Shown: positions 1 to 64,000 of the stretch, in pieces
Position numbering within the stretch: position 1 is the stretch's first letter
Layout of the letters: each line of letters starts with the position of its first letter
Origin: Marsupella aquatica
Lineage: Eukaryota; Plantae; Marchantiophyta
Direction: 5' to 3'
Assembly (NCBI GenBank): GCA_973895155.1
Contig: OZ316892.1
Span: 20,957,619 to 21,021,618 of the forward strand
DNA length: 64,000 nt
The notes under the pieces: model-generated
Database searches by the model: none
The model's input: the letters and a program-made list of their open reading frames with translations, nothing else
What the model was told of the DNA's origin: nothing
Position numbers and translations under genes: made by a program

Positions 1-2133
1 GAGGGCTTCTTTTCACCAGGCGGGGTCACTGTCATTGAGTCTTGGAAGATGCCCGCTTGGACGACGGCGGTTTGCCTCGCCAACACCGTTTTTTCATCCT
101 ACGTCGAGGCCTTCAATTATCACAAGTTTGCTCTATGGCATGCGATGGGCAATCATGGAAAGGTTGGCACTGTGACAGGCTCGAACACTACATGCCCCAG
201 TAGCGAGCAGGTATGTTTCGCGACTCCAAATTTCATATTGAGCTTGCCCCAAGTCCGACGCGATGGTTGTTCTTGCTCTCGTTCTTGCTAAGGTCGGAGC
301 CATAACGAGTTTTTAACAGGAACTGAAGATTGTCACTTCTAACCCCATCTTCTTGGATGTAAGATCAATGTGCTGTACTGTTAAATATGCCTAAACAGTC
401 GGGCCCAAGTATACTTCATTATAAACCAGTACATTGCTCTTATATATAGAGTTGAATATTTTGGTAAATCATAACCGGAAATATTTGTTGCTACACATTC
501 CATGTGGAATGAAAGTACAATTAGCAATGGTATCGATGAGTTGTTGCCTAGTTTAGGGCGAACAATATAAATTTGAATATAACGATGAATGATATGGATG
601 CAATTCAGTTTCTGCTGGCAGTTATTTATAGGCAACTCTAGTGCCTAGCTTGTTTAAAGTTATTTTTCCCTCAGTTCCCAATTGAAGATACCAGTTGCCG
701 ATATCATGATAATTTAAGTTAGCCAGGATGATGATGACCTGTGGCTCGGATCGTGGGTATACCATTGCAGGATTCAAGAACGAGGCGAGTTGAACTGGCG
801 ATAACAGCTCTTATAAGTTCATGGATGCTGAACCGTACTCCAAACAGTGTGAAGCTTGTTGCTGACCAGATCATGTCCCGATACACAGATTCGTCCGGTC
901 AGCCTTTGTGGAAGTCACCCGTTCTCGCCATTCACATTCGACGAACAGATAAACTGGTGAGTCCAAACCCTTGGTACCGGACCCCAATTTCAAGATTCCT
1001 CTTGTATAAAGAGCTTGTTGACAACACGTACCAATATCTAATTTGAAATTTCTCTTTACGTACGTCTTTACTAGCGGAAATGTTGGCGTGGCGTATACAC
1101 CGTATTAACTACTGGCACCAAATCTGAAGTTGCTCTAAATCGATTCTATTGTACTGAGTGACTTGTTTAATTGCAATATGGCTGGTCTTAAAAACCACAA
1201 AGTACTTGTAATGCGATTAGCCTCCTAGCTGACAGTATGTTATCCTATGAGTCTAGTTTCTGATTCTTCTATATTTCCTTGATGTTTTCTTACGTACCGT
1301 TGATGACAATGATATATCTGGGGGATGGCTTCAATTGTGACCCTGACAAATCCTTTTCCAAATCTGAGTGCCATTTTAAATTGCCTGAAGATCTACAGCA
1401 TTAGAGCTACCGAGATTCTCACACAAGATAAGGTTAGAGTGCGGCTATGCGATAGTGATGTTTGATTGTTCCTAGCCCCTGATTTGGCAAGGTGTCATCG
1501 AAATCTCGATGAACTGCATTGTGCGTAATTTTCCACAGGCCCCTTCTCCCTTAGTTGTAGTAGCTAGGTTTTTATAAAATATTTCAAGGACGAATTAAAT
1601 TATTAAAAAAGTAGACTCTGTGGGGGGCTTTGCAGAAGGAGGATCCGTACTTCGTTCAACATGGAGAGTACCGTCCAATAGAGGATTATGCCAGACATAT
1701 GAAACAAATGGAGGAGGAATATGGCTTCCAGTGGCCATCGATTTTCCTTATCTCCGATTCAGGCAGCGCAATGGAGTCTCTGATGAATGTTTTAAATGGA
1801 AATGACTCAGCTGCAGCTCCTCAGGAAGATAGGCGATATATTATGTACGACTGGGATAGTGATGACCATTTGGTTGAGAAATACGACAATCATCTCAATG
1901 TGCCGGAACGCTTCAAGCATGATATGCAGACCCATTTCCTTGCCACATTGTACATCGTGCAAAACATCGCAGACCATGCAATTGTCACACACACTTCCAA
2001 CGTGGGGAGATTTATCGCCGAGATAATGGCCGCCAAGCATAGACAGGCCTTTACTGATCGTGACGGCCCTCTTGTAACATCCCTTGATAGTAGCTGGGTT
2101 TGGCACTCTGATTATCCTCCTAAGTTTGTGTAG
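1..2133 (+). CDS. Alpha-1,6-fucosyltransferase-like (FUT8/NodZ, GT23) protein, 3' exons (<1-210, 771-956, 1636-2133)
   Basis: Three exons join in frame via GT-AG phase-0 introns (cag|gtatg 211, ttgcag|gat 771, ctg|gtgagt 957, ttgcag|aag 1636). Spliced protein has AIHIRRTDK, IFLISDS and HAIVTHTSNVGRFIAEIM..SLD, matching FUT8 motifs I-III (VHVRRTDK, YLATDD, CTFSSQVCRVAYEIM..SLD). 5' end lies outside the window. Confidence 0.8.
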
Positions 2134-4129
2134 TTGCTACCCTCGTTAAGACAATGACATGCATATGAAGAGAAGAACATGCATGTTTCTGTACAACTGA
2201 GTTAGATCTTTTACAAGCTAGACCAGTCTTTCAAACATTCAGTAACGATGAGAAAGAGTGATCGACTAGATGAAAGTAGATGCAGATGCAGTCTAATGAT
2301 AACGCTAGATCATTATTTCTTCTGCTTGAAAGAGAGAGACGTTAGCCCCGCAGTCAACGTACGACTCTTGAAAGAGAAACACGTTAGCCCCGCAGTCACT
2401 ACTCTTATCTGCTCGAAGTCAGTATTTTTTCCACTCGACAAAATCTCGGGTTCCCTGGTGGTTTGCAGATTAATCTCCGTAATTCAAGTTCCTTTAATTC
2501 CTTGTTTAATCATATTTTAGCATAAGGGTAGTCACCCTTGTCTTATTTGGCATGGGCTGATCTGGGCACCTAGTGTACGTTGCTCATCTCCCTTCTTACA
2601 ATTCAGGGTTTATCCGGCCTTCGGGTTTAGCTGCTCTGGTCCTGCTCTTTGCATGTGTTTATCAATTATGGCAACTATCATTGAAGAAAATCTCTACATT
2701 ACAAACAGGTCCGTATTCGTCCCAGGTTTGTCCACGAGTAAACCCTAAACTCTAAAGTATTTGGTTCTCGTGCAGAATTTTGGTGTGATTCGGGAGGTGA
2801 TAATACTTCAAAGTTGAGAACTACTGTAGGCATTGACAGATCGCAATTTTGATGATTCCAACTGAATCTAGTAGATACGAGGTTTCTGGTTCGATGTGAT
2901 CATTTAAGTTCATTCGGGTAAGCCATGGCTAGCACCATGGTCGCAAATGAAATGTTGCAACTATTAGCGAGGAAGCAGTCTCAAAAGCCATGTGATTAGA
3001 AACAAAAAACACATTAATTATTGATGCTTCACTCTCCGCTCAAGGGATTTCCCCTTCTTGCTGATATGAACGTCCTTACACTGCTAGTTTCTTCTATATT
3101 TTCCAAATTAATGTAGCATGCTTCCCATAAATACTGGTGTCATCCCTAGCCTGATGATTTACAAGGCAGAATGGACACACTCCCATGTTGATAAAAGTCC
3201 CACTTAGAGACATTTTTCCCTAGCATGCTAACACTAAAGTGGGGAAAAGCGCAAAGTGTGTAAATTGAACACAACCCCATGTTACATGATAGGGAATATT
3301 CCCCACTTTGAATAATAATTTAACAAGTACGAAAAACTCTAGGGAGAAAATATTCATGTGGGTTATAATTTTTTAACTAGGCCAGGGTTCAGACTTTGAT
3401 TTGTTTTGTGTGCAATTTCATTTTGTAGATAGAGTGCAAGCATCCATGTCAATCATGCATCATTACACATTTCGAACTCATTGAGAGTGTTTGGAAACCC
3501 AAAATTGATGCTTTGGTTAAAGATTATGGACAGTTCTAGTGTTTGTAGGTAAGTGTGCAAACCCACCATAGATTTGGCAAACCCCTCCTATTACAAGGGG
3601 AACATGCATATCCTCTAAGATTGTCTTTTTTGTAAGTAGGGTTTAAGAACACCAACATAAAACTAAGTAAAAGTCCCACATACGGTAGGATAAATTTTGA
3701 TTTCCTACCGGGGACGTGACAGTTTTGCCAAGTTGTATATATATGCAAGAATTGTGTAATGGTCTTGATCATGAAATGGAATCCTTCCCCCCAAGTGGAA
3801 CCTAAAGCCCGGATGGACTGGGGCGTTGTCCATGACTCCTCCCATGGACTGTGACAGGGGCAGTAAGGTGATTACACCCCTGTTCAACGCAAAACCTCCT
3901 CTAAATGGATGTTAGTAGTTGAACATAATTCCATTAGCAGTTTACCTGTAATTCCATTTATATGTGTGGCGGGAAGAGAGGGGGATTAGCGCAATTTGCG
4001 GGGAAGCACTCCCGCTGCATCCCCGGTACAGTATAAGCGTCAGACAATGAAGTACTCCTGTGCCAAACGCTGGCCTCGCTCTGCACCTCTCGTTAGAAAA
4101 GGTATGAGTCAGTGTCTCTCATGCTTGTG

Positions 4130-4372
4130 TGCCCCTGCGCATCTCTGTTGCTTAATCTGTGCATCTCTGTTGCTTAATCTGTGCATCTCTGTTGCTTAAT
4201 CTGCGCCTCTCTCGCTTAATCTGCACCTCTCTCACTGACACCCCAATGAAATCAGCTTGCGCTTGCGCCATGTAATTGCTAATCTGCGCCTCTCTCGCTT
4301 AATCTGCGCCTCTCTTGCTGACACCCCAATGAAATCAGCTTGCACTTGTGCCATGTAATTGCTGCCTGTGAT
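4130..4372. repeat. Short tandem repeats (22-bp unit gcatctctgttgcttaatctgt and derivatives) upstream of the MULE transposase
   Basis: Several adjacent copies are visible, plus a duplicated ctgacaccccaatgaaatcagcttgc block. Confidence 0.8.
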
Positions 4373-5128
4373 TGTTGTTCCACTGTGGGCCTCTGATTTT
4401 TCCTGGGATCTTATAGCTCCACAATGAATCATGTGGAACATTTTGCAATGCAGCATTCCCTGCCTAATTATGTACGCGATCTTATTGTCATTGTTTGCAG
4501 GTCCTCCCAAGGAAAGCTCAACGCCGCATTGCGGTATGAGCTCTATAAATAAGTTTATTCTGACTTTTGCTATATCAAATTCAGCCCACATTGCTTGCTT
4601 CATAGAGTGTTGAAGTTTGTGCACCAACAATATATTTCGAAGCAACGTCCGAATTCAATGAGCTAGATCCACTAATAAGAACGATGCAATTGAATCAGGA
4701 ACTAATGGAGATCTAGTAATGAGAACTCACGAATGGAATTCTATGAATATGGCTCCCCAATGAAGTACATGAGTTAGTAGAAATGAAGTATTGCCCCGGC
4801 GCAGCTCTGATGCTTTGTTGAACCTCACCTATCCCACAAACTTGTTCTCAGTAGTGCACAAACTTAATACTTACCACGCGAGGCGCTGTGTATAAAACAT
4901 GCAGCGCTCAGGTGGACTTAACAAATAAAAATGTCTACTTAGCTCAATTTGGGGCCATTCCTTTCCTTGTGCAACTGTAATGTGTTTGCAATACCATCTA
5001 CCTTTGTACAAGGTACTGAAACAAATGTTGGCTAAAATGTTCTCATCTGCCTCGCATTTGGAATCTCTGTAAGGTGCCAAATGTTAATTCAGTGCTTCTT
5101 TATTTGTCCCCATACTTACCTAGGGAAG

Positions 5129-8075
5129 ATGGACTCCATGGACCCCGATGAAGGGTCTTGGCTCCAAACAATTGGGTTGACTTCTTCTGACTCTGAAGAA
5201 GACCTTGACTATGACTCTGAAGTTGACCTGCCTCCTCCCATCACTCATGTCTTTGAAGAATCTTTTCACCCACATGAACATACAATTCAGCCCCTTCTAT
5301 CCACGGATGACATCCGCCACTTGGGCCGCACCGATAATCCACGTAGGGACCCAGCCATTGATATGAGGGAACTGGTGGAGGAGGATCAGCACCTTGACCT
5401 TCCTCCCTTACATTCAGGTGTGTTATTCACATGGTTTGGTTATGTTTTATTTATTCTTTGGTTATGAGAGTAAGTTGTTTTCAGAAGCCACATGTTCTTT
5501 ATAGTCTCTACTTAACAATACAACCTCTAAAAATTTTGCAGGGTTTGTCCATGGTCATGAACCTACACTATTTGAGTCAAGATTGTTGAAGGGAAAGCAA
5601 TACTTGACATGGAGTGACTTTGACAGAGTTCTAGATGATTATGAGGGTAAAGCAGGATGGAGTTTCAAGAGGGTTGCAAGAAACACTGACAGGCTCATTG
5701 CAAGGTGTAGGGGCTATGATAAAAACAACCCTAACTCTTGCAAAGCAGAGTTGTATGTGAAGCATTTGAAGGAGTCAGGTAGAATCAGTGTCCAGAGGAG
5801 TCATCTTATCCACAATTGTCCCCAATCCATTCACTTGTTCCGCCACGGAGCACATAAAAGGAGGTGGGTTCAGGAGAAGTTGGAGTCCACTATCAGAGTC
5901 AATCAAGATACCTCGAATAAGGACTGTATGCGAGGTATACTTAGAGAGAATGAGTCTGCTGATACCACGGTATGGACCGCTGCAAGAGCACGTCAACATG
6001 TTGTGGACAAGTTAGGAGGTGACCAGGCCAAGTCCTTTCAAAAGATTCCATCCTTTGTGGCAAAGCTACAAGTCACTGATCCGGACACACATGTCTTCTA
6101 TCAGACCTACGAGTCTGATAGTAGGTTTCGGCATATTTTTATCTCACCAACATCCTCACAAAATGCTTTCAAGTATGTCAGACCATTTGTGGGGATGGAT
6201 GCCACTCATACAGGTATCACTTGTCAAAGTTGTCTCTGTCAGTCATGCTAGGGTTTAGGTTCTATGCCATCTGTTTGAGACCATCTGTTATAATGAAGTG
6301 CCTCTGACTTCCCCTTCATTGAACTTTGAATTCCAGGTGGGAAATTTCCCATGATCATTTTACTTGCCACTACATTTGATTGCAACAACCACATCCTTCT
6401 CATAGCATGGGCAGTTGTTGGAGTTGAGAACAAGGACAACTGGATCTGGTTTATGAGTCATGTAGATAACTCTTACCCAAGGATGAGGTCTTGCCTACAG
6501 ACAGTCATTGTTTGTGACCGTGACAAGGGCCTCATTCCAGCAGTGCAGTCCATTTGGGGCAACATACATCATTCCTTTTGTACAAGGCATATTCGGGCAA
6601 ATGTCATAACTCACTCTGACAAGGCACTTGGAGATTGGTTCATGAAGGTAGGACTGCCTCACAATCTTGTAAGTCAATGGCTCCTTGCTCCCCTCCATGT
6701 CCTGGTTTCACACAAAGGACGGTCACTATCAATTAATACTTTTCCACTTTTGTCTGCAGTTGGCTCGGCAAGTTAGGGGGAGGGATTTTGAGGCCATGCT
6801 ACATGACTACAGACCACTAAGTTCACGTCAAGAATCTGGGATTGAATACATAAAAGCCCTTGATCCAAAACTATATTCACGACATGCATTCCCTGTGCCC
6901 AGGTATATATTCGTCAATCACAAGTGTGATTCCCTCTTATTCTTGCTCATTGGCGCATGTCATTTCTTACAAGCACGGACCAAATGTCCACCATCAACAT
7001 GATTTGGATGTTCACTTTTGGAACCGGATCATGTTAGGTGGGGCCATACGACCTCAAATGTAGTGGAGATTCTCAATGGGGTTATCCGGCCTATTCGCAA
7101 ACATCCTGCATTGAAGATCTGCAAGGACTTATGGGATTACACCATGACTAAACATTATGAGAGGTCTACCAGTGCCGGCAGTAAGTATGGAGTTCAGCTA
7201 TAGCTATGTGTGGGTGTACTGGACTCAAGGTTCTCATTTTTTATACATTTATTTCCTCTCACTACTTGTTGTTGTGGACATGCTTTGGTTGTACTTGTTA
7301 TAGCATGGCCTACAGGGGAGAATGCCTTAACACCCCATGCCACTACAATGCTCAATACCCTCTACAGTCGAGCTGGGGGGGTTGAAGAGCGTCCTTCATC
7401 ACCTACCTCAGCCTTAATGGTAGACTCCCATGGAGAGTGGGCCTTGGACATGGAGTGCAAGACATGCGAGTGTAGGGATTGGCAAGAGATGGGGTTCCCT
7501 TGTGTGCATGCAATCAAGTTTTGTAGGAATCATGGTTTGGATGAGAAAACCTACATTGATGCTATATGGAAGAGCAACTCCCAGGTATTACACTCTACAG
7601 GCTGTAATTTGTGTGACCTTGTTTCTAAAGTGCCTTTACACAGTTCATCATGCTAAAGTTTGAGTTAGGTTTAATCTGGAACATGCATCATTTCATTTTG
7701 CAGGTTCTAGCTTACAGTATAAATCTTCCACCCATTAGTTTGGATGACTTACAGAATGATCCATCATGCCTTGAGCCAATCATTGTCCTAAGTGACAAGA
7801 AGGTGGCAAAGTCCTTGAAGAGAAAGGCATCCAGGTAAGACTCTAACCTAAGTAAGTTTTGCCCACCTCCATTCAACTACAATATTTTGTGTTCTATGTT
7901 TGGATTTTTTATAAAAGTGAAGAAGTCACTCATACTTTTGCATTTCTCTACAGGTTTGAGTTATCTGAAGCCCGCCAACAACTCTCCAAACGACAACGCC
8001 AAAAGTGTGGATCGAGTGTGTGGTAAGGAGGGACATAACCGCCGTGGGTGTGTAGTCCCTCACCAAACTGCACAG
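5129..8075 (+). mobile_element. Mutator-like (MULE/MuDRA-type) transposase gene, multi-exon, with SWIM finger and CCHC knuckle; frameshifted near the 3' end
   Basis: Spliced exons give GMDATHT|GGKFPMIILLATTFDCNNHILLIAWAVV, VIVCDRDKGL, HSFCTRH (CxxH), TTSNVVEILNG (catalytic E), SWIM CECRDWQEMGFPCVH and knuckle KC..CGKEGHNRRGC. A 4-bp insertion (ggat, 8009-8012) breaks the knuckle frame. Confidence 0.9.
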
Positions 8076-8832
8076 GTTCGTATGACCCGGTCCAGTGACT
8101 TTTTGAGAGTGTGTGCCATTCACACTATGGAGCGTGCAGATGTAGAGGCACAATGGCTCATATGGGACTCAAGGCCTCAACCCAAAATGACTTTCTCCCA
8201 GTGGTACAAATTATCCGTTCTGGATCCACAACATATGTGGCACTTATTCATATATGCTGGACTTTAGTGACAGAAGTCTGGCGAGAAGTTATCATATATA
8301 TGTGACTCGAAGCAGTGTGAGTAAGATGAGAAGCGCCACCCATTGGTGGAAGTATAGTTGTCAGTTCGGGGCTGAAATAGAAATCAGAGGGAGGGAGCAT
8401 AGGCTACACAACCTCAATGTGCGTGAATTCAATAGCGCAAATGCAATAAGTACTGAACAGTAGCAAATGCAGCAGCGCAACGTACACAAAAATGCAGGAG
8501 TACTAGTGTAATGTAGCAGCGCAAAAGCAGAGGAGTGCAGCAAAATCACACAAGACAATGGCTAAGAAAATGTAATGGACTCGCAGCAGCAAAAACACTA
8601 TAATAGCAAAAGCAACAGACATTGGCTGATGTAACTGCAGTAAAAACAAGGTGCTCAAAAGTCCAACCTTGTCTGGAGCAAGCACGTGTTCGGGAGTTTC
8701 TTTCTTTAAAAACTGCATTTTTCTGTACCACAAAGAGGCGCTTCAGCTGGCACTCCTTCATAAGAACATATACCACACAAATGATTAGCTATGGTGGACA
8801 AATCAACACACAATGCTCAAAGCTAGGTAGAA

Positions 8833-8918
8833 AGGGGGTATTTACATAAGACAGGAAACAGGAAAACAGGAAACCCAAAACAGGAACCGATGACAGGAAA
8901 GAGGAAACCGAATACACC
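8833..8918. repeat. Candidate right terminal region (TIR) of the MULE element
   Basis: aagggggtattt followed by caggaaac repeats ending gaatacacc, resembling a MULE terminus. No matching left TIR was found. Confidence 0.35.
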
Positions 8919-9249
8919 AAACTTAAACGAAAAATACCGGAAACTTTTCTGTTGTTAAACAAGAACTTGACACCAAAACGGGGTGTTTAGAAGATTGTAG
9001 TCAAGTCCAAAAAAAATGATGTAGAATAGCAACAGGCGCTCAAATACTAAGCCAAGGGGAACGATACATTTGAACCTGGGTTATACTAAAAAGCACAGGC
9101 ACGCACCAGGCGCTGCCATTGTAATTGTACAGAATGGAGCTCTAAACAAGAAACTCGGGCGCCTCCGTCGGACCGGTGAAGATACTAGCGTTGGGCGCTA
9201 GTTATATCGCCCAGTCAGACGGAGGCCGACGTGATAAATACGACGAACC

Positions 9250-10643
9250 CACCGGGACCATCGGACCGACGTTTAGGGTTTTACATCCAAAAGAGCCAAC
9301 TCCAACCAATTCGCATAATTGAACGCCACCCCAAAATCCACAAAGTCTTGCGATACAAATTTTTTTTAGTAAGATGGTAGCGCCAGGCGCTTACAAAAGA
9401 TCAAAGTGATCCGCATAACCACACTGTAAATGGAAGGTATGAAAGTTTCAAAAAGCTACGCGCATCCGACGCCTCTCGCTTAAAATGGCCGAACAGTAAA
9501 CTAGTGCTAGACACTTCACCGAACTCCACACAATCGATAATCAAAATGGCTACATCTAACGAGAAGATTTCTAAATTCCGGTCGAGTCCCGACGAAGTTT
9601 TCATCACATTCAAAAAAACTTGAGCGCTATGGGCACCATAGTCTTAGAGACCAACGCTAGCGCCGGGCGCTAGTCCGCTCATTGGTCGATGAGCCACATT
9701 CATCGTTCACTCCAGCATTCAATCGGGCTCTATCTGGAATGAAACCGTGCTCACGGTTCCTCATAAACGCCATCGACGGAACTCACTCATCACTGGTTTG
9801 GGGAAACACGCCAGGAATGGTCGTGTTCTGGAAATCAACACGGCCAAGTTCTTCCTGTTTCCTCATCTCATCCTCCCGAGTTGGACTGTAAGGAGGAGGT
9901 GGCCAGTGAATCGTAAACCGCTCTACAAATCTCCTAGGCGAAGAATCCCTCTGCCATGGGATCAGATTGTCACTAGGACTAATGGCTTCGTCTTGGGGGA
10001 GACTAAAACAATTGTGGAAAGCACTTGTCTCCGACCATTCAGGCTGCTCAGTTTCTGGAACCGAGCCCTCCTCCGAAATGATTGTGGTGTGTCTTTGAAA
10101 AGAGGCCACGGAGATTCTCCTCGGGTTATTCATGGTATGACACCTCTAGGCAGCGGATGGCAGATTCAAAGATATAGTTGTCAATACGACCCCGGTCAGC
10201 GAAAGAGCTCGAAGATTATCGAAAGTGGGAACAAAAACCACTAAAGTAGTAGCAAAACTAGGCAGTCGGGATGTAATCTCCCAAGTATTATAAGCAAACC
10301 CGTTCGACCTGGATACGCCCATCGTAATGAGGGAGGGGGTGGAGGTTGCATCCTCAAAGTCCCCAAACTACTGGTTCAACATGGAACGATCACTCCCATC
10401 TCACATGATAGTTGCGACGTTTACCTTCGTCTCCATTCAGAAACGATCGACCAAAACCAGTATTGGAATCCCGAAATGTTTCAAGCATCCAAAGTCCCAT
10501 TGTGACATCAAGTGACCGTTTGGATGAGAAAAATCCGGTACCAGATCACATGCGAGTCGCGACAGGCCGAACGAACTTAGAACGGGACAAAAGATTACCT
10601 TGAAACTTCCATTGACGTCATCCAGAGCGTACGGGAGAATCAT
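9250..10643 (-). pseudogene. Unidentified, decayed multi-exon coding region within the palindrome-marked element
   Basis: Coding-like minus-strand segments (10643-10437, 10133-9783, 9613-9401) are separated by stops and AT-rich palindrome-containing spacers. No recognisable domain. Confidence 0.35.
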
Positions 10644-11639
10644 TGTAAGATTGCCTTGACCGTCATACAGTTATAGTAGCGCCCGGCGCTAATATTACAA
10701 TATTAAAATGTTTACGTTACTAACAGAAGGAACAAACAAAATAGTTGTCGCTGACATGTGGAAAACACTTAACGAACAATGTTTCCGAAATATGTTTTAG
10801 TAGCGCCAGGCGCTAGCATAATGCAATTGAGAAATAGACCCAACATATACGGAGTTTCAGGTCACTTGTTTCCGACCACTCGGAATGTCCAGTCTTAGGA
10901 AGTAAACTGGTCCTCAAAAATGGACAAAAACAAAATTGAAAAATATGCGGGTATATGATCATGGACATTAAATTATGGTAGCACCAGGCGCTACCATAAA
11001 ATTAATCCGTGGACCCCCATGTTCATCCAAGGAATGTGTGTGTGATTAAGTGAAATCAATTTTAAGCAAGGCGGTAACCAACGGTTTTGAGTCTCCCGAT
11101 GGTGTTGGTGTGTGCTCGTACAAAACAAATGCTCAATAGATAGAGATTTATGAAACGGAAGGTTGAATGTGGAGGATTTGAGATTTTTGACAGGTTTTGT
11201 TTACACATTGGAGAAATCATGTTTCAACCATTCTTGATTGATTGTTTGTGAGTTACATTGAGCATTACCGTCACAAGACATACTGGAGCACAACACTCAG
11301 CTGTTGGCAAAAGAAAGCTTGTCGAATCGGTGGGAAGAACACACAAAACGAATGAGCCATCACTTCACACAAAATATTTGTAGTTATTTTTATTTAAGAA
11401 AGTTATGGTGTGAGGGGAAGACCAACAATTGTTTCTTTGACATAGAGGCTGCATTTGGCATCACCCTATGTTCAAAGTGAGCTTTAGTTGAAGTCTATCT
11501 AAGAGATGCGAACAATTCAAGCCGGAAAGCAAGCATTGTCGACAAGCGATGGCAACGTAATCAAAGAAATCAATTTGTAGAGGCTAAGTCTATGACGGTG
11601 ACGAGATTGTGATATTTCTTAATCGAGAAAGTGTTTTAA

Positions 11640-12060
11640 ATGAACCTCAAATTGACAAATTTTGTCAAGTTCCATATGAGTTTTTATATTTCTTTGCCTT
11701 TCCAATGAGTGTGAGTATAAGAAATTTTGATCATGACTTCATGAATTCTTTTAGCTTTCCAACATTGACTCCAACATTAACAAATTTCATCTCAGATTTT
11801 GTCACGGTACTAAAGAGATCAGGAGGTTTTCAATCTCTTTAGCTTTCTAATGTGTGACATTGAGATTATTTGTCAAGAAATAGAGAGATCATTAGTATCT
11901 AAATTTCTCTAGCTTTCCAATGATCTTAACATTGAAAGATTTTGTCAAGACATTACTAAAGAGGTCACAAGTTTCTAAATCCTGATCTTGAGTTTTCCCA
12001 TGAATCACACATTGGCAGATTTTATCAAGTACTAAAGAGATTTATTATTTAGTTTTACAA
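11640..12060. repeat. Degenerate AT-rich tandem repeats (~65-75 bp)
   Basis: Recurring attttgtcaag...actaaagag...tagctttccaatg blocks. Confidence 0.55.
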
Positions 12061-12587
12061 TGTGAAGCCAAAGGGGTTTTAAATATGTACATTTCTATCG
12101 ATTGGTTTTTTCAAACTTGCAAACAATTTAAAAATACAAGCATTTTGATATAAAACATTGATATATCTTTGACAAACATCAAAATGGTAACTTTATTTTA
12201 CTAAATGTCATCTCTTCCTTTGTATTTTGTTTTTTTACCTTTAATATTTACGGCATGGCGCCCCAAAAATTACATTGCTTTTGCCACAAATAGGAATGTG
12301 CACGTTTGTTATTGTTAAAAGTAGGATCATTCCTGTTTGTGGCTGGTTGTGGTGATGTGGCACAACCTCATGGCAAAAAATTTGCAAGAGACTCCTAATG
12401 GGGGTCCGTAAACATTGCAATATAGAGAACATAATAAAATAAAGATACACCACAAAAATATCCAATGTATCGAATACATTTGAATAAACAATGTTTCCAG
12501 GTTACATACCAGTAGCGCCCGACGCTAGTATAACTTCAGTGTATATAAATCCCAAAATACCCTTTCGAGGCAAATCAATCTGAGAAT

Positions 12588-15500
12588 TCTGATTCACTTG
12601 ACTCGGACCTGTCGGTGGATTCTGCCTCCATGTCTAAAAATTTGTTCTCGGCCATATCATCAACATATCGACTACGAATAAATTTTCTATCAGACCCTCT
12701 CCTTAATCTCAAACCTTTATGCTCCCAATGGAGGGTCCGCACACTATCAGTTCGTCTAGCAATATTCTCAGCATAGGAAGGTAGTACAAATGGTTTCTCG
12801 GGAGTTTTAATATATCGCCTAGCTACTTTCCTTCTGAGTTGGAAACGCCGGCAAAGATTCCAGTCTGACCTGAGGACGAGAAGTTTAGGGTTTTATGTCA
12901 ACGCCAAGAATATTTTAAAAAATGAAAAGAAAAATGATAAATCGAAGAGAGAATAAGGTAATCTACTAAAAAACCGGGTTTACTTAAGAGCTTACTCTGA
13001 AGCTTCTTACTCAAAAGAGTCTCCGCTGTCACTCCCTCCATGAGATCCTGGATCTTCTTCGGTAAGAGACACTTTGGGAATGTTAGGATCCTCCTCTTCT
13101 TCCCCCTCTTCTGTCTCATCCTCATCTTCAGAATCAAAATTTAAGACAGACTTCAGTTTGTCTATCTTTCGTTTTGAAATTGAAGACTTTGGAGGGGCTT
13201 TGGGCTCAGACTCTTTTGGAGTAAGAAGATCCAGAAATACCTTAGAAGCAGTTTCAACAAACTCCTTCCTATTCTCGAGTCCAATTACAAATCGACCACA
13301 ATTATCACCTGCAACAAATGTACTCCCCGAACCTACAGTCCAATCCAGAACAATATCTTCTGGACACGTAATTAGTTCCAACACAGACTGCATGAATCCT
13401 GGATGTAGTCTAGCATTCCCGGCAAATTTAAGCTCTGGAGTTGTATCAACCTTCGCGAAGGGAAGTCCAATCAGATTTGTAATGGAAGGATCCTCTGTTT
13501 TTGAAAGGGGTTTGAACTTAGGATCTTTTGGGACTTTCACCTTGGATGATATCCACGAAAATACATCCAAACGTAAAGTGAATACCTGAAAAGGGAACAA
13601 AATAGAGGAAGGACCCTCAGATTACAATAGCGTCGGGCGCTAGCAAATAATCCAAAAAATCACGTTGAATAGTTTACCTGAAATAAGGTCAAATAAAAAA
13701 AGAAAGTAATACATAATATGAATAGCGCTAGAAAAAGGATCAACAAAATTACCTGTAAATCAGACTTCGCTTTGTACATTGGGAACCCCATGACGACATT
13801 ATGTGTACATAGACACTGAAATTTCTTGGACTCTTGACAAGCGGAGATGACCTGCAAAATTTGATCATACTCCCCCGTATGGAGTATCGCAATAATTCCG
13901 TCATCCAACAAAAAAGGATCCATTGCCCGGAAAAAGGATCGGGGTAGGGTACAGTCGGGGATGTTCCATTTAGGGACCTTTCTGTCAAACAAAGTCGGTT
14001 TTAGCCCAGTTGGCAAGTAAATAAAACCAGCGTCAACACCAAAAGGTCTTTGCTTCCCACCCCTCACCACTCCTTTCAGCCGGCATCCAGATTTGATCAG
14101 GTCTTTCCCCCACTTTTCGGCATCATTTACCCATTCCGGCTTGTCCTCCTTATTAAACACACTATCCACAAGTTCACTGACACTTGTCTCAACGAAACAA
14201 TGACGAGACGACTTGGCTTTAAAATCCCCAACATCACGTTGGAGCCCAGTGACAGCCTGAGAATCCCGTTCTGATTGTCCAGCATCTCGAGTCCTTCTGC
14301 TTTTCTTTTTTGTACTGGTCGCATCGACTGGGACAATCGATTTCCCAGAATTAATAGGTGTAAGTGGATCTGGCAAAGCGCCAGTATTTGCTTCTAACGC
14401 TTTTGGGGTAACCTTCGTATCATCTGTGCCATCTGCATCTGACTTCTTTTGACCTATGAACATATTGCAAAGAATGTGGGATTAGGGCCTTCAAGCAAAC
14501 ACTGATGAAGATTGAAACACAAGAATGGCAGCGCCGGGCGCTAGCAAACATTTGAAAAAAAGATTGAAAACTTACGTTTCTTTCCGGATCGCGTGGAGGC
14601 ACTTGGCACTGCAGTGTCTATTTTAACTTTCCCTCGTGGCTTGCGGCTCCTATCTACATGGACAACTACTGTCTCACAGATTGTCTGTAACTCCGTAGAA
14701 GATTTATCAACGTCGCTAAGGAGACCTTGCTTCATCTCAAAAACAATGTTGGGAAGGATCTGCGACTTTGCAAGTTTCAGAAACCAATCCTTCTCCACTT
14801 CATCAAAGGGTGAATCCTATTTGTCTGTGTCAAGGTACCATGGGCAGTGAATTCTTTCCCACTCGGACATTTCCCTTGGGGGTAGTTTACCCTTGGCAGG
14901 ATACATCGAGTATAAGTCACAAACAAGATCTCCCTCCTTTACAGTAATCCACTTGTGAAATGCGGCTGGATACGCCCAAAGAGCATCCGGGGAATGAATT
15001 TCCATCCAAATGTAGAAACGATACAAATACCTCTTGGCCCTCTTCTGATTTTTCTCGGTATATACCTCTTTATCAAGGTATCTTGATGGCCACATGGTGT
15101 TGAAGAACTTTGCCTTCACAAGATCTCCATACCTTCGGAATTCACTTGAAATTACTTCAATCAGATTTTCTACCGAGTCACACCCTGACTAATCAACCGG
15201 TAGCGTTTCAATCGCTGCAAAAATTGCCGAGTGTAGCATCCCAATTGCAATTCCCTCGACGGTATTCCATGTTTGCCATGTGTGGCACCACTGCTTCACT
15301 GGATCATCGTTCACACTTGAAGGGTGGAAGAATTGTTTTCTCAACTCTGGAGTACAGCGAGCAACGAGCAATGTACACCTCAATTTTTGATCAAGCGCCA
15401 AAACTGCAGTAAAGAGTCTGGCACCGTCCATAACTGTGCAAACAACCAAATCTGGTTTTTCTCTCGCTTGTTTTTCTCTGTCAAAACATACATCTCTGCA

Positions 15501-16345
15501 CAGGTACCTAGAAAATCTTCAAACTCAGGACTAAGAAGAGGAGTGATTTTGGACGTTTTCGTGGACCAATCTTTAGTAGACTCTTTCAACATGAGCGATT
15601 GCCACTTTGTGATGTCATCAGCCGACCAAGGATTGCCTTGACTTGCTGCCAGTGCCATGTCCATCTTGAACTGGTTAGTGTAAGCTTTAATTTTGTTTTC
15701 GCATAAAATATAGACTAGAGCTTCTAGAGGCATTTTTCTTGTGTACCAAGAATGTTTTCGAGTCTTCTGTTTGATATACTCAAACTTTGCATAATTGGCG
15801 CTGTCAATGATAGACTTGTAGTGCTCTAGATCGTGAGAAAGAATCCTCCGGATTCTGTCTGCGTCAAGGATCCACGACGGTTCAACAACGGCCTGCCCTA
15901 ACCTGCAATAGGCCAAGTTTTCAATTATTAGCGTCGGGCGCTAGCTTAACTTAAACACTCAATTAGCCTATAAACATTGTATTATTCTATAAACACTCCA
16001 TAAACACTGTATTTATGTAATAACCAAGTATTGCGGAAATTGTTAATTACAAGCTAGGGCAAAAAACGTACTGGTTCACAGTGTGCATAGCCGCCTCAAT
16101 CTGAATTTGCGAAGCTTTGTCACCCTTGAAAATTGTGCAGAGAACTCTGGGATGATACTTGACGTTGTCAGGATTTTCCTTTGTGACCATCGTCCACGAG
16201 TAAAGTCGATGATTCCCGTCGAACACTGAGAACATTTTGTCTTTCAAGATCATAAAGGCAGGATCTGCCTCGCACTCCAGCTCAAACTTCTCGTTCTCAG
16301 CAACCCAAATTGCATCCCAACTCTCCCTGATCTCTTCAGTGCAGA
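12588..16345 (-). pseudogene. ParB/Srx-like + N4/N6 DNA-methyltransferase-like fusion gene, 3' part (exons ~16345-16072, 15902-14576, 14453-13753, 13585-~13010, ~12870-12588)
   Basis: MFSVFDGNHRLYSW (ParB DGxHR box). C-terminal VDAGFIYLPTG...FFRAMDPFLLDDGIIAILH...LELITCPEDIVLDWTVGSGSTFVAGDNCGRFVIGLE follows beta-class amino-MTase motif order (IV...X-I-II). One frameshift (~15440) and in-frame TAG stops at ~15189 and ~14817. Confidence 0.75.
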
Positions 16346-16369
16346 CACTAGTAGAAAACAATGTATTTT

Positions 16370-17075
16370 ATGACCAAAACAATGACTATTAATCAGGTCT
16401 TTTTAACAAAACAATGACGCAATTGTTCTCGTCTTTCCAGACACGTCACAACGGACATTTTGGTCACGGTCCTTTTGGACAAATGACGCTAAAAACATGT
16501 GGTCATTTCATACTATCCTAAATGACCGTTTTTATGATATGGTCATAAATGTTGAACGGTCCAAAATGACGACACAAATCACCATCGACGGTCAATTGCC
16601 GTTGACCGTCGATGGTCTCCGTACCCAATCACACAACGACACGTGGCAATAAAAAAACTAATAACATTGGTCATTTTGGACAGTCCAAAATGACGTACAT
16701 TATATAACAAATCAAATAGTGACACGTGGTTCAAAGAGGATTCACCATTTGGCAATATATTTGGGTCATTCTGGACGTGTCCAAAATGACTACAGTATAA
16801 ACAAGTCATATTGAGACACGTGGTTCAATTGGGAGAAGACACGTAAAGATACACATTAGTCATTAATGACATGTCTTGAATGACATAAAGTGAGTCATAG
16901 TGGACTTGTTTATAATGACCATGAGAAAGGTCATTGTATATGTCATTCTTTGAATCATTTAGTCTATGTCTTTAATGACCAGAGTTGAGTCATATTGGTC
17001 ACAAAGATAGTTGTGAATAATGACCATTACATCAGTCATTCTAGCTAGTCATTTAGTCATTCAAGCCAATCATTC
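16370..17075. repeat. CACTA left subterminal repeat region (dense AATGAC/GTCATT motifs)
   Basis: Dozens of atgac/gtcat motifs in both orientations next to the TIR, as is typical of TnpA-binding subterminal regions. Confidence 0.8.
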
Positions 17076-17428
17076 AGACGAAGTATTCAATGATTTGGAG
17101 AAATTCAAATTTAAGTGATCATGATAGATAAAACTTGATGTCAATCAAAAATCATATATTACAAAGCCATTCAATAGAGTTGCTAAATGAAAACTTAAAG
17201 AAACATTCGATATATATCACAAATCCAATTGATATTCATACAAGATACCTTCATAAGTCTCACGGTAAATATTGAACTCAATGCAAATTTATGAAACAAA
17301 ATTACATTGACATCAATAATATTAGATTGTCAATTGTTACAACCTGACATACCAATCACTCTGCATGTTTATAGAAAAACAGAGTTGTCATTCTATCATG
17401 TCTATTGTTTCTTGATAGAGTGCTATTT

Positions 17429-20400
17429 CTATTGCTTCTTAAGCAATCTAGAGTTCCATAGGGCATTCATCCCTTTCACATCAGATAATTTAGACTGGTT
17501 CTCCCCTGAATTGGCAAATGGCAATGCCACATCTACAAACACTTCAATCACACGCACTCGCAAGAAAGGGCTTTCAAAATCTGCACAATGAAACTTATCT
17601 TCTCCTGGCAGCCCTGTCACCTCACCTTCTGCCACTATCATGGAATTGTCCACAACGCTCTTCATCTTCACCAAATCTCCTCTTGCAAACTGTGAACAAC
17701 ACATTTTGTTAAAAATGCAATAAACAGAAATTGAAAGATAGAAGAACACTCAAATCAAACACACATTTACCTTTGCAACGGGGTTAGGAGACTGCATTGG
17801 TTTCTTCTGTGCAGGTGATGCATTTGCTGAGGATCCTTTCTTCCTTTTCTTCTTTCCCTTTCTAGTTGATGGAGTGTCATCCTGTTCACTTGGAATGGGA
17901 GTTTCTTTTGGCAACTCAGATGATTCTGGGGTTACATCTGGTGTCAACTGAGTCGACTTATCCTCTGGCAACTGAAAGACATCTGAAATGGCTTCTTTGG
18001 GCAACTTAGATGGCAAAAGGTTCACTTCCAATTCAGTTTGCTTTAGAGTACTGTTAGCTGTGTCAGTTGGTCTTCCCTGCGACACAGGAGGCTCCCCTAA
18101 AGATGCTGTCATAAAACACACACAAAAGAAATGCATAAACAAACATGTATACACCAGCAACATATAATCACACTAAAAACATGCAAGAACATTATAAACA
18201 TGCAATGACATATACACATCACAATAATTACATTGAATGGACAGTGTATACATGATAGAGAATTTTACCTTCATTATCGCCTGAAAAAGTAAGAGATCGC
18301 TTTCTACTACCTTGTTTGGTAGTTGTAGTCAACTTACTGTGACTAGGCACAACTGTTGGAACTTGTGCATTACTGGGGTGATGTGCCATCCACGTAGTCA
18401 TCATGTTTGTCAACTCCCTCACAGTGCCTTTCAACTCAGCGACATCCAATTTCACAGCCCCAATGGCAGTGATCTCTTCTTTTGAATGTGGGGTCTGTAA
18501 ATGAACCACAAACCAACACAACAGTCTCACTGTCAAACTTACAAACGACACAACACTGGCTCTGTCAAATGGAGAATGATGTACAAATCAAATTGGTATG
18601 ACAATACTCACAGCTGATCCATGTCTGTTTCCTTGCCCCAGTAAGCTAGCACTTTTACCCTCCCCACTTGCCAATGATGGGCTCACCTTTGCTCCCACAA
18701 AACTACCAGTCTGACCTTCTGCACTTGCCAATGATGGGCTCATTGTCACCTTTGGCAATGAACCCTGACTACCATGGTTTTCTTTCAGGTCAGATATACC
18801 TGGGCTTGATCCTCTCTTCTGCTTCTGTTCAAACACACAATGAATGAGAAATCACAGAGTTTGTTTTCATCAAGATTCACAAACAAGACAGAATTGATAG
18901 TGAAAATGATAGACAATTTACCATTCTCTTTGCTGCTGCAGCATGCCCTCCCCTTCCAAAGTGAGAGGTATCTTGCACTCGTGCTCTTTTATCAGTCATC
19001 TGTTTACTCAAAGATATCAATGCTGGACTGGTAAAATGAGATACCAAAGCTGCCCATTTCTTTGGATCAACACCAGATGGCCCAAGTTTGGTTGGATCCT
19101 CATTGCAAACTTTCTTCCAATAAACATGCATTTTATGGCGCTCTCTCTTCAATATGCCACGACAATGACTCTGGAATTTGGTGTTAATAAATTCCCCACC
19201 CACATACTCCCACTCAGCTGCCATGTTATTCCACACTGTGGTTGTATGAACTTGTGGATGATCAGTCCATTTTGGCTTTGATACATCAAAGACTCTGAGT
19301 ACGTTGCCACGAAGTTCCTCCAGCCAGTATTGTTTGTTGCCATCAGAATCATCAATATCATTGTCATAAATCTGCATTTCATAGACAATGTCAGATCATA
19401 ACTCTGGAATTTATGCAGAGTCCAGGTTTTATACACACAACAACAGAGAGGATCAGATTTGTCTAAATCTACAAACAAGTACAATACTCACTTTAATGTG
19501 TTTGGGCACCTCTCCGCAATCCCTTCGTTGTTTGGCAGTATTATCAAACTGCTTCTTAGCATGCCTTCGTTCCCTGCGCATCTCAGAGGCCCCTCCTGCA
19601 ATGCACACACATGCATTCAATCAAAAAATATGTACATGATTGAAAAGTTGAGCAAATGTACTTGCATATGCAACACGAGCAGATTGTGTATTACCTGAAG
19701 ATCCTCTGGAATGTAGTACATCAGATTGACCTGATCTGCCTTCAGATGCTGATGGAACCACTAAACAAACACACAACACCAAAGCACTTCAATTAATTTC
19801 ATTTCCAAGTAGAATATCAACTTCCAAACACACCTGAAAAGTAGAACAGTACAATCCACTCACTTTCATATAAGAGTCCAGTGTCTGGGTCTTTCCAACA
19901 TCTCACTAGCCCACCTCCACCAGGCCCAGTCTTCTTAGGACCACGATTTTGTTTCTGTACCTACATCATGGACAACGTAAGCATATCAACATATAATTTG
20001 AAAAAGGGACAAGGATCCCTTCCTATTAGGATGATGAAGTTCAAGCATTACCTGTTGTGCACTCTCTGGTTCTGACCCTCCAATGTCAGAATCCTCAGTG
20101 TCATACTCAGAAGGAGAACCATAGCCATCATCACCAAACTCTGCCATGTTCACCTTGGTAACTTCTGATAGTCTAGAGCTCCTCCTCTTTGGCAATGTTT
20201 CAGTTGAAGTACCTTTCACCAAAGCAGGCTTTCCTCTCTCTCGTTGTACATGTGTGGTTGGGCCTCTAAGGAACAAAGCAATCATCAACATACACCAATG
20301 CAGATCAAACATACATGCAAAATGAATCTACAACACCATAACACTAGTACTTATGTACAGGATCCATACTAGTATGAGACCAATCTGGAATATGAAAACA

Positions 20401-20604
20401 GAACATGAACCTGACAACTCCATCTACTGAATCAAATTTGCAATAGACATATCAACACACACATCAGCTTGCAGTCTGGCCCCAGTCCTAGATCACGCAT
20501 AATTCTGACATTATGCTCTATGTTCCGATTTCGGGCCTCCTCATAAGGATTCACAGAATGTGACAACCCTTGCAATCTTCCTTTCACAGGCTGCATTCAC
20601 CAAC
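17429..20604 (-). CDS. CACTA TnpA/Ptta-like accessory protein, many exons (boundaries approximate)
   Basis: N-terminal YEEARNRNIEHNVRIMRDLGL motif (~20550). Central KKWAALVSHFTS...SKQMTDKRARVQDTSHFGRGG resembles the Ptta/En/Spm domain. C-terminal VAEGEV...LRVRVIEV..DVALPF..ALW resembles the Tnp1/En/Spm-like domain. Numerous GT-AG junctions. Confidence 0.75.
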
Positions 20605-20694
20605 TGCACAAATGGATAAACCATTAGTCTGATTTCATAAATAGTCCATACATGTAGTCCATCTATGGACTTCACACACCTAGCTAAAACCTAT

Positions 20695-23600
20695 TCACTG
20701 CTTAGGCCTGCCCTTTCTTGCAGATCCCTCTGCATCTCTGCCTCGTTTGGGACCAGTACTTGGTCCTGGATTTTCTCTGGACCTACAGGCCTTAGCCAAT
20801 TCGATGTGTAATTTGACATTGTTTTCCATTGTAGCATGGAAATCAACGTCTGTGTAATCACCTAACACCCTTGTGGACCTGGATTCTTTGTGGAGGATTG
20901 TTCTCCATGCTATCCCCTTCTCATTGGGGTGGAAGAAAACCTGCTCCACTTGCTTTGGGAAAACGTAATCCATTTTCTTGGACACACCCAGTTCTCTATG
21001 GAAATTCACCTGCCAAAGACCAGACTTGGTATACCTCATACTGGCAGAGGATTTAGGAGTCCATGATGGATCTGCCCATTTCCCTTTGAAAAGAATCACC
21101 TCTTTCCTCAAGCTGCCATAATTCAGTACCAAGATATCTGTCAAGGCCCCTACATACTGTACAGATTCTTCTATGGTTGCACCAGACCTGTCCACTCGCT
21201 TCTCAGTGAATGTAGAAGCCATCCCAGAATCAAAAGTGCTGAAAGCACCAGAATCACAATCACTCAAACACCCCAAGGATGGAATAGTCCTCCAATGGTG
21301 CCCATAGGCTCTACATGCCCTATACAGTCGTGCCTTCAAACTAGGTGGTGTGGAGTATGCAGATAGTAATGACCGCTCAGACTCTTTCTCAAAATTATGG
21401 GTATTGACTAATGTTTGAAACCATTCCCTGAAAGGTGGCAATTCTTGGCAGTCTACGGGAAATTCCACTGGTTTTCTTCGATTGGCAGGCTTCCTCATCC
21501 ACTCCTTCCGGAAATCCACTCTTCGTTTGGTAACAGTCTCATTGGTAGCATCATATATCCTGCATGGCAACAACAACACTGAAGACATTAGTGCACGATC
21601 CACCATGAATATACAAACACAATGGGGAAACATAATTATGATCCATATGCCTAAGGATAGGAGAGTTTCTAGGGTTTATGTACCTATACCATGGAGCCAC
21701 TGTCTCTTCATTCTCTAATATATAATGATGCATGGCCATCATTTCAGACCAATCCAAAGTTATCGCCTTTGCAGCCCCTTCCAAAACAATGCCTGCAACG
21801 CCAGCATCCTCCTCCAACTCCCAGGTTCGTTTTCCCTCTCCCTTTGCATCAATCATGTATTCAGAAAGAAATCCCAAAGACTCATCTAATACATAGCCTT
21901 CAGCCATAGAAGCCTCTGGACGTGCCTTGTTTCGTACATAACCCTTCAATACCTTCAGGTTCCTCTCTATTGGGTACATCCATCTGCCTGTAACTGGGCC
22001 ACACAAGTCTAATTCCTCCACTAGGTGAATCATTAAATGGGTCATGACATCAAAGAAGCTTGGTGGAAAATGGATTTCCAAAATGCAGAGAGTGAATGCA
22101 ACATCCATCATCAAATTCTCATACATTGAAGGGTCCCACACCTTCGTACAGATCTGGCGATAGATATTGCTCACCCCAGCTATGGCCAAGCGAACCCCTT
22201 CATCAAGTAATCCCATTGTTGCCAGAGGGAGAATCTGTTGCATGAGTTGGTGGAAATCATGTGATTTCAACCCAGAGAGTTTCTTGGATTTTGTAACACA
22301 CTTTGCCAAAGAACTTGAAAAACCAGTGGGCCCTTTCAAGGTCAATAAAACCTCCAAGAACCTTGTTCTTTCCTTCTTGCTCAGGCAATATGGGGCTGGG
22401 GGCATCAACAATTTGTCATCCTTACGCTTGGGAGCTGGATTGGGTACAAGCCATAGGTGTTGGCGCACCTGTAAGAGCTTCATGTCTTCTCTCACAGAAG
22501 GAGTGTCCTTGGTCCCAATGATAGTGTGCACAATGTTGTGTGCAAGATTCTTCTCACAGTGCATGGGATCTAGACAATGGTTAATGAGTAGTTTCTGCAG
22601 TGGACACACAATTCAGAAATTAGGGCATTGAATACAACTTTTGGCATCACTGGGCAGTAGTTTGTGCAGTGGACACAATTCAGAAATTAGTGCATTGAAT
22701 ACAACAATTACAAAATCTGGGCTACAGGAAGTATATGAAGAGAATATATTTCAAAGTCATATGAAGAGATTGCAGAAATTCATTGTAGTAGTATGGAGTC
22801 TTACATTCCAATAGGGCAACTTGTACAGACCAGTAGCCCTCTTCACTCCATGCACCTTTATGGGGCATTTCTCATCCTCAACCTTGGTTCCTCCCTTCTT
22901 CAAATATTCTGTTGTCTCGTCTCCCCACTTCTTTCTATCAGAGCTTGTCATTCTACACGGTGCAGGTCGACTCTCAATTGCACCATCAAAGTATTGTGCA
23001 CTATCTGGTCTACGAAAAAGATGCCTTGTTGCTAACCATCGACGGTGGCCACTGTACTCTAATTTCTGCAAGTGCTTAGAACCACGTGCCACACATTCTG
23101 GCCCACAGATGACACATCCTTTGTATCCAGAGTGTTGTTGTCCAGATATTAAACCATATGCAGGGTAATCATTGATTGTCCACAATAGCACAGCCCTAAG
23201 GTTGAAGTGTTGAGACAATCCTGGGCGTGGCAATTTGTCAAAGCAGGGCACTCCTTTCTTCCACAACAGCTCCAACTCCTCATAGAATGGGCCCAATATT
23301 ATGTCTAGCTGTTCCTCTGTTACTGAATCAGGTCCTGGAATCAGCATAGCTAGCATGACAAAGAACTTCTTGGTGGTAAGCCAAGGAGGTAAATTGTAAT
23401 TCAACAACAGTATTGGCCAGGTAGACCAAGCTGTGGAATTATTCCCAAAGGGATTCACCCCATCAAGTGCCAACCCAAATCGCACATTCCTTGGTTCAGC
23501 TGCAAATTCCCGATCAATATTTGTATCCACATGCTTCCAAGCCTTTGAATCTGCTGCGTGCCGAACCATGTTGTCTGTGCTTCTATTCTCATGATGCCAA

Positions 23601-24688
23601 GTCATGAGTTTAGATGTACCAGCAGTGGCATACAATCTCTTCAACCTGGGAATTATAGGGAAATACCGCACTACCTTCCTTGCCTGTAATGAATTCCCCA
23701 CTCTCTTCATCTTGGGCTGCTGACACACTGAACAGTTTTCTAACTTGGCATTCTCACCCCTAAAGAGCATACAACCTTTCTCACAGACAGGGATTCTCTC
23801 ATAATCCAAGCCAAGCTTTCTCAATAGCTGCTTTGCAGCATATAAGTTCTTGGGCAGATTATGCTCTGTAGGCATACCATGCTCCCCCATCAAAGACAAC
23901 AATGCATTCACTCCTTTGTTTGAGAATCCATGGCCATGACAGATGTTCAGCAGAAGCAACATGAATGACACAACATCTATTTTGCTGCCTGGGAACAAAG
24001 GTTGCATTGCTGCATCTAAAGATAACTGTGCAGGATCAGTCTCCACAGGAGTTTTGGAGGTTTCAAGGGGGTTTACAGGATGGGCACCTCCTTCACTCTC
24101 ATCATCCCCAAGTACAAAATCCAAGTCAAAACGGTCCTGATCATCTAGCTCATGCTCAGGGGATTCTTCACTGGTTCTCAGCAACGTTTCTTCCAGTAGA
24201 GCCCTGATATGTTCTTCGACATCTATAGTTGGATGTTCTTGAACATCCACAGTTGGATACTCTGGAACATCCACAGTTGGATACTCTGGAACATCTACAA
24301 ATAAATGTTCTTCAACATCTACAGTTGGCTGTTGTGCACAGGTTGCCTGCTGAAGGTTTGCTACCCTCAATGCCTCAGGGCCATGTTGTGACATGTAGTC
24401 AGCACCCCACTCTTCATCAGAAGAGTCCTGTCCCTCTCCCACCCACACTCGACATGCAGGGTACCGACCATGTTTAATAAGGTGCAGTCTAGCAGTATTC
24501 CGATTAGTCCTATAATTCCCTTTGCAGTTCACACAAGGGCAGTACATCTTATGGTCCCCACTCTTGTGGCAGGCCTTCTGTTCTCGAACCCACAAAGCAT
24601 CATCACGATGTTGTACTCTAGCTGGATGGAAGAGCGGCAACTTTGGAGTTCTACCCACACCTAACGTATTCTGTGGCAATTGTGCCAT
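20695..24688 (-). CDS. CACTA TnpD/Tnp2 transposase (exons 24688-22805, 22594-21684, 21559-20695)
   Basis: CPCVNC N-terminal associated domain, NVRFGLALDGVNPF..STWPILLLNYNLPP, LLWTINDYPAYG, LDPMHCEKN, GLKSHDFH, WMYPIERNLKVLKGYVRN and a DUF4216-like C-terminus. Exons are open and splice in frame. Confidence 0.95.
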
Positions 24689-25285
24689 GCTAGCTTGATT
24701 GAAATTGTATTCAAACTATGATTTTCAAACTGAATCAGAGTGACATGCATACAAAATTGGGCCTACCGTCACAGTTGTACAACCGATGCCAACCACAGTC
24801 CAATTGCTCAAACCCACAGAGCCCAGTTTCTCAAATCCACTGTAGTAGGGCACCTTCTCCTTGCATACAAATAGAGCATCACATACAGTGTCATCAGAAT
24901 GATACTATGAACGTAAATCTCTGTGCCTTCATCATTTCCAGTATTTGTTTGCCTATTAGGAATGTGAGCAGACAGGTCTGGAATAAGTAACGTTTGTGAC
25001 ACCAGTGACAAATTTACAAGTGAAGTTTAGACATCAATATGGAGGAAAGTCACACTCAAAGTACATGCTTGAAAATCAGAATCCTACCCTGGAAAAGATA
25101 ATAAAGTTGATTTCTCAAAATTAATTGCCTCAATCCGCAATGCACTGTCGTAGAGTGTGTATACATGAGGAGTTCATCAAACTGCATATAAATAGTCCAC
25201 ATGTTTTAGCACTCTGAAAATTGTTTAAGTCCACGTGAAACCATCAAAAAGCTCTATCTCAAGTTTGTGTTCGATCCAGCCTCAA

Positions 25286-25945
25286 TCAAATCCAAGATAT
25301 GTGGCTCCTAGCAGGAGTGCCTAGTGTAGGGTCAATGTCATGGTCAGGACAGTAAAACATCCCCTTCTTGGGCTGCCCATGCGCTGAGTGATCCCAAATT
25401 GTTCGATCATGGGCAAATCCCCTCTGCTGGATAAACAGCAGGCAGTCTTTGTGCCATGCCTTAGGACACCTCATGCACTGAACCAAAAAGCCATTAGCCC
25501 CATCATTGGGCCCCTGTCCACAAGTAAGACAAATATGGAGTCCACATGATGCTGTGCCAGGAACCAAACACTGCCGACAGTAAAACCGGGCACAGAGAGA
25601 GTCTGGACATTTTCTTACCTCTTCACCAATTTTTCCAGACACATGGCACTTAAAGCAAGAATGTTCCTCATTCTTGCAATCAACACAAAGCCATTCTCCA
25701 ACATGGCCATCAGCGAGGGATATAGTTGGGCATAGCCATTGCTGACCCAAAGGACAGGAAACATTCTTATGGAAATGTCGGTGGCAAGGCCCATCACAAA
25801 CAATGAGATCCCCTCCCTCATCACAAATCGCACATACATGTGGACTATTCTGGTTAATCTCAATGTCTGAATATAAGGACAATTGAGGTGCTTGAGAGGA
25901 TTCACCTCTGCAACGATTCATGGCCTTCTGCTTATTGCGAGCCAT
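25286..25945 (-). CDS. Stand-alone EDM2/NSD-type PHD-finger (Cys/His-rich) protein carried inside the CACTA element
   Basis: CAICDEGGDLIVCDGPCHRHFH...CVDCKNEEHSCFKC...CARFYC...CGLHICLTC...CMRCPKAWHKDCL...RTIW...FYCPDHDIDPTLGTPARSHISW; single open exon. Confidence 0.85.
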   Translation of the reverse strand: MARNKQKAMNRCRGESSQAPQLSLYSDIEINQNSPHVCAICDEGGDLIVCDGPCHRHFHKNVSCPLGQQWLCPTISLADGHVGEWLCVDCKNEEHSCFKCHVSGKIGEEVRKCPDSLCARFYCRQCLVPGTASCGLHICLTCGQGPNDGANGFLVQCMRCPKAWHKDCLLFIQQRGFAHDRTIWDHSAHGQPKKGMFYCPDHDIDPTLGTPARSHISWI

Positions 25946-28283
25946 GGTCCTGCACACTCAGACCCTACATCAGATTGTGAAACAAGAAGGAATAACAGGG
26001 TGCAGTATGACACAAAAGAATGAGGGTGCAGCATAAAATATGACATGTAACCACAAGGGTGCAACATAAACCAATGCTTTATAGATGGCAAAGCATTTAG
26101 GACTGAGCAGCGCAAATAACCTTGGCCTAGATGATTGGAAGCAATCACAAATATTGCAACCTGTATGCCTTTGCTTGCTGTACAGCAGTGCTCACTCACC
26201 CTGCCTTTTTAAAATCTGTAAGGGCAACACAGAAAAAATAGCAATTGAGTTTCAGCAAAGCATTCATTTGGCTCTCAAGTTTTAAAATGGACAGAGCAAA
26301 CACAACAATGTGCACAACAAAGCACAGAGAGCAACAAAACTCCAGCAAACTGGGACTCAGGCAAGAGATACGAATTTTAGCAGCGAAATCAAATCAAGAT
26401 TCGGACCTGTGAGTTCAACATGCAGTGCTCACTCACGCTGCCCTTTTTTAAATCTGTAAAAATCAAGTTTTATTGTGTGCCTTCTACATCTTAAGCTGCT
26501 GCACACATCTGTTACAGAACCATAAGTTGCTTTACTCTCAACAAGCTGCTGGTCCACCCACTTTTTCAAAAGCTGCACCGTACTCTATCTTCGTGCACAA
26601 ATGACTATACCGGGCTGCTGTCAGAGACCCTTACGAAGGATTTAAAATTGACCAAGCTGATTTTAGTTTAGTTTTGTCCAGTTTGCAGACCAAAGGAAAT
26701 CATGTGGCTGTATTCATGGAGTTGTATTCATTGCTGTGTATGGATGTTGTGTGAACATCAGACAGTTAGCTGTAAATTACCATAGTTGAAGAGCAAGGCT
26801 TGTACAAAAGCCACTAAGGAATTCTCTGAGGTGGCACAGCAGTTGGCAAACCACACACGAAACTCTGAAACTTTTTGGCGACAAAATTCTACAGAGTCGC
26901 TGCTGGAATCAAGTGAGGATTCACCATACATGCTTGCACTTCTCTTCAGTAAAAAAAAGAGAAAAGAAAAGGGCTATGATACAGAGGGATGTCAAAAGAA
27001 GAGTAAGGAAACCAATTCATTGAGGAACATAGACAGACTAAGGAAAACATCATACAATGGAAAACTAAGGACTACATTGTAATAATAAGAGATCAAGCTC
27101 ACCTTGCACCACAAACATTGTCAGACGACAACAAGACAACAAACTGAATTGAACATAGCAGACAAATCCAACAAGTAGCAATCAGAAATCAACAGCAGAC
27201 AGACAAAGGACAACTTGGTCAGAACTCGGGCACTTGATTCAGTTGTGGTAAATAGCTGTTCAGGTTCTGGACAAGCAAGAGCAATACGTGAGCAGACTCC
27301 AGAAAAATCATCTCTTGAGATTGAGGAGAAAGGCATTTCCCAGCCAGCTTACTTATGTCTTGAAAAATGTATCGGACATCGTGGACGCTGGGCCTCAGCT
27401 GCTGGCCGCAAGGGAAGATTTTGCCAAAACAAACAATAAAGCTCGAAGATAGTTAAATTTCTTAGGTCTTTCTAAATGGGGACTGAATTAGCAATTAGAA
27501 CCAGTAAACCCTGATCTTGGGCAGGCAGAGAGAGAAGAGTCCGCGCCTAATACTTATGTCTACCCGAATTTTACTGGGACATATGAGCATTGGGATGCCA
27601 TTGCAAAGCAGAATTTTGTAGCAGTGGAAGGAATCAACATAGATAGCAGTGGAAGGTCGCAGTGGAGCTAGCATGGTACAGGGAAGGAAATGCAGGCATT
27701 GTGCGAGAAAGTGCAATGGCTAGTTCTATGGGATTTCCTTCTCCAATCCATGACAGTGCCGACGACACGCACAACTGCTACAATCAGTGCGCGTCCAGGA
27801 TGCTCCATCGCATCACGTCAGGGAACTCAACATTCTAGACATTCGAAAACTGCATTCACATTTCTCTGCAAAGGGAACTCAACATTGTAGACATTCAAAA
27901 ACTGGTGCAAAACTCAGGCACTTAGAGAGAGAGGGACAGAGAGAGAGCGAGAAAGAGAGAGCAAATAGTCTCTTAGCAATCGGAGCTTCTCTGTCATTGC
28001 CATAAGCATACTAGCAGACACTAAGCAACAGAACAAGAAGGCAACATTGGATTCATGGACTGACAGCACATTGGTAGCACATTGGCAAAAGCAAAGCAAA
28101 AATGCAGAATGAACAAATGGCCAGAAGGGGAAGAAGCGCAAAATTGCACAACTGACCTTCTCGCACCTCAGCCCAAACTCGCTCCCACAGATATAAGTTC
28201 TCGCAGCTCCTTGATGGAACCTCCTGTAGGTTCTCGCCGATTGCAACTCCTCACCCACAGCTTCTTGCCGATTGTAGCTTGCT

Positions 28284-28462
28284 GCTGATTGCAACTCGTC
28301 GCTGATTTGCAGCTCGTCCTCCGCTCCTCACCCGCAGCTTATCGCCGATTGTAGGTCGTCCTCCGCTCCTCGCCCGCAGCTTATCGCCGATTGCAGCTCA
28401 TCCTCCGCTCCTCACCCGCAGCTTATCGCCGATTGCAGCTCATCCTCCGCTCCTCACCCGCA
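28284..28462. repeat. 42-bp tandem repeat (~4 copies)
   Basis: gattgcagctc(g/a)tcctccgctcctcacccgcagcttatcgcc repeated head to tail. Confidence 0.85.
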
Positions 28463-29029
28463 ACAATGACAAATGTAAAGAAGCTATTGCCTTGACCCTA
28501 CAATCAGGCACTCCAAAGCCCGAATGTCCTCCAAAGCGCAGGGTCCTCCAAAGAAGCTCCCAAGTCCTACCGAGGTGCTCCGCCGACCGCGCGCAACAAG
28601 CTCAAAAACAATTGTAGCCTGAATGGCTTCGGGTCGGAGCTCCTCCTCTAAACCTTGCAAATGGTCACTAAAACAATGCCACGTCCAACGCTTCACTCAA
28701 ACAATGCCTCACCCAATGCTTGCCCGAACAATGCCTCGCCCAACGCTTCGAAGGGTGTCGAAGCTTGGTGGAATGGAGCACAACGCTGCGCAACCCTAAG
28801 CCCTTGCAATGTGCACACAAAGGCATGCCAAGAAATGAGCACATCGAGCGTTGCCCTCTCGATGTTTTTTCAGGAAAAAGGGCTCCTGTTGGTACGCAAG
28901 AACACTTAGCGGGAAAAACCTAATGCTAGACCCCTAAAGCCCGTAAAGGTAAGGTATTCTGTTGGATGGGGATGGTGGATATTGTGGGTCATTAATTAGG
29001 GTTATATTCTGACAATATCTCTCACATGT

Positions 29030-29220
29030 CTGGACCCCCCATAAGGCCCTAGGGAAGTTGAGACTAGGTTAATAACAATGTAAACCCCCCCCCCCATAAG
29101 GCCCTAGGGAAATACCAACTATAGAGGTTAATAACAAGGTCCGGACGCCCCCATAAGGCCCTAAGTAGGGAAGGCAAGGTTAATAACTCATAATGTCACG
29201 ACCCCCCCCATAAGGTCATG
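29030..29220. repeat. ~57-bp degenerate tandem repeat (4 copies) near the presumed CACTA promoter
   Basis: cccccataaggccctagg...ggttaataac repeated. Confidence 0.7.
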
Positions 29221-29779
29221 GCTGTTTGTGTAGGTGCCAACAAGAATGTTAAGGACCAATGTTATATATAAAAAATGATGCTAGCGATATAAAAGGTCCG
29301 ATATATGCCCGCGATATAAACCCATAACCCGCATGCATGAACACCATTTTGGACTACCTTATTGTCTCACCATATGATAGTGATACTCATCCAAATATTA
29401 GCATTTAATAGCTCTCCACTCCTGACTCAATTGAGAGAAACCCTCATTCATGACTCAAGCACAATTATAGGGTCCCTTACATGCTACATGACCACTACAT
29501 ATGAGGCTATGTTGTGTAAGAGTTTTTGAGAGCATTACACCAAAGCATTAATAAGTGAGCCTTCCCATGACTATATGACCTCCAATATGCCAACATTAAT
29601 GGCTTCCAATATGACAGCGTGAGTGACCCCACGTTTAGTCCTCAGATTGAAGCACCATTTAATTCACAAATGACCCAATGAACTCCCTTGTACCTCCAAA
29701 GAGAACCCCCCAATAGCCTTTGTAAAGACCACATTTCCAGTCATTTGGTACTTCTGACCTCTAGTATGACAACCAAGAT

Positions 29780-32700
29780 TACCCTAATTTGAGGTGTTTC
29801 CATTAATGACACACCATGAGGGACCTCTCTAATGACCACATATGCAGTCAATTGCTCCAAATGACCTCTAACTGACTACCAAAATGACCCTTATTGTAGT
29901 CATTGACATTAATGACACACATTATGTGAAAATGACCCAATGAAGAGTATACTACCTCTCGGAGTGCCCCTTTACAATTCCTTTGGAATTTAATAGAATA
30001 TATCCAAAATCCAAATATTGGCACAAACATGACATAGTTATATAGAAGGACATAGTCTTCCACTAGTATTGCACTATATACCTCTTGGAGAGACAAAAAC
30101 AATTTTTGTATGCATGCCTTAGGATGGTATGCATGCATGGTGACACTTTTGGCAAATCACTCCAAAGTTGTATGACTTGGGAGTGATTTCCCCAAGGTTG
30201 CATCATCCCTTAAGTAATTGCAAAAACATGGCTCCAAAGTGCTCATGGTGCAACTAGTGGTTGGAGAATAGTACGGTGGGTATAGTACCCCGCACCTTGT
30301 GGAGAGGTTGCCACCTTCATGTAGAGCCCCATGGCACACTAGGGCCACCTTAAGCTCCTAGACCCAAAAGGGTCATTTCTGATGGTACGTAATGACACCA
30401 TGAGGGACCTCTATAATGACCCCATATGGAGTCATTTGGCACAAATGACTTCCAAAAGGACTGCCAAAATGACCCTCACTGCAGTCTTTGGCATTAATGA
30501 CACACTATTCCTCCAAAATGACCCAATGAAGATTACAACACCTACTCACAATGCCTTAAGTCTATTCATATGCAAAATGGAGTATTCCCCATCCAAACAC
30601 CGGCACAAACATGACACAATTACATCACAAGATGACAACCTTCCATTGGTGTTGCGCTACTTCTTGGAGAGACAAAAAATGGCTCCATTTGCGCTTGGAT
30701 ACGGTGGTATGCATCCATGGTGACACTTTTGGCAAATCACTCCAAAGTTGTATGACTTGGGAGTGATTTCCCCAAGGTGCATCATGCCTTAAGTAAATGC
30801 AAAAACATGTGTCCAAAGTGTTCATGGCACAACTAGTGGTTGGACGATGATGAGTATAGTGTCCCGCACCTAGTGGAGGGGGTTCTCACCTCTATGTGGG
30901 GCCCCATGGCACTCTAGGGCCCACCTCCAGCCCCTAGCCCCAAACTGGTCATTTGTGCTTCTGCTTAATGATTGCACAAGGGACCCCTCAAATGACCACA
31001 AATCCAGTCATTTGACTTATGTGACAGCCCATATGACAGATTTAATGACCCTACTTGTAGTCATTGGTATTTATGACACCAATTTTTTCAGAAATGACTC
31101 AATGAAGATTACACTACCTTCTTGAGTGCCCCATCACTATTCATTTGCAAAATAGAATATTCCCCATCCAAACACCGGCACAAACATGACACAATTACAT
31201 GGAACGACAACAGCCTTGCACTACTTCTTGCAGAGACCAAAAAAATGGCTTCATTTCCTTTAGATAGGATGGTATGCATCAATGGTGACACTTTTGGCAA
31301 ATCACTCCAAAGTCGTACGACTTGGGAGTGATTTCCCCAAGATTATATCATCCCTTAAGTAAACACAAAAACATGGCTCCAAACTGCTAATGGTGCAACT
31401 AGTGGTTGGAGAATAGTAATTATAGTATTTGACACCTAGTGGAGGGGTTGCGAGCTCTATGTGGTGCCACATGGCACTCTAGGGCCCACCTCCAGCCCTT
31501 AGCTCCAAATTGGTCATTCATGCTTGTCTTCAATGACTGCACTAGAGACCCCTCAAATGACAACAAGTCCAGTCATTTGAATTATATGACATCCCATATG
31601 ACCAATTCAATGACCCTACTTGTGGTCATTGACACTTATGACATGACTCTGTTAAAAAATGACCCAAAGAAGGTCCTAGCACCGCCAGAGAGAGCCCGCT
31701 CTACATTCCTTGCAAAAATGGAATAATCGTATACCTTTAAACATCAGACACATCATAGAGGGAAGCACCACTACCACACCCATTCCATTGGTGTTGCGCT
31801 ACCTCTTGGAGAGACAAAAAAGGGCTTCATTTGCGTTTGGAATAGTGGTATGCATCCATGGTGACACTTTTGGCAAATCACTCCAAAGTCATACGACTTG
31901 GGAGTGATTTCCCCAAAGGTGCATCATGCCTTAAGTAAACGCAAAAACATGTGTCCAAGGTGTTTATGTCGCAACTAGTGGTTGGACAATGATGAGTATA
32001 GTGTCCCGCACGCAATGGAGGGGTTATCACCTCTATGTGGGGTCACATGGCACTCTAGGGCCCACCTCCAGCCCCTAGCCCCAAACTGGTCATTTGTGCT
32101 TTTCCTTAATGACTGCATAAGGGACCCCTCAAATGACCACAAATCCAGTCATTAGACTGATATGACTTTCCATATGACAGTTTTAATGACCCTGCTTTTA
32201 GTCATTGATATTTATGACGGTCCATTGCTCACATATGACCCAATAAAGGCCCTGGTACCTCCAAAGAGAGCCCGCTTTAGATTCCTTGCAAGGTTGGAAT
32301 ATTCCTCTTCCCTAAACCCGCACCCACACCATACAGGGAAGCACGACTCCCCTGCCCATTCCATTGGTGCAGCACCACCTCTTGGAGAACCCAAAAACAA
32401 CTTTTATTTGCCTTTGTATGTGATGGTGTGCATGCATGGCAACACTTTTGGCAAATCACTCCAAAGTCGTACGACTTGGGAGTGATTTCCCCAAAGGTGC
32501 ATCATGCCTTAAGGAAACACAAAAACTTGTGTCCAAGGTGTTTATGTCGCAACTAGTGGTTGGACAATGATGAGTATAGTGTCCCGCACGCAATGGAGGG
32601 GTTCTCACCTCTATGTGGGGCCCATGGCACTCTAGGGCCCACCTCAAGCCCCTAGCCCCAAAATGGTCATTTGTGCTTTTCCTTAATGACTACATAAGGG

Positions 32701-34390
32701 ACCCCTCAAATGACCACAAATCCAGTCATTAGACTGATATGACTCTCCATATGACAATTTTAATGACCCTACTTTTAGTCATTGGCATTTATGACGGGCC
32801 ATTGCTCACATATGACCCAATAAAGGCCCTAGTACCTCCAAAGAGAGCCAGCTTTAGATTCCTTGCAAGGTTGGAATATTCCTCTTCCCTAAATCTGCAC
32901 CCACACCATACCCTAAAAGCATGACTCCCCTGCCCATTCCATTTGGGCAGCACTACCTCTTGGAGAACCCAAAAACAACTTTTATTTGCCTTTGTATGTG
33001 ATGGTGTGCATGCATGGCAACACTTTTGGAAAATCACTCCAAAGTCGTACGACTTGGGAGTGATTTCCCCAAAGGTGCATCATGCCTTAAGGAAACACAA
33101 AAACATGTGTCCAAAGTGTTTATGTCGCAACTAGTGGTTGGACAATGATGAGTATAGTGTCCCGCACCTCGTGGAGGGGTTCTCACCTCTATGTGGGGCC
33201 CCATGGCACTCTAGGGCGCACCTCCAGCCCCTAGCCCCAAACTGGTCATTTGTGCTTTTCCTTAATGACTGCATGAGGGACCCCTCAAATGACAATAATT
33301 CAGGTCATTCCACTTATATGACATCCAATGTGACCATTTTAATGACCTTTCTTGTAGTAATTGGCATTTATGACGGGCCATTGCTCACATATGACCCAAT
33401 AAAGGCCCTAGTACCTCCAAAGAGAGCCAGCTTTAGATTCCTTGCAAGGTTGGAATATTCCCAAACCCTAATCCCACAGCCACACCATGCTAAGAAGCAC
33501 GACTCCCCTGCCCATTCCATTCGTGCAGCACTACCTCTTGGAGAACCAAAAAACAGGTTTTATTTGCCTTTGGATGTGATGGTATACATCCATGGTTGCA
33601 CTTTTGGCAAATCACTCCAAAGTCGTACGACTTGGGAGTGATTTCCCCAAAGGTGCATCATGCCTTAAGGAAACACAAAAACATGTGCCCAAAGTGTTTA
33701 TGTCGCAACTAGTGGTTGGACAATGATGAGTATAGTGTCCCGCACCTAGTGGAGGGGTTCTCACCTCTATGTGGGGCCCATGGCACTCTAGGGCCCACCT
33801 CAAGCCCCTAGCCCCAAAATGGTCATTTGTGCTTTTCCTTAATGACTACATAAGGGACCCCTCAAATGACCACAAATCCAGTCATTAGACTGATATGACT
33901 CTCCATATGACAATTTTAATGACCCTACTTTTAGTCATTGGCATTTATGACGGGCCATTGCTCACATATGACCCAATAAAGGCCCTAGTACCTCCAAAGA
34001 GAGCTAGCTTTAGATTCCTTGCAAGGTTGGAATATTCCTCTTCCCTAAACCTGCACCCACACCATACTGAGAATGCACCCACACCATACTGAGAAGCATT
34101 ACTCCCCTGCCCATTCCATTGGGGCAGCACTACCTCTTGGAGAACCAAAAAACAACTTTTATTTGCCTTTGGATGTGATGGTATGCATGCATTTATTTGC
34201 AAATTAAAATATTCCCCGTCCAAACACCGGCACAAACATGACACAATTACAACAAAGCATGACAACCTTCCATTGGTATTGCCCTACTTCTTGGAGAGAC
34301 AAAAAGGTTTCATTTGCCCCATGGATACGATAGTATGCGCGCATCCATATATGATGACACTTCTGGAAAATCACTCCAAAGGTGTATGAC
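29780..34390. repeat. ~578-bp tandem array (~8 units) inside the CACTA element
   Basis: Anchor cacttttggcaaatcactccaaagt recurs near 30144, 30724, 31289, 31865, 32443, 33021, 33599 and, degenerate, 34358. Confidence 0.92.
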
Positions 34391-34469
34391 TCTACAATTA
34401 TGATAGGTGTCTGGAATGACTATTGAGTATTTTAATCTTCATATCTCTTGGGTTCTTTAATGACTCTAT

Positions 34470-35345
34470 AAGTAGTCATTTATGTAATAAGTCCATAATG
34501 ACTGTATGTTATTGTAAACATTGATATATCCTGATTTTTAGATTGCCCTATATTTAGTCATTTATGCGACAAGTCCATAATGACAGTATGTTGTTGAAAA
34601 CACCGATATATCCTAATTTCAAGATTGACTGTGGAGTTAGTCATTTATGAGAAAAGTCCATAATGACGGTATGTTCTTGTAAACACTGATATGTCCTAAT
34701 TTCAAGATTGACCCTAGAGTTAGTCATTTATGGCAGAAGTCCATAATGACAATATGTTGTGTAAACACTGATATATTCTCATTTTCAGATTGACCCTAAA
34801 TTTTGTCATTTATGAGAGAAGTCCATAATGACGGTATGTTCTTGTAAACACTAATATGTCCTAATTTCAAGATTGACCCTAGAGTTAGTCATTTATGGCA
34901 GAAGTCCATAATGACAATATGTTGTTGTAAACACTGATATATTCTCATTTTCAGATTGACCCTAAATTTTGTCATTTAACACCGTTGGTTAAAATGACGA
35001 TAATACATTTTTTGTCATTTATCACCGTTGTCCAAAATGATGCAAATAGATTTTTGGTCATTTCAGTCATTGTCCAGAGTGACTATAATGTTGCTAAACA
35101 CTGATTTATCATTGTTGTTATTAATTGTGTCATTTAAGACATGTGTCTAAATTGACCATTTAGGGAAATTGGGTCATTTTGGTCGCATCAGTCATTATAG
35201 ACATTATACAAAATGACAAAAAAATTAACATTTTGTCATTTCAGTCTATTGGTCATTGTGGACAGTCATTCCCCCGTCATTCTTTTTGTGTCATTAAAAC
35301 TTTTGGTCATTTATTCATCTCTGTCATTGGGTGATTGGTCATAAA
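34470..35345. repeat. CACTA right subterminal region including ~89-bp tandem repeats
   Basis: tagtcatttatg..aagtccataatgac..gtaaacactgatat unit repeated ~6 times, then dense gtcat motifs up to the TIR. Confidence 0.85.
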
Positions 35346-35366
35346 GGGCCCTGTTTTCTTCTAGTG

Positions 35367-35856
35367 AGATTTGCTCCACACCATCCGAATCGGTCGGCTG
35401 TACAAAAAACTGCATTCCTATCCTGGGATTGTATCCACTACTTCGGAATGAGTCTTTCAATTTCTCAATTGACGCACTCTCCTTCTGTAACGTCCAAACA
35501 ACCTCCATGTGGACCAGGCGACAAAGCGGAATCCGTGGAGGTTCCTTCTCATTCCCCCAGAAATCTTTCCCAAACGACATGATGTGTTTGGAGATGACTT
35601 CATCCATTCCAAGTCCTACCTCGTTGCCCTCTCCCAAAGCGTAATCGGTCATGCCATCAATCTCCATTCTGCCCCTTCTTGGCTTTTGGCTCGGGAGTGT
35701 TGTGTTCGACGAAGGAATCGCTCCGCTCGATCTTGTAACATGATGCGAATAGAATGCCCCACAGAATGAAGATTGTGTACTCTCACAATGACCCTGATCT
35801 CCCTCCGGAACCATGGTATACCCTCTTGGAGAGCTTGGAGCGCTTGAAGGTTGCAT
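35367..35856 (-). pseudogene. ParB-MTase-like fusion gene, 5' part (start of ParB/Srx-like domain)
   Basis: RIPLCRLVHMEVVWTLQ..SIEKLKDSFRSSGY..FFVQ. After removing the CACTA and one TSD copy it reads GVEQI-CTEEIRESWD in frame with the 16.3-kb segment. Confidence 0.75.
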
Positions 35857-36754
35857 CGTGGAGCCCCAAAGTTTGCGAAGGTGCTTGTACGACACAGAGC
35901 CAGTGTCTATTCTCACGCTCTGAACAAATTACCGTACAAAAAGAACAAGCAGGAAACCTTTAAAACTTGGGCGGTTGACATCATGGGAGGTAGATCGATG
36001 CAAAAGAAAAGGATCTCACTCACCAATCATGACAAGGACAAGTGGCCGATACTATTTAGAATGAGTATATGTAACGCCTCTTTTAAACTGGGGTAAGGGA
36101 GGAGCGATGATCTGTAGGCTAGTGTTAAATAAGTCAACTGCAAAAAGCGTGAAACAATGAGTACGTTCATGCACTTTACCGTTAGATATAACCGTTGGGA
36201 TAATACAAGTCATTCCTTACGATACTAGCGCCAGGCGCTAGCATTCAAACACCACTAAAATAACATCATTAACATTGATGTCAGCCATGAATTTATGTCA
36301 GCGTCGGGCGCTAACTATATTTGATACGTGTATATTTCCTATAAACAACAATTATATCAAACAAACTCAATGTCTTTTGACATTTTTGTTATTCCAATAA
36401 AATTAATAGAGTTTTTCACCTTTAAATGGAAGTGGATTAATGATAGCGCATGGCGCTAGCATATGAAGTTTGGTTTTTAGGTTTTAATTCCATGACTTAT
36501 TTATGGTAGCGCCGGGCGCTAGTAAATATCTGATCATGTTTCTCAAACTATATTATTGATGTTACCAGTACGTAGTGACGTTGGCAAAACGACAAACAAC
36601 ATTTATGTTTCTACATTTTACGACTAGTACCCGTTTTGTCGTTCACAAACGATAATCTTATGGAGTTTGTTACGAATTCACTTAACTTAAGTCGGGTTAT
36701 GTTCTCCTATTCTCTCATTTTCTCTGTTTGTCAATTCGGGATTATTGTTCCGCA

Positions 36755-39178
36755 ATGTCTAATTCAGTTGTGCTTCTGCATTCTGGAACTGGAGAGATTA
36801 TACGCATTCCTTTAGGTTCTTCCGATACGTACAAACAGGTTAGTGAGAACTATCTTTGTGGAAGATTTGACATTGGCATCAATGACATTCTTTCCATCAA
36901 ACCTGTTGATGCTTCTGGAGATGAGGCTGGTGACGCATTGTTTGATATCGACGATGGAGTCAGATTTTGGCAACTGAACGCTGGGAAGAGATACTATATC
37001 AATCTTCGAGATAATTCTGTTACGAATGAAATTACTCCAGTTCCAGTCATTCACCTTTCCGATAGTGATGAGGAGGATGTTGCCGTTCATTCTCAAAAAT
37101 TGCCCAATCCGGGAACTTCGGTCAAGATGGAAGGTCAGTTTCCTTCCGAGACACACGTTGCGGGGGGTGTGCGCAGACACACATTGCGGGGGGTGTTGCG
37201 GGAGGTATTGTCTACCGTCGAAGTGCGATGGATGCTATTCTCAAATCAACTGGCCACAGTGAACTGTCGCGATTCATCCGAACATGTGATTTCAGGCATG
37301 AGCAGGTGAATTGCCTCCCAAGAAAATACAATGGAAACATTGTATTTGAATTGCCTCCCGCAGAAGGTCTTCTTTCAAAAGGTTCAAGACTCCGTGACAT
37401 GGATCGGCCGAAAGACTGCTACTTCTGGACTCAAATATTTCCAACCTCTACGAATGTACAACCGAAAAAGTTCTGGGAATTTGGTAAAGTGACGTGTACA
37501 GGAGCACTAGAATGTCAAAATCAGAAGTGTGATTATCTTTTGCGGAAGAAACAAAGAAATTGTAAAGCTTGGGATGGGACACCCAAACTTGCGGGGCCAC
37601 ATACCATAGGAAAGATGATTGACGAGGGTGGTGTAGTTTGTCACTATTGCCAACAATTACCCTTTTGTACTGAAGCATGTCCTGCAATGCTTTTTTATAT
37701 GTACCCTCAACTACTTCTAGATGAGGATACTTGTAAGCATATGTCCCGTCTTGCTGTGCATGTCGGAACTCATGCTCATCCCAGTCGAAAAGTTTTTTCT
37801 CGTGGTGCTGAAAAGATTGCTCACAACTTCATAAAGAAACAACATGAAGCTACGCCGTGTGCCACACCATCGGGTCTGAAGAACGCTATAACTGGATCTT
37901 TAAGGAAGGCTCTTTGTGTGTCCAACAATGACATTGGTGAATTGGAGGAAAGAGAAATTTGGGAGTCATTAATGGTAGTTTCGACCCCTCAAAAGTTCGC
38001 ATCTCTTTTTTGAAGCTTTCGGCAAGACCAAAAAGGCAAAGGTGAGTTGGAGTTTCTTGTTGAAATGCAGAAATGCATAATCTTTCCCTTTCTACAACGT
38101 TACATGCTCCCAGGTCAAGGCTGTAAAGAGGATAGGCCATATATTTTCAAAATGACTGTAAAAGGGCACGGATCTGGAGTTGATTTGTTGCGCCAAATGC
38201 AGCCTGGAGGTCCATTGGAAGGGGCATGGGTCAGTTTTGATGTGATGAGGAGGATGACAAAAGATTGGATAACTTTTAGCGCACATGTTTATGATCACAA
38301 TTATCGTGCTCTTTGCACAATTTTCACATGTGAGTTGAAAGCAAAAGATTCAGAGTCTTTAGAGAAAGCCTAGAAATTGATGATTGAGGTTTGCCATGAA
38401 AATGGGTTGGATAATGTTGTGATCCATGGATTCATGGCTGACAATGCCCAAGCTGGATGGAATGTTGTTCGGAATGTGTTTTTCGGAGGACATCCTAACC
38501 CAGAAAAGGAGCGATCGGATGCATTTCACTTCTATCAATCGTTTCATCGTCACTCAATTGAAGGTGTATTGGAAGAAAAATGAGATGAGCATCGGAAGAT
38601 GTGGGACTCTTTAAGGAACGCGTCCACATTTCTTGGAGCGTACAGAATTTCAAGGGATATCGATGTATGGTGGAGATCTAGGAATTGTGTTCCAGGGAAG
38701 CTTCGAATGCTCCAAGGTTGGTTGGCGTGGTGGGTGGTCCGATGGCGTCAATGGGGAAATTTCATTCGTTTGGTGAGTTTCAACATCCAGTAACCACTCG
38801 AACTCATGCTAGCGCTTGGCGCTACCATTATTTTCAGTTAGTGTGGTCTCGTAGGTTTTGTTCATCATTATCTGGTTTTTGATACTAGCGCCCGGCGCTA
38901 GTATTAATGGACCACTTGTTTCTTAAATTTACAAAAATTTAGTTTGAATGTTGCTAGCGCCAGGTGTTGTCATTGATTTTATGTACATGTGGCTAATGCA
39001 TATTTCCTAAACTCTGCTCCTATGGTGGATGCAGAACAAAAGCGTGGAGGAAAGCGCTATGATTCCTAACTGTACTACTTCAGAGGCGGCGCATTCCATA
39101 ATGAAGGCTTGGCAAACTAAGAAAAAGGCTGGCCTATTCGAAGCATGTGAGATGGATATAAGTTTGCCTTATATATAA
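36755..39178 (+). pseudogene. Divergent Mutator-like DDE transposase with Cys/His-rich (GCM/WRKY-like) N-terminal domain; decayed and 3'-truncated
   Basis: CTGALECQNQKC...CHYC..C...C...HVGTHAHP, then WVSFDVMRR (D1), GFMADNAQAGWN (D2), DAFHF (CxxH position) and, after intron 38773-39034, PNCTTSEAAHS (E). One frameshift (~37180) and three in-frame stops (38011, 38371, 38581). Confidence 0.75.
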
Positions 39179-39179
39179 A

Positions 39180-40210
39180 AAGGGGAGTCTGTTGCTTACC
39201 TAGGGCCCGGATATGCAGGTGACCTGGGATTTTCTATTGTAGTCTACATTTTTATGTGGATGACAAGTTTGACTACAATAAAAAATAGGTTTCTCCTTCA
39301 TAAATAAAAAAATAGGATTTCACTTCATAAACATGTTGAGTTGTGTACACCCGGGTACGCAACTCTTGTATAATAAGCAGGGGTCTACATTTTTATATGG
39401 ATTAAAACTTGGTTATAAGAAACCTTAATATTTGAAAAAACTTGGGTTTTCTACTTTAAAAAACTTTGAAGTAATAGAAATGGTTTGGTTTTCATATATT
39501 TCCACATAAATTAAAAAAAATTCTTAAACATGTTGTAATTTCATTAAAAGATTTTTAGAGTTTTAATAAAAATTCCAAAATTTTTGGCTATTTTGGCCAT
39601 AATCCCCTATATTAAATATATATATGTAATTTGGGTTTGATCACAATTTTTCGTATCAAAACATGTTCAGGTTTTTTAAGCTAATCTTTGGATTCCCTGA
39701 GTTGAGAACCATAGAAGATTTTAGTAGACTAAAATAAATTTCACATGGTCAATTATATAAAGTCATTATAAGGAATTATTAACTTGTCTTATAAAAAGGG
39801 GAGTTGCATACCCGGGCGTGTACAAACTCTGGTTTTCTTCTTTTTCTAGAGGAGATAAAGAATAATTCTTAGACTTGCTGCATTTTTTCTTAAATGTTCT
39901 TAGAATTTTAATAATAACGTTGGCTAGTTTGTTTGTAGCCCAAATGTAGACCCATGTAATTAAAAAGCCATAATTATATAATTTGGTTTTCATCAAAATT
40001 GCTCACATCAATCATGTTCGTGAAAACAGCTCATTTTAAAGTTACATATTTGGATTCATTGAGTTGAGAGGTACAAGACTTGACTAGCAATGAAACTTAA
40101 CCTACTTTGACAATTGGATATAAGGCCATTATAAGAAATTATAAACTTGCATGCCTTATAAAACGGTCAGGGAGTAGCTGTATATCTGGGACCTTGCCTG
40201 GGACAAGAGA
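39180..40210. mobile_element. AT-rich non-autonomous element(s) with internal inverted repeats, truncating the transposase
   Basis: tgtgtacacccgggtacgcaactc (~39343) is inverted relative to gagttgcatacccgggcgtgtaca (~39801). Related sequence recurs at ~41040-41400 and ~41900. Confidence 0.55.
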
Positions 40211-40221
40211 TTGATGTTGAT

Positions 40222-40508
40222 CTCGGGGGTCTCACTATATAGGAGACCTCCCCATCATTTGTGATGTTTTTAGCCTTGGACCCCCTAAAATGTAAGAAAA
40301 ATAAATTTTGTAACCCCTATAAAGTTGCAATATTCCAAAATTTTGATTAAAAAGACCCTAGGTAATGTTCTTATAAGTCTCAAAATTGGATTTAAATGAC
40401 CATATTGTTCTTCTACAAAAATTCTTAAGTCTTCCCTTTAAACCAATAAAACAACCCTATACTTCGTCGCACATGATGTGCCATTTTTGTAGAAGTGAAA
40501 CCCCCGAG
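40222..40508 (+). mobile_element. MITE, CTCGGGGGT-TIR family, 8-bp TSD
   Basis: TIR ctcgggggtctcact / agtgaaacccccgag; flanks atgttgat / atgttaat. Confidence 0.88.
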
Positions 40509-41410
40509 ATGTTAATATATAATCATAACTGAGCAAGAGCCAGCTAGCGATAATAAACAGTCAAACCTTCAAACAAAATTGCAAAGTTGTGAAACCAACA
40601 GGTGTTGTGAATTAATTGGGAGCGTAATTTTTTAATTAAAGGGCAGTTATAGGAAAAATAATGCAATCTATGCATCTTCCCTTTAAAGACAGTTATATGC
40701 AAATCTATGCATTGTCCTAATTATAAAAGTTATATATCAAATCAATATGGCAAGACATGACTGATGCCGGCCTCCATACATAGTCTGGGATGGGAAGCAC
40801 ATGAAGAATTTTATGTGAGATTATCTGATGATGGAATCTCCATTTAATATATGTTCTGGAGCTTGTGAATATAATTCATTTAGGGGTTTGGTCACTGTGG
40901 ATTGTTCTGTTTGATGTCCCCTGTGAATATATTGGTTGTTGCCCGACTGGCCAACATGGGCCCAGGTACACATTCCCCCTTTTTTCAAGCATCTTTTAAA
41001 TTCATATATGGCGTTATCTTCAATTGACCATGACTTGTTAGGTTTTATTTTGTCCTACTAAACTCTTATAGGGTCTCTCAACTCAGGGAATCCAAAAATG
41101 TAACTTGAAGAAAAACCTGAACATGTCATGTTTTGATGTGGAAAAACTTGATCAAAACCAAATTATTTATATGACAGTTTTTTTAATAGAGGGGTCTACA
41201 ACCAATCTAGCCAGCATTTTGAGATTTTTATTAGAATTCTAAATATCTTTCAATTAAAATTATAACTAGTTCAAGAATATTTTCTAATTAATTTTATGTG
41301 GGAAAAGAAGAAAATAAAACCTTTCACATGACTCAAAACATTTTAAAATTGAAAAACCCAGGAATTCTGAATTTTGAACATTTCTTATAGCCTACTTTGT
41401 GGTGTACATA

Positions 41411-41843
41411 CTTGGGGGTTTCACTATATGGATGCATCCCGCATCACCTGCGATGTTTGTAGGCCTCAGACACCTAAAATGTAAGAAAAAAAATATTTTT
41501 CAACCCCTATAAAGTTGGAAAATTCTTGGAAAATTCCAAAATTTTGGCTAGAAAGAATTTAATGTTCTAATAAGTCTCAAAATTAGATTTAAAAAGACCC
41601 TATTGCATGTTCTTCCAAAAAAATTCCTAAGTATTCCCTTTGAAACAATAAAATGACCCTATCTTTCGTTGCATGTGATGTGGCATTTTTGTGGAAGCTC
41701 GGGGTTCCACAACTTATAAGAACATTCCAAGAATATTCCAACATTATAGGGGTTAAAAAATTTAAAAAAACTTACATAACGTTACAAGTGATGGGGAGGT
41801 CCCCATATAGTGAGACCCCGAGTGTAGAAGTGAAACCCCCAAA
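41411..41843 (+). mobile_element. MITE of the same family with a 125-bp deleted copy nested in inverted orientation at 41698-41822
   Basis: Outer TSD tgtacata / ggtacata; inner TSD tgtggaag / tgtagaag; inner TIR ctcgggg...ccccgag. Confidence 0.82.
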
Positions 41844-43257
41844 GGTACATATAGAATTTTGAACATAATATATAGCTAACTTTTTGGACCTCTGTCTATT
41901 GTACAACATCGAGTTGCATACCCTGGGGGCTAGATTAGGATTTTGTTGGGGCCTGATAGTGGGGTGTAGTCTTGGAGTAGCCCCGGGAGGAGCTGGTTTT
42001 TTCATCTGCTGCCTTGTGATAAGAGTGTTGGGCTCAGATCTCTTTTTGCGCCCTTTTGGGGCTGCTTGTTTCCCACTTTCCATGGGGTTGTCAAGGTCAA
42101 CTCATATAAAAGAAAAGTCATTCCCAGGAATTGTTTTAGAGGTCTATATATATGCTTGGTTTAGTACTGGATAGCATCACCTGGCATGTATGTTGAGCTG
42201 CACATGAAGATCAGGGTGGTGTAACCACCTGATTCAGCTCTTGAGTCCATCTGAGGACACTAAGATCATGAACTATTCATTGGCATGGGGTCTGTAGATT
42301 TCATGGGCCAATATTGAATTACTTGGGTCCTAGGCAGATGTTCTTTTTACTATCTTCTGTTTGGAGCAATAGAATAGGCACAGCGGTAAAAAGGCAAGGA
42401 TTATCTGCCACATGTTGCGGTAGTTCCTTGAGCATGGTAGAGGAAAGAAATGAATTTCCCTTAGTTTTCAACAATATTAATGCACCTCCAATTCTGCAAT
42501 TTGTACTTCAGAAGTTAGAAAAATCTTAACTACATATACTGCTCCACAAAAGTGCTAAACTAGGGACCCTGGTCCCTAGTCATGTGCAACGTTGCTAACA
42601 AAGCTTGTCCATCACTTGTCTGTTGCAACTAGCATTGGCTCAGGTCCCTAGTCATGGGAAAGTAATTAAGCTAGCTCGTCACTAGTCTTTTGCAAATCTC
42701 TCACTTCCTGATGAATTATCTAGGCGTGTACGTCATTGGTCACCCTAATCTCTGAACTCCACCTCCATACTACCCATTTGATCCCTGGCCAGGATGTATA
42801 TATATATAAGCCAATTCATTCTGGGTTTTGGGTCATTACTTCCAACAGCGCTTGAGTAGGAATCCCTTCTGGAGTCGACCTCTGCAATTAGGACCCGTTT
42901 GGATAAGTCTACAACCCCGCCTTATGTTGCTCGAGCCTTGGGCTAGCAGTCTCATCGTGCATACTTGTTTTGGGAGATTAATGCGTGTAGGAAAGGAAGC
43001 TCATAATTTTCCCTGTGCATATCAGTACTTCATTTGTAGTGCCGAGGTCAAGATATTTTGGGACTACTGAATACTATCCGGCCCTCGTCTTCAGTACGTA
43101 GGAGACGTTTCTGAAGACATGCCTGTCTCTTCGGGTCGGAACTAAAGCGGACTTCTCGATCAGTTTTATTCAAGCATTTTGCACTCAAGGTGGATCATTT
43201 TAAGAAAATATCAATTTGTTTTCGATCTGCTACTAAATCTTCAGGCCAGGATCGACA

Positions 43258-44295
43258 ATGGACCGTTATAGGCTGGTAAAGAAGCTGGGAGACGGCACGT
43301 ATGGCAATGTTTGGGAGGCTGTACATAGACAGACTAAAGAAGTTGTAGCTATTAAGCAGCTGAGGAGAAAGTACTTCTCGTGGGACGAATGTCTGAACCT
43401 GCGTGAAGTGAAGGTGCTCAGCAAGCTGAATCACCCAAACATTGTGAAGCTGAACGAGGTCACACTAGAGAACCATCTGCTCTACTTTGTATTTGAGTAC
43501 ATGGAAGACACTCTCTACCAAATCATGGTCGACAAGAATCGATCGCTTTCAGAAGAGAATATACGGAACTTTTGCTACCAGGTTCTGCAAGCTCTGGCTT
43601 ACATGCACCAGTCTGGGTACTTTCATAGGGACTTGAAACCAGAGAACTTGTTGGTGACAAAGGAGGTCATCAAAGTTGCAGATTTTGGTCTTGCAAGAGA
43701 ATTACAGTCTGGTCCGCCGTATACAAGTTATATAGGAACAAGAGGTTATCGTGCACCAGAACTGTTGCTGCAATCATCTTCCTATAACTCTGCAGTCGAT
43801 ATGTGGTCCGTGGGAGCAATCATGGCGGAACTACTCACCGGCAAACAGTTATTTCTTGGCTCAACTGACATGGATCAACTCTACACGATCTGTTCAGTTA
43901 TTGGCAGCCCAACCAGTAGCAACTGGTGGCATGGTCTGAGGCTTGCTGCATGTACAAATGTCAGCTTTCCTCCGTTGCGTGCCAGACATCTTTCGGTGTT
44001 AATACCTAGAGCAAGTCCAGAAGCTATCGAATTGATATCTGCCTTGTGTGTGTGGGATCCTAATAAGAGGCTTACAGCAGTGCAGGCTCTAGCGCATCCA
44101 TTTTTCCAGGCTGGAATTCCGTCCTCTATCTCACTACAGGTAGGATCTGTACAGCAGAACACTTCCGCACGTCCACACTTCCAGAAACGGATGCATGAGC
44201 AGAAGAAAGGAGATGACACATGCATTTCGATCCACAGTCTGCTCCCTACTTTAGAAGAGTGGAATATACACATGTATGGGCCAGCTCGGTCATAG
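43258..44295 (+). CDS. MAK/MHK (CDKF;4-like, RCK family) Ser/Thr kinase, intronless
   Basis: MDRYRLVKKLGDGTYG, VAIK, WDECLNLREVK, YFHRDLKPENLL, DFGLARE, PPYTSYIGTRGYRAPE; 345-aa single ORF; TATA-like tatatataag at ~42800. Confidence 0.92.
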   Translation: MDRYRLVKKLGDGTYGNVWEAVHRQTKEVVAIKQLRRKYFSWDECLNLREVKVLSKLNHPNIVKLNEVTLENHLLYFVFEYMEDTLYQIMVDKNRSLSEENIRNFCYQVLQALAYMHQSGYFHRDLKPENLLVTKEVIKVADFGLARELQSGPPYTSYIGTRGYRAPELLLQSSSYNSAVDMWSVGAIMAELLTGKQLFLGSTDMDQLYTICSVIGSPTSSNWWHGLRLAACTNVSFPPLRARHLSVLIPRASPEAIELISALCVWDPNKRLTAVQALAHPFFQAGIPSSISLQVGSVQQNTSARPHFQKRMHEQKKGDDTCISIHSLLPTLEEWNIHMYGPARS

Positions 44296-46386
44296 GGAGT
44301 GTAGTTGTTCGAGTTGCTAGTCTACCTTGGCCACCATACGTGCCTACTTGAAGTTTTTTTCCATTGTGTTACGGACTTGGCCTTCTTAATAATTGGTTTC
44401 ACACATGGAATAAACACAATTTGAATCCAGTCAATAAGGCTGGTCAAAACAAAATCATTACTACATTCATTGTGTAATCATCTCCCAAAATATTCGTCGT
44501 CATCCCAATCCATTCTTACATCTTTCCAATCTTCCCTGGCTTATCTTCAAATGGCAGACAAACTCCAAACTTAGGGGTTATTTTTTCTTTGTCTGTGATC
44601 ATTTCAACCACGGAGGCCCATCTTGCTGTGCTGAAACCCACGAGTTCGAACTGCATACAGGCGCACTTTGAACTTGGGTTAATGCATGGCGTCCTAAAAT
44701 AAGGTGTTTAGTGGGGATTTGCCAAACTATTTGCCAGAGGGTATTTCCCGGGTATTCAAAGTAGGCAATCAATTTTCACTATGGAGGCTGGTGGCTACCA
44801 AACCATCATAGATGCTCTTACGTACATTATCAGAAAAAGTAGTTGCCTTGCCATGAACTAAAATCACACGACCACCATAAGCAATCCTCCCATTTGCACC
44901 TTGGTCTGTTTACAAATTGGAAAAGGTGTTGATTGTGACAGATTAGGGGATTGAGACACCAAGGACTTCTTCTTCTTCTTCTTTTTCTACTTTATCTCTG
45001 TATAGTATGTTGTGAAGCAAGACATAATGAGTAGTGTTGTTTTGGGGCACCCTTTTGGACTGAGGGTCTTTTTTCCATGTGGAAAAGGTGAATCTGGCTA
45101 ACGTTTTCCTCCCATTACACCGGCCTCGACTAAGGTACTAACCATGTGTTCAGTTCTGGAAATGTATTCTATCATATATCCGTTTCTGACACTAGCACGT
45201 CTATGTATAATGAATCTCACAAGCAGAACAAATAGTTCCGATGGGCTGTCCCCGACCAACAACCTGGATCGACCTTCTTTTTGACAATTGACCAACGCAA
45301 CCTGAGAACTGAAGTCGTCTCGGGGGGTTAGATCACCCCCCGATAGATTGTCTATAATTAATATTATATCACATGGTCCACCACTCTGGCAAGGATGTAC
45401 GGACAATCTTCACCGTGAATGTATATCTGCATTTGCATCCCTGATGTAACTCTTCCACTAACAGAAAAGGAGTGGACGTACCTCATCCAAAAGACGCTGT
45501 ACTAACTTCTCTAAAAGAATAGGCTACAAGTTCTTCATTAGGATTCAAAACAACAAGCAAGAGCCTATGTGACAGTAGGTGAAACAGGAACCGACGGCGT
45601 AGCAACTGAGCAAACAATACAGTCAGAGGCCACGTAGCCGCATAGTAGGGAGACCACCCAGGGCTTTCCCATAGCCGCTCCCACACACAGCTAGATTCAA
45701 TTAACTTCGAACGCAGCTACTCACTAGTTAGTTTTCGTTCATTAATTCTCTCATCAGACAATACTCTCTCGACTTGTGTATCCGGGCTTTTCATGTCTTT
45801 AAGCATTCATTCATTGATGCGATAAACATAAACGTACAAGTGTGCTGTTCAAAAGATCAATCGCTACTAGCTCTCTTTTTCGCTTGTTCTTTTCACAAAG
45901 AAAAGCCCGGAGCGAGACCGGAGGTCCGGATTGCCAATTATGATATTTTAACGGACGGAACTGGCAACCAGGACCTTCTTTGTGATCGACAGGTGAGGAA
46001 CAGATCTAGCTGATAATTGATGTCAACTTAATGATCACAACACGCGAATTTACTTTGTACCTTTCAGCCAGATACAACCACTCAGTACTACTTTTTCAAT
46101 ACCCTCTGACCAAGAAACTGAGAAAATTAAGAAGTATGTGGGTCGAACTGTGTTTATTGATTTCATACACAGTTAGTTAGAGAAAGGCACCAAGCAAACG
46201 GGCTTTCTTTATCCAATCTAGTGTTGTAGTCTCAGCTTAATATGGTAAGCAAGAATCCCTTGCTTACCATATTGGATCGCTATGAAGGAACATTTACCAA
46301 AGCCTAATTAAACGATGGCCACCATTTGGGCCCGCATTTTGGCCCTGGATAACCTTGAGCTGAGCACGAGCTAGCTCGGCTCGGGA

Positions 46387-46862
46387 CTATTCTACAGTGG
46401 CAGCAATCAATTGGTCGATATCGGTGGTCGATACTCCGAATCCCTCGGCCAGCACACCGTCGTAGATGCCGGACTTGAAGAGAGCGTTGGGCAGCCGGAC
46501 AAGTCCTGGGCCGGAGCTGTTGAATCCTGATAAGGCCTTCACAGTTACCGATCCGTAGTTGATCTGGAAATGGACCAGACCCTTCGGAAAGACGAAAAGT
46601 TCACCCGGCCCCAAAGTCTGGGTGAAGAGTTTGTTGGCACTGGTGTCCACGAGCCCAACGTCCAGCCAGCCTTCGATGACATACAAAAGCTCGGTACCAC
46701 AAGGATGCGTGTGAGGAGGATTGATAGTGCCCGATGGGAATTGGAGGAGAGCACCTGAAGTTCCCTGGCCTTTGAGAGCTGGAAACTTTCCCTCGTTGAT
46801 GGCAGTCACGGTGGCGAACTTCCCCGCTTTGATTGATGCATTTCGCAACTCGTGTTGGTGAA
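46387..46862 (-). pseudogene. Germin-like protein, 5'-truncated paralogue
   Basis: Near-identical to the 48344-48970 gene, but homology stops at ~46862. Has a 1-bp deletion near 46851 and HTHPCG in place of HTHPRG; no signal peptide. Confidence 0.85.
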
Positions 46863-47430
46863 TATCATTCCAGGTTACAATGTGTATAATGGGAATGAAT
46901 TCTATATTGAACCAGAACAACAACCCGAACCAGTCACGTACTACTACCGTGCCTAATCACGTATTATACTGTGTGCCTAATCGTGTATAAGTCTTGTTGT
47001 GTTACACTCTTAACTGTTCCGAACATCGTGATGGACTACGTTCCCCAATGTACGTCCGCATACAGACGCAGATAACCATGTTATTTACTGTGTAGACCGT
47101 ACCAAACGTCGTAAGAAACATCACACTTAACCAACTGAACTACGTTGTACCCGTTAAACGTGGTGTCTTACATGGCAATGTACAACGTATCAAACTTGGT
47201 TAAACAATGTCTAACGTCATTTCTAGCCACGTCAATAGGCCATGTTATCAACAATGGCGCGTTGATGGTAACGTCGTCTAATACAACGTTAAGTGGAGAA
47301 CGTCGCAGTCGGCGACGTTAAATACGTTGTGTAAAGCTACGTTAAGAACCTCCGGGTGTACATCATTAGTAACGTCGCTACTTAAACGTCGTTGTGTGGG
47401 ACTTTTCCACACGGCGGCTGAACGTCGCAA
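46863..47430. mobile_element. Probable transposon remnant rich in AACGT/ACGTT motifs replacing the 5' end of the germin copy
   Basis: Abrupt junction with the germin ORF; many aacgt/acgtt motifs in both orientations, resembling a subterminal region. Confidence 0.4.
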
Positions 47431-48343
47431 TTAATGTTTGCTTGAATTACGGTTAATCTTGCAGATACTGTACTTGTGCTTGCATAAAAATGACATATAT
47501 AAAATTATGGACAGTCTCATAAGGGAGTACCCAATTCATTTTCTACCTTAATTATATAGAGTCAGCGCATGCAGCTCATCCTAGCCTGCTCCTGACCCCT
47601 GATGTTGTAGTCACGTCTTGCAGTGTACGTGCTTTGCTAGTTCAGTCCTTGACAAGTATCGTTGTCAGTACCGAGTGAAGTTGATTTCTTTCGAGCTTTC
47701 TTCGACTCAAAGTACTTCTATCTTCAATTTTATTGTGTAAGTGCATAGAGGTCATTGCCCCTGTCCCAATTTCTTCATTCCACTAGATCGGACCCGGCAG
47801 GTATTTATTAAGTGTTTTGGAATAATATCTTGATATAGCGCGCGCCTTTTCCAAGATTCATCCTACAATACGTCTTTAGGTTTCCGAGACTGCTTCCAAG
47901 AACCCACAAGAGAATGGTCGATTGAATGTCCATCCACAACAACCAACCCGGGCCTTCTTTCTGAAAGGTGGGAAACAGATCTGATAATTCATGTCAGCTT
48001 AATTAACAATCCCACTCCAACCTGAGTCCGTTTACCAACTTCGGACCAAAACTGGATGGGATAGAATCAATAACACATCCAATCTGACGAAACGAGCATC
48101 TCTGCAAAATAGTGTTTACTTATTTCGTATACTCATTAGAGAAAAGCACGAAACAAAAGTCTTTTCTCTATAATCCAATCGAATGTTCTAGCTGTCGGAC
48201 GAAACTAGGAATCGATCCCTAGCCTGCACTATTCGGTCGCTGTGATTAAGCAAATAATTATTCCAAAGCTGAAATGATGCCTCGCACTTGGCCATGGATT
48301 ATTAACCTTGCTCGACCTGAGCACGAGCTACCTAGGCTCGGGA

Positions 48344-48970
48344 CTAATCTACAGTGGCAGCAATCAATTGGTCGATAACCGTGGTTGACACTCCGAATCC
48401 CTCGGCCAGCACACCGTCGTAGATGCCGGACTTGAAGAGAGCGTTGGGCAGCCGGACAAGTCCTGGGCCGGAGCTGCTGAATCCTGAGAAGGCCTTCACA
48501 GTTACCAATCCGTAGTTGATCTGGAAATGGACCAGACCCTTAGGAAAGACAAAGAGGTCACCGGGGCCCAAGGTCTGGGTGAAGAGTTTGTTGGCACTGG
48601 TGTCCACGAGCCCAACGTCCAGCCAGCCTTCGATGACATACAAAAGCTCGGTACCACGAGGATGCGTGTGAGGAGGATTGATAGTGCCCGATGGGAATTG
48701 GAGGAGAGCACCTGAAGTTCCCTGGCCTTTAAGAGCTGGAAACTTTCCCTCGTTGATGGCAGTCACGGTGGCGAACTTCCCCGCTTTGATTGATGCATTT
48801 CGCAACTCCGTGTTGGTGAAGAAGTTACCATCGAGAGTGGAGGCGTTGACGCCGACTGGAACTTCGAAGTCTGTGGTTAGATCAGGATCAGAAGCTTGTA
48901 CTGCAATGGCAAAGCAAGCCAGGAGCAGGGCCCCAGCAATCGTGGAAGTGGACCGACCCATGACCTTCAA
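48344..48970 (-). CDS. Germin-like protein (cupin), secreted, intronless
   Basis: Signal peptide ...LLLACFAIAVQA|SDPD; germin box 1 GTINPPHTHPRGTELLYV; box 2 GDLFVFPKGLVHFQIN. Confidence 0.95.
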   Translation of the reverse strand: MKVMGRSTSTIAGALLLACFAIAVQASDPDLTTDFEVPVGVNASTLDGNFFTNTELRNASIKAGKFATVTAINEGKFPALKGQGTSGALLQFPSGTINPPHTHPRGTELLYVIEGWLDVGLVDTSANKLFTQTLGPGDLFVFPKGLVHFQINYGLVTVKAFSGFSSSGPGLVRLPNALFKSGIYDGVLAEGFGVSTTVIDQLIAATVD

Positions 48971-50571
48971 CGTACGATGACGCTTGCCAATAAGAATTTA
49001 ATCTGAAAAGCGAAAGGTGAAAGCTAGAGATCAATTTGCTGATCAGAAGACGAATGCGATCTGATGTCAAGCTACGTTGAGAAGTGATTGAATGCTGATT
49101 GTGTTGTGAACATGGAAGCAAACTGGGACGTTATATACATCCACTGCTGGTCTTAGAAATTGTCGGATGCTCGGGCCCTTCGAAGAGGAGAAATAGTCCA
49201 CACGCAGATTTGCCATAACATTGTCGCGGAGCGTGTGGTGTTTAGCAATCTGTACAATAGTGCCGGCTTGGAGAAATTTGGAATCCGCGTTAGATCTCAA
49301 GGACAAGGGCTCGAAGAAGGTAGGCCGTCAATGGAAACAACTATCAATAGGTCAAGAGTTAGGATAATAATAGGTCTCCACTCAAACGTACATGGCGGAA
49401 GCTAAAACTCATTGCGAGCGACTGTTTGATAAATCTAAACATTTTTCATAATATCTACAAGAATAGTACAGAAGCTGGAGTCCAAAGGGAAAGTACTGCA
49501 GTCCTGTCCGACATTCCTACTTCTTGTCAATGAATTCGGATCATATCCGGTGCGGAATTACAGTAGTATGTAGCGACAAAGCTCTGAGGAAGTAGTACAG
49601 GCTGTCCCAAAAAGGTGAGATCCTCATAGAATGAATTCGGGTGATAACCGTGTGTACACGGTGTATAATTATCAACAAAACTGGTATGACTGTTCAATTG
49701 GTATGCAGTTATGTTATGTAGTGCCCAATAATAGGCTGGTATTACTTTTACTTACTTTAATCGGACGGCAGTCGACGAGCCGTTATTAGTCGACCATGCG
49801 CAAAGATTCTGACGGCCATGCAGTTTGAATGACGCTAGAAAGCAGTTTCTGCCCTCCGTTGAATTCATCGACGATTGCGGCTGACTTGGGAGTCAAAGTC
49901 TAGGCTCTCAATTATTCCACACTACTAACCATTGGGGTCTTTCAACCTTTCGACTGATTGAAGGGTAAGATGGAAGAGATTGAAGCCATACAATGTGTAA
50001 GAGATATTTGTGCGGGAGGTATTGGCCAGAGTGTCCTTTGGTGAGTGTCCCCGGGATGCGTGGTCTGGCTGCCAAATTGCAAGATTTGCGTGAAATGAGG
50101 AACTAGTAGGTTTGCAGAGAAACTTGTTTGAAGCGGAATAATATTGTAGGAAAATCCGCCCGATCCACTCACTGAATCGATAGTAGGTTCTCCATCCATG
50201 GGGGATGCCATAAGCAAAAATCAAAATCAAATCTGTCGCGCTGCTAAATAATGGAGACAGGTTTCCAAAGCACCAACAGCTCTAGTAGATCAAGGGGTAC
50301 ATGATTGAAGAGTCCGTTGCGCTGGTGAAGTAGTGCATCACGTCTCACGAGAAGGTCTGCTGAAGCTATCTTCAAATGTATGCAAGGTTCTACGAGGAAT
50401 ACACCAAAACGTGCTGAGGTAGAACATACAGTAAGCTTTGTCATCTTTAATTCAACGTGGGAGGGTTCCGGTTGGAGAAGCATTGCATAATGCATAATAG
50501 GGGGGATCAGAGTTTCCTGCCACATGGTCGACCTGGTGAGGTTCAGCATGGTCTCATAAATGTAAGGCTGA

Positions 50572-50610
50572 CAGGGTTTAGGGTTTAGGGTTTAGGGACC
50601 CTAACCCTAA
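50572..50610. repeat. Short interstitial telomere-type repeats in opposing orientation
   Basis: agggtttagggtttagggtttaggg-a-ccctaaccctaaa. Confidence 0.7.
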
Positions 50611-51192
50611 ATGACACCATCAGTGGAGGCTGAGTTGTTAAGGCTTTGGCCACAAGTATGGCATGAGTATTCCTGACCTGCGGGTTTGAGCTGATGGGCA
50701 AGTTTAGGTGTTGACCGACAAGTAAACTCGTCACATTACGGCTCCAAAAGTGGCCAAATGAGCCATATTCATCTTTATTCCCTGGCCAGTCCTGAATTCT
50801 CCCAAACCCCTTCCCGGCCCGGTCTTGGGCTCCCCTGGACTCCCCCGGTTTGGGGTCGAGGCTGGGTTGGGCCGGGGCCAAGGTCGGGCTGGGGCTGGGG
50901 ATTAGGGTTTGGGTTGGGGTTGGGGTCGGGGGCAGGACGACCAGGTGTCCGGAGTGACAGGTGATGGGGTCTAGACCCCTGATTTGCCTGTCAAGGCCAA
51001 ACCGGGCTGACTTGCCATGCCTGTGTTAGTGTTCCCTAGTTGTAACTTAGTTCACCTAAAAAATAATTATTTCCCAAAAATTGATCAACATCCAAAAACT
51101 TGGTTCATGCCACTAATAACTATAGTTACAAATTACAAAAACGCTATTGGCATGACAATAATAAACTATAAATTTTTTTAATGATCTCCCAA

Positions 51193-51472
51193 CTTGGGGA
51201 TTTCACTTCCACAAAAATGGCACATCACGTGCGACAAAGTATAGGGTCATTTTATTGGTTCAAAAGGAATACTTATGAATTTTCTAAGAAGAACAATGGG
51301 GTTTTTTAGATAATATTTTAAGGCTTATAAGAACATTAGGGTCCTTATAACCAAATTTTTGGAATATTCTTATAGGGGTTAAAAAATATTCTTTTTCCTT
51401 ACATTATAGGGGGTCCGAGATCTAAAACCGTCGCGAGTGATGGGGAGGCATCCATATAGTGAGACCCCCGAG
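51193..51472 (-). mobile_element. MITE, CTCGGGGGT-TIR family
   Basis: Perfect 8-bp TSD tctcccaa on both sides; reverse orientation relative to the 40222 copy. Confidence 0.9.
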
Positions 51473-52028
51473 TCTCCCAAAAGAGCAATGGGCTGGAAAA
51501 ACATGGGGCCAGTTAAGCAAACTGGAGAGGAAATTAAATTCCAGACACTAGCCTGAAGAAATGTACATGAGGCAAATTAAACGCCCTGGAAAATGGTGCT
51601 ATATGCTGAAACAGGCCGCAAACACATGATTAGCCTACGTCACAATTAGATCTTGGAATTCACACTGTATGGAGCCCCCGTCCCACATCATATACCTAGG
51701 ATAGTTTGGGTACACGTACCCTTTGACATTATTTTTAGAAAAAAATAAAACTTGCGCCCATACTTGTGCAAGTGGCAAACAAAAAAAAGAGTTTTCGCTA
51801 TGACAACCACCAAATATGTCACCACTAGGTACTTCAAAAAAACTGTGCACCTCACCTCCCTCCGCAGTGAGCATCATCCATGAGGTCAAATATAGGAGAA
51901 CACTCCCTCCCTGAAACAGCTGGCTAATACAAACCAACCGACCATAATTAATTAGTTACCCTGGCTATTTAATATATTCATTGCTCTGTATTTAATTTCA
52001 TTGATCAACCATTGCAGAATATAGAACT

Positions 52029-52325
52029 CTCGGGGGTCTCACTATATGGATGCCTCTCCATCACCTGCGACGTTTTTAGGCCTCGGACCCCCTAAAATGT
52101 AAGAAAAATAATTATTTTTTTGACCCATATAAAGTCAGAATATTCTCAAAATATTCCAAAATTTTGATTATAAGGACCCTAATGTTCTTATAAGTCCCAA
52201 AATTGGATTTAAAAGATCCTATTGTTCTTCTCAGAAAATTCTTAAGTCTTCCCTTTGAACCAATAAAATGACTCTATACTTCGTCGCACGTGATATGCCA
52301 TTTTTGTGGAAGTGAAACCCCCGAG
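52029..52325 (+). mobile_element. MITE, CTCGGGGGT-TIR family
   Basis: TIR ctcgggggtctcact / agtgaaacccccgag; flanks atagaact / atagaaat. Confidence 0.9.
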
Positions 52326-55300
52326 ATAGAAATCCTATTCCATTAGCTAAGCTGATATCCGCCATTAATTTTTGGCTGTGGACTGCAATCTAAGAATTAA
52401 AATACGAATGCCACGGGGCATGCCAACCAAGCATTTTAACCTTTAACCTTGCCCCTGATTTCCCCAATTTGATGAGAAAACAATTAAATTCCCTACACTT
52501 CAAAAGACTGCTGTAAGTTACCATCTCTAGGCTAAATCCATTGAGTATCTAGGGTCGTTACTCTTGCCCATGACTACACCAGGCTTATGAAAACATGCCT
52601 TGAGTCTCTGTCAATGCTCCTCCTGCAACAGGTTATGTTCCAACCTATTAACTAGTTTGTAGGTGGGTTCTGCTCCACACCGTATTGGGCTGGTTTATAG
52701 TGCAGTAGGCTCTCGTGGTAGTTGTAGGAATTATTATTTGTTAAATTACAACAATATAAACAAGGGGTTTTCCCCAGTTGCAAGCCAGTTGTGCTGCTTG
52801 CCCTGCAGTTTCTCCTTTTCAAACAAATCTTGAAGTTTTGGCCCATTGATGAAATGGCAATTAAAAACAGTTTTCAATGATTGCCTAGGATTTTTTCCAC
52901 CCAGATGGCAATTTGTAAACAGACAATTATCCAGACTGGACGGAATTGGAAATCATAGTGTGCAGATAGCTAAGCATTGGCAAGCAAGAGAGTGAGGGGG
53001 CCCCGGAGGGGGCAGCAATTCCTTTTTTACTAAGTGAGAGATGCAATCCTAGCCATTCATATGTGAGAACTAGACACAATTCACTTTACATGAACTTGGG
53101 GACACAATCAAGCAAAAGCATTACCAAACCTAGTCATCTCTGAGTGGGCCCCCTTTTTTGCTGATGTGTGCAAGCTTTTTTGTCAAAAACTTATACCTTC
53201 TCTTGAGGTGGTCCAAAATCCTGGAGCAAACTGCTGCTTATTTTCAGGGAGTTGCATTGATTTCAAACCTGACACATTTTGGCTCAAGCATTTTAACTTT
53301 TGTGTAAGGAATGGCCGTCAGCTTTGCTTTGGATGGAGAGACACTGAACAGCCCCCACCGTCTTGTAAAGCCCCCCTGATATGTAGATCCATGATAACTG
53401 GGTATATCAAGGCAAACAATTAGGGGATTTTTGACAGTCAAGGTGAAGATAACAAGAAAACATTGGTCAATAAATGCTTCTGCAAGTTGCCTGCCAATCT
53501 GGGGCAACCAAATACAAAATCAAAATCCCTGATTTGGGGCATGTAAGTGCCATATCTTGTGGTCAAGGGTGAACCTAGAAGAAAAAGTGGATCACTAGTG
53601 TTCCCTTTTTGGGGAGCGGCGGGATTGGCAAAATCATGATCGAGTCTTGATGAGTGATTAAACCACAGCTGCCCCTACAAGGGCTACGGGTTACCCGGAG
53701 CTCTCATTGTAAAGTGCACGGGTACAGGAATGGGCTTTGAGCTCCATAAAAGGTGGTGGGTGTAAAACCTTTAATTATTTGGCAAGTGCTCCACAAAAGG
53801 TGCTGAGTGTTCCACCTGTTATGGTGAGTAGTGAGACATGGAATTATGGGGCTTTTGTAGTGGAAGGTGTGGGTTAGCTATCAATAGACAAGTGTTTGAA
53901 TAAGCTAACAAATCACCCGAGAATCAATTTATCAAGAGGGTTTGTGAGATGCGAGCAAACAACGTTTTCCCAGCAACAAAGGGCTGGCATGGCATGACAA
54001 ATCCAACTGACTGCTAGGGAGTCAAGTCAGAATGCACTCTTAGACTCTTGGGCACCCCTTCATCAGCCAGATCACTAGCCCCTGTCCTGGAAGCCAGAAT
54101 GCATTTTTAGTCTCTTGGGCTCCCTTTCATCAGCCAGATTACTAGCCTCTGATGCTGGATTTCTAATGCATTTGTAAGACTCTTGATGGTCAGCCAGTTC
54201 ACATGTCTGATTTCTAGTGCATTTGTAAGACTCCTGATGGTCAGCCAGTCCACAACCTGGGAGTCCAGAATTTGGGTTGTCTGAACAACATGAAAAATTC
54301 GAGGTATCTGAAACCAAGTTTTGGGTATGGACCGTTAGCAAATGATGGATACTCTGGGCTTCTTCCTCGTAGTACAACAAGGTGCAGTATAGTCAGGACA
54401 GGTTTCCCCTTATTCATGTTTCCTCCATGGTCTCGTTACCCACTTATCAACACTAGTTAAGTTGCTGCTCAGATTCCAGATCACATATCACATGACAGGA
54501 GTACATTCTGGAAGTTTCCTGGAAAAAATGCATGTGGATGTCCTTGAGAACAATCGAGCTGAGAATTTTCCTGTGCAGACTAGACTACTAACGTGGAGAC
54601 TCTGCATGATGTCCTATCTGGACTCGAAATATGTGAATAACTGAGGCACCTTTGGATAGATGCTATAACAATTTACAGAAACTTTTCATGGGAGGGCAAT
54701 GAGTTTGCGAATCAGACAACTTGAGCATATCTATTGACAGCAGCTGACTCTCAAGTCACAAACTGCTCAATCTCCCAAACCTCAAAGCAGAAATTCGAGA
54801 TACGGTAATTTACTGAAAACTCTCTGTCAGACTGTCACAAGCTACTTCTCTACAAGGGACCAATCCTGATCCAAAAAATGCTTTATGTTACAGATTTCTA
54901 AGCTGGGGGGAGCTTAGGGGAAATCACTTTTCCGAACATGCTCCCCTCCTATGTCAAAACTGACTCCAGGCTACCAAACTCCTACGAATTTGAGCTAACT
55001 CATGCACCGACTCTAAGTGATTACATATAGATTTGCTTAGAGCTGATGCAATAGACATGAGAGTGTTGACTGCAGGAGTAGAAATATATAAATTCCAGAG
55101 ATGTATCAATGTGTCTGCTGCCTCTCGTCTCACTTCCAGTTGCTCACCATCTCAATTCAAAACCGTGTGGCCATAAATATACCATAGTGAATAATACCTA
55201 TACCCATCACCAATACGCTTTGAAACTAGGTAAGTAGGATGCAACGGACTTAAGTTTAACAGTCGGCCCGACAAATATTTAAAACGATTCCTTCTCACGG

Positions 55301-55759
55301 TCGTTCTCATTAATGCCATAGTATAAGTCAGAAGTTTTTTTCTTCGGTAAAGATAACTGCACATAGACCACCACAAGGTACACAAAGTCAGTTTCTATGT
55401 CCTCGGGATGTACAGGCACAGCAATACTGCCTACAAACGGAAGTTCTCAAAAAAATTTAGGAGATTGAAAGACCATGTTTAACTGGGCAGAGACAAAGTT
55501 CCTATGCTATATATCCTGCAAGAAGTTGCACTATGCCGCGCCTATGGTTTCCAATGGTATCACACGATAGGACAACATTGTAATTGGTTGTCAACTGAGA
55601 GAAGTCCTAACGCATTTATAGAGTTCAGTAACCATCGTTGGTCAAAGTGCTACCGTAGACTACCAGATAATGTCAAGGTCCCAGAACCTAGAACATCTTT
55701 TCTGTTTACCATTGGAAAACTCCCACCTCCTTCTAGTCCAAGCATCAGACGACATACTG

Positions 55760-58700
55760 TCAACTCATGTCCAACTACAATGAGACATGTGGATACAAAA
55801 TCTAGAACTAACTTTTAGTGAAATGGAATGCAGATTTGGTTTCCATGGCTAACGAGTGTTTGAGATCAGCAAAGACATTGACTTGTTCATTCTCTGACGA
55901 CGGAAAAACATCGAATACAAGTAACAGAGTGGTCCAAGTTCCTCCAAATTGCTGTCACAGATCTACACTTACTTGAAGTTTGGTGCACACGTCCAAAACT
56001 TCCTCCAGTGGTGCCCAATCACCAAAAGTCTTTTCCATAAATTGGTATGCAACTCCGCTCTTCCCTGGCCCCATGATGTATAAACCACCTTTGATAGTGC
56101 CCTCGCCTTGCAAGTTGTAACTAAACCCAGTCGATGTTGCTCGTTTCCAGTTTCTTCGTGCTTGCTTATTAAACAAAAATCCAGTGAAGATATTCTCTTT
56201 CATCAATTTGCCGCCACCCAATGACTTGAAGAGATCTCTATTCCGATCCACCACCACCATTCCTCCCCAATATCTTGGCCAAAAGGCCTTCACCTGAACA
56301 GATGACAGATTTTCAGAACGAACATTCCCCAAAAAGGCACATCTCACCCCAAACTGCCAGTGTGAATGTTATCGGTACTCAAGAGATCCGGTACTTAACA
56401 TTATCAAATGATGGAAACGAAAGACATAGACTTACCTCCGCATCAATATACTCATTCAAGACAGCCACGAGCTGGACACCCATGGCATCAAAGATTGGCT
56501 TCCGAGCATACACCTGATGAGCCTCAGCACGACACATAACGCATCTGTAAGACAACCAACCATATTGTGAGGACTACAACCTTCAGTCTTACTGGGAAAT
56601 AGCACATACCAAGTGCCATCTTCGTCGGTTCCAAAACATGGCGACTGTGCCACCGATACTATGTTAGATTAGGACTTTTCTGACAAAAGAAATCCCCCGA
56701 ATTATAAACGTCGTCAAGCATCACATGCGAAGACGCAGTACGTTTCTATTTACATGCCTTGAAGAACAGCACAAATGGACGAGACCAATGCTCTTGAAAG
56801 AGAGCAGATGGGTAGATCTTGGTCATACCCAGGACGGCGAAGGCAAAGTAAAAGGGTTGGTTTGGTGGCCCATAACTCAGCAACCTTGATGGGCGGTGGC
56901 AATTTCAGGTCCCCTCCGATCCATGGTTCTGTTCCTTTCTTGTGCTCCGGGGCAAGTCTCTGGACATAGATCTTCTCCAGAGTTGAAAGCGGTGTGATGT
57001 CGTCCGCCACTTTAGTTGGTTTAACTAATCCACAAAGCCTGGGCTCCACCTGACCTTGTGCCAGAATTCCTTTGATTGGCTTTGGTGATGCAGCAGAAGC
57101 ACCTGGAGAGATACTCTGCTCTTCATAGCCCGGCTTCTTGGCCTCAAAGCTCTCACTAAAACCGTTCTGTCCATTGTGCCTACTAGAGTCCGTGGAATAC
57201 TGATCATGAGACGGGCGCCATCTTTGCTGCGATTCCATGGAAATCTGGTCATAAGACATCCGCCGTCTCTGCACTGAGCTATGCATGCTTGCTGGAGGAC
57301 TGACTTCCGAAAATCCACCTGACCGGATCACGCTGCCTTGCTCGCCCTCCCCATCCCTGGGTGCTATAGTTCGCTTCCGGGCAGGAAGGGACAGGTTGGG
57401 AGGTAGCTGAATTCCACACGCACTCGCGCGATCCACAAAGCGAGCTACGTGCCCCCTCCGCATCCCATATTGCGCTGTGAGTACGGTGGGATTTGTGTTC
57501 AGCAGCTCAGGCAGAGACTTGTGAAGAGATTCCAGTTTGTCAGCGTACTGCATTAGACTCCGGTCGTGCAAGTAGGTTCTTAGCTCGAGCGCATCCTGCA
57601 CGGCCATGGACGTACATTAGCCTAAATTGTAACGATTCTGTTAAAAAGAAAATGGAATTCATCCCCTCTAACTTAAACTCTCAATGCCCATCCAGAAAAA
57701 AACTTTCCTCGCCCTTTTCATCACTCTAGTCCCCAATCTAGAAAATCCTTCTAACCCTTCTCATCACTCAGTCAGAACCCATCCAGAAAAAATTCCCAAG
57801 CCCGTCGCACCACTCATCCACATCCTTCGCTCTCCTTGCCATAGCTCAAGACGGTTGAATCAATATTGTCAGCTCAAGATGACAGACACACGTGAATCAG
57901 CCCGCCAGCAGGTAGTGAAAACGGATGTAGTGCCGGGGTACGTCTCAAGAAATTAATCGGTCAAATCAGCTAAAAATTCCCGGCTCTCATGCTCTATCTG
58001 GCGTCTCCCTGTTCGTATCGTGATATGTACTTCTAAACAGACTGACAACGGAAGTATTAACCATATCTCATGGAGATGACAACACGTCATCATGTCAGCT
58101 GAAATTTTTACGTATTTCTACGATACAACTCTGGCCTGTCATAATTCGTAACATGACATCACGAACGGATACATTTCTCCAGAGTCCTTGTCCCAAGGGA
58201 TGGAGATGCACACACTCTGAGAAGAAGCGACAGGTTGCCTTTACATTGACTGATTGAGACGTCAATAGATATTCTAACACAGCTCTCGCTATCTTGAGCT
58301 TCTCCGGAGACACATGGCATGAAATATGAAGTTTGAATCAGAGAATCTCGTCTCCGAGGAAGGTTACGTTGGGAACAGAATCTGGCCGCCGAGCAATTGA
58401 GAAATAGAAGGGGGGAACAAAACTGAGTAACTGTTCGCTTGGTCCGTAGGATTTGATCTTATTAGGCTGCCAGTATCGAATTCCGAACATCCACAATCCC
58501 CAAAGGTCATAGAGCGCCGCATGAGATTGTAATTTTCAAACGTAAGCTGTGTCCAAAGTTCCTGGTGAGGATTACAGAGACGACTGGATTACATGGGCCT
58601 TCGCAACGTATGAGTAACCACACCCAAGTGACTTTGCTCGGTTCCAAGTGAGTGAGAATCTGGATGTCATCACTCCGTGCCTTCTGCAAGTTTGGGCGAC

Positions 58701-59288
58701 TAAGCCCCTAGGACGCTCTGCTGGCCGAATCAAGCAGGTAATTGAAATCTCTCTTCCAATTTCCATCCATTTTTTCGTGCTCTCTCTCAACTTCGATTGG
58801 CCGTCATGAGCTGTGCCTGGGATTGAGAAGGATTCGGAACAGAAAGAAATTGGGCTTTCAGAGAATGAAGAAAGGTTTAAGAAGAGTTTCCTCGAGGGGT
58901 TTGGAGAGACGTTGCACTAGTCACATATGATCTGACCTGCCTCCTCGGCTACACCTTATGCAGAGACGATGACCAACCCAATCCCGAGACCTTAAGATTG
59001 CCAGTGGGCTCTAACATCTCTCTCACGAAATCTTTCTTTCCCATGGACTGCAGAGATTTCCCATGCTACACGCAAAACCCATGCGAGGAATAACACTGAG
59101 AGGACTCCCTGACAAGAGAAGAGAAGACATACTCGTTGCTCGTCCGTCAGTTGCAGCGCCTCCATATCCGTAGCGTTAATCATCTTCAAAGTGGGTACAT
59201 CGTCCCAGCCATCACCTTCAAGCTTGTCTACCACGTCTTTCAGAACTCCGTTACCCACAAAATCCTGTATAGCGTACGAGGACGCCAT
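55760..59288 (-). CDS. SAM-like domains + peroxiredoxin-like 2A (AhpC/TSA, thioredoxin fold) protein; exons 59288-59133, 57595-56829, 56544-56436, 56293-55973, probable last exon 55774-55760
   Basis: In-frame GT-AG splicing gives LRRPG|CVMCRAEA (CxxC), VKAFWPRYWGG, GEGTIKGGLYIMGPG, EKTFGDWAP; N-terminal GWDDVPTLKM and DALELRTYLHDRSLMQY. The last micro-exon is inferred. Confidence 0.9.
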
Positions 59289-59608
59289 CTCGGACACCTC
59301 TCGTTGCTGCTCTTTCTGTTGCTATCCTAATCCCTGCTTCTGCCTACTAGCTCCAACCAATTTTGATGGACTAAACCCTTTAACTCGATGCTGCTCCCGA
59401 GACCCCTCGGCACCTCGATCAGATCGCCCAGCTCCAGAAATAACACCAAAAGCTGCAAATCTCCGTCACAGAACGGGAACACTCTGTCACAGACACTCCT
59501 CCCCAGTGAAGTTAGCGAAACGAAGAAACACGAGTTAGCAATTGGGAGCTGCAATTCTGTCACTGCGAGATTTTCGGATCCGATCCAGTCGAAACAGCAG
59601 AGACCAGA

Positions 59609-59611
<3 letters not shown>

Positions 59612-59652
<41 letters not shown>
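59612..59652. repeat. (GA)n microsatellite in the 5' region of the PRXL2A-like gene
   Basis: About 20 GA units. Confidence 0.95.
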
Positions 59653-59657
<5 letters not shown>

Positions 59658-60739
59658 GGAAGCAACGGGAACTGAAGAGCATGCGGTTTGACCCTCAAAC
59701 TCACAAATTCAAACAGACAGTTGAAGAGGCCAAAAAGAGCAATTCACTCCTGTATGCGGGGGAATCGAATTGAAGGCGTTCAGACGCCACTCCGAGTAGT
59801 AGAAGCCCAGCACATGCGACTGTCATCAATTCCAAGCAAAACCCGGGATTCTACCGTAATGTTTCGGGCCACTACTACTGTAGAGTTCAGTAGTTCACGC
59901 TGTTGTTCGGGACATCATTATTACTCTACTCGCGCCTCCTTCTTCGTTGTCTGGACGACATTGTCTTCCTTGTCACTCAAGACAGTGCCCAGCCCAGCTC
60001 AGCTCATCAATTCCGGCTCGGCTGAGCTCGGCAGGCAGCTGGAGAGAGCTCGAGAGCGAGAAGAGTGGGTGATGACGATTGCCAGGCTGCTGCTTGGCTC
60101 TAGCGGAGAAGGGCGCAAAACACGGCTGCGTGGACTTCCAGACGTCTCTGTGAACTGCACATGTAAACGCGTTACTTCTGGAGCTGCCATATGTTGGGTG
60201 CGGAGTAATAATGATGAAGAGGCATATTATTATTGACGCCACTCTTCAGAGACTCTGAGAGAGACAGTAGGAGAAAATTATGTCTCTCAAGCTAGAGCGT
60301 TATTTAGTGACAAGGGGAGAGACGTGTACACTGCCCCAGAAATAAGCCATTCACCAATAGGGCATCTCAAATCTCTCCTTTGCGACCGGCCTCCGGTCGC
60401 GGTCAAAGACAAATTCCCGAGCAATTCACGAGCAAAAAGTGGCCGAGACAAAGATGTGTGTCCGCACACCCGTGACCCATGACCAAAACTAGTTGTTTCG
60501 AGCCAAATTGTATTCAGTGCCCACTTCCTAATCCAGGTTTGAGACTCTGTAATTGTATTAGGAAACCTTCCATGAGCAAACAACAAGCTTGCCAGGCAGG
60601 GAAACCCTTGCTTTTCTGTTGTTGCATTTCTTTGGTGTAAATTCTTACACTAGTAGAAGTGTTTATCACACATAACACATTGAACCCATCCAAGACGGCT
60701 TAAATCCATTCAAGAGAAATATATACACATACTTTTTAC

Positions 60740-63537
60740 AGAAAAAGGCCAAATAGAGTACAAAAGAATAAACAAGAGAGGTCCCAAGTGGACAAAACCA
60801 AACGCAAAAGAAGTGAGCAAAAGGAAACCCTAAAAACCAAGAAAGAGTAACTAAAAGAAGTGAGCAAAAGGAAACCCCTACAAACCAAGAAAGAGGAACT
60901 AAAACTACCGCAAATGGACCGAGGTCCTCATCATACCTAGCAAATGTGGCAACAAGCTAGTGGTCTACATCAAGTGTCGAAACTAGATCGGCAAGTGGGA
61001 CAGGAATGTCCTCTAGGGGGGCTAGCCGCTGCGGAGTCACACTAGCACCCACTGTCAGAGATCGATGATAGACGGCCCGAGCTTGAGCACGCTGTAAGGT
61101 GACTGAAATGCGTTGGCGAAAGTGCGTGGTCAAAACAGATAGCGGGGGCCCGGTGGGACCCATCCGGCCGTGAACATCCCGAGCAGCTTGGCGAAGAAGC
61201 CCGTCGAACTGATGATGGAGACGCCCAAATATCTCAAGAGCAAGGGGCAGGAAGCTATCAGATGAAGCTCGTGTAGCATATTTGGCCTCCTTCGTTGTTG
61301 CTGCTCATGATGCTGCTGCCCCTAACGTTGTTGTCGTTGTCCCAATGATGTCTTGGCGCAATGGGTTTGCCACCACTACATCTGCCAAGTACGGTGACCT
61401 TCACGGACCATGGTAAGATCCACCCGTAACCGCTGTGATGGAGGACCAGGTAACTCGAGCACCACCTCCCATCGCGCGCAGACCAAAGAGCCAGAGAGAA
61501 CCTAAGTAGTCGCATCTCTCACAGCGTCGTGAACAAAAATGGTTTCGCCGCCCAAACTGCATCGAAGAAGATGGACACTTGTGGCATCACAAGGCTTCCC
61601 ACAAGTGCAAGTAGGAGGTAAACCAGCAAGAAGTGGGTGGGGCAAGCCCATACGAAGACGCATGGCTGTCGCAAACTCCGCTGAAGACATCCGCAGGTGA
61701 GGAATGACTGGATTGGCCTGAAGCCAGCCTCCTGCGCCCTTCCCTCCGGAAGAAAGAATCCGAGCTCGGTCCGTGTCAGGTGCCTCGGTGAGGATGCTAG
61801 AGAGGGTGAAAGCGTGCATACGCCCAGCAAGGTCTGCCTGAAGACGGACGGGGTCCAAGGATAAAAACTCCTGGAATGAAGGTAACGCAGCTCGAACAGG
61901 ATCAGGTAATGATGACCGCGTCGTGCGCAAATGAACCTGAAATGGGAGGGAACCCTCCTCAACCTCCATGAGAGACGAAAGTAAAAAAGGTCGATCCTCA
62001 ATAAGGAAACGATCTGCCAACAATGAGAAGGCGGCCGCCCAAGCGCCCAAGAAGGCCAAAGGTGAAGGCGCTCAGTGGAAGTAAGCCCAAAACCACTGTG
62101 AGAAATAGGAAGACTGAGCTGTCGATGAAGCCACGGAGATGAGAGCAAAGTACATGGCCCTAAAAGAGAGGCCAAAGTCTCACGAATGGAGACATCAAAC
62201 GCTCGGAGGTGTAGATAAAGATCCTCGGTAGGGGGATGTGTCCGAGCCAAATAGGATGCACGAGGGTGGATGCATCTCAACAACAACCCAAATGCTGCCT
62301 GAGAGTCTGCTAACTTAGGGAGCATAGGAGTAGGGGCTAAGGCAGCCTGGAGAGCGTCAGCAATGAAAGATGAGCAAAAGGAGGCGGTACCGATTGGGGA
62401 GCCAAGGACCCGAAGACCGTCGGCTGGACGTAAGAACCCAGGGGGAAGCGCAAGATCAGAGGGTAACCCAGTTGGACTCCATGCACGACTCTTCACCGGC
62501 TGAACCCGTAAACCGAGGCCCAACAAATGGGTGGGAAGGGTGGCGAGGGCAGAAGTAACAGCAACAGGTGGACCAATGATGTGGGTGTCATCTGAAAGGG
62601 ATGGGAAGATACACTGGGGGTGGGCCGCGGAGGCTTCCCGTAAAGCAGTGAAATGAGCAATGGCAAAAAGAGGCCCATCCAAAGGGTCACCCTGACGTAT
62701 ACCTTCTGTAGAAGAAAGAGTGGTATACACTGTCGTGCGCATACATATCGCTACACAACATACATCGCTTGTCACATACATCCAGACATAGTCACACTGC
62801 CACATCACAAACACAAGAGAATGGAATACAAGTGGAACTCATGTCCACACATGTCCAAAACCCACAATAATCTCCACACAATTGGCACAACGATCCCGGT
62901 CAACAATACTGCATCGATCCCGCACCGATTCAATCACACACGTATGTCAAGCCAACGCACCTTGCACTACTCAAGGAATCCACGTTACACAAGCGGAGCT
63001 CACAGCCACCATAGCCACTCAAGCTCCTCTCTCTCCAAGGCTCAACATTGAAAGATGACCTTTCAATGCCTCACAAGTGAGAAGTACCCTCTCACACAAA
63101 CCTGACAGAACCTTATCGGCTCATATAGCACACATACCAAACATACGGATCTAGATAGTACGATACACTCTAACACTACCTAGAATGGTGTGACAACACT
63201 CCTGTAGAGGTGTGATGACTATAGAAGAGGGGGGCCTCGAACCCATAAAAACAACGGACAAAGGGGATAAGGGACTGGATGTCTGGATCCGCTGCCCTCA
63301 AAGCACGAAAAATTGCTGCCCGAGAAACCATATTGAAAGCATTGGAGACATCAACCTGGAGGACAACCCAATCAGGGTGGAGGTCCACGGTAGTACGAAT
63401 ACCCGCAATAACTGTCTCACAACCGCCAGGAACGCCCACTGCAAACTGATGTGGAGAGAGATGATCCGATAGTGCAGAGCGATACTGCGATGAAAGTATG
63501 CGAGACACCAGACGAAGAAAAACCTCTCCAATAGCAT
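60740..63537 (-). mobile_element. CRE-like non-LTR retrotransposon (RT + CCHC + restriction-like endonuclease), decayed, 5' interrupted
   Basis: AIGEVFLRL, HQFAVGVPGGCE, VDVSNAFN, GIRQGDPL, SLSDDTHI (YxDD site altered), LRVLGSPIG, CTCG..HLLRC..HDAVRD, RVDL..ADV..KEAKY, FLPLALEIFG, RISVTLQRAQA; several frameshifts and stops. Confidence 0.88.
62731..63195. mobile_element. Solo LTR (465 bp) inserted in the RT domain
   Basis: TGTC...GACA termini; 4-bp TSD acac (62727-62730 and 63196-63199); removal restores TSTGVYTTLSSTEGIRQG in frame. Confidence 0.85.
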
Positions 63538-64000
63538 TCAAGAGGGTGTAGAAGGGAACCTACATTGAATGCAAGAATAGAACTCCATGCAAGAGCTGCC
63601 ATTGGACTACAGGAGTATCTAGGGGAGTGAAGTGCCTTTGGCAATGTAAGTTGGTTGTAAGCATGAGGGGGTCCCCTTCTACAGCCCCACCCCCCCCCCC
63701 CCCACAACTCACCAAAACAAACACCACAAAATGAAATAAGAGTTGTCTCACATGTGGGCAACCATACCAAAATCAGGCCTAAAGAGGGTAGTTGTTCATT
63801 GCGTTGTTTATATAGGGGCTGGATTTCTCTGCCCTTCCTTGAAAGTCTAGCTATGGAGCCTACAAAAGCCAATTTAAAGTTTCTCCCTGATCGCTTAATG
63901 AAATATTTAAGCTTAGGATTCTTATAACAATGTTTGAATTTTCCCTCAAAGATGGGAAACCCCCAGAAAACACAAGAGATCCGTAGGGAGGACCGCCACC

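Follow-up and report, generated by a model that had tools for sequence, protein, structure and literature searches.

The window analysed here, a stretch of 64 kb, contains a multi-copy Mutator-like element that carries a repeated palindrome and two divergent genes, one for a transposase and one for a ParB-like/methyltransferase protein. Its left end probably lies at 8832..8908, where a short run of 7-bp repeats called by TRF comes next; the summed contig depth climbs in the bin 8704-9004, and deep contigs start at 8832 and 8838. The right part of the element lies outside the window, in which no right end or target duplication matching the left end was found, nor any matching pair of MULE terminal inverted repeats or 8-11 bp target duplications.

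Two insertions are nested within the element. A high-copy insertion of 1.4 kb (11000..12410) is skipped by contigs from 10999 to 12410, with loose ends at 11000 and a much higher summed contig depth, and a 19-kb CACTA on the minus strand (16346..35366), flanked by an AGA target duplication, splits the ParB-like domain. A possible third, decayed reading frame (9663..10640, minus strand) contains 5 stops in 326 codons and gave no Pfam match above threshold. On the opposite strand, 9693-10502 contains 1 stop in 270 codons.

The Mutator-like transposase gene (36755..39165, plus strand, intron 38773-39034) has a predicted GCM-type zinc domain. There are 185 relatives at E<=0.001, the named ones coming from Calypogeia and Riccia, and DDE and CxxH-like motifs were seen by eye in the alignment with them. 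Pfam MULE families gave no match in the window frames or in 26 scans of relatives. The gene contains a frameshift and three stops and is interrupted by other repeats near 39165; the element copy in the window is dead.

The ParB-like/methyltransferase gene is read on the minus strand. Its 5' part (35367..35856), with a tentative start codon, keeps its frame over the CACTA junction, as judged by eye, and matched no family in Pfam, PHROG or NCBIfam-type profiles. The 3' part of the ParB-like domain (16072..16345) carries a DGNHR motif and gave weak profile matches to a PHROG ParB-like family (E=0.03), phrog_5732 (E=1.7e-4) and TIGR03187 (E=0.017). In the Atlas it fell with ParB_N/DUF6551 clusters (0.92-0.94), ParB_N being annotated on 11% of one cluster. 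The ParB domain named in a first-pass annotation of this DNA thus has weak but concordant support from PHROG, TIGR03187 and the Atlas, all from the 3' part that the CACTA separates, but no Pfam match and no relevant PDB sequence match. Behind this domain no helix-turn-helix was detected with Pfam, PHROG or NCBIfam; the region searched gave a weak match to a terminase small-subunit PHROG (E=8e-4). No ParA ATPase gene was present among the 13-24 frames scanned per library in the part of the element that lies inside the window.

The central exon (14576..15902) has no Pfam match above threshold and carries one frameshift and two stops in the window copy. The following exon (13753..14453) encodes the N-terminal half of the methyltransferase and offers a lead in Atlas methyltransferase clusters (0.81-0.83). 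The last two predicted exons (13585-13011 and 12869-12573, together 12573..13585), the splice signals of which were read from the sequence, encode the SAM-binding half of a beta-class amino-methyltransferase and an acidic tail. They match PF01555 (E=4.7e-8, positions 170-220), and the methyltransferase part aligns in the PDB with DpnA, MboIIA and CcrM. Moreover, the SAM-binding motifs X-I-II lie C-terminal to the catalytic half, which is the beta-class order. Together, these matches confirm a methyltransferase of the beta class. The catalytic slot (motif IV, assigned by eye) reads YLPT in the window copy, not SPPY/DPPY or (D/S/N)PP(Y/F/W).

Sequence and constraint of the palindrome

The first-pass annotation had described about 17 copies of a 15-bp palindrome. 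Scanning the 64-kb window gave 16 matches at <=2 mismatches, 6 of them exact, between 9186 and 38900, whereas 100 shuffled windows averaged 0.01 matches and never had more than 1. A 17th copy, at 38955, has 3 mismatches here and an intact core in other family copies. The count and the palindrome are therefore upheld; the width is not, because the symmetric consensus reaches 23 bp (ATRS-TAGCGCC-N-GGCGCTA-SYAT). A 23-column matrix built from the 17 sites scores them at 21.8-36.8 bits and the rest of the 64 kb at <=6.3 bits, with the exception of a weak, decayed site at 9101..9115 (4 mismatches, 14.0 bits). The information content is about 31 bits over the 23 bp.

Conservation within the site is uneven. 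A purine occupies position -1 in 34/34 half-sites, AGCG is the best-kept part of the palindrome and CC the loosest, and the centre base is free. The core CpG is changed at 2/68 positions, as against 5/10 half-sites for the outer C of CCG (p=2e-4), which indicates that constraint is position-specific. The left and right flanks within a site are no more complementary to each other than shuffled pairs (46 vs 45.9, p=0.54). The flank symmetry is thus not copy-specific, and this fits the site of a dimeric protein rather than a hairpin. In other copies of the family, 4 core positions, spread over 3 sites, carry the palindromic base that is lost here.

These properties bear on the possibility that the palindromes are neutral, whether as relics of a micro-transposon, as hairpins or through local duplication. 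The family does show duplication and loss on a local scale, namely a tandem unit at 9.2-9.7 kb, an intron copy deleted from other members and a doubled intron unit in which one site has collapsed. However, beyond the 23 bp the sites share no flank, terminal repeat or target duplication, so that an independent micro-transposon with its own target duplications, the alternative that the first-pass annotation had set for checking, finds no sign here. Rfam gave no match in 8800-39300. With flank pairing that is not copy-specific and constraint that varies by position, neutrality is very improbable.

Slightly harder still to credit is the proposal that the sites are plain CCNGG-type methyltransferase targets, as for M.MvaI or M.BcnI, on which the element's enzyme places 4mC. 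A beta-class amino-methyltransferase domain is indeed present, and the inner C of CCG is altered in only 1/10 half-sites. However, variation in the arms is greatest at the outer C (5/34 half-sites) and AGCG is kept best, a 5-bp target would have no need of a 23-bp consensus, and CCNGG outside the sites occurs in the element at chance level (18 seen, 19.3 expected). In addition, YLPT stands in place of the SPPY that, according to the available text on rotifer N4CMT, is necessary there (PMC8885841). On these grounds the earlier suggestion of CCNGG as the methylation target is not supported.

Placement of the sites

All 17 sites are non-coding, in an element of which 32-42% is non-coding DNA (P about 3e-7). 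None was found in the nested CACTA (16346-35366), in the nested 1.4-kb insertion (about 11000-12410) or in the about 35 kb of flanks inside the window, host-gene neighbourhoods included. This agrees with the absence from the CACTA and host flanks reported by the first-pass annotation, whose placement of the individual sites was also reproduced.

Seven sites lie at 9.2-12.5 kb: site 1 (9186..9200, 2 mismatches), site 2 (9378..9392), three exact copies at 9658..9672, 10677..10691 and 10801..10815 (sites 3-5), site 6 (10979..10993) and site 7 (12513..12527), about 50 bp beyond the stop codon predicted for the ParB-methyltransferase gene. In other copies a tandem unit of ~450 bp is present at site 3, with contig joints that take 9674 back to 9255, and at site 4 position 10686 is polymorphic among them (G>A).

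Three consecutive introns of the ParB-methyltransferase gene hold a single site each: site 8 (13628..13642) in intron 13752-13586, site 9 (14529..14543) in intron 14575-14454 and site 10 (15929..15943) in intron 16071-15903. The fourth predicted intron (13010-12870) has no site. Intron 13752-13586 resembles two intron-sized units stacked, and a collapsed site, from which the inner repeat is deleted, is present in it at 13723..13730.

Four sites occupy the divergent promoter region between the two genes (36226-36521). Sites 11 (36226..36240) and 14 (36507..36521) are exact; at site 12 (36299..36313) a C at 36304 in other copies restores the arm, and at site 13 (36444..36458) a C at 36450 in other copies gives the exact site. 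The transposase intron holds site 15 (38810..38824), which is lost by deletion in some copies (contig joint 38778-38882), site 16 (38886..38900, exact) and site 17 (38955..38969), where C is present at 38965 and 38967 in contigs of 4/4 sequencing runs.

This placement can be set against the possibility that the sites are bound by the GCM-type zinc domain of the transposase, either for end synapsis without long terminal inverted repeats or for transposase-driven anti-silencing. The best fold match predicted for a full-length relative (P0069) is the DNA-bound GCM domain (1odh, probability 0.99, E=0.01), MULE transposases bind DNA through WRKY-GCM1 domains, and the AtMu1c transposase suffices by itself to hypomethylate and activate its family. 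Several sites are, moreover, clustered near the left end of the element. Binding and hypomethylation by AtMu1c are, however, terminal, whereas 11/17 sites here, those from 12513 onward, are internal by >3 kb and occupy introns, the promoter region and a 3' flank. Four distant transposase loci (1.7-4.5 kb) are without the palindrome, including the equivalent intron of one of them, L002. GCM binds a non-palindromic site as a monomer, which also counts against the transposase as the binder. It is therefore an unlikely reader of the sites, if a serious contender.

An alternative that dispenses with an element-encoded reader is that the sites recruit a dimeric transcription or chromatin factor of the host, by which the element is kept open. 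The position of sites in promoters and introns would suit an enhancer-like role, and L002 carries repeats of the telobox type, a host-factor motif, in its equivalent intron and 3' region. However, about 31 bits over 23 bp is large for such a factor, and no site lies next to host genes in the about 35 kb of flanks. A host factor is thus improbable as the explanation.

CpG retention and the proposed role of the sites

With the sites masked, the CpG o/e of the element is 0.78 overall, 0.94 in non-coding DNA and 0.60 at codon 3-1, where host genes have 0.66. The values for its neighbours are 0.32/0.12 (CACTA) and 0.37/0.14 (upstream MULE), and Fisher tests of the difference give p=1e-37 and 8e-11. 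Close to a site (within 100 bp) CpG o/e is 1.02, and at distances above 250 bp it is about 0.7, an apparent gradient that is confounded with coding status. The analogy with VANC anti-silencing drawn in the first-pass annotation gains independent support from this retention (0.78 vs 0.32 and 0.37). CpG retention has other explanations too, since a LINE-like stretch in the window has a CpG o/e of 0.69 without sites and the four distant transposase relatives have raw values of 0.59-0.77 without the motif.

The near-fixed C>T/G>A differences between the window copy and the others lie in CG or CHG in 27/34 cases, against a background of 33%. The dead copy now mutates mainly at CG and CHG, the host-methylated contexts, and the sites therefore gave it no protection after its death.

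In our analysis, the reading that the 17 palindromes are candidate cognate sites of the element's ParB-like/amino-methyltransferase-like protein, through which active copies would escape silencing by host 5mC in the manner of VANC, stands at about an even chance. Its observed basis is the sites themselves, their confinement to the element, the symmetric consensus, the fact that other copies have them intact, and the retained CpGs. A dimer would read the two half-sites, the binder would be the ParB-like protein rather than the transposase, and the protein, loaded at introns and promoters and perhaps spreading as ParB does, may shield the element body of ~10 kb. The methyltransferase domain, the catalytic motif of which is non-canonical in this copy, may either write 4mC/6mA or serve for binding alone. 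The first-pass annotation had proposed cognate sites forming a self-recognition system spread along the element; the mark on the element and the protein-site behaviour stand (17/17 non-coding, symmetric consensus), and recognition itself is kept as a candidate. It is doubtful that the system goes as far as bacterial-style loading and spreading in the nucleus, with a ParB-like clamp that loads at the 17 parS-like palindromes, slides over the element and either lays down a mark other than 5mC or keeps host methylation away, so providing an epigenetic 'self' label for the transposon.

If the cognate-site reading is true, the element would represent a second, independently built anti-silencing strategy besides VANC/TnpA, assembled from bacterial parts, and could provide a sequence-specific tool to protect plant DNA from silencing.

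Relation to known systems

In bacterial ParB/parS systems ParB is encoded next to a multi-copy palindromic site. The element resembles them in its 17 palindromic copies and adjoining ParB-like gene, and differs from them in having no detected helix-turn-helix, no ParA, a methyltransferase-like fusion and a longer site with an odd centre. In viral and prokaryote collections, neither a paired nor an extended match was found.

For algal transposons, both ParB-methyltransferase accessory genes and the idea of self-binding have been published. Two papers of 2025 suggest, as speculation, that in giant algal transposons the ParB-fused accessory proteins bind and modify the element that encodes them, with no defined site or test in the parts available (PMC12477816; bioRxiv 10.1101/2025.02.11.637652). 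In the literature searched, no precedent was found for the dispersed, intron-borne site or for the CpG signature in a land plant. The present element offers a sharply defined candidate site of 23 bp, a profile of the tolerance at each position and, in its escape from CpG decay, a genomic hint of what binding would lead to; these make the self-binding idea testable.

The first of these precedents, the giant DNA transposon Sola1-1_Ec32 of Ectocarpus, carries an accessory gene encoding a ParB-like domain and an N4C/N6A methyltransferase opposite the transposase, with self-binding and self-modification proposed (PMC12477816). As compared by gene layout and description, the present element likewise combines ParB-like and amino-methyltransferase parts in one gene opposite the transposase; in contrast, Sola1-1_Ec32 comes from a brown alga and has a Sola-1 transposase and a 282-bp TIR, and here the host is a land plant and the transposase is Mutator-like and GCM-type. 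No internal binding site is reported for Sola1-1_Ec32 in the available text or supplement rows of PMC12477816.

In the Plavaka elements of Bostrychia (PAG2/PAG3), as described in the available text of bioRxiv 10.1101/2025.02.11.637652, inverted-repeat arrays beside a ParB accessory gene are proposed as its own binding sites. Both systems have a ParB-like accessory protein, inverted repeats and a PF01555 methylase in the same element. In Plavaka, however, the ParB protein carries a fused 2OG oxygenase, a separate gene encodes the methylase joined to SET, and the repeats are arranged as tandem arrays beside a single gene, whereas here single palindromes are dispersed over introns and the promoters of both genes.

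VANC motifs of VANDAL21 occur in introns and intergenic regions (PMC5735166). Like Arabidopsis VANDAL/VANC, the present element is of Mutator type, with an accessory gene, a short motif in intron, intergenic or terminal non-coding DNA, and a proposed escape from 5mC. VANC targets are, however, described there as 9-bp, non-palindromic, same-orientation tandem repeats, in contrast to the 23-bp palindrome, which is non-tandem in the window copy, and the accessory protein here has bacterial-type domains. None of the 62 TRF rows covers a site in this copy, but a tandem unit and a deleted site are seen in other copies. No Pfam family of the VANC protein was found in the element frames scanned.

Eukaryotic 4mC writers have been described in rotifers (N4CMT, PMC8885841) and Marchantia (DN4MT1, bioRxiv 10.1101/2021.02.12.428880). 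Like these, the present gene encodes a bacterial-type beta-class amino-methyltransferase and has introns. N4CMT and DN4MT1 are, according to the portions of these sources available, host genes with SPPY that mark transposons or the genome, whereas the enzyme described here is element-borne, ParB-fused and has YLPT.

The palindromic sites and the element that carries them

A scan of the 64-kb window for TAGCGCC-N-GGCGCTA returned 16 matches with two or fewer mismatches, against a chance expectation of mean 0.01 and maximum 1 (100 dinucleotide shuffles of the window). A copy with three mismatches at 38955 makes up the 17th site, and the coordinates and counts of the first-pass annotation are correct. 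In a matrix scan of the window the 17 sites scored 21.8–36.8 bits, a weak copy at 9101 scored 14.0 and all other positions 6.3 or less; since the matrix was built from the same 17 sites, this gap means only that no further sites are hidden elsewhere. The symmetrised consensus, ATRS-TAGCGCC-N-GGCGCTA-SYAT, totals about 31 bits, with a purine at −1 in 34/34 half-sites and T at −2 in 27/34. Flanks of the same site formed 46 complementary pairs, compared with 45.9 for flanks shuffled between sites (p=0.54). Such pairing is not copy-specific, which is the pattern expected of independent dimer half-sites, and a hairpin or cruciform was therefore rejected. The paired or extended motif had no exact match in viral contigs or in the prokaryote genomes scanned, and Rfam gave no match across 8800–39300.

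All 17 sites lie in non-coding DNA, although this makes up only 32–42% of the element (P about 3e-7), and four of the five predicted introns contain at least one. The sites fall within the element stretch, about 8832–39165, or ∼9.9 kb once insertions are removed; they are absent from the flanks and from both younger insertions, a 19-kb CACTA element with an AGA duplication and a 1.4-kb repeat that is missing from other family copies. No tandem repeat overlaps a site in this copy (0 of the 62 repeats listed). Other family copies include ones with a repeated unit near 9.2–9.7 kb and ones lacking site 15 (38810) through a deletion, which indicates that sites are gained and lost. That they are simply neutral repeats is very unlikely. 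An intron-making micro-transposon was rejected as the sites have no shared ends, a branch-point role as the distance to the 3′ splice site varies (∼26, 75 and 42 nt in three introns), and helical phasing as 10 spacings have no common period.

The intron at 13586–13752 resembles two stacked intron-sized units, each starting with GTAA and ending with TTTCAG, with a full site in one and a collapsed site in the other. An AG/GT junction near 13678 within it could permit recursive splicing; a micro-exon there was rejected because direct splicing stays in frame. At 9663–10640 both strands hold long frames that are almost open, possibly a third element gene, and three sites lie immediately upstream of the minus-strand frame.

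Logan contigs from four runs (two organisms, two studies) cover the element in thousands of pieces at 80–100% identity. Their summed depth is far above that of the flanks but was not taken as copy number, so only a multi-copy family is concluded. The right end falls outside the window because other repeats cut the transposase gene near 39165; high-copy, AT-rich nested inverted-repeat elements at 39166–41820 and 51190–52330 truncate this gene. Within the nested CACTA, the frame at 25286–25957 has NSD-like PHD fingers (PF23004, PF22908), marking a chromatin-reader accessory gene, and 29600–34400 holds a ∼577-bp tandem array of 7–9 copies, each with a 52-bp palindrome; an 83-bp subterminal array is also present. 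Beyond the element, a protein kinase frame that by eye is MAK-like and lacks introns occupies 43237–44295 and is possibly a retrogene. Two tandem genes at 46300–49000 are 94% alike and, from sequence motifs, are presumably germin-like.

Constraint within the sites and CpG content

Among 80 of the 2493 variant rows, other family copies carry the consensus letter at 36304, 36450, 38965 and 38967, so three of the degenerate sites lost these letters in this copy alone. Core CpG is changed at just 2/68 positions. The outer C is changed in 5/10 half-sites when in CCG and in 0/24 otherwise (p=9e-4; 5/10 versus the core CpG, p=2e-4), bearing in mind that not all five changes need have arisen independently; an outer-C change also segregates among other copies at 10686. 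Within the site AGCG is constrained and CC is tolerant, which argues against the earlier proposal that CCNGG is the point of the palindrome, and that proposal is not borne out. It is highly improbable that the sites are purely an enzyme target.

With the sites masked, the CpG observed/expected ratio is 0.78 for the element and 0.94 for its non-coding DNA, compared with 0.32 for the CACTA, 0.37 for the upstream MULE and 0.64–0.68 for the flanks. The upstream MULE, at 4000–8800 directly left of the element, is a second, canonical one (MULE and SWIM domains) and is strongly CpG-depleted. At codon positions 3-1 the element has 0.60, the CACTA 0.12, the upstream MULE 0.14 and a pair of host genes 0.66; Fisher tests of these contrasts with the neighbouring transposons gave p=1e-37 and 8e-11. 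By distance from a site, the ratio falls from 1.02 (within 100 bp) through 0.84 (100–250 bp) to about 0.7 further away, a trend confounded with coding status. This CpG retention makes the element lineage look long spared from 5mC. Counting against so simple a reading, a LINE-like stretch without sites (60957–63560, by eye a reverse transcriptase remnant) has a ratio of 0.69, and four distant transposase loci without the motif have 0.59–0.77. CpG could also have been preserved if the element came recently from a host with little methylation or inserted into open chromatin.

This dead copy is itself not protected. From the 80 listed rows, those beyond the element (14) and those with mixed frequencies (16) were dropped; among the remaining 50, 34 changes in this copy are C>T/G>A, 13 of them in CG and 14 in CHG, against backgrounds of 18% and 16%, respectively.

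The ParB-like/methyltransferase gene

After removal of the CACTA, five coding blocks are predicted for the minus-strand gene, with splice signals and phases read by eye. Towards the C terminus it encodes a beta-class amino-methyltransferase (PF01555, E=4.7e-8; DpnA, MboIIA and CcrM structures matched) with YLPT in the catalytic-motif slot; active 4mC enzymes have SPPY there, according to the accessible parts of PMC8885841 and a Marchantia preprint. Towards the N terminus there is a DGNHR motif, together with weak but concordant ParB-like matches, with no Pfam match and no relevant PDB sequence match; no HTH was detected with Pfam, NCBIfam or PHROG profiles. Folded as a single sequence, the methyltransferase exon reached a mean pLDDT of 44.5. 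Word-indexed searches among longer proteins found no match, which is weak evidence, and tblastn was uninformative both for the ParB exon against phages and for the methyltransferase exon against plasmids. Both this gene and the transposase gene are broken in this copy.

The leading reading, given about even odds, is that this protein recognises the palindrome as its cognate site. The protein would have loaded at introns and promoters and so kept active copies expressed and out of reach of host methylation; the binder's identity, spreading and any base modification are what we infer. That a host factor reads the sites is unlikely.

The precedents below are taken from the accessible portions of the sources cited. 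In Ectocarpus, Sola1-1_Ec32 encodes a 1104-aa ParB-like and N4C/N6A methyltransferase opposite the transposase, the same arrangement as in the element, and its authors suggest self-binding and self-modification (PMC12477816); for green algae they point to Iyer et al. 2011. Bostrychia Plavaka elements have a ParB-oxygenase gene adjoined by tandem inverted-repeat arrays (bioRxiv 10.1101/2025.02.11.637652). Iyer et al. 2016 list ParB-linked methylases from algae, fungi and phages, none of them in this layout. VANC21, an anti-silencing protein, binds a 9-bp motif in VANDAL21 introns and intergenic regions (PMC5735166). Given these algal and VANDAL precedents, the gene type and the self-binding hypothesis are already known. 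Full-text literature searches, in a collection with only a minority of subscription journals, turned up no bryophyte element or site of this kind. The first-pass interpretation is partly supported: the sites and element would work like a VANC-type self-recognition system made of ParB-like parts, the sites being at most candidate parS sequences and the methylation-target role unsupported.

The transposase gene

At E≤0.001, a search of 1.84 billion proteins recovered 185 relatives of the plus-strand gene; eight of the 20 looked up are named by organism, one from Calypogeia fissa and seven from Riccia sorocarpa, which makes a liverwort or another bryophyte the probable host. Pfam recognises neither the gene's product nor the relatives scanned. 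The model of P0069, a full-length relative (mean pLDDT 66), has a DNA-bound GCM domain as its best structural match (prob 0.99, E=0.01), with none at E≤0.001. The alignment shows DDE and CxxH-like motifs by eye, and the accessible part of PMC1702500 describes WRKY-GCM1 domains in MULE transposases. The transposon is called Mutator-like here without formal membership being assigned.

The main rival reading, possible but clearly less likely, is that the GCM domain of the transposase binds the sites. It ranks as such because a Mutator transposase can, with no other element protein, cause hypomethylation of its own family, though at the termini (accessible part of bioRxiv 10.64898/2026.08.24.746577).

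A metagenome scan yielded four short transposase loci, none of which has the accessory gene or the motif. One of these, L002, has telobox-type repeats at 1880–1990, in the counterpart of the window's intron with three sites, and at 3550–3800 in the 3′ region. A single telobox lies at 12886, in the window's only site-less intron.

Follow-up and report, generated by a model that had tools for sequence, protein, structure and literature searches.

A dispersed palindrome and a predicted ParB/Srx–methyltransferase-like accessory protein in a candidate Mutator-like transposon of the liverwort Marsupella aquatica

The window analysed here, 64,000 nucleotides of contig OZ316892.1 from Marsupella aquatica (assembly GCA_973895155.1), contains a dead copy of a multi-copy DNA transposon. 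It carries a candidate Mutator-like transposase gene, a divergent accessory gene predicted to encode a ParB/Srx- and methyltransferase-like protein, and a palindrome that recurs throughout its non-coding DNA. By likeness to VANC of the Arabidopsis VANDAL elements, which we take to be Mutator-like, we tentatively propose a palindrome-binding module for self-recognition and anti-silencing: with a probability that we place a little short of even, the accessory protein binds the dispersed palindrome of its own element, which it would protect against cytosine methylation by the host. How DNA transposons survive this methylation has been answered experimentally for few elements, and the present one offers a predicted protein, a predicted site of 15-23 bp, a measurable outcome in the form of 5mC loss, and liverwort relatives.

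Architecture of the element and decay of this copy

The host element (8650..39165, no strand assigned) measures approximately 10 kb once two nested inserts are subtracted, with an approximate left end and a right end that is broken off. The left end perhaps lies near 8650, since contig depth climbs around 8670 and two runs have contigs that stop at 8679; on the right, the transposase ends near 39165 at the start of an AT-rich repeat. A sequence-only reading of the same DNA had set the left limit at 12588, which cuts off an arm in which palindromes reach to 9186. Hallmarks of Mutator elements and MULEs are a target duplication of 8-11 bp and inverted ends that are either long or lacking. Terminal inverted repeats and a target duplication of the host element, which the sequence-only reading had named as a check, were looked for and not found, the right end being truncated.

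The larger insert is a CACTA/EnSpm transposon of 19,021 bases (16346..35366, minus strand), for which CACTA ends, a 3-bp duplication and a Tnp2 transposase are all present: its inverted ends CACTA..TAGTG lie at 16346-16377 and 35335-35366, AGA flanks it at 16343-16345 and 35367-35369, and Pfam matches include PF02992 (E 4.6e-66), DUF4218, DUF4216 and PHD fingers. Its removal together with one AGA restores an open reading frame across the junction of GVEQI and CTEEIRES, as had been proposed. The smaller insert (11000..12415, no strand assigned) is a non-coding repeat of high copy number whose ends are short and inverted (GGACCCCCAT, an inverted 10-mer); in run X1, contig depth over it is raised approximately 20-fold, and 32 loose ends fall at 11000. 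A palindrome-free gap at 9690..10670 (no strand assigned) possibly represents a decayed third gene: one minus frame holds 5 stops and the plus frame mirroring it 4, whereas the remaining four frames have 9-23; the gap has no Pfam match, and an Rfam scan of 8-41 kb gave 0 matches.

After removal of the CACTA insert, the accessory gene (minus strand) comprises five exons and four GT-AG introns (16071-15903, 14575-14454, 13752-13586 and 13010-12870) and yields a model of 1,219 residues (approximately 1,220 codons). Exon 1 is divided into a first part (35367..35856), whose start was chosen as the first ATG and which would encode the first half of the ParB/Srx-like domain, and a second part (16072..16342) with a DGNHR motif at 16206-16220. 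Exon 2 (14576..15902) specifies a helical middle region, exon 3 (13753..14453) the first half of the methyltransferase-like domain with YLPT at the motif IV position (14008-14019), and exon 4 (13011..13585) the SAM-binding motifs, including VLDWTVGSGST (13319-13351) and IGLE, and an acidic tail. The last intron and the probable exon 5 (12575..12869; minus strand, a basic then acidic tail without family match) are less certain, because a TAA directly follows exon 4; the intron preserves the frame, and X7, the most distant of the runs, has contigs on 12736-13006. Two TAG stops (15189-15191 and 14817-14819) and one frameshift near 15475 interrupt exon 2 in this copy, while other copies have 9 extra bases at 15190-15192. 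A real intron in place of the frameshift was rejected, as the GT-AG pairs there lie only 12-14 bases apart. The long spliced gene with FSVFDGNHR, YLPT and VLDWTVGSGST, along with its stops and frameshift, was thus located as the sequence-only reading had described it.

The transposase gene (plus strand) starts at 36755, divergently and 899 bases from the accessory gene start, which bears out the head-to-head arrangement noted previously with a Cys/His-rich gene, a candidate DDE transposase. Its exon 1 (36755..38772) encodes a Cys/His zinc-finger region, whose pattern ends by eye in HxGxHxH, followed by a predicted RNase H-like core with candidate catalytic D38239 and D38440, while the truncated exon 2 (39035..39165), reached via a GT-AG intron (38773-39034), supplies the candidate catalytic E in TTSEAAH (39083), a motif that presumably resembles those of Mutator transposases. 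Exon 1 contains three stops and a frameshift near 37140-37170; the stop at 38371 reads TGG in other copies. A structural model (pLDDT 37) displays a strand-strand-strand-helix-strand order, and its best matches are largely RNase H-like (Z up to 5.4). In addition to the candidate D, D and E, a DxxH variant of the CxxH-type motif follows the second D, a position at which a CxxH-type motif marks the MULE DDE core. Comparisons with Pfam (including PF10551), NCBIfam, PDB, plasmids and the MULE upstream gave no match, no WRKY-GCM1-type finger was found in Pfam or PDB, and a metagenome scan retained 0 of 57 candidates. The IS256 profile, blank also on the true MULE upstream, did not match the transposase, and Foldseek with the single-sequence models of both proteins returned nothing at E<=0.001. 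Hence, membership in the Mutator-like group is that of a candidate, resting on motifs rather than on a profile match, ends or a target duplication, and the earlier label is kept in this weaker form.

Copy number is evident from run X1, possibly the source of the window itself, in which the left arm, both genes and the spacer have contig depths of 106-140 compared with 12-14 for contigs identical to the flanks. In addition, five divergent paralogues of the accessory protein are found in Calypogeia fissa on contigs that all differ in length (CAM6096077.1, CAM6123651.1, CAM6082147.1, CAM6096687.1 and CAM6128600.1), so that the idea of a multi-copy family stands. Fixed divergent linkage, also raised earlier, agrees with the equal depth of the two genes, on which linkage in other copies rests because no contig bridging both was found among those of the four runs, out of seven, that were compared.

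Domains of the predicted accessory protein

The second part of exon 1 matches the profiles phrog_5732 (E 1.4e-4), ParB-like phrog_1033 (E 0.025) and TIGR03187 DGQHR (E 0.015) and scores 0.92-0.94 to ParB_N/DUF6551 clusters in the Atlas. Alignment to 25 DGQHR proteins with hhalign gave 53% and a score of 34.0, whereas 100 shuffles reached at most 22.6, and the ParB/Srx box II motif of the GxxR type (DGNHR) with the following helix-strand-helix is present. These matches lend moderate support to a predicted N-terminal ParB/Srx fold that would be nearest to DGQHR/DndB. The first part of exon 1 alone matched no profile, PF02195 was not found by Pfam on the split pieces, profiles of 16 phage, 19 mixed and 30 canonical ParB sequences did not match the domain, and tblastn in phages and plasmids as well as phmmer in PDB yielded nothing credible. 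The ParB/Srx domain postulated earlier is therefore retained for the DGQHR/DndB branch and not for canonical ParB or phage ParB-methyltransferase profiles. Canonical ParB proteins of ParABS systems possess a helix-turn-helix that reads parS, a C-terminal dimer domain and a parA partner. Neither a helix-turn-helix nor another sequence-reading domain was found in the accessory protein, no parA-like gene was seen in the element, and the helical middle region (single-sequence model, pLDDT 51) matched only generic helical bundles. Since none of 45 relative proteins, which are exon-sized or partial predictions, matches the N-terminal 700 residues, the ParB-methyltransferase fusion is unconfirmed in relatives.

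The C-terminal domain matches PF01555 above the cut-off (E 4.2e-8, profile positions 170-220) as well as solved enzymes, i.e. DpnA (5hek, E 1.5e-6), MboIIA, CcrM and PvuII. SAM-binding motifs X-I-II (DxFxGSG and an acidic residue after strand 2) are present at its C-terminal end, and the order is permuted, with the motif IV region ahead of motif I, colinear with phage methyltransferases, to which hhalign assigned 83% over 210 columns with the family profile and 96% with the single sequence. Judged by its sequence, the domain is a homologue of beta-class amino-methyltransferases, in line with the N6_N4_Mtase-type fold suggested before. The exon-3 half alone scores about at shuffle level against phage methyltransferases (16.35 vs a maximum of 16.14 for shuffled columns), and the motif IV register thus depends on aligning the domain as a whole. 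With the A1 family profile, no solved structure came up at E<=1, and the Atlas matches of exon 3 are methyltransferase clusters that all score <0.9 and serve as a lead only. Word-index protein searches with exon 3, the transposase and the ParB piece gave no matches, which reflects insensitivity, because a full HMMER scan later recovered 39 clusters of relatives of exon 3 at E<=0.001 (26-65% identity) with an open, conserved domain.

Among the 37 relatives that cover the motif IV position, none has the canonical D/S/N-P-P-Y. Their consensus is x-L-P-T (L in 30, P in 35 and T in 26 of 37), like YLPT in this copy, and the first position varies between Y (11), A (11), F (7), S (4), C (3) and R (1); by comparison, 80 of 85 phage beta-methyltransferase controls have a canonical or DLPY-type motif. 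DWxxGxG and I/VGLE are retained in all three Calypogeia proteins that reach this region. As the catalytic motif is lost family-wide while the SAM-binding motif stays, the domain is most likely a pseudo-enzyme and not a writer of 4mC or 6mA, and the earlier caveat that YLPT may denote a non-catalytic protein thus extends to the family.

The palindrome, host methylation and rival explanations

Sixteen dispersed palindromes (TAGCGCCnGGCGCTA; wider consensus ATRS-core-SYAT; 9186..38900, no strand assigned) occur at 9186, 9378, 9658, 10677, 10801, 10979, 12513, 13628, 14529, 15929, 36226, 36299, 36444, 36507, 38810 and 38886. At <=2 mismatches, 0.01 would be expected, and within the window they are confined to the element. 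All 16 lie outside the coding parts of both modelled genes (p 5e-7); introns 1, 2 and 3 contain one apiece, whereas intron 4 and the CACTA insert have none. The element thus displays a specific motif gathered in non-coding DNA, as in VANC-type systems. The sequence-only reading had missed these palindromes. Six metagenome loci and one viral locus found elsewhere, which carry one site apiece and do not resemble the element at the protein level, were taken as chance.

The observed/expected ratio of CpG over codon positions 3-1 is 0.68 for the accessory gene and 0.53 for the transposase, compared with 0.67 for host genes, 0.12 for the CACTA insert, 0.13 for the upstream MULE and 0.64 for a LINE (61-63.5 kb). 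CpG retention of the element is thus approximately fivefold that of the two neighbouring DNA transposons, and it may instead reflect recent arrival or another cause, because the LINE retains CpG equally. Differences of the C-to-T type between this copy and others fall into CG/CHG in 33 of 40 cases, against a background of 33% (p 2.5e-10), which indicates that the host does methylate the element once it is dead.

In the self-recognition reading, a dimer of the accessory protein would read the two-fold symmetric palindrome, and the ParB-like domain could act as a nucleotide-binding switch or clamp that lets the protein spread from one site to the next over 0.1-1.5 kb. The presumably inactive methylase domain may grip DNA, flip a base or bind SAM without methyl transfer, and coating of the element would block or reverse 5mC and keep the shared divergent promoter open. 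Of the two purposes suggested earlier, marking and protection of the element's own DNA, protection is plausible, whereas marking by 4mC or 6mA is unlikely given the loss of motif IV. A more specific version, in which a bacterial-derived parS/ParB-like clamp loads at the palindromes and spreads while the dead methylase fold bars host 5mC, is doubtful; if true, an anti-silencing system other than VANC would have been built a second time and independently, and a DNA clamp of the ParB type would for the first time be known to operate in the nucleus of a plant.

The palindrome reader may also be the zinc-finger region of the transposase, which would use the sites for synapsis or self-activation; the accessory protein would in this case be a partner or regulator that reads no DNA sequence itself. 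Transposase sites usually cluster at element ends, whereas the palindromes spread through introns and spacers, which renders this explanation unlikely. It draws on the long Cys/His region and the lack of a detectable helix-turn-helix in the accessory protein, as well as on two reports that describe WRKY-GCM1 fingers as DNA-binding domains of MULE transposases (PMC1702500) and sequence-specific activation by the AtMu1 transposase (10.64898/2026.08.24.746577). It is quite unlikely that a DndB-like, nucleotide-gated repressor binds the palindromes and curbs the transcription and copy number of the element with no lifting of silencing, as this would leave CpG retention and the deep-intron sites unexplained.

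If the protein were a working 4mC/6mA methyltransferase despite its unusual motif, marking for instance CCNGG or GCGC inside the palindrome, the conserved SAM-binding motifs would be accounted for. Eukaryotic amino-methyltransferase clades with unusual strand-4 motifs exist (PMC4738411), and the Ectocarpus protein discussed below is predicted to make 4mC or 6mA (PMC12477816). Yet both key residues of motif IV are replaced here, the first position varies freely and Marchantia DN4MT1 keeps TSPPY, so that such activity appears improbable. That the accessory gene is a passive passenger or lies there by chance, being a captured host gene of the Pack-MULE kind that does nothing for the element, could be argued from the missing ends and target duplication and from the absence of a contig joining both genes. 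This is highly improbable in view of one palindrome shared by introns of both genes and otherwise absent from the window, the equally raised depth over all parts of the element, the five divergent Calypogeia paralogues, and the open, conserved domain kept by the 39 clusters.

Comparison with known systems

Self-recognition by the accessory protein, the reading preferred here, has precedents of several kinds. The closest domain pairing is that of Sola1-1_Ec32 from Ectocarpus, also a giant transposon, in which a gene on the strand opposite to the transposase encodes a ParB-like and an N4C/N6A methyltransferase domain; for its protein of 1,104 aa (~1,220 here), binding and modification of the element that carries it have been proposed (PMC12477816). 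By its predicted domains, the multi-copy pairing of a ParB-like and PF01555 gene with an opposite transposase seems to be of this type. The likeness is one of domain description: Sola1-1_Ec32 has a Sola-1 transposase in a brown alga and a methylase predicted to be active, as opposed to a Mutator-like candidate in a land plant with motif IV lost family-wide, and the part of the paper available describes no dispersed palindrome. PF01555 methylase and ParB-like domains are also carried by Plavaka PAG2 and PAG3 of red algae and by Mutator elements of Chondrus, swapped among superfamilies (10.1101/2025.02.11.637652). In these red-algal elements, ParB and methylase are encoded by different genes, accompanied by 2OG oxygenase and SET partners, and the proposed ParB sites of PAG3 are internal inverted repeats in tandem arrays beside the gene, compared with single sites in introns and spacers here.

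In view of these elements, the rarity that the sequence-only reading had claimed was overstated. Its concept of a prokaryote-type ParB-methyltransferase intronised by a plant transposon family is backed as regards the spliced gene, the methyltransferase homology and the copy number, but direct capture from prokaryotes is not shown, and inheritance from older eukaryotic transposons seems at least as likely. Literature searches, with most subscription papers outside their coverage, gave no land-plant report of the gene or the palindrome. The idea raised for algal elements becomes directly testable in plants, and the published guess shifts, as the methylase domain in this family looks like a dead reader rather than a writer. 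A sequence-specific anti-methylation protein could also serve epigenome editing.

The methyltransferase-like domain shares PF01555, the order of motif IV before X-I-II and a colinear alignment with beta-class enzymes (DpnA, MboIIA, PvuII, CcrM and phage enzymes with DLPY or DPPY). Fusions of ParB_N with N6_N4_Mtase are common in phages and of the same type, while the liverwort gene differs by the lack of a catalytic motif, ~500 extra residues between the domains, introns and an N-terminus unmatched by the profile of phage ParB-methyltransferase N-domains. Marchantia DN4MT1 (10.1101/2021.02.12.428880) and bdelloid N4CMT (PMC8885841) likewise have eukaryotic beta-class folds of bacterial type and are reported to be active host enzymes with an SPPY-type motif; the word 'ParB' is absent from the Marchantia text.

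The functional model is VANC. The Bostrychia paper singles out VANDAL as the one case in which binding and modification of an element's own sequence are known (10.1101/2025.02.11.637652). In VANDAL21, VANC21 is described as binding a short motif that lies in introns and between genes, and as stripping methylation over whole elements (PMC5735166). VANC motifs are asymmetric, tandem and 8-9 bases long, as opposed to palindromic and dispersed here; Pfam suggested no VANC match for the accessory gene, and anti-silencing, shown for VANC, would apply to it by analogy. Common to both systems are an accessory gene carried on the transposon and a short motif in intronic, intergenic and terminal non-coding DNA (PMC5735166).

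The accessory gene and its two domains

The accessory gene of the transposon is modelled on the minus strand as five exons with four GT-AG introns, encoding 1,219 residues. It is interrupted by a nested CACTA element at 16346-35366 (CACTA..TAGTG ends, AGA flanking both sides), whose excision restores the frame by joining GVEQI to CTEE, as the sequence-only reading had proposed; the copy is also damaged as described there, with two stops and one frameshift in the model. The intron between exons 3 and 4 is supported, since three Calypogeia fissa proteins cross the exon join in register, while five unspliced predicted proteins lose alignment just past its position. Long frames without stops indicate that the CACTA element is young. 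An open frame in it (25289-25957, minus strand) encodes several PHD fingers of the NSD type (PF23004, PF22908) and may be an accessory gene that reads chromatin. At 29700-35000 the element also contains a tandem array whose ~577-bp units have an internal palindrome, ATCACTCC..GGAGTGAT; 83-bp repeats come after the array.

The postulated amino-methyltransferase homology is borne out by exon 4, which matches PF01555 above the cut-off (E 4.2e-8) as well as DpnA, MboIIA, CcrM and PvuII; six of its 11 PHROG matches are phage methyltransferase families (best 8.8e-8). The domain is colinear with a profile of phage beta-class enzymes built from 80 viral loci, at 96% (single sequence) and 83% (family profile), and YLPT thereby falls on DLPY/DPPY. 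The exon-3 half alone scored no better than shuffle level against this profile, and a family profile search of solved structures gave no match. HMMER retrieved 39 relatives of exon 3 (26-65% identity) from 1.84 billion representatives; among the 30 looked up, five carried an organism name, in each case the liverwort Calypogeia fissa. The canonical catalytic motif IV occurs in none of the 37 relatives covering the position, which share the consensus x-L-P-T with a variable first residue (Y, A, F, S, C, R); 80 of 85 members of a phage comparison set retain D/S-P/L/I-P-Y/F. SAM-binding motifs are conserved in all three relatives extending that far. The absence of motif IV throughout the family argues that its loss is old and shared, rather than decay of this copy, in line with the earlier suspicion of a non-catalytic protein; the shuffle-level score of the exon-3 half and the missing structure match speak against this. 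Judged by its sequence, the methyltransferase domain would thus be a pseudo-enzyme.

The ParB/Srx-like N-terminus held in part. The piece containing DGNHR gave weak, mutually consistent matches to phrog_5732 (E 1.4e-4), a ParB-like PHROG (0.025) and the DGQHR family TIGR03187 (0.015), and its Atlas matches (0.92-0.93) are clusters containing ParB_N, in 11% of members, and DUF6551. Aligned with a profile built from 25 DGQHR proteins, the domain reaches 53% in a match that spans intron 1 (score 34.0 versus a maximum of 22.6 in 100 shuffles), a test not fully independent because this family was picked after its earlier match. In contrast, profiles of mixed ParB_N, canonical ParB and phage ParB-methyltransferase N-domains did not match; the last cover the N-domain family of a reference phage fusion (L089:604-1779, minus strand; 391 aa, ParB_N plus DPPY methyltransferase). 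A helix-turn-helix was sought in the accessory protein and not found. A ParB/Srx fold on the DndB side is hence moderately supported.

The transposase gene, the element and its copies

The predicted divergent gene indeed lies beside the accessory gene on the plus strand, with starts 899 bases apart, and carries three stops, one frameshift and a truncation at ~39165. It was read as a Mutator-like DDE transposase. Candidate D, D and E residues are present. In a model built from the sequence alone (mean pLDDT 37), the strands follow the RNase H order; its best structural matches are mostly RNase H-like folds (Z up to 5.4), including integrase, Cas9 and IscB nuclease cores and actin-like ATPases. 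The DDE assignment is likely. Mutator membership is a lead: the candidate residues sit in a pattern known from Mutator transposases. No profile matched, and the IS256 profile that misses this gene also misses the true upstream MULE.

The window is DNA of land-plant type, with germin-like cupins, a protein kinase and remains of CACTA, MULE and LINE elements. Element ends and a target duplication were sought within it and not found. Stop-poor mirror frames on both strands at 9690-10670, in a palindrome-free gap and without a Pfam match, could represent a third accessory gene. A non-coding high-copy insert with 10-bp inverted ends occupies 11000-12415, at a contig depth ~20x that of the element. 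AT-rich MITE-like repeats with long inverted arms lie at 39200-41800 and 51190-52330, and the transposase breaks off where one of the two starts. The window also has an intronless protein kinase gene (43237-44292, plus strand; PF00069), presumably similar to MAK/MHK-type kinases and possibly a retrocopy, and a tandem pair of germin-like cupin genes (46300-48997, minus strand; 94% alike over 300 bases).

Seven public runs, from four organism codes and five studies, contain part of the accessory gene, and contigs of four were compared. In run X1, contigs on the left arm, the accessory exons 1, 2 and 4, the spacer between the genes and the transposase reach a depth of 106-140, compared with 12-14 in flank contigs identical to the window. 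Such uniform enrichment is consistent with a single family that has every one of these parts, although depth is no copy number; no contig among the compared runs bridges both genes. In three runs, almost the whole depth covering the stop at 38371 reads TGG there, and contigs of run X3 have 9 extra bases at the 15189 stop; among the differences listed, only these two lesions are represented.

Palindromes, CpG retention and possible roles

The palindrome TAGCGCCnGGCGCTA, which the sequence-only reading had not noted, occurs in 16 copies at <=2 mismatches (0.01 expected; 0/100 shuffles had more than one), with symmetry reaching ~23 bases. All fall within 9186-38900, none inside the 19-kb CACTA, and all outside both modelled genes (p 5e-7): introns 1-3 hold one each, the divergent spacer four, the intron of the transposase gene two and the region 3' of the accessory gene seven.

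CpG observed/expected (codon positions 3-1) is 0.68 and 0.53 in the element's two genes and 0.67 in host genes, versus 0.12 in CACTA and 0.13 in the upstream MULE. This suggests that the lineage kept its CpGs during spread, although the LINE (0.64) shows that a different cause, for instance recent arrival, can yield equal retention. For the decay of this copy, 56 of the 80 differences listed out of 1,742 were used; the remaining 24, located in the right flank or within nested repeats, were left out. C-to-T types make up 40/56, and 33 of these 40 lie in CG/CHG context (versus 33% of cytosines), indicating that this copy, once dead, went on to decay in the way methylated DNA does. The MULE (5036-8270, plus strand; PF10551, SWIM, weak zinc knuckle), an ordinary transposase relic distinct from the element and strongly CpG-depleted, adjoins the element's left; the non-LTR retrotransposon (60960-63560, minus strand) is frameshifted, with a weak RVT_1 match and host-gene-like CpG.

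Self-recognition, which we favor tentatively, would most simply unite the conserved but dead methylase, the ParB-like switch, the symmetric sites restricted to non-coding DNA and the CpG retention: the accessory protein would bind the palindromes of its element, and this may protect the element from silencing. Alternatively, the palindromes could be read by the transposase, which we consider unlikely. The protein might be a DndB-like self-repressor, an improbable option, and about as improbable is an active non-canonical methylase. That the gene is passive cargo appears least probable of all.

Comparison with known systems

Sola1-1_Ec32 of Ectocarpus has a 1,104-aa gene with ParB-like and N4C/N6A methyltransferase domains on the strand opposite the transposase; its authors, citing green and red algae, already propose that accessory proteins which bind and modify their own element form a class (PMC12477816). 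Likewise, PAG2 and PAG3 are present on red-algal Plavaka and Mutator elements, with inverted repeats as proposed ParB sites (10.1101/2025.02.11.637652). Eukaryotic amino-methyltransferase clades were catalogued by Iyer 2016, one with a ParB-type HTH fusion; a comparable land-plant transposon gene is absent from the text examined (PMC4738411). We found no land-plant report of such a gene in the literature searched, and supplements of the compared papers could contain related plant sequences. One phage ParB works as activator of a DNA-modifying enzyme (PMC13229309), and VANC21 is an experimentally tested analogue of the proposed anti-silencing role (PMC5735166). Taken together, the feature is real, and what is new is its land-plant host, the putative pseudo-enzyme and a defined candidate binding site.

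Follow-up and report, generated by a model that had tools for sequence, protein, structure and literature searches.

Chromatin-related accessory genes of transposons, PHD fingers in mobile elements and mimics of histone H3 are each already known. PHD fingers are found in RAG2, Rehavkus and CR1 ORF1. The anti-silencing proteins known so far from plant transposons are sequence-specific. In Spm and VANDAL elements, TnpA and VANC are encoded by accessory genes beside the transposase; both are sequence-specific regulators, TnpA being transposase-derived and acting through DNA demethylation, and Spm elements activated by TnpA retain H3K9 methylation (bioRxiv 10.64898/2026.08.24.746577). Fungal DNA transposons, including EnSpm elements, carry TET/JBP genes proposed to counter silencing, which encode an enzyme acting on DNA methylation (PMC12730594). 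On the host side, EDM2 of plants binds H3K9me2 and promotes full-length transcripts (PMC9910501), its complex promoting full-length RNA over such chromatin (PMC9910501, PMC5364540, PMC11265718); the whole protein also contains acidic regions, PGR and a methyltransferase-like ELP domain (PMC7529245). The known H3 N-terminal mimics (H3TMs; VRK1, HIVEP1, BCL11B and others) begin with the motif iM-Z-R-x-K, were counted as 48 among 20,996 human proteins and bind PHD readers in vitro (PMC8166343).

The 219-aa protein described here (P0001) compares with each of these systems. It resembles TnpA and VANC as the product of an accessory gene beside a plant transposase, but is of host-type histone reader origin, and its element also has a TnpA-like gene. 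As in the fungal elements the accessory gene is chromatin-related, yet P0001 is a plant histone reader with a putative mimic and not an enzyme acting on DNA methylation. With the H3TMs it shares the iM-Z-R-x-K start; whereas these are human host proteins, the putative mimic of P0001 stands on a transposon protein, in the same chain as a PHD module. Our literature searches, which did not extend to Repbase or to histone mimics in combination with transposons, listed no paper on an EDM2-type gene in a CACTA element. The term PHD occurs zero times in the main text of PMC13317346 and of the Spm preprint (bioRxiv 10.64898/2026.08.24.746577), and the accessible parts of PMC3632883 and PMC10241880 contain nothing on such a gene; a supplement of the Spm preprint, on accessory domains of 962 Spm proteins, may bear on novelty.

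The window, i.e. the whole stretch of 64,000 nucleotides of Marsupella aquatica DNA that was analysed, was screened for all CACT[AG] pairs, and a single pair combined 12/13 terminal matches with a 3-bp duplication (Table 1). The termini of this element follow CACTAG(T/A)AGAAAACA with 14/15 bases matching, the terminal sequences being CACTAGTAGAAAACA and CACTAGAAGAAAACA, and the target site duplication AGA flanks them at 16343-16345 and 35367-35369. With the element and one copy of the duplication left out, the two parts of the interrupted gene join in one reading frame. The matched ends, the AGA duplication and the in-frame interrupted gene thus place the ORF within an apparently complete CACTA element of 19 kb; together with TnpD they bear out the CACTA transposon that the initial annotation had named without giving ends. 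TnpD is recognized by Transposase_21 (PF02992, E 5e-66) and PF13960 (E 9e-36), as well as by DUF4218, DUF4216 and Transpos_assoc. Pfam searches with single exons or pieces of the gene in TnpA position gave no TnpA-type match. The density of ATGAC/GTCAT is 15-22 per kb at both CACTA ends versus 1-6 per kb internally. About 5 kb of subterminal repeats (29700-35000) comprise at least seven ~578-bp units with a 31-bp palindrome and six units of 83 bp, and a 24-bp repeat in the TnpD coding region (24209-24333, 5.2 copies) gives an 8-residue acidic repeat.

Table 1. Features of the CACTA element and of the EDM2-type gene, in window coordinates.
Feature	Position	Strand	Basis
CACTA (En/Spm) element, apparently complete, 19,021 bp	16346..35366	-	matching ends and target duplication
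TnpD transposase, three coding stretches	20695..24688	-	Pfam PF02992, PF13960, PF13952, PF13963
Multi-exon gene in TnpA position	17429..20265	-	splice-site scan; TnpA-like by position and exon pattern only
Subterminal repeats, promoter end, ~578-bp and ~83-bp units, ATGAC/GTCAT-rich	29001..35366	.	
Subterminal ATGAC/GTCAT-rich stretch, opposite end	16346..17000	.	22 motifs in 16001-17000
Larger element hosting the CACTA	9000..39100 (ends approximate)	.	TAGCGCCnGGCGCTA motifs and interrupted gene
Stand-alone EDM2-type triple-PHD gene, P0001, 219 aa	25286..25945	-	translation, Pfam, EDM2 alignment
H3-like N-terminal tip, residues 2-8 (A-R-N-K-Q-K-A)	25922..25942	-	agreement with the iM-Z-R-x-K rule (PMC8166343); family conservation
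PHD1, C38-C90, C4HC3, EDM2-like insertion between H59 and C72	25676..25834	-	ligand register versus EDM2
PHD2, C97-H137, fifth ligand Cys (EDM2: His), 7-aa linker	25535..25657	-	
PHD3, C139-H202, C4HC2H pattern	25340..25531	-	ligand register; pattern as given in PMC3776765
EDM2-type tail, residues 198-216	25298..25354	-	11/21 identical to quinoa EDM2
Predicted splice acceptor, exon start 25964; in-frame stop 25960-25958 ahead of ATG	25946..25990	-	crude consensus scan and sequence
Predicted non-coding first exon, donor 28156	28157..28900 (5' edge 28900 a chosen boundary)	-	prediction only

P0001 starts with ATG, has no interruption and ends in FYCPDHDIDPTLGTPARSHISWI followed by the stop codon. 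The initial annotation had described an intact ORF of about 220 aa, and the end it quoted falls short of the final Ile only. As it had also stated, the ORF lies upstream of and co-oriented with TnpD, its stop standing ~600 nt ahead of the first TnpD ATG at 24688, and consists almost solely of the PHD region; the Pfam matches are PHD families alone (PHD_NSD, E 5e-8; PHDvar_NSD, E 2e-7), with neither a SET nor a PWWP domain. The description as intronless holds for the coding region only; an intron is predicted in the 5' UTR. The first exon predicted ahead of it has 55% G+C, undepleted CpG and 42-bp tandem repeats. On the minus strand the predicted first intron contains two similar stretches of 16-17 nt flanked by AG and GTGAGT (26185-26215 and ~26430-26460), possibly duplicated 5' UTR micro-exons.

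The module had been called EDM2-type, and profile comparison agrees, with 77-80 bits on quinoa EDM2 (positions 33-214) versus 47 bits on NSD2 (20-163). A profile of P0001-P0004 recovered the quinoa EDM2-like protein P0006 (E 6e-18) as the one long protein among 1323 candidates. Residues 26-216 of P0001, tail included, align to this protein at 29% identity, and the alignment is confined to EDM2 residues 227-444. All 24 zinc-ligand positions are Cys or His in P0001, 23 of them identical to quinoa EDM2; C139, C142, C157, C160, H165, C168, C199 and H202 are common to EDM2 and all four proteins of alignment A1, the C4HC2H pattern of the last finger being given for both EDM2 and NSD1 (PMC3776765). 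Among solved structures the PHD1-3 cassette of NSD1-3 is the best match (E 2e-10, residues 36-167), but the NSD proteins have neither the PHD1 insertion nor the tail of P0001 and score below EDM2 by profile: the NSD2 and NSD3 alignments end at residue 167, so that the tail after the last finger is not covered. EDM2/ELP proteins (quinoa P0006, Selaginella P0018), on the other hand, share the three fingers in register, C4HC2H, the PHD1 insertion and the tail. P0001 differs from them by the His-to-Cys exchange in PHD2, a linker of 7 instead of ~27 aa, the lost acidic patch, the H3-like tip with K4 and its location in a CACTA. In P0001-P0004, Pfam found PHD families only and none of the RFD, acidic, PGR or methyltransferase-like parts of EDM2; with module and tail kept and the other domains absent, P0001 thus has the module of EDM2 and is not an EDM2 protein. 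The top cluster in the Atlas (score 0.90) is Streptophyta, PHD_NSD, and its unnamed clusters yielded nothing of use. AlphaFold models were of low confidence (mean pLDDT 35 with four sequences, 46 with seven) and no conclusion was drawn from them; a search by fold had no match at E 0.001 or below. We found no solved structure under the name EDM2, which makes P0001 also a natural minimal version of the EDM2 module, and at 219 aa it is small enough for expression, assays and crystallisation.

A search of representatives gave 508 matches at E 0.001 or better, and the top five of the best 150 listed are short, at 166-245 aa; the best long matches include Selaginella EDM2 and a Marchantia protein. 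In a tree of 152 of the 157 sequences (five with segments below 120 aa excluded; quick method, midpoint root, no one-clade test), 15 short proteins, all of at most 245 aa, form one branch (SH-aLRT 100, stem 1.46). Its long stem leaves from a fork that the tree does not resolve, apart from the EDM2 rows of flowering plants, and four further short rows fall among EDM2-like proteins. Eight members of the short clade that were compared are 36-71% identical. Every scorable member (10/10) has Cys as fifth ligand of PHD2 and the 7-aa linker, versus 1/127 and 0/127, respectively, of the other matches listed; the loss of the acidic patch is likewise common to the clade, and relatives of P0001 end at the same stop position. 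The capture from EDM2 proposed in the initial annotation would be an old event, for which no donor was identified. Elsewhere in the tree, P0016, P0017, P0019, P0026 and P0057 form a supported group of 619-768 aa that ends soon after the PHD module, apparently without methyltransferase-like domain. Another match, P0116 (1635 aa), has a PHD region of the EDM2/NSD type in one chain with a protein kinase domain and may be a gene-model fusion. Metagenome contigs scanned for the ORF gave no match and viral contigs one chance match.

Passive capture had been considered in the initial annotation for an ORF present in this copy only or evolving neutrally. The ORF is not unique to this copy, its region being found in five sequencing runs from three organisms and three studies; no RNA run is among those listed, which says nothing about expression. 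Neutral evolution is dismissed by a pN/pS of 0.17-0.25 (two of the five runs, X1 and X4; contigs at least 80% alike; each change scored singly). All 39 differences listed for X1 and X4 comprise 24 synonymous and 15 non-synonymous changes and no stops, against an expected synonymous share of 21-29% (p < 2e-5 for kappa 1-6). Among 12 listed (of 13) indels in a wider set of contigs none lies within the ORF (p ~0.012 for ~9 events). Neutral simulation to 53% identity left the frame stop-free in 6/4000 cases and kept on average 11 of 22 Cys, with a maximum of 19, while P0004 has 20/22. In run X1, which may be the window's own source, a 1204-nt contig spans the ORF and its flanks (24848-26048) with two ORF differences, both synonymous; several diverged versions of the ORF are also present, and, as judged by eye, another contig keeps the frame and the tail motifs into its loose ends. 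A deletion of 1 nt and two replacements of Cys by Tyr in one diverged copy show that decayed copies exist as well, and several clade representatives similarly break off or shift frame midway. CpG is as depleted in the ORF (observed/expected 0.25) as in TnpD (0.24 and 0.22), whereas two neighbouring host-type genes have ratios of 0.54 and 0.75; this points to long residence in the element. The gene, intact and situated within the ends of the element, evolves under purifying selection, and its clade of short proteins is old.

D51 and W85 of P0001, which we take to act at R2 and A1 of histone H3, respectively, are kept in all four proteins of alignment A1. For PHD1 alone, the nearest solved single fingers are AIRE PHD1 and CHD4 PHD (E 0.001-0.03), treated as readers of unmethylated K4 (PMC3471955). 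The 12 residues before PHD1 contain on average 1.7 acidic residues in the short clade (n=9) versus 4.8 in the other matches listed (n=115), and the Asp three residues ahead of the first Cys is replaced in 9/9 short-clade members; in the corresponding region of AIRE, Asp297 matters for binding (PMC3471955). Because this acidic patch is lost, H3K9me2 reading cannot be assumed; EDM2 specificity may not have been kept and the mark read may differ from H3K9me2.

A feature missed by the initial annotation is the very N-terminus. Histone H3 begins with ARTKQTARKS (PMC8166343), P0001 with M-A-R-N-K-Q-K-A and its relative P0002 with M-A-R-T-K-Q-K-A-Y-K. Over the first nine residues P0002 matches H3 at seven positions and P0001 at five, with Asn at the positions of T3 and K9. 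The iM-Z-R-x-K rule applies to P0001 and six more of 15 family N-termini at the annotated start, and to one more at an internal Met, versus 3/138 of the other matches listed. The 15 N-termini exclude P0005 (a near-copy) and P0014, P0060 and P0074 (no scorable N-terminus) and include four fragments added by likeness. The motif [ATS]-R-x-K occurs in 11/15, directly after Met in 8/15; 20,000 shuffles yielded at most six and two such N-termini, respectively. Since the motif was noticed post hoc and the relatives share ancestry, these shuffles demonstrate conservation and not mimicry. It is absent from P0003, P0004, P0011 and P0142 (4/15) and does not follow Met in 3/11 carriers. Among the 11 carriers, Q5 of H3 is present in five and A/S7 in ten, and conservation fades past position 9. 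Ala after Met permits Met removal by the rule given in PMC8166343. When 23 N-terminal residues of P0002 were compared with PDB sequences, no match was obtained at E up to 10, the likeness to H3 being too short for such a search. A start of the M-[ATS]-R type is also seen in 14/138 host-like matches listed, among them Selaginella EDM2 (MARTLG) and the Marchantia protein (MARVHG), and three of the 14 have K4; the P0001-type start may therefore be inherited. P0016-P0020, P0025 and P0034, host-like EDM2 relatives, start with M-A-R-T/V, and an H3-like tip is possible in host EDM2 relatives of non-seed plants.

We tentatively prefer, at a probability somewhat short of even, to regard P0001 as a selected CACTA accessory gene that combines the EDM2 PHD module with an H3-like tip and likely acts as a chromatin-bound histone decoy aiding expression in silenced chromatin. 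In its sequence, P0001 keeps the 24 ligand positions and the EDM2 tail while dispensing with the RFD, acidic and methyltransferase-like parts, and its start is that of a candidate H3 mimic. The protein would be separately terminated and made from the single promoter of the element, with a non-coding first exon spliced to the acceptor at 25964. Removal of Met1 would expose A1-R2-x-K4 as in histone H3, and the PHD module would bind H3 tails as that of EDM2 does. The tip would then either act as a switch by filling the PHD1 pocket of its own chain or engage host readers and writers of the H3 tail; in both modes, the consequence at the element would be displacement or redirection of host factors for silencing or RNA processing. 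P0001 lacks a DNA-binding part by which its action could be limited to the element that encodes it. If true, the combination of an EDM2-type reader with a histone-tail mimic amounts to a countermeasure at the histone level. A further elaboration, which we rate as improbable though conceivable, is a translator of marks kept very long by CACTA elements of a plant lineage: the EDM2-derived fingers would dock on the element's own silenced nucleosomes and the H3-like tip would serve as an extra tail for host H3K4 writers and readers. Silenced chromatin would by this combination display an activating signal, with H3K9 methylation not lost, and the same tip may be a self-ligand in EDM2 of non-seed plants.

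P0001 may instead be a separate targeting subunit that tethers a TnpD/TnpA complex to nucleosomes of a given H3 state and so steers insertion, which we consider unlikely. A PHD subunit guides RAG1-RAG2, and the window copy was inserted into a gene of another transposon, the reading frame of that gene continuing on the far side of the insertion; this is, however, one insertion site only, P0001 has no recognisable transposase-binding surface, and the H3-like tip is left unexplained. Were the protein to steer insertion, a plant cut-and-paste transposon would have a chromatin-targeting subunit that is separable. The basic N-terminus, with 4-7 K+R, may also simply be a nuclear localisation signal, and a plain truncated EDM2 reader competing with the host protein, its first residues being such a signal or the inherited start seen in the Selaginella and Marchantia proteins, has a rather small probability. 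Against it, R2 and K4 hold their place at the extreme N-terminus in clusters of 37-50% identity, Q5 and A/S7 are enriched, the spacing from tip to PHD1 varies (29-48 residues) while the tip stays fixed, and K4 is found in just the three host-like matches mentioned above. Still less probable is a protein that tunes the RNA processing of its element: by assisting or obstructing ASI1-AIPP1-EDM2 it would set the use of a proximal exon against that of the distal TnpD/TnpA exons, possibly in a self-limiting manner. In the predicted layout the ORF is indeed a proximal terminal exon that precedes TnpD and the TnpA-like gene, and over heterochromatin the choice between proximal and distal polyadenylation is controlled by the EDM2 complex (PMC9910501, PMC5364540), but the splice pattern is a crude prediction.

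The initial annotation had suggested that the module is spliced onto Tnp transcripts, and a reader-transposase fusion in which the ORF is an exon of TnpD or TnpA is very improbable. One good donor follows codon 109 (25618, phase 0), and a TAG before the TnpD frame could be an in-frame acceptor, so that a partial fusion is possible, yet splicing at this donor would divide PHD2. Within the final 60 codons there are three GT sites scoring 0-1 of 6, hence no usable donor, and an in-frame junction of the whole module with TnpD cannot be formed. Moreover, conservation extends over the C-terminal half and the position of the stop, a transposase domain is found in none of the 38 top matches scanned (of the best 150 of 508), and the 69 candidates of a P0001 search included no longer form, which counts for little; for the whole module the suggestion is not supported. 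Likewise very improbable is that the short proteins are mostly an ordinary host gene family from which the CACTA picked up the window copy. Linkage to a CACTA is indeed shown for the window copy only, and none of 13 distant TnpD loci (38-47% identity), of which only three exceed 4 kb, has such an ORF. The TnpD-like CpG depletion, the several diverged versions in one run and the representatives that break off or change frame midway like decayed copies speak against it, and annotated NCBI genomes contribute no member to the eight clusters looked up. Neutral capture of part of EDM2 as passive cargo, of the Pack-CACTA type, has a next to negligible probability. CACTA elements do capture host fragments (PMC13317346), but a recent, donor-like and neutral fragment is contradicted by the pN/pS of ~0.2 and the neutral simulation, in addition to the kept zinc ligands, the conserved stop, the ~30% identity to EDM2 and the long separate stem.

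The surroundings of the CACTA hold further mobile and host-type sequences. The larger element (9000-39100) has TAGCGCCnGGCGCTA palindromes at both ends and inside, with motifs at 9027-15929 and 36226-38955, and genes at 35928-13007 (minus, multi-exon) and 36686-38373 (plus). The multi-exon gene contains what is presumably a ParB-like DGNHR motif (16047-16343). A bacterial-type N6/N4 methyltransferase segment lies at 13007-13621 (PF01555, 33.7 bits, above the cut-off; DpnA, E 1.6e-6), and a plant DNA transposon with a PF01555-type domain may merit separate study. A fragmented MULE transposase with a SWIM finger is present at 5036-8267 (plus). Host-type genes at 43237-44295, 46387-48997 and 55955-56368 correspond to a kinase, cupins and an AhpC/TSA exon; the protein kinase is one long ORF and the two cupin genes are 94% alike over 300 nt. 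Finally, 40222-41819 and 51190-52327 belong to an element family with long inverted repeats that is MITE-like.
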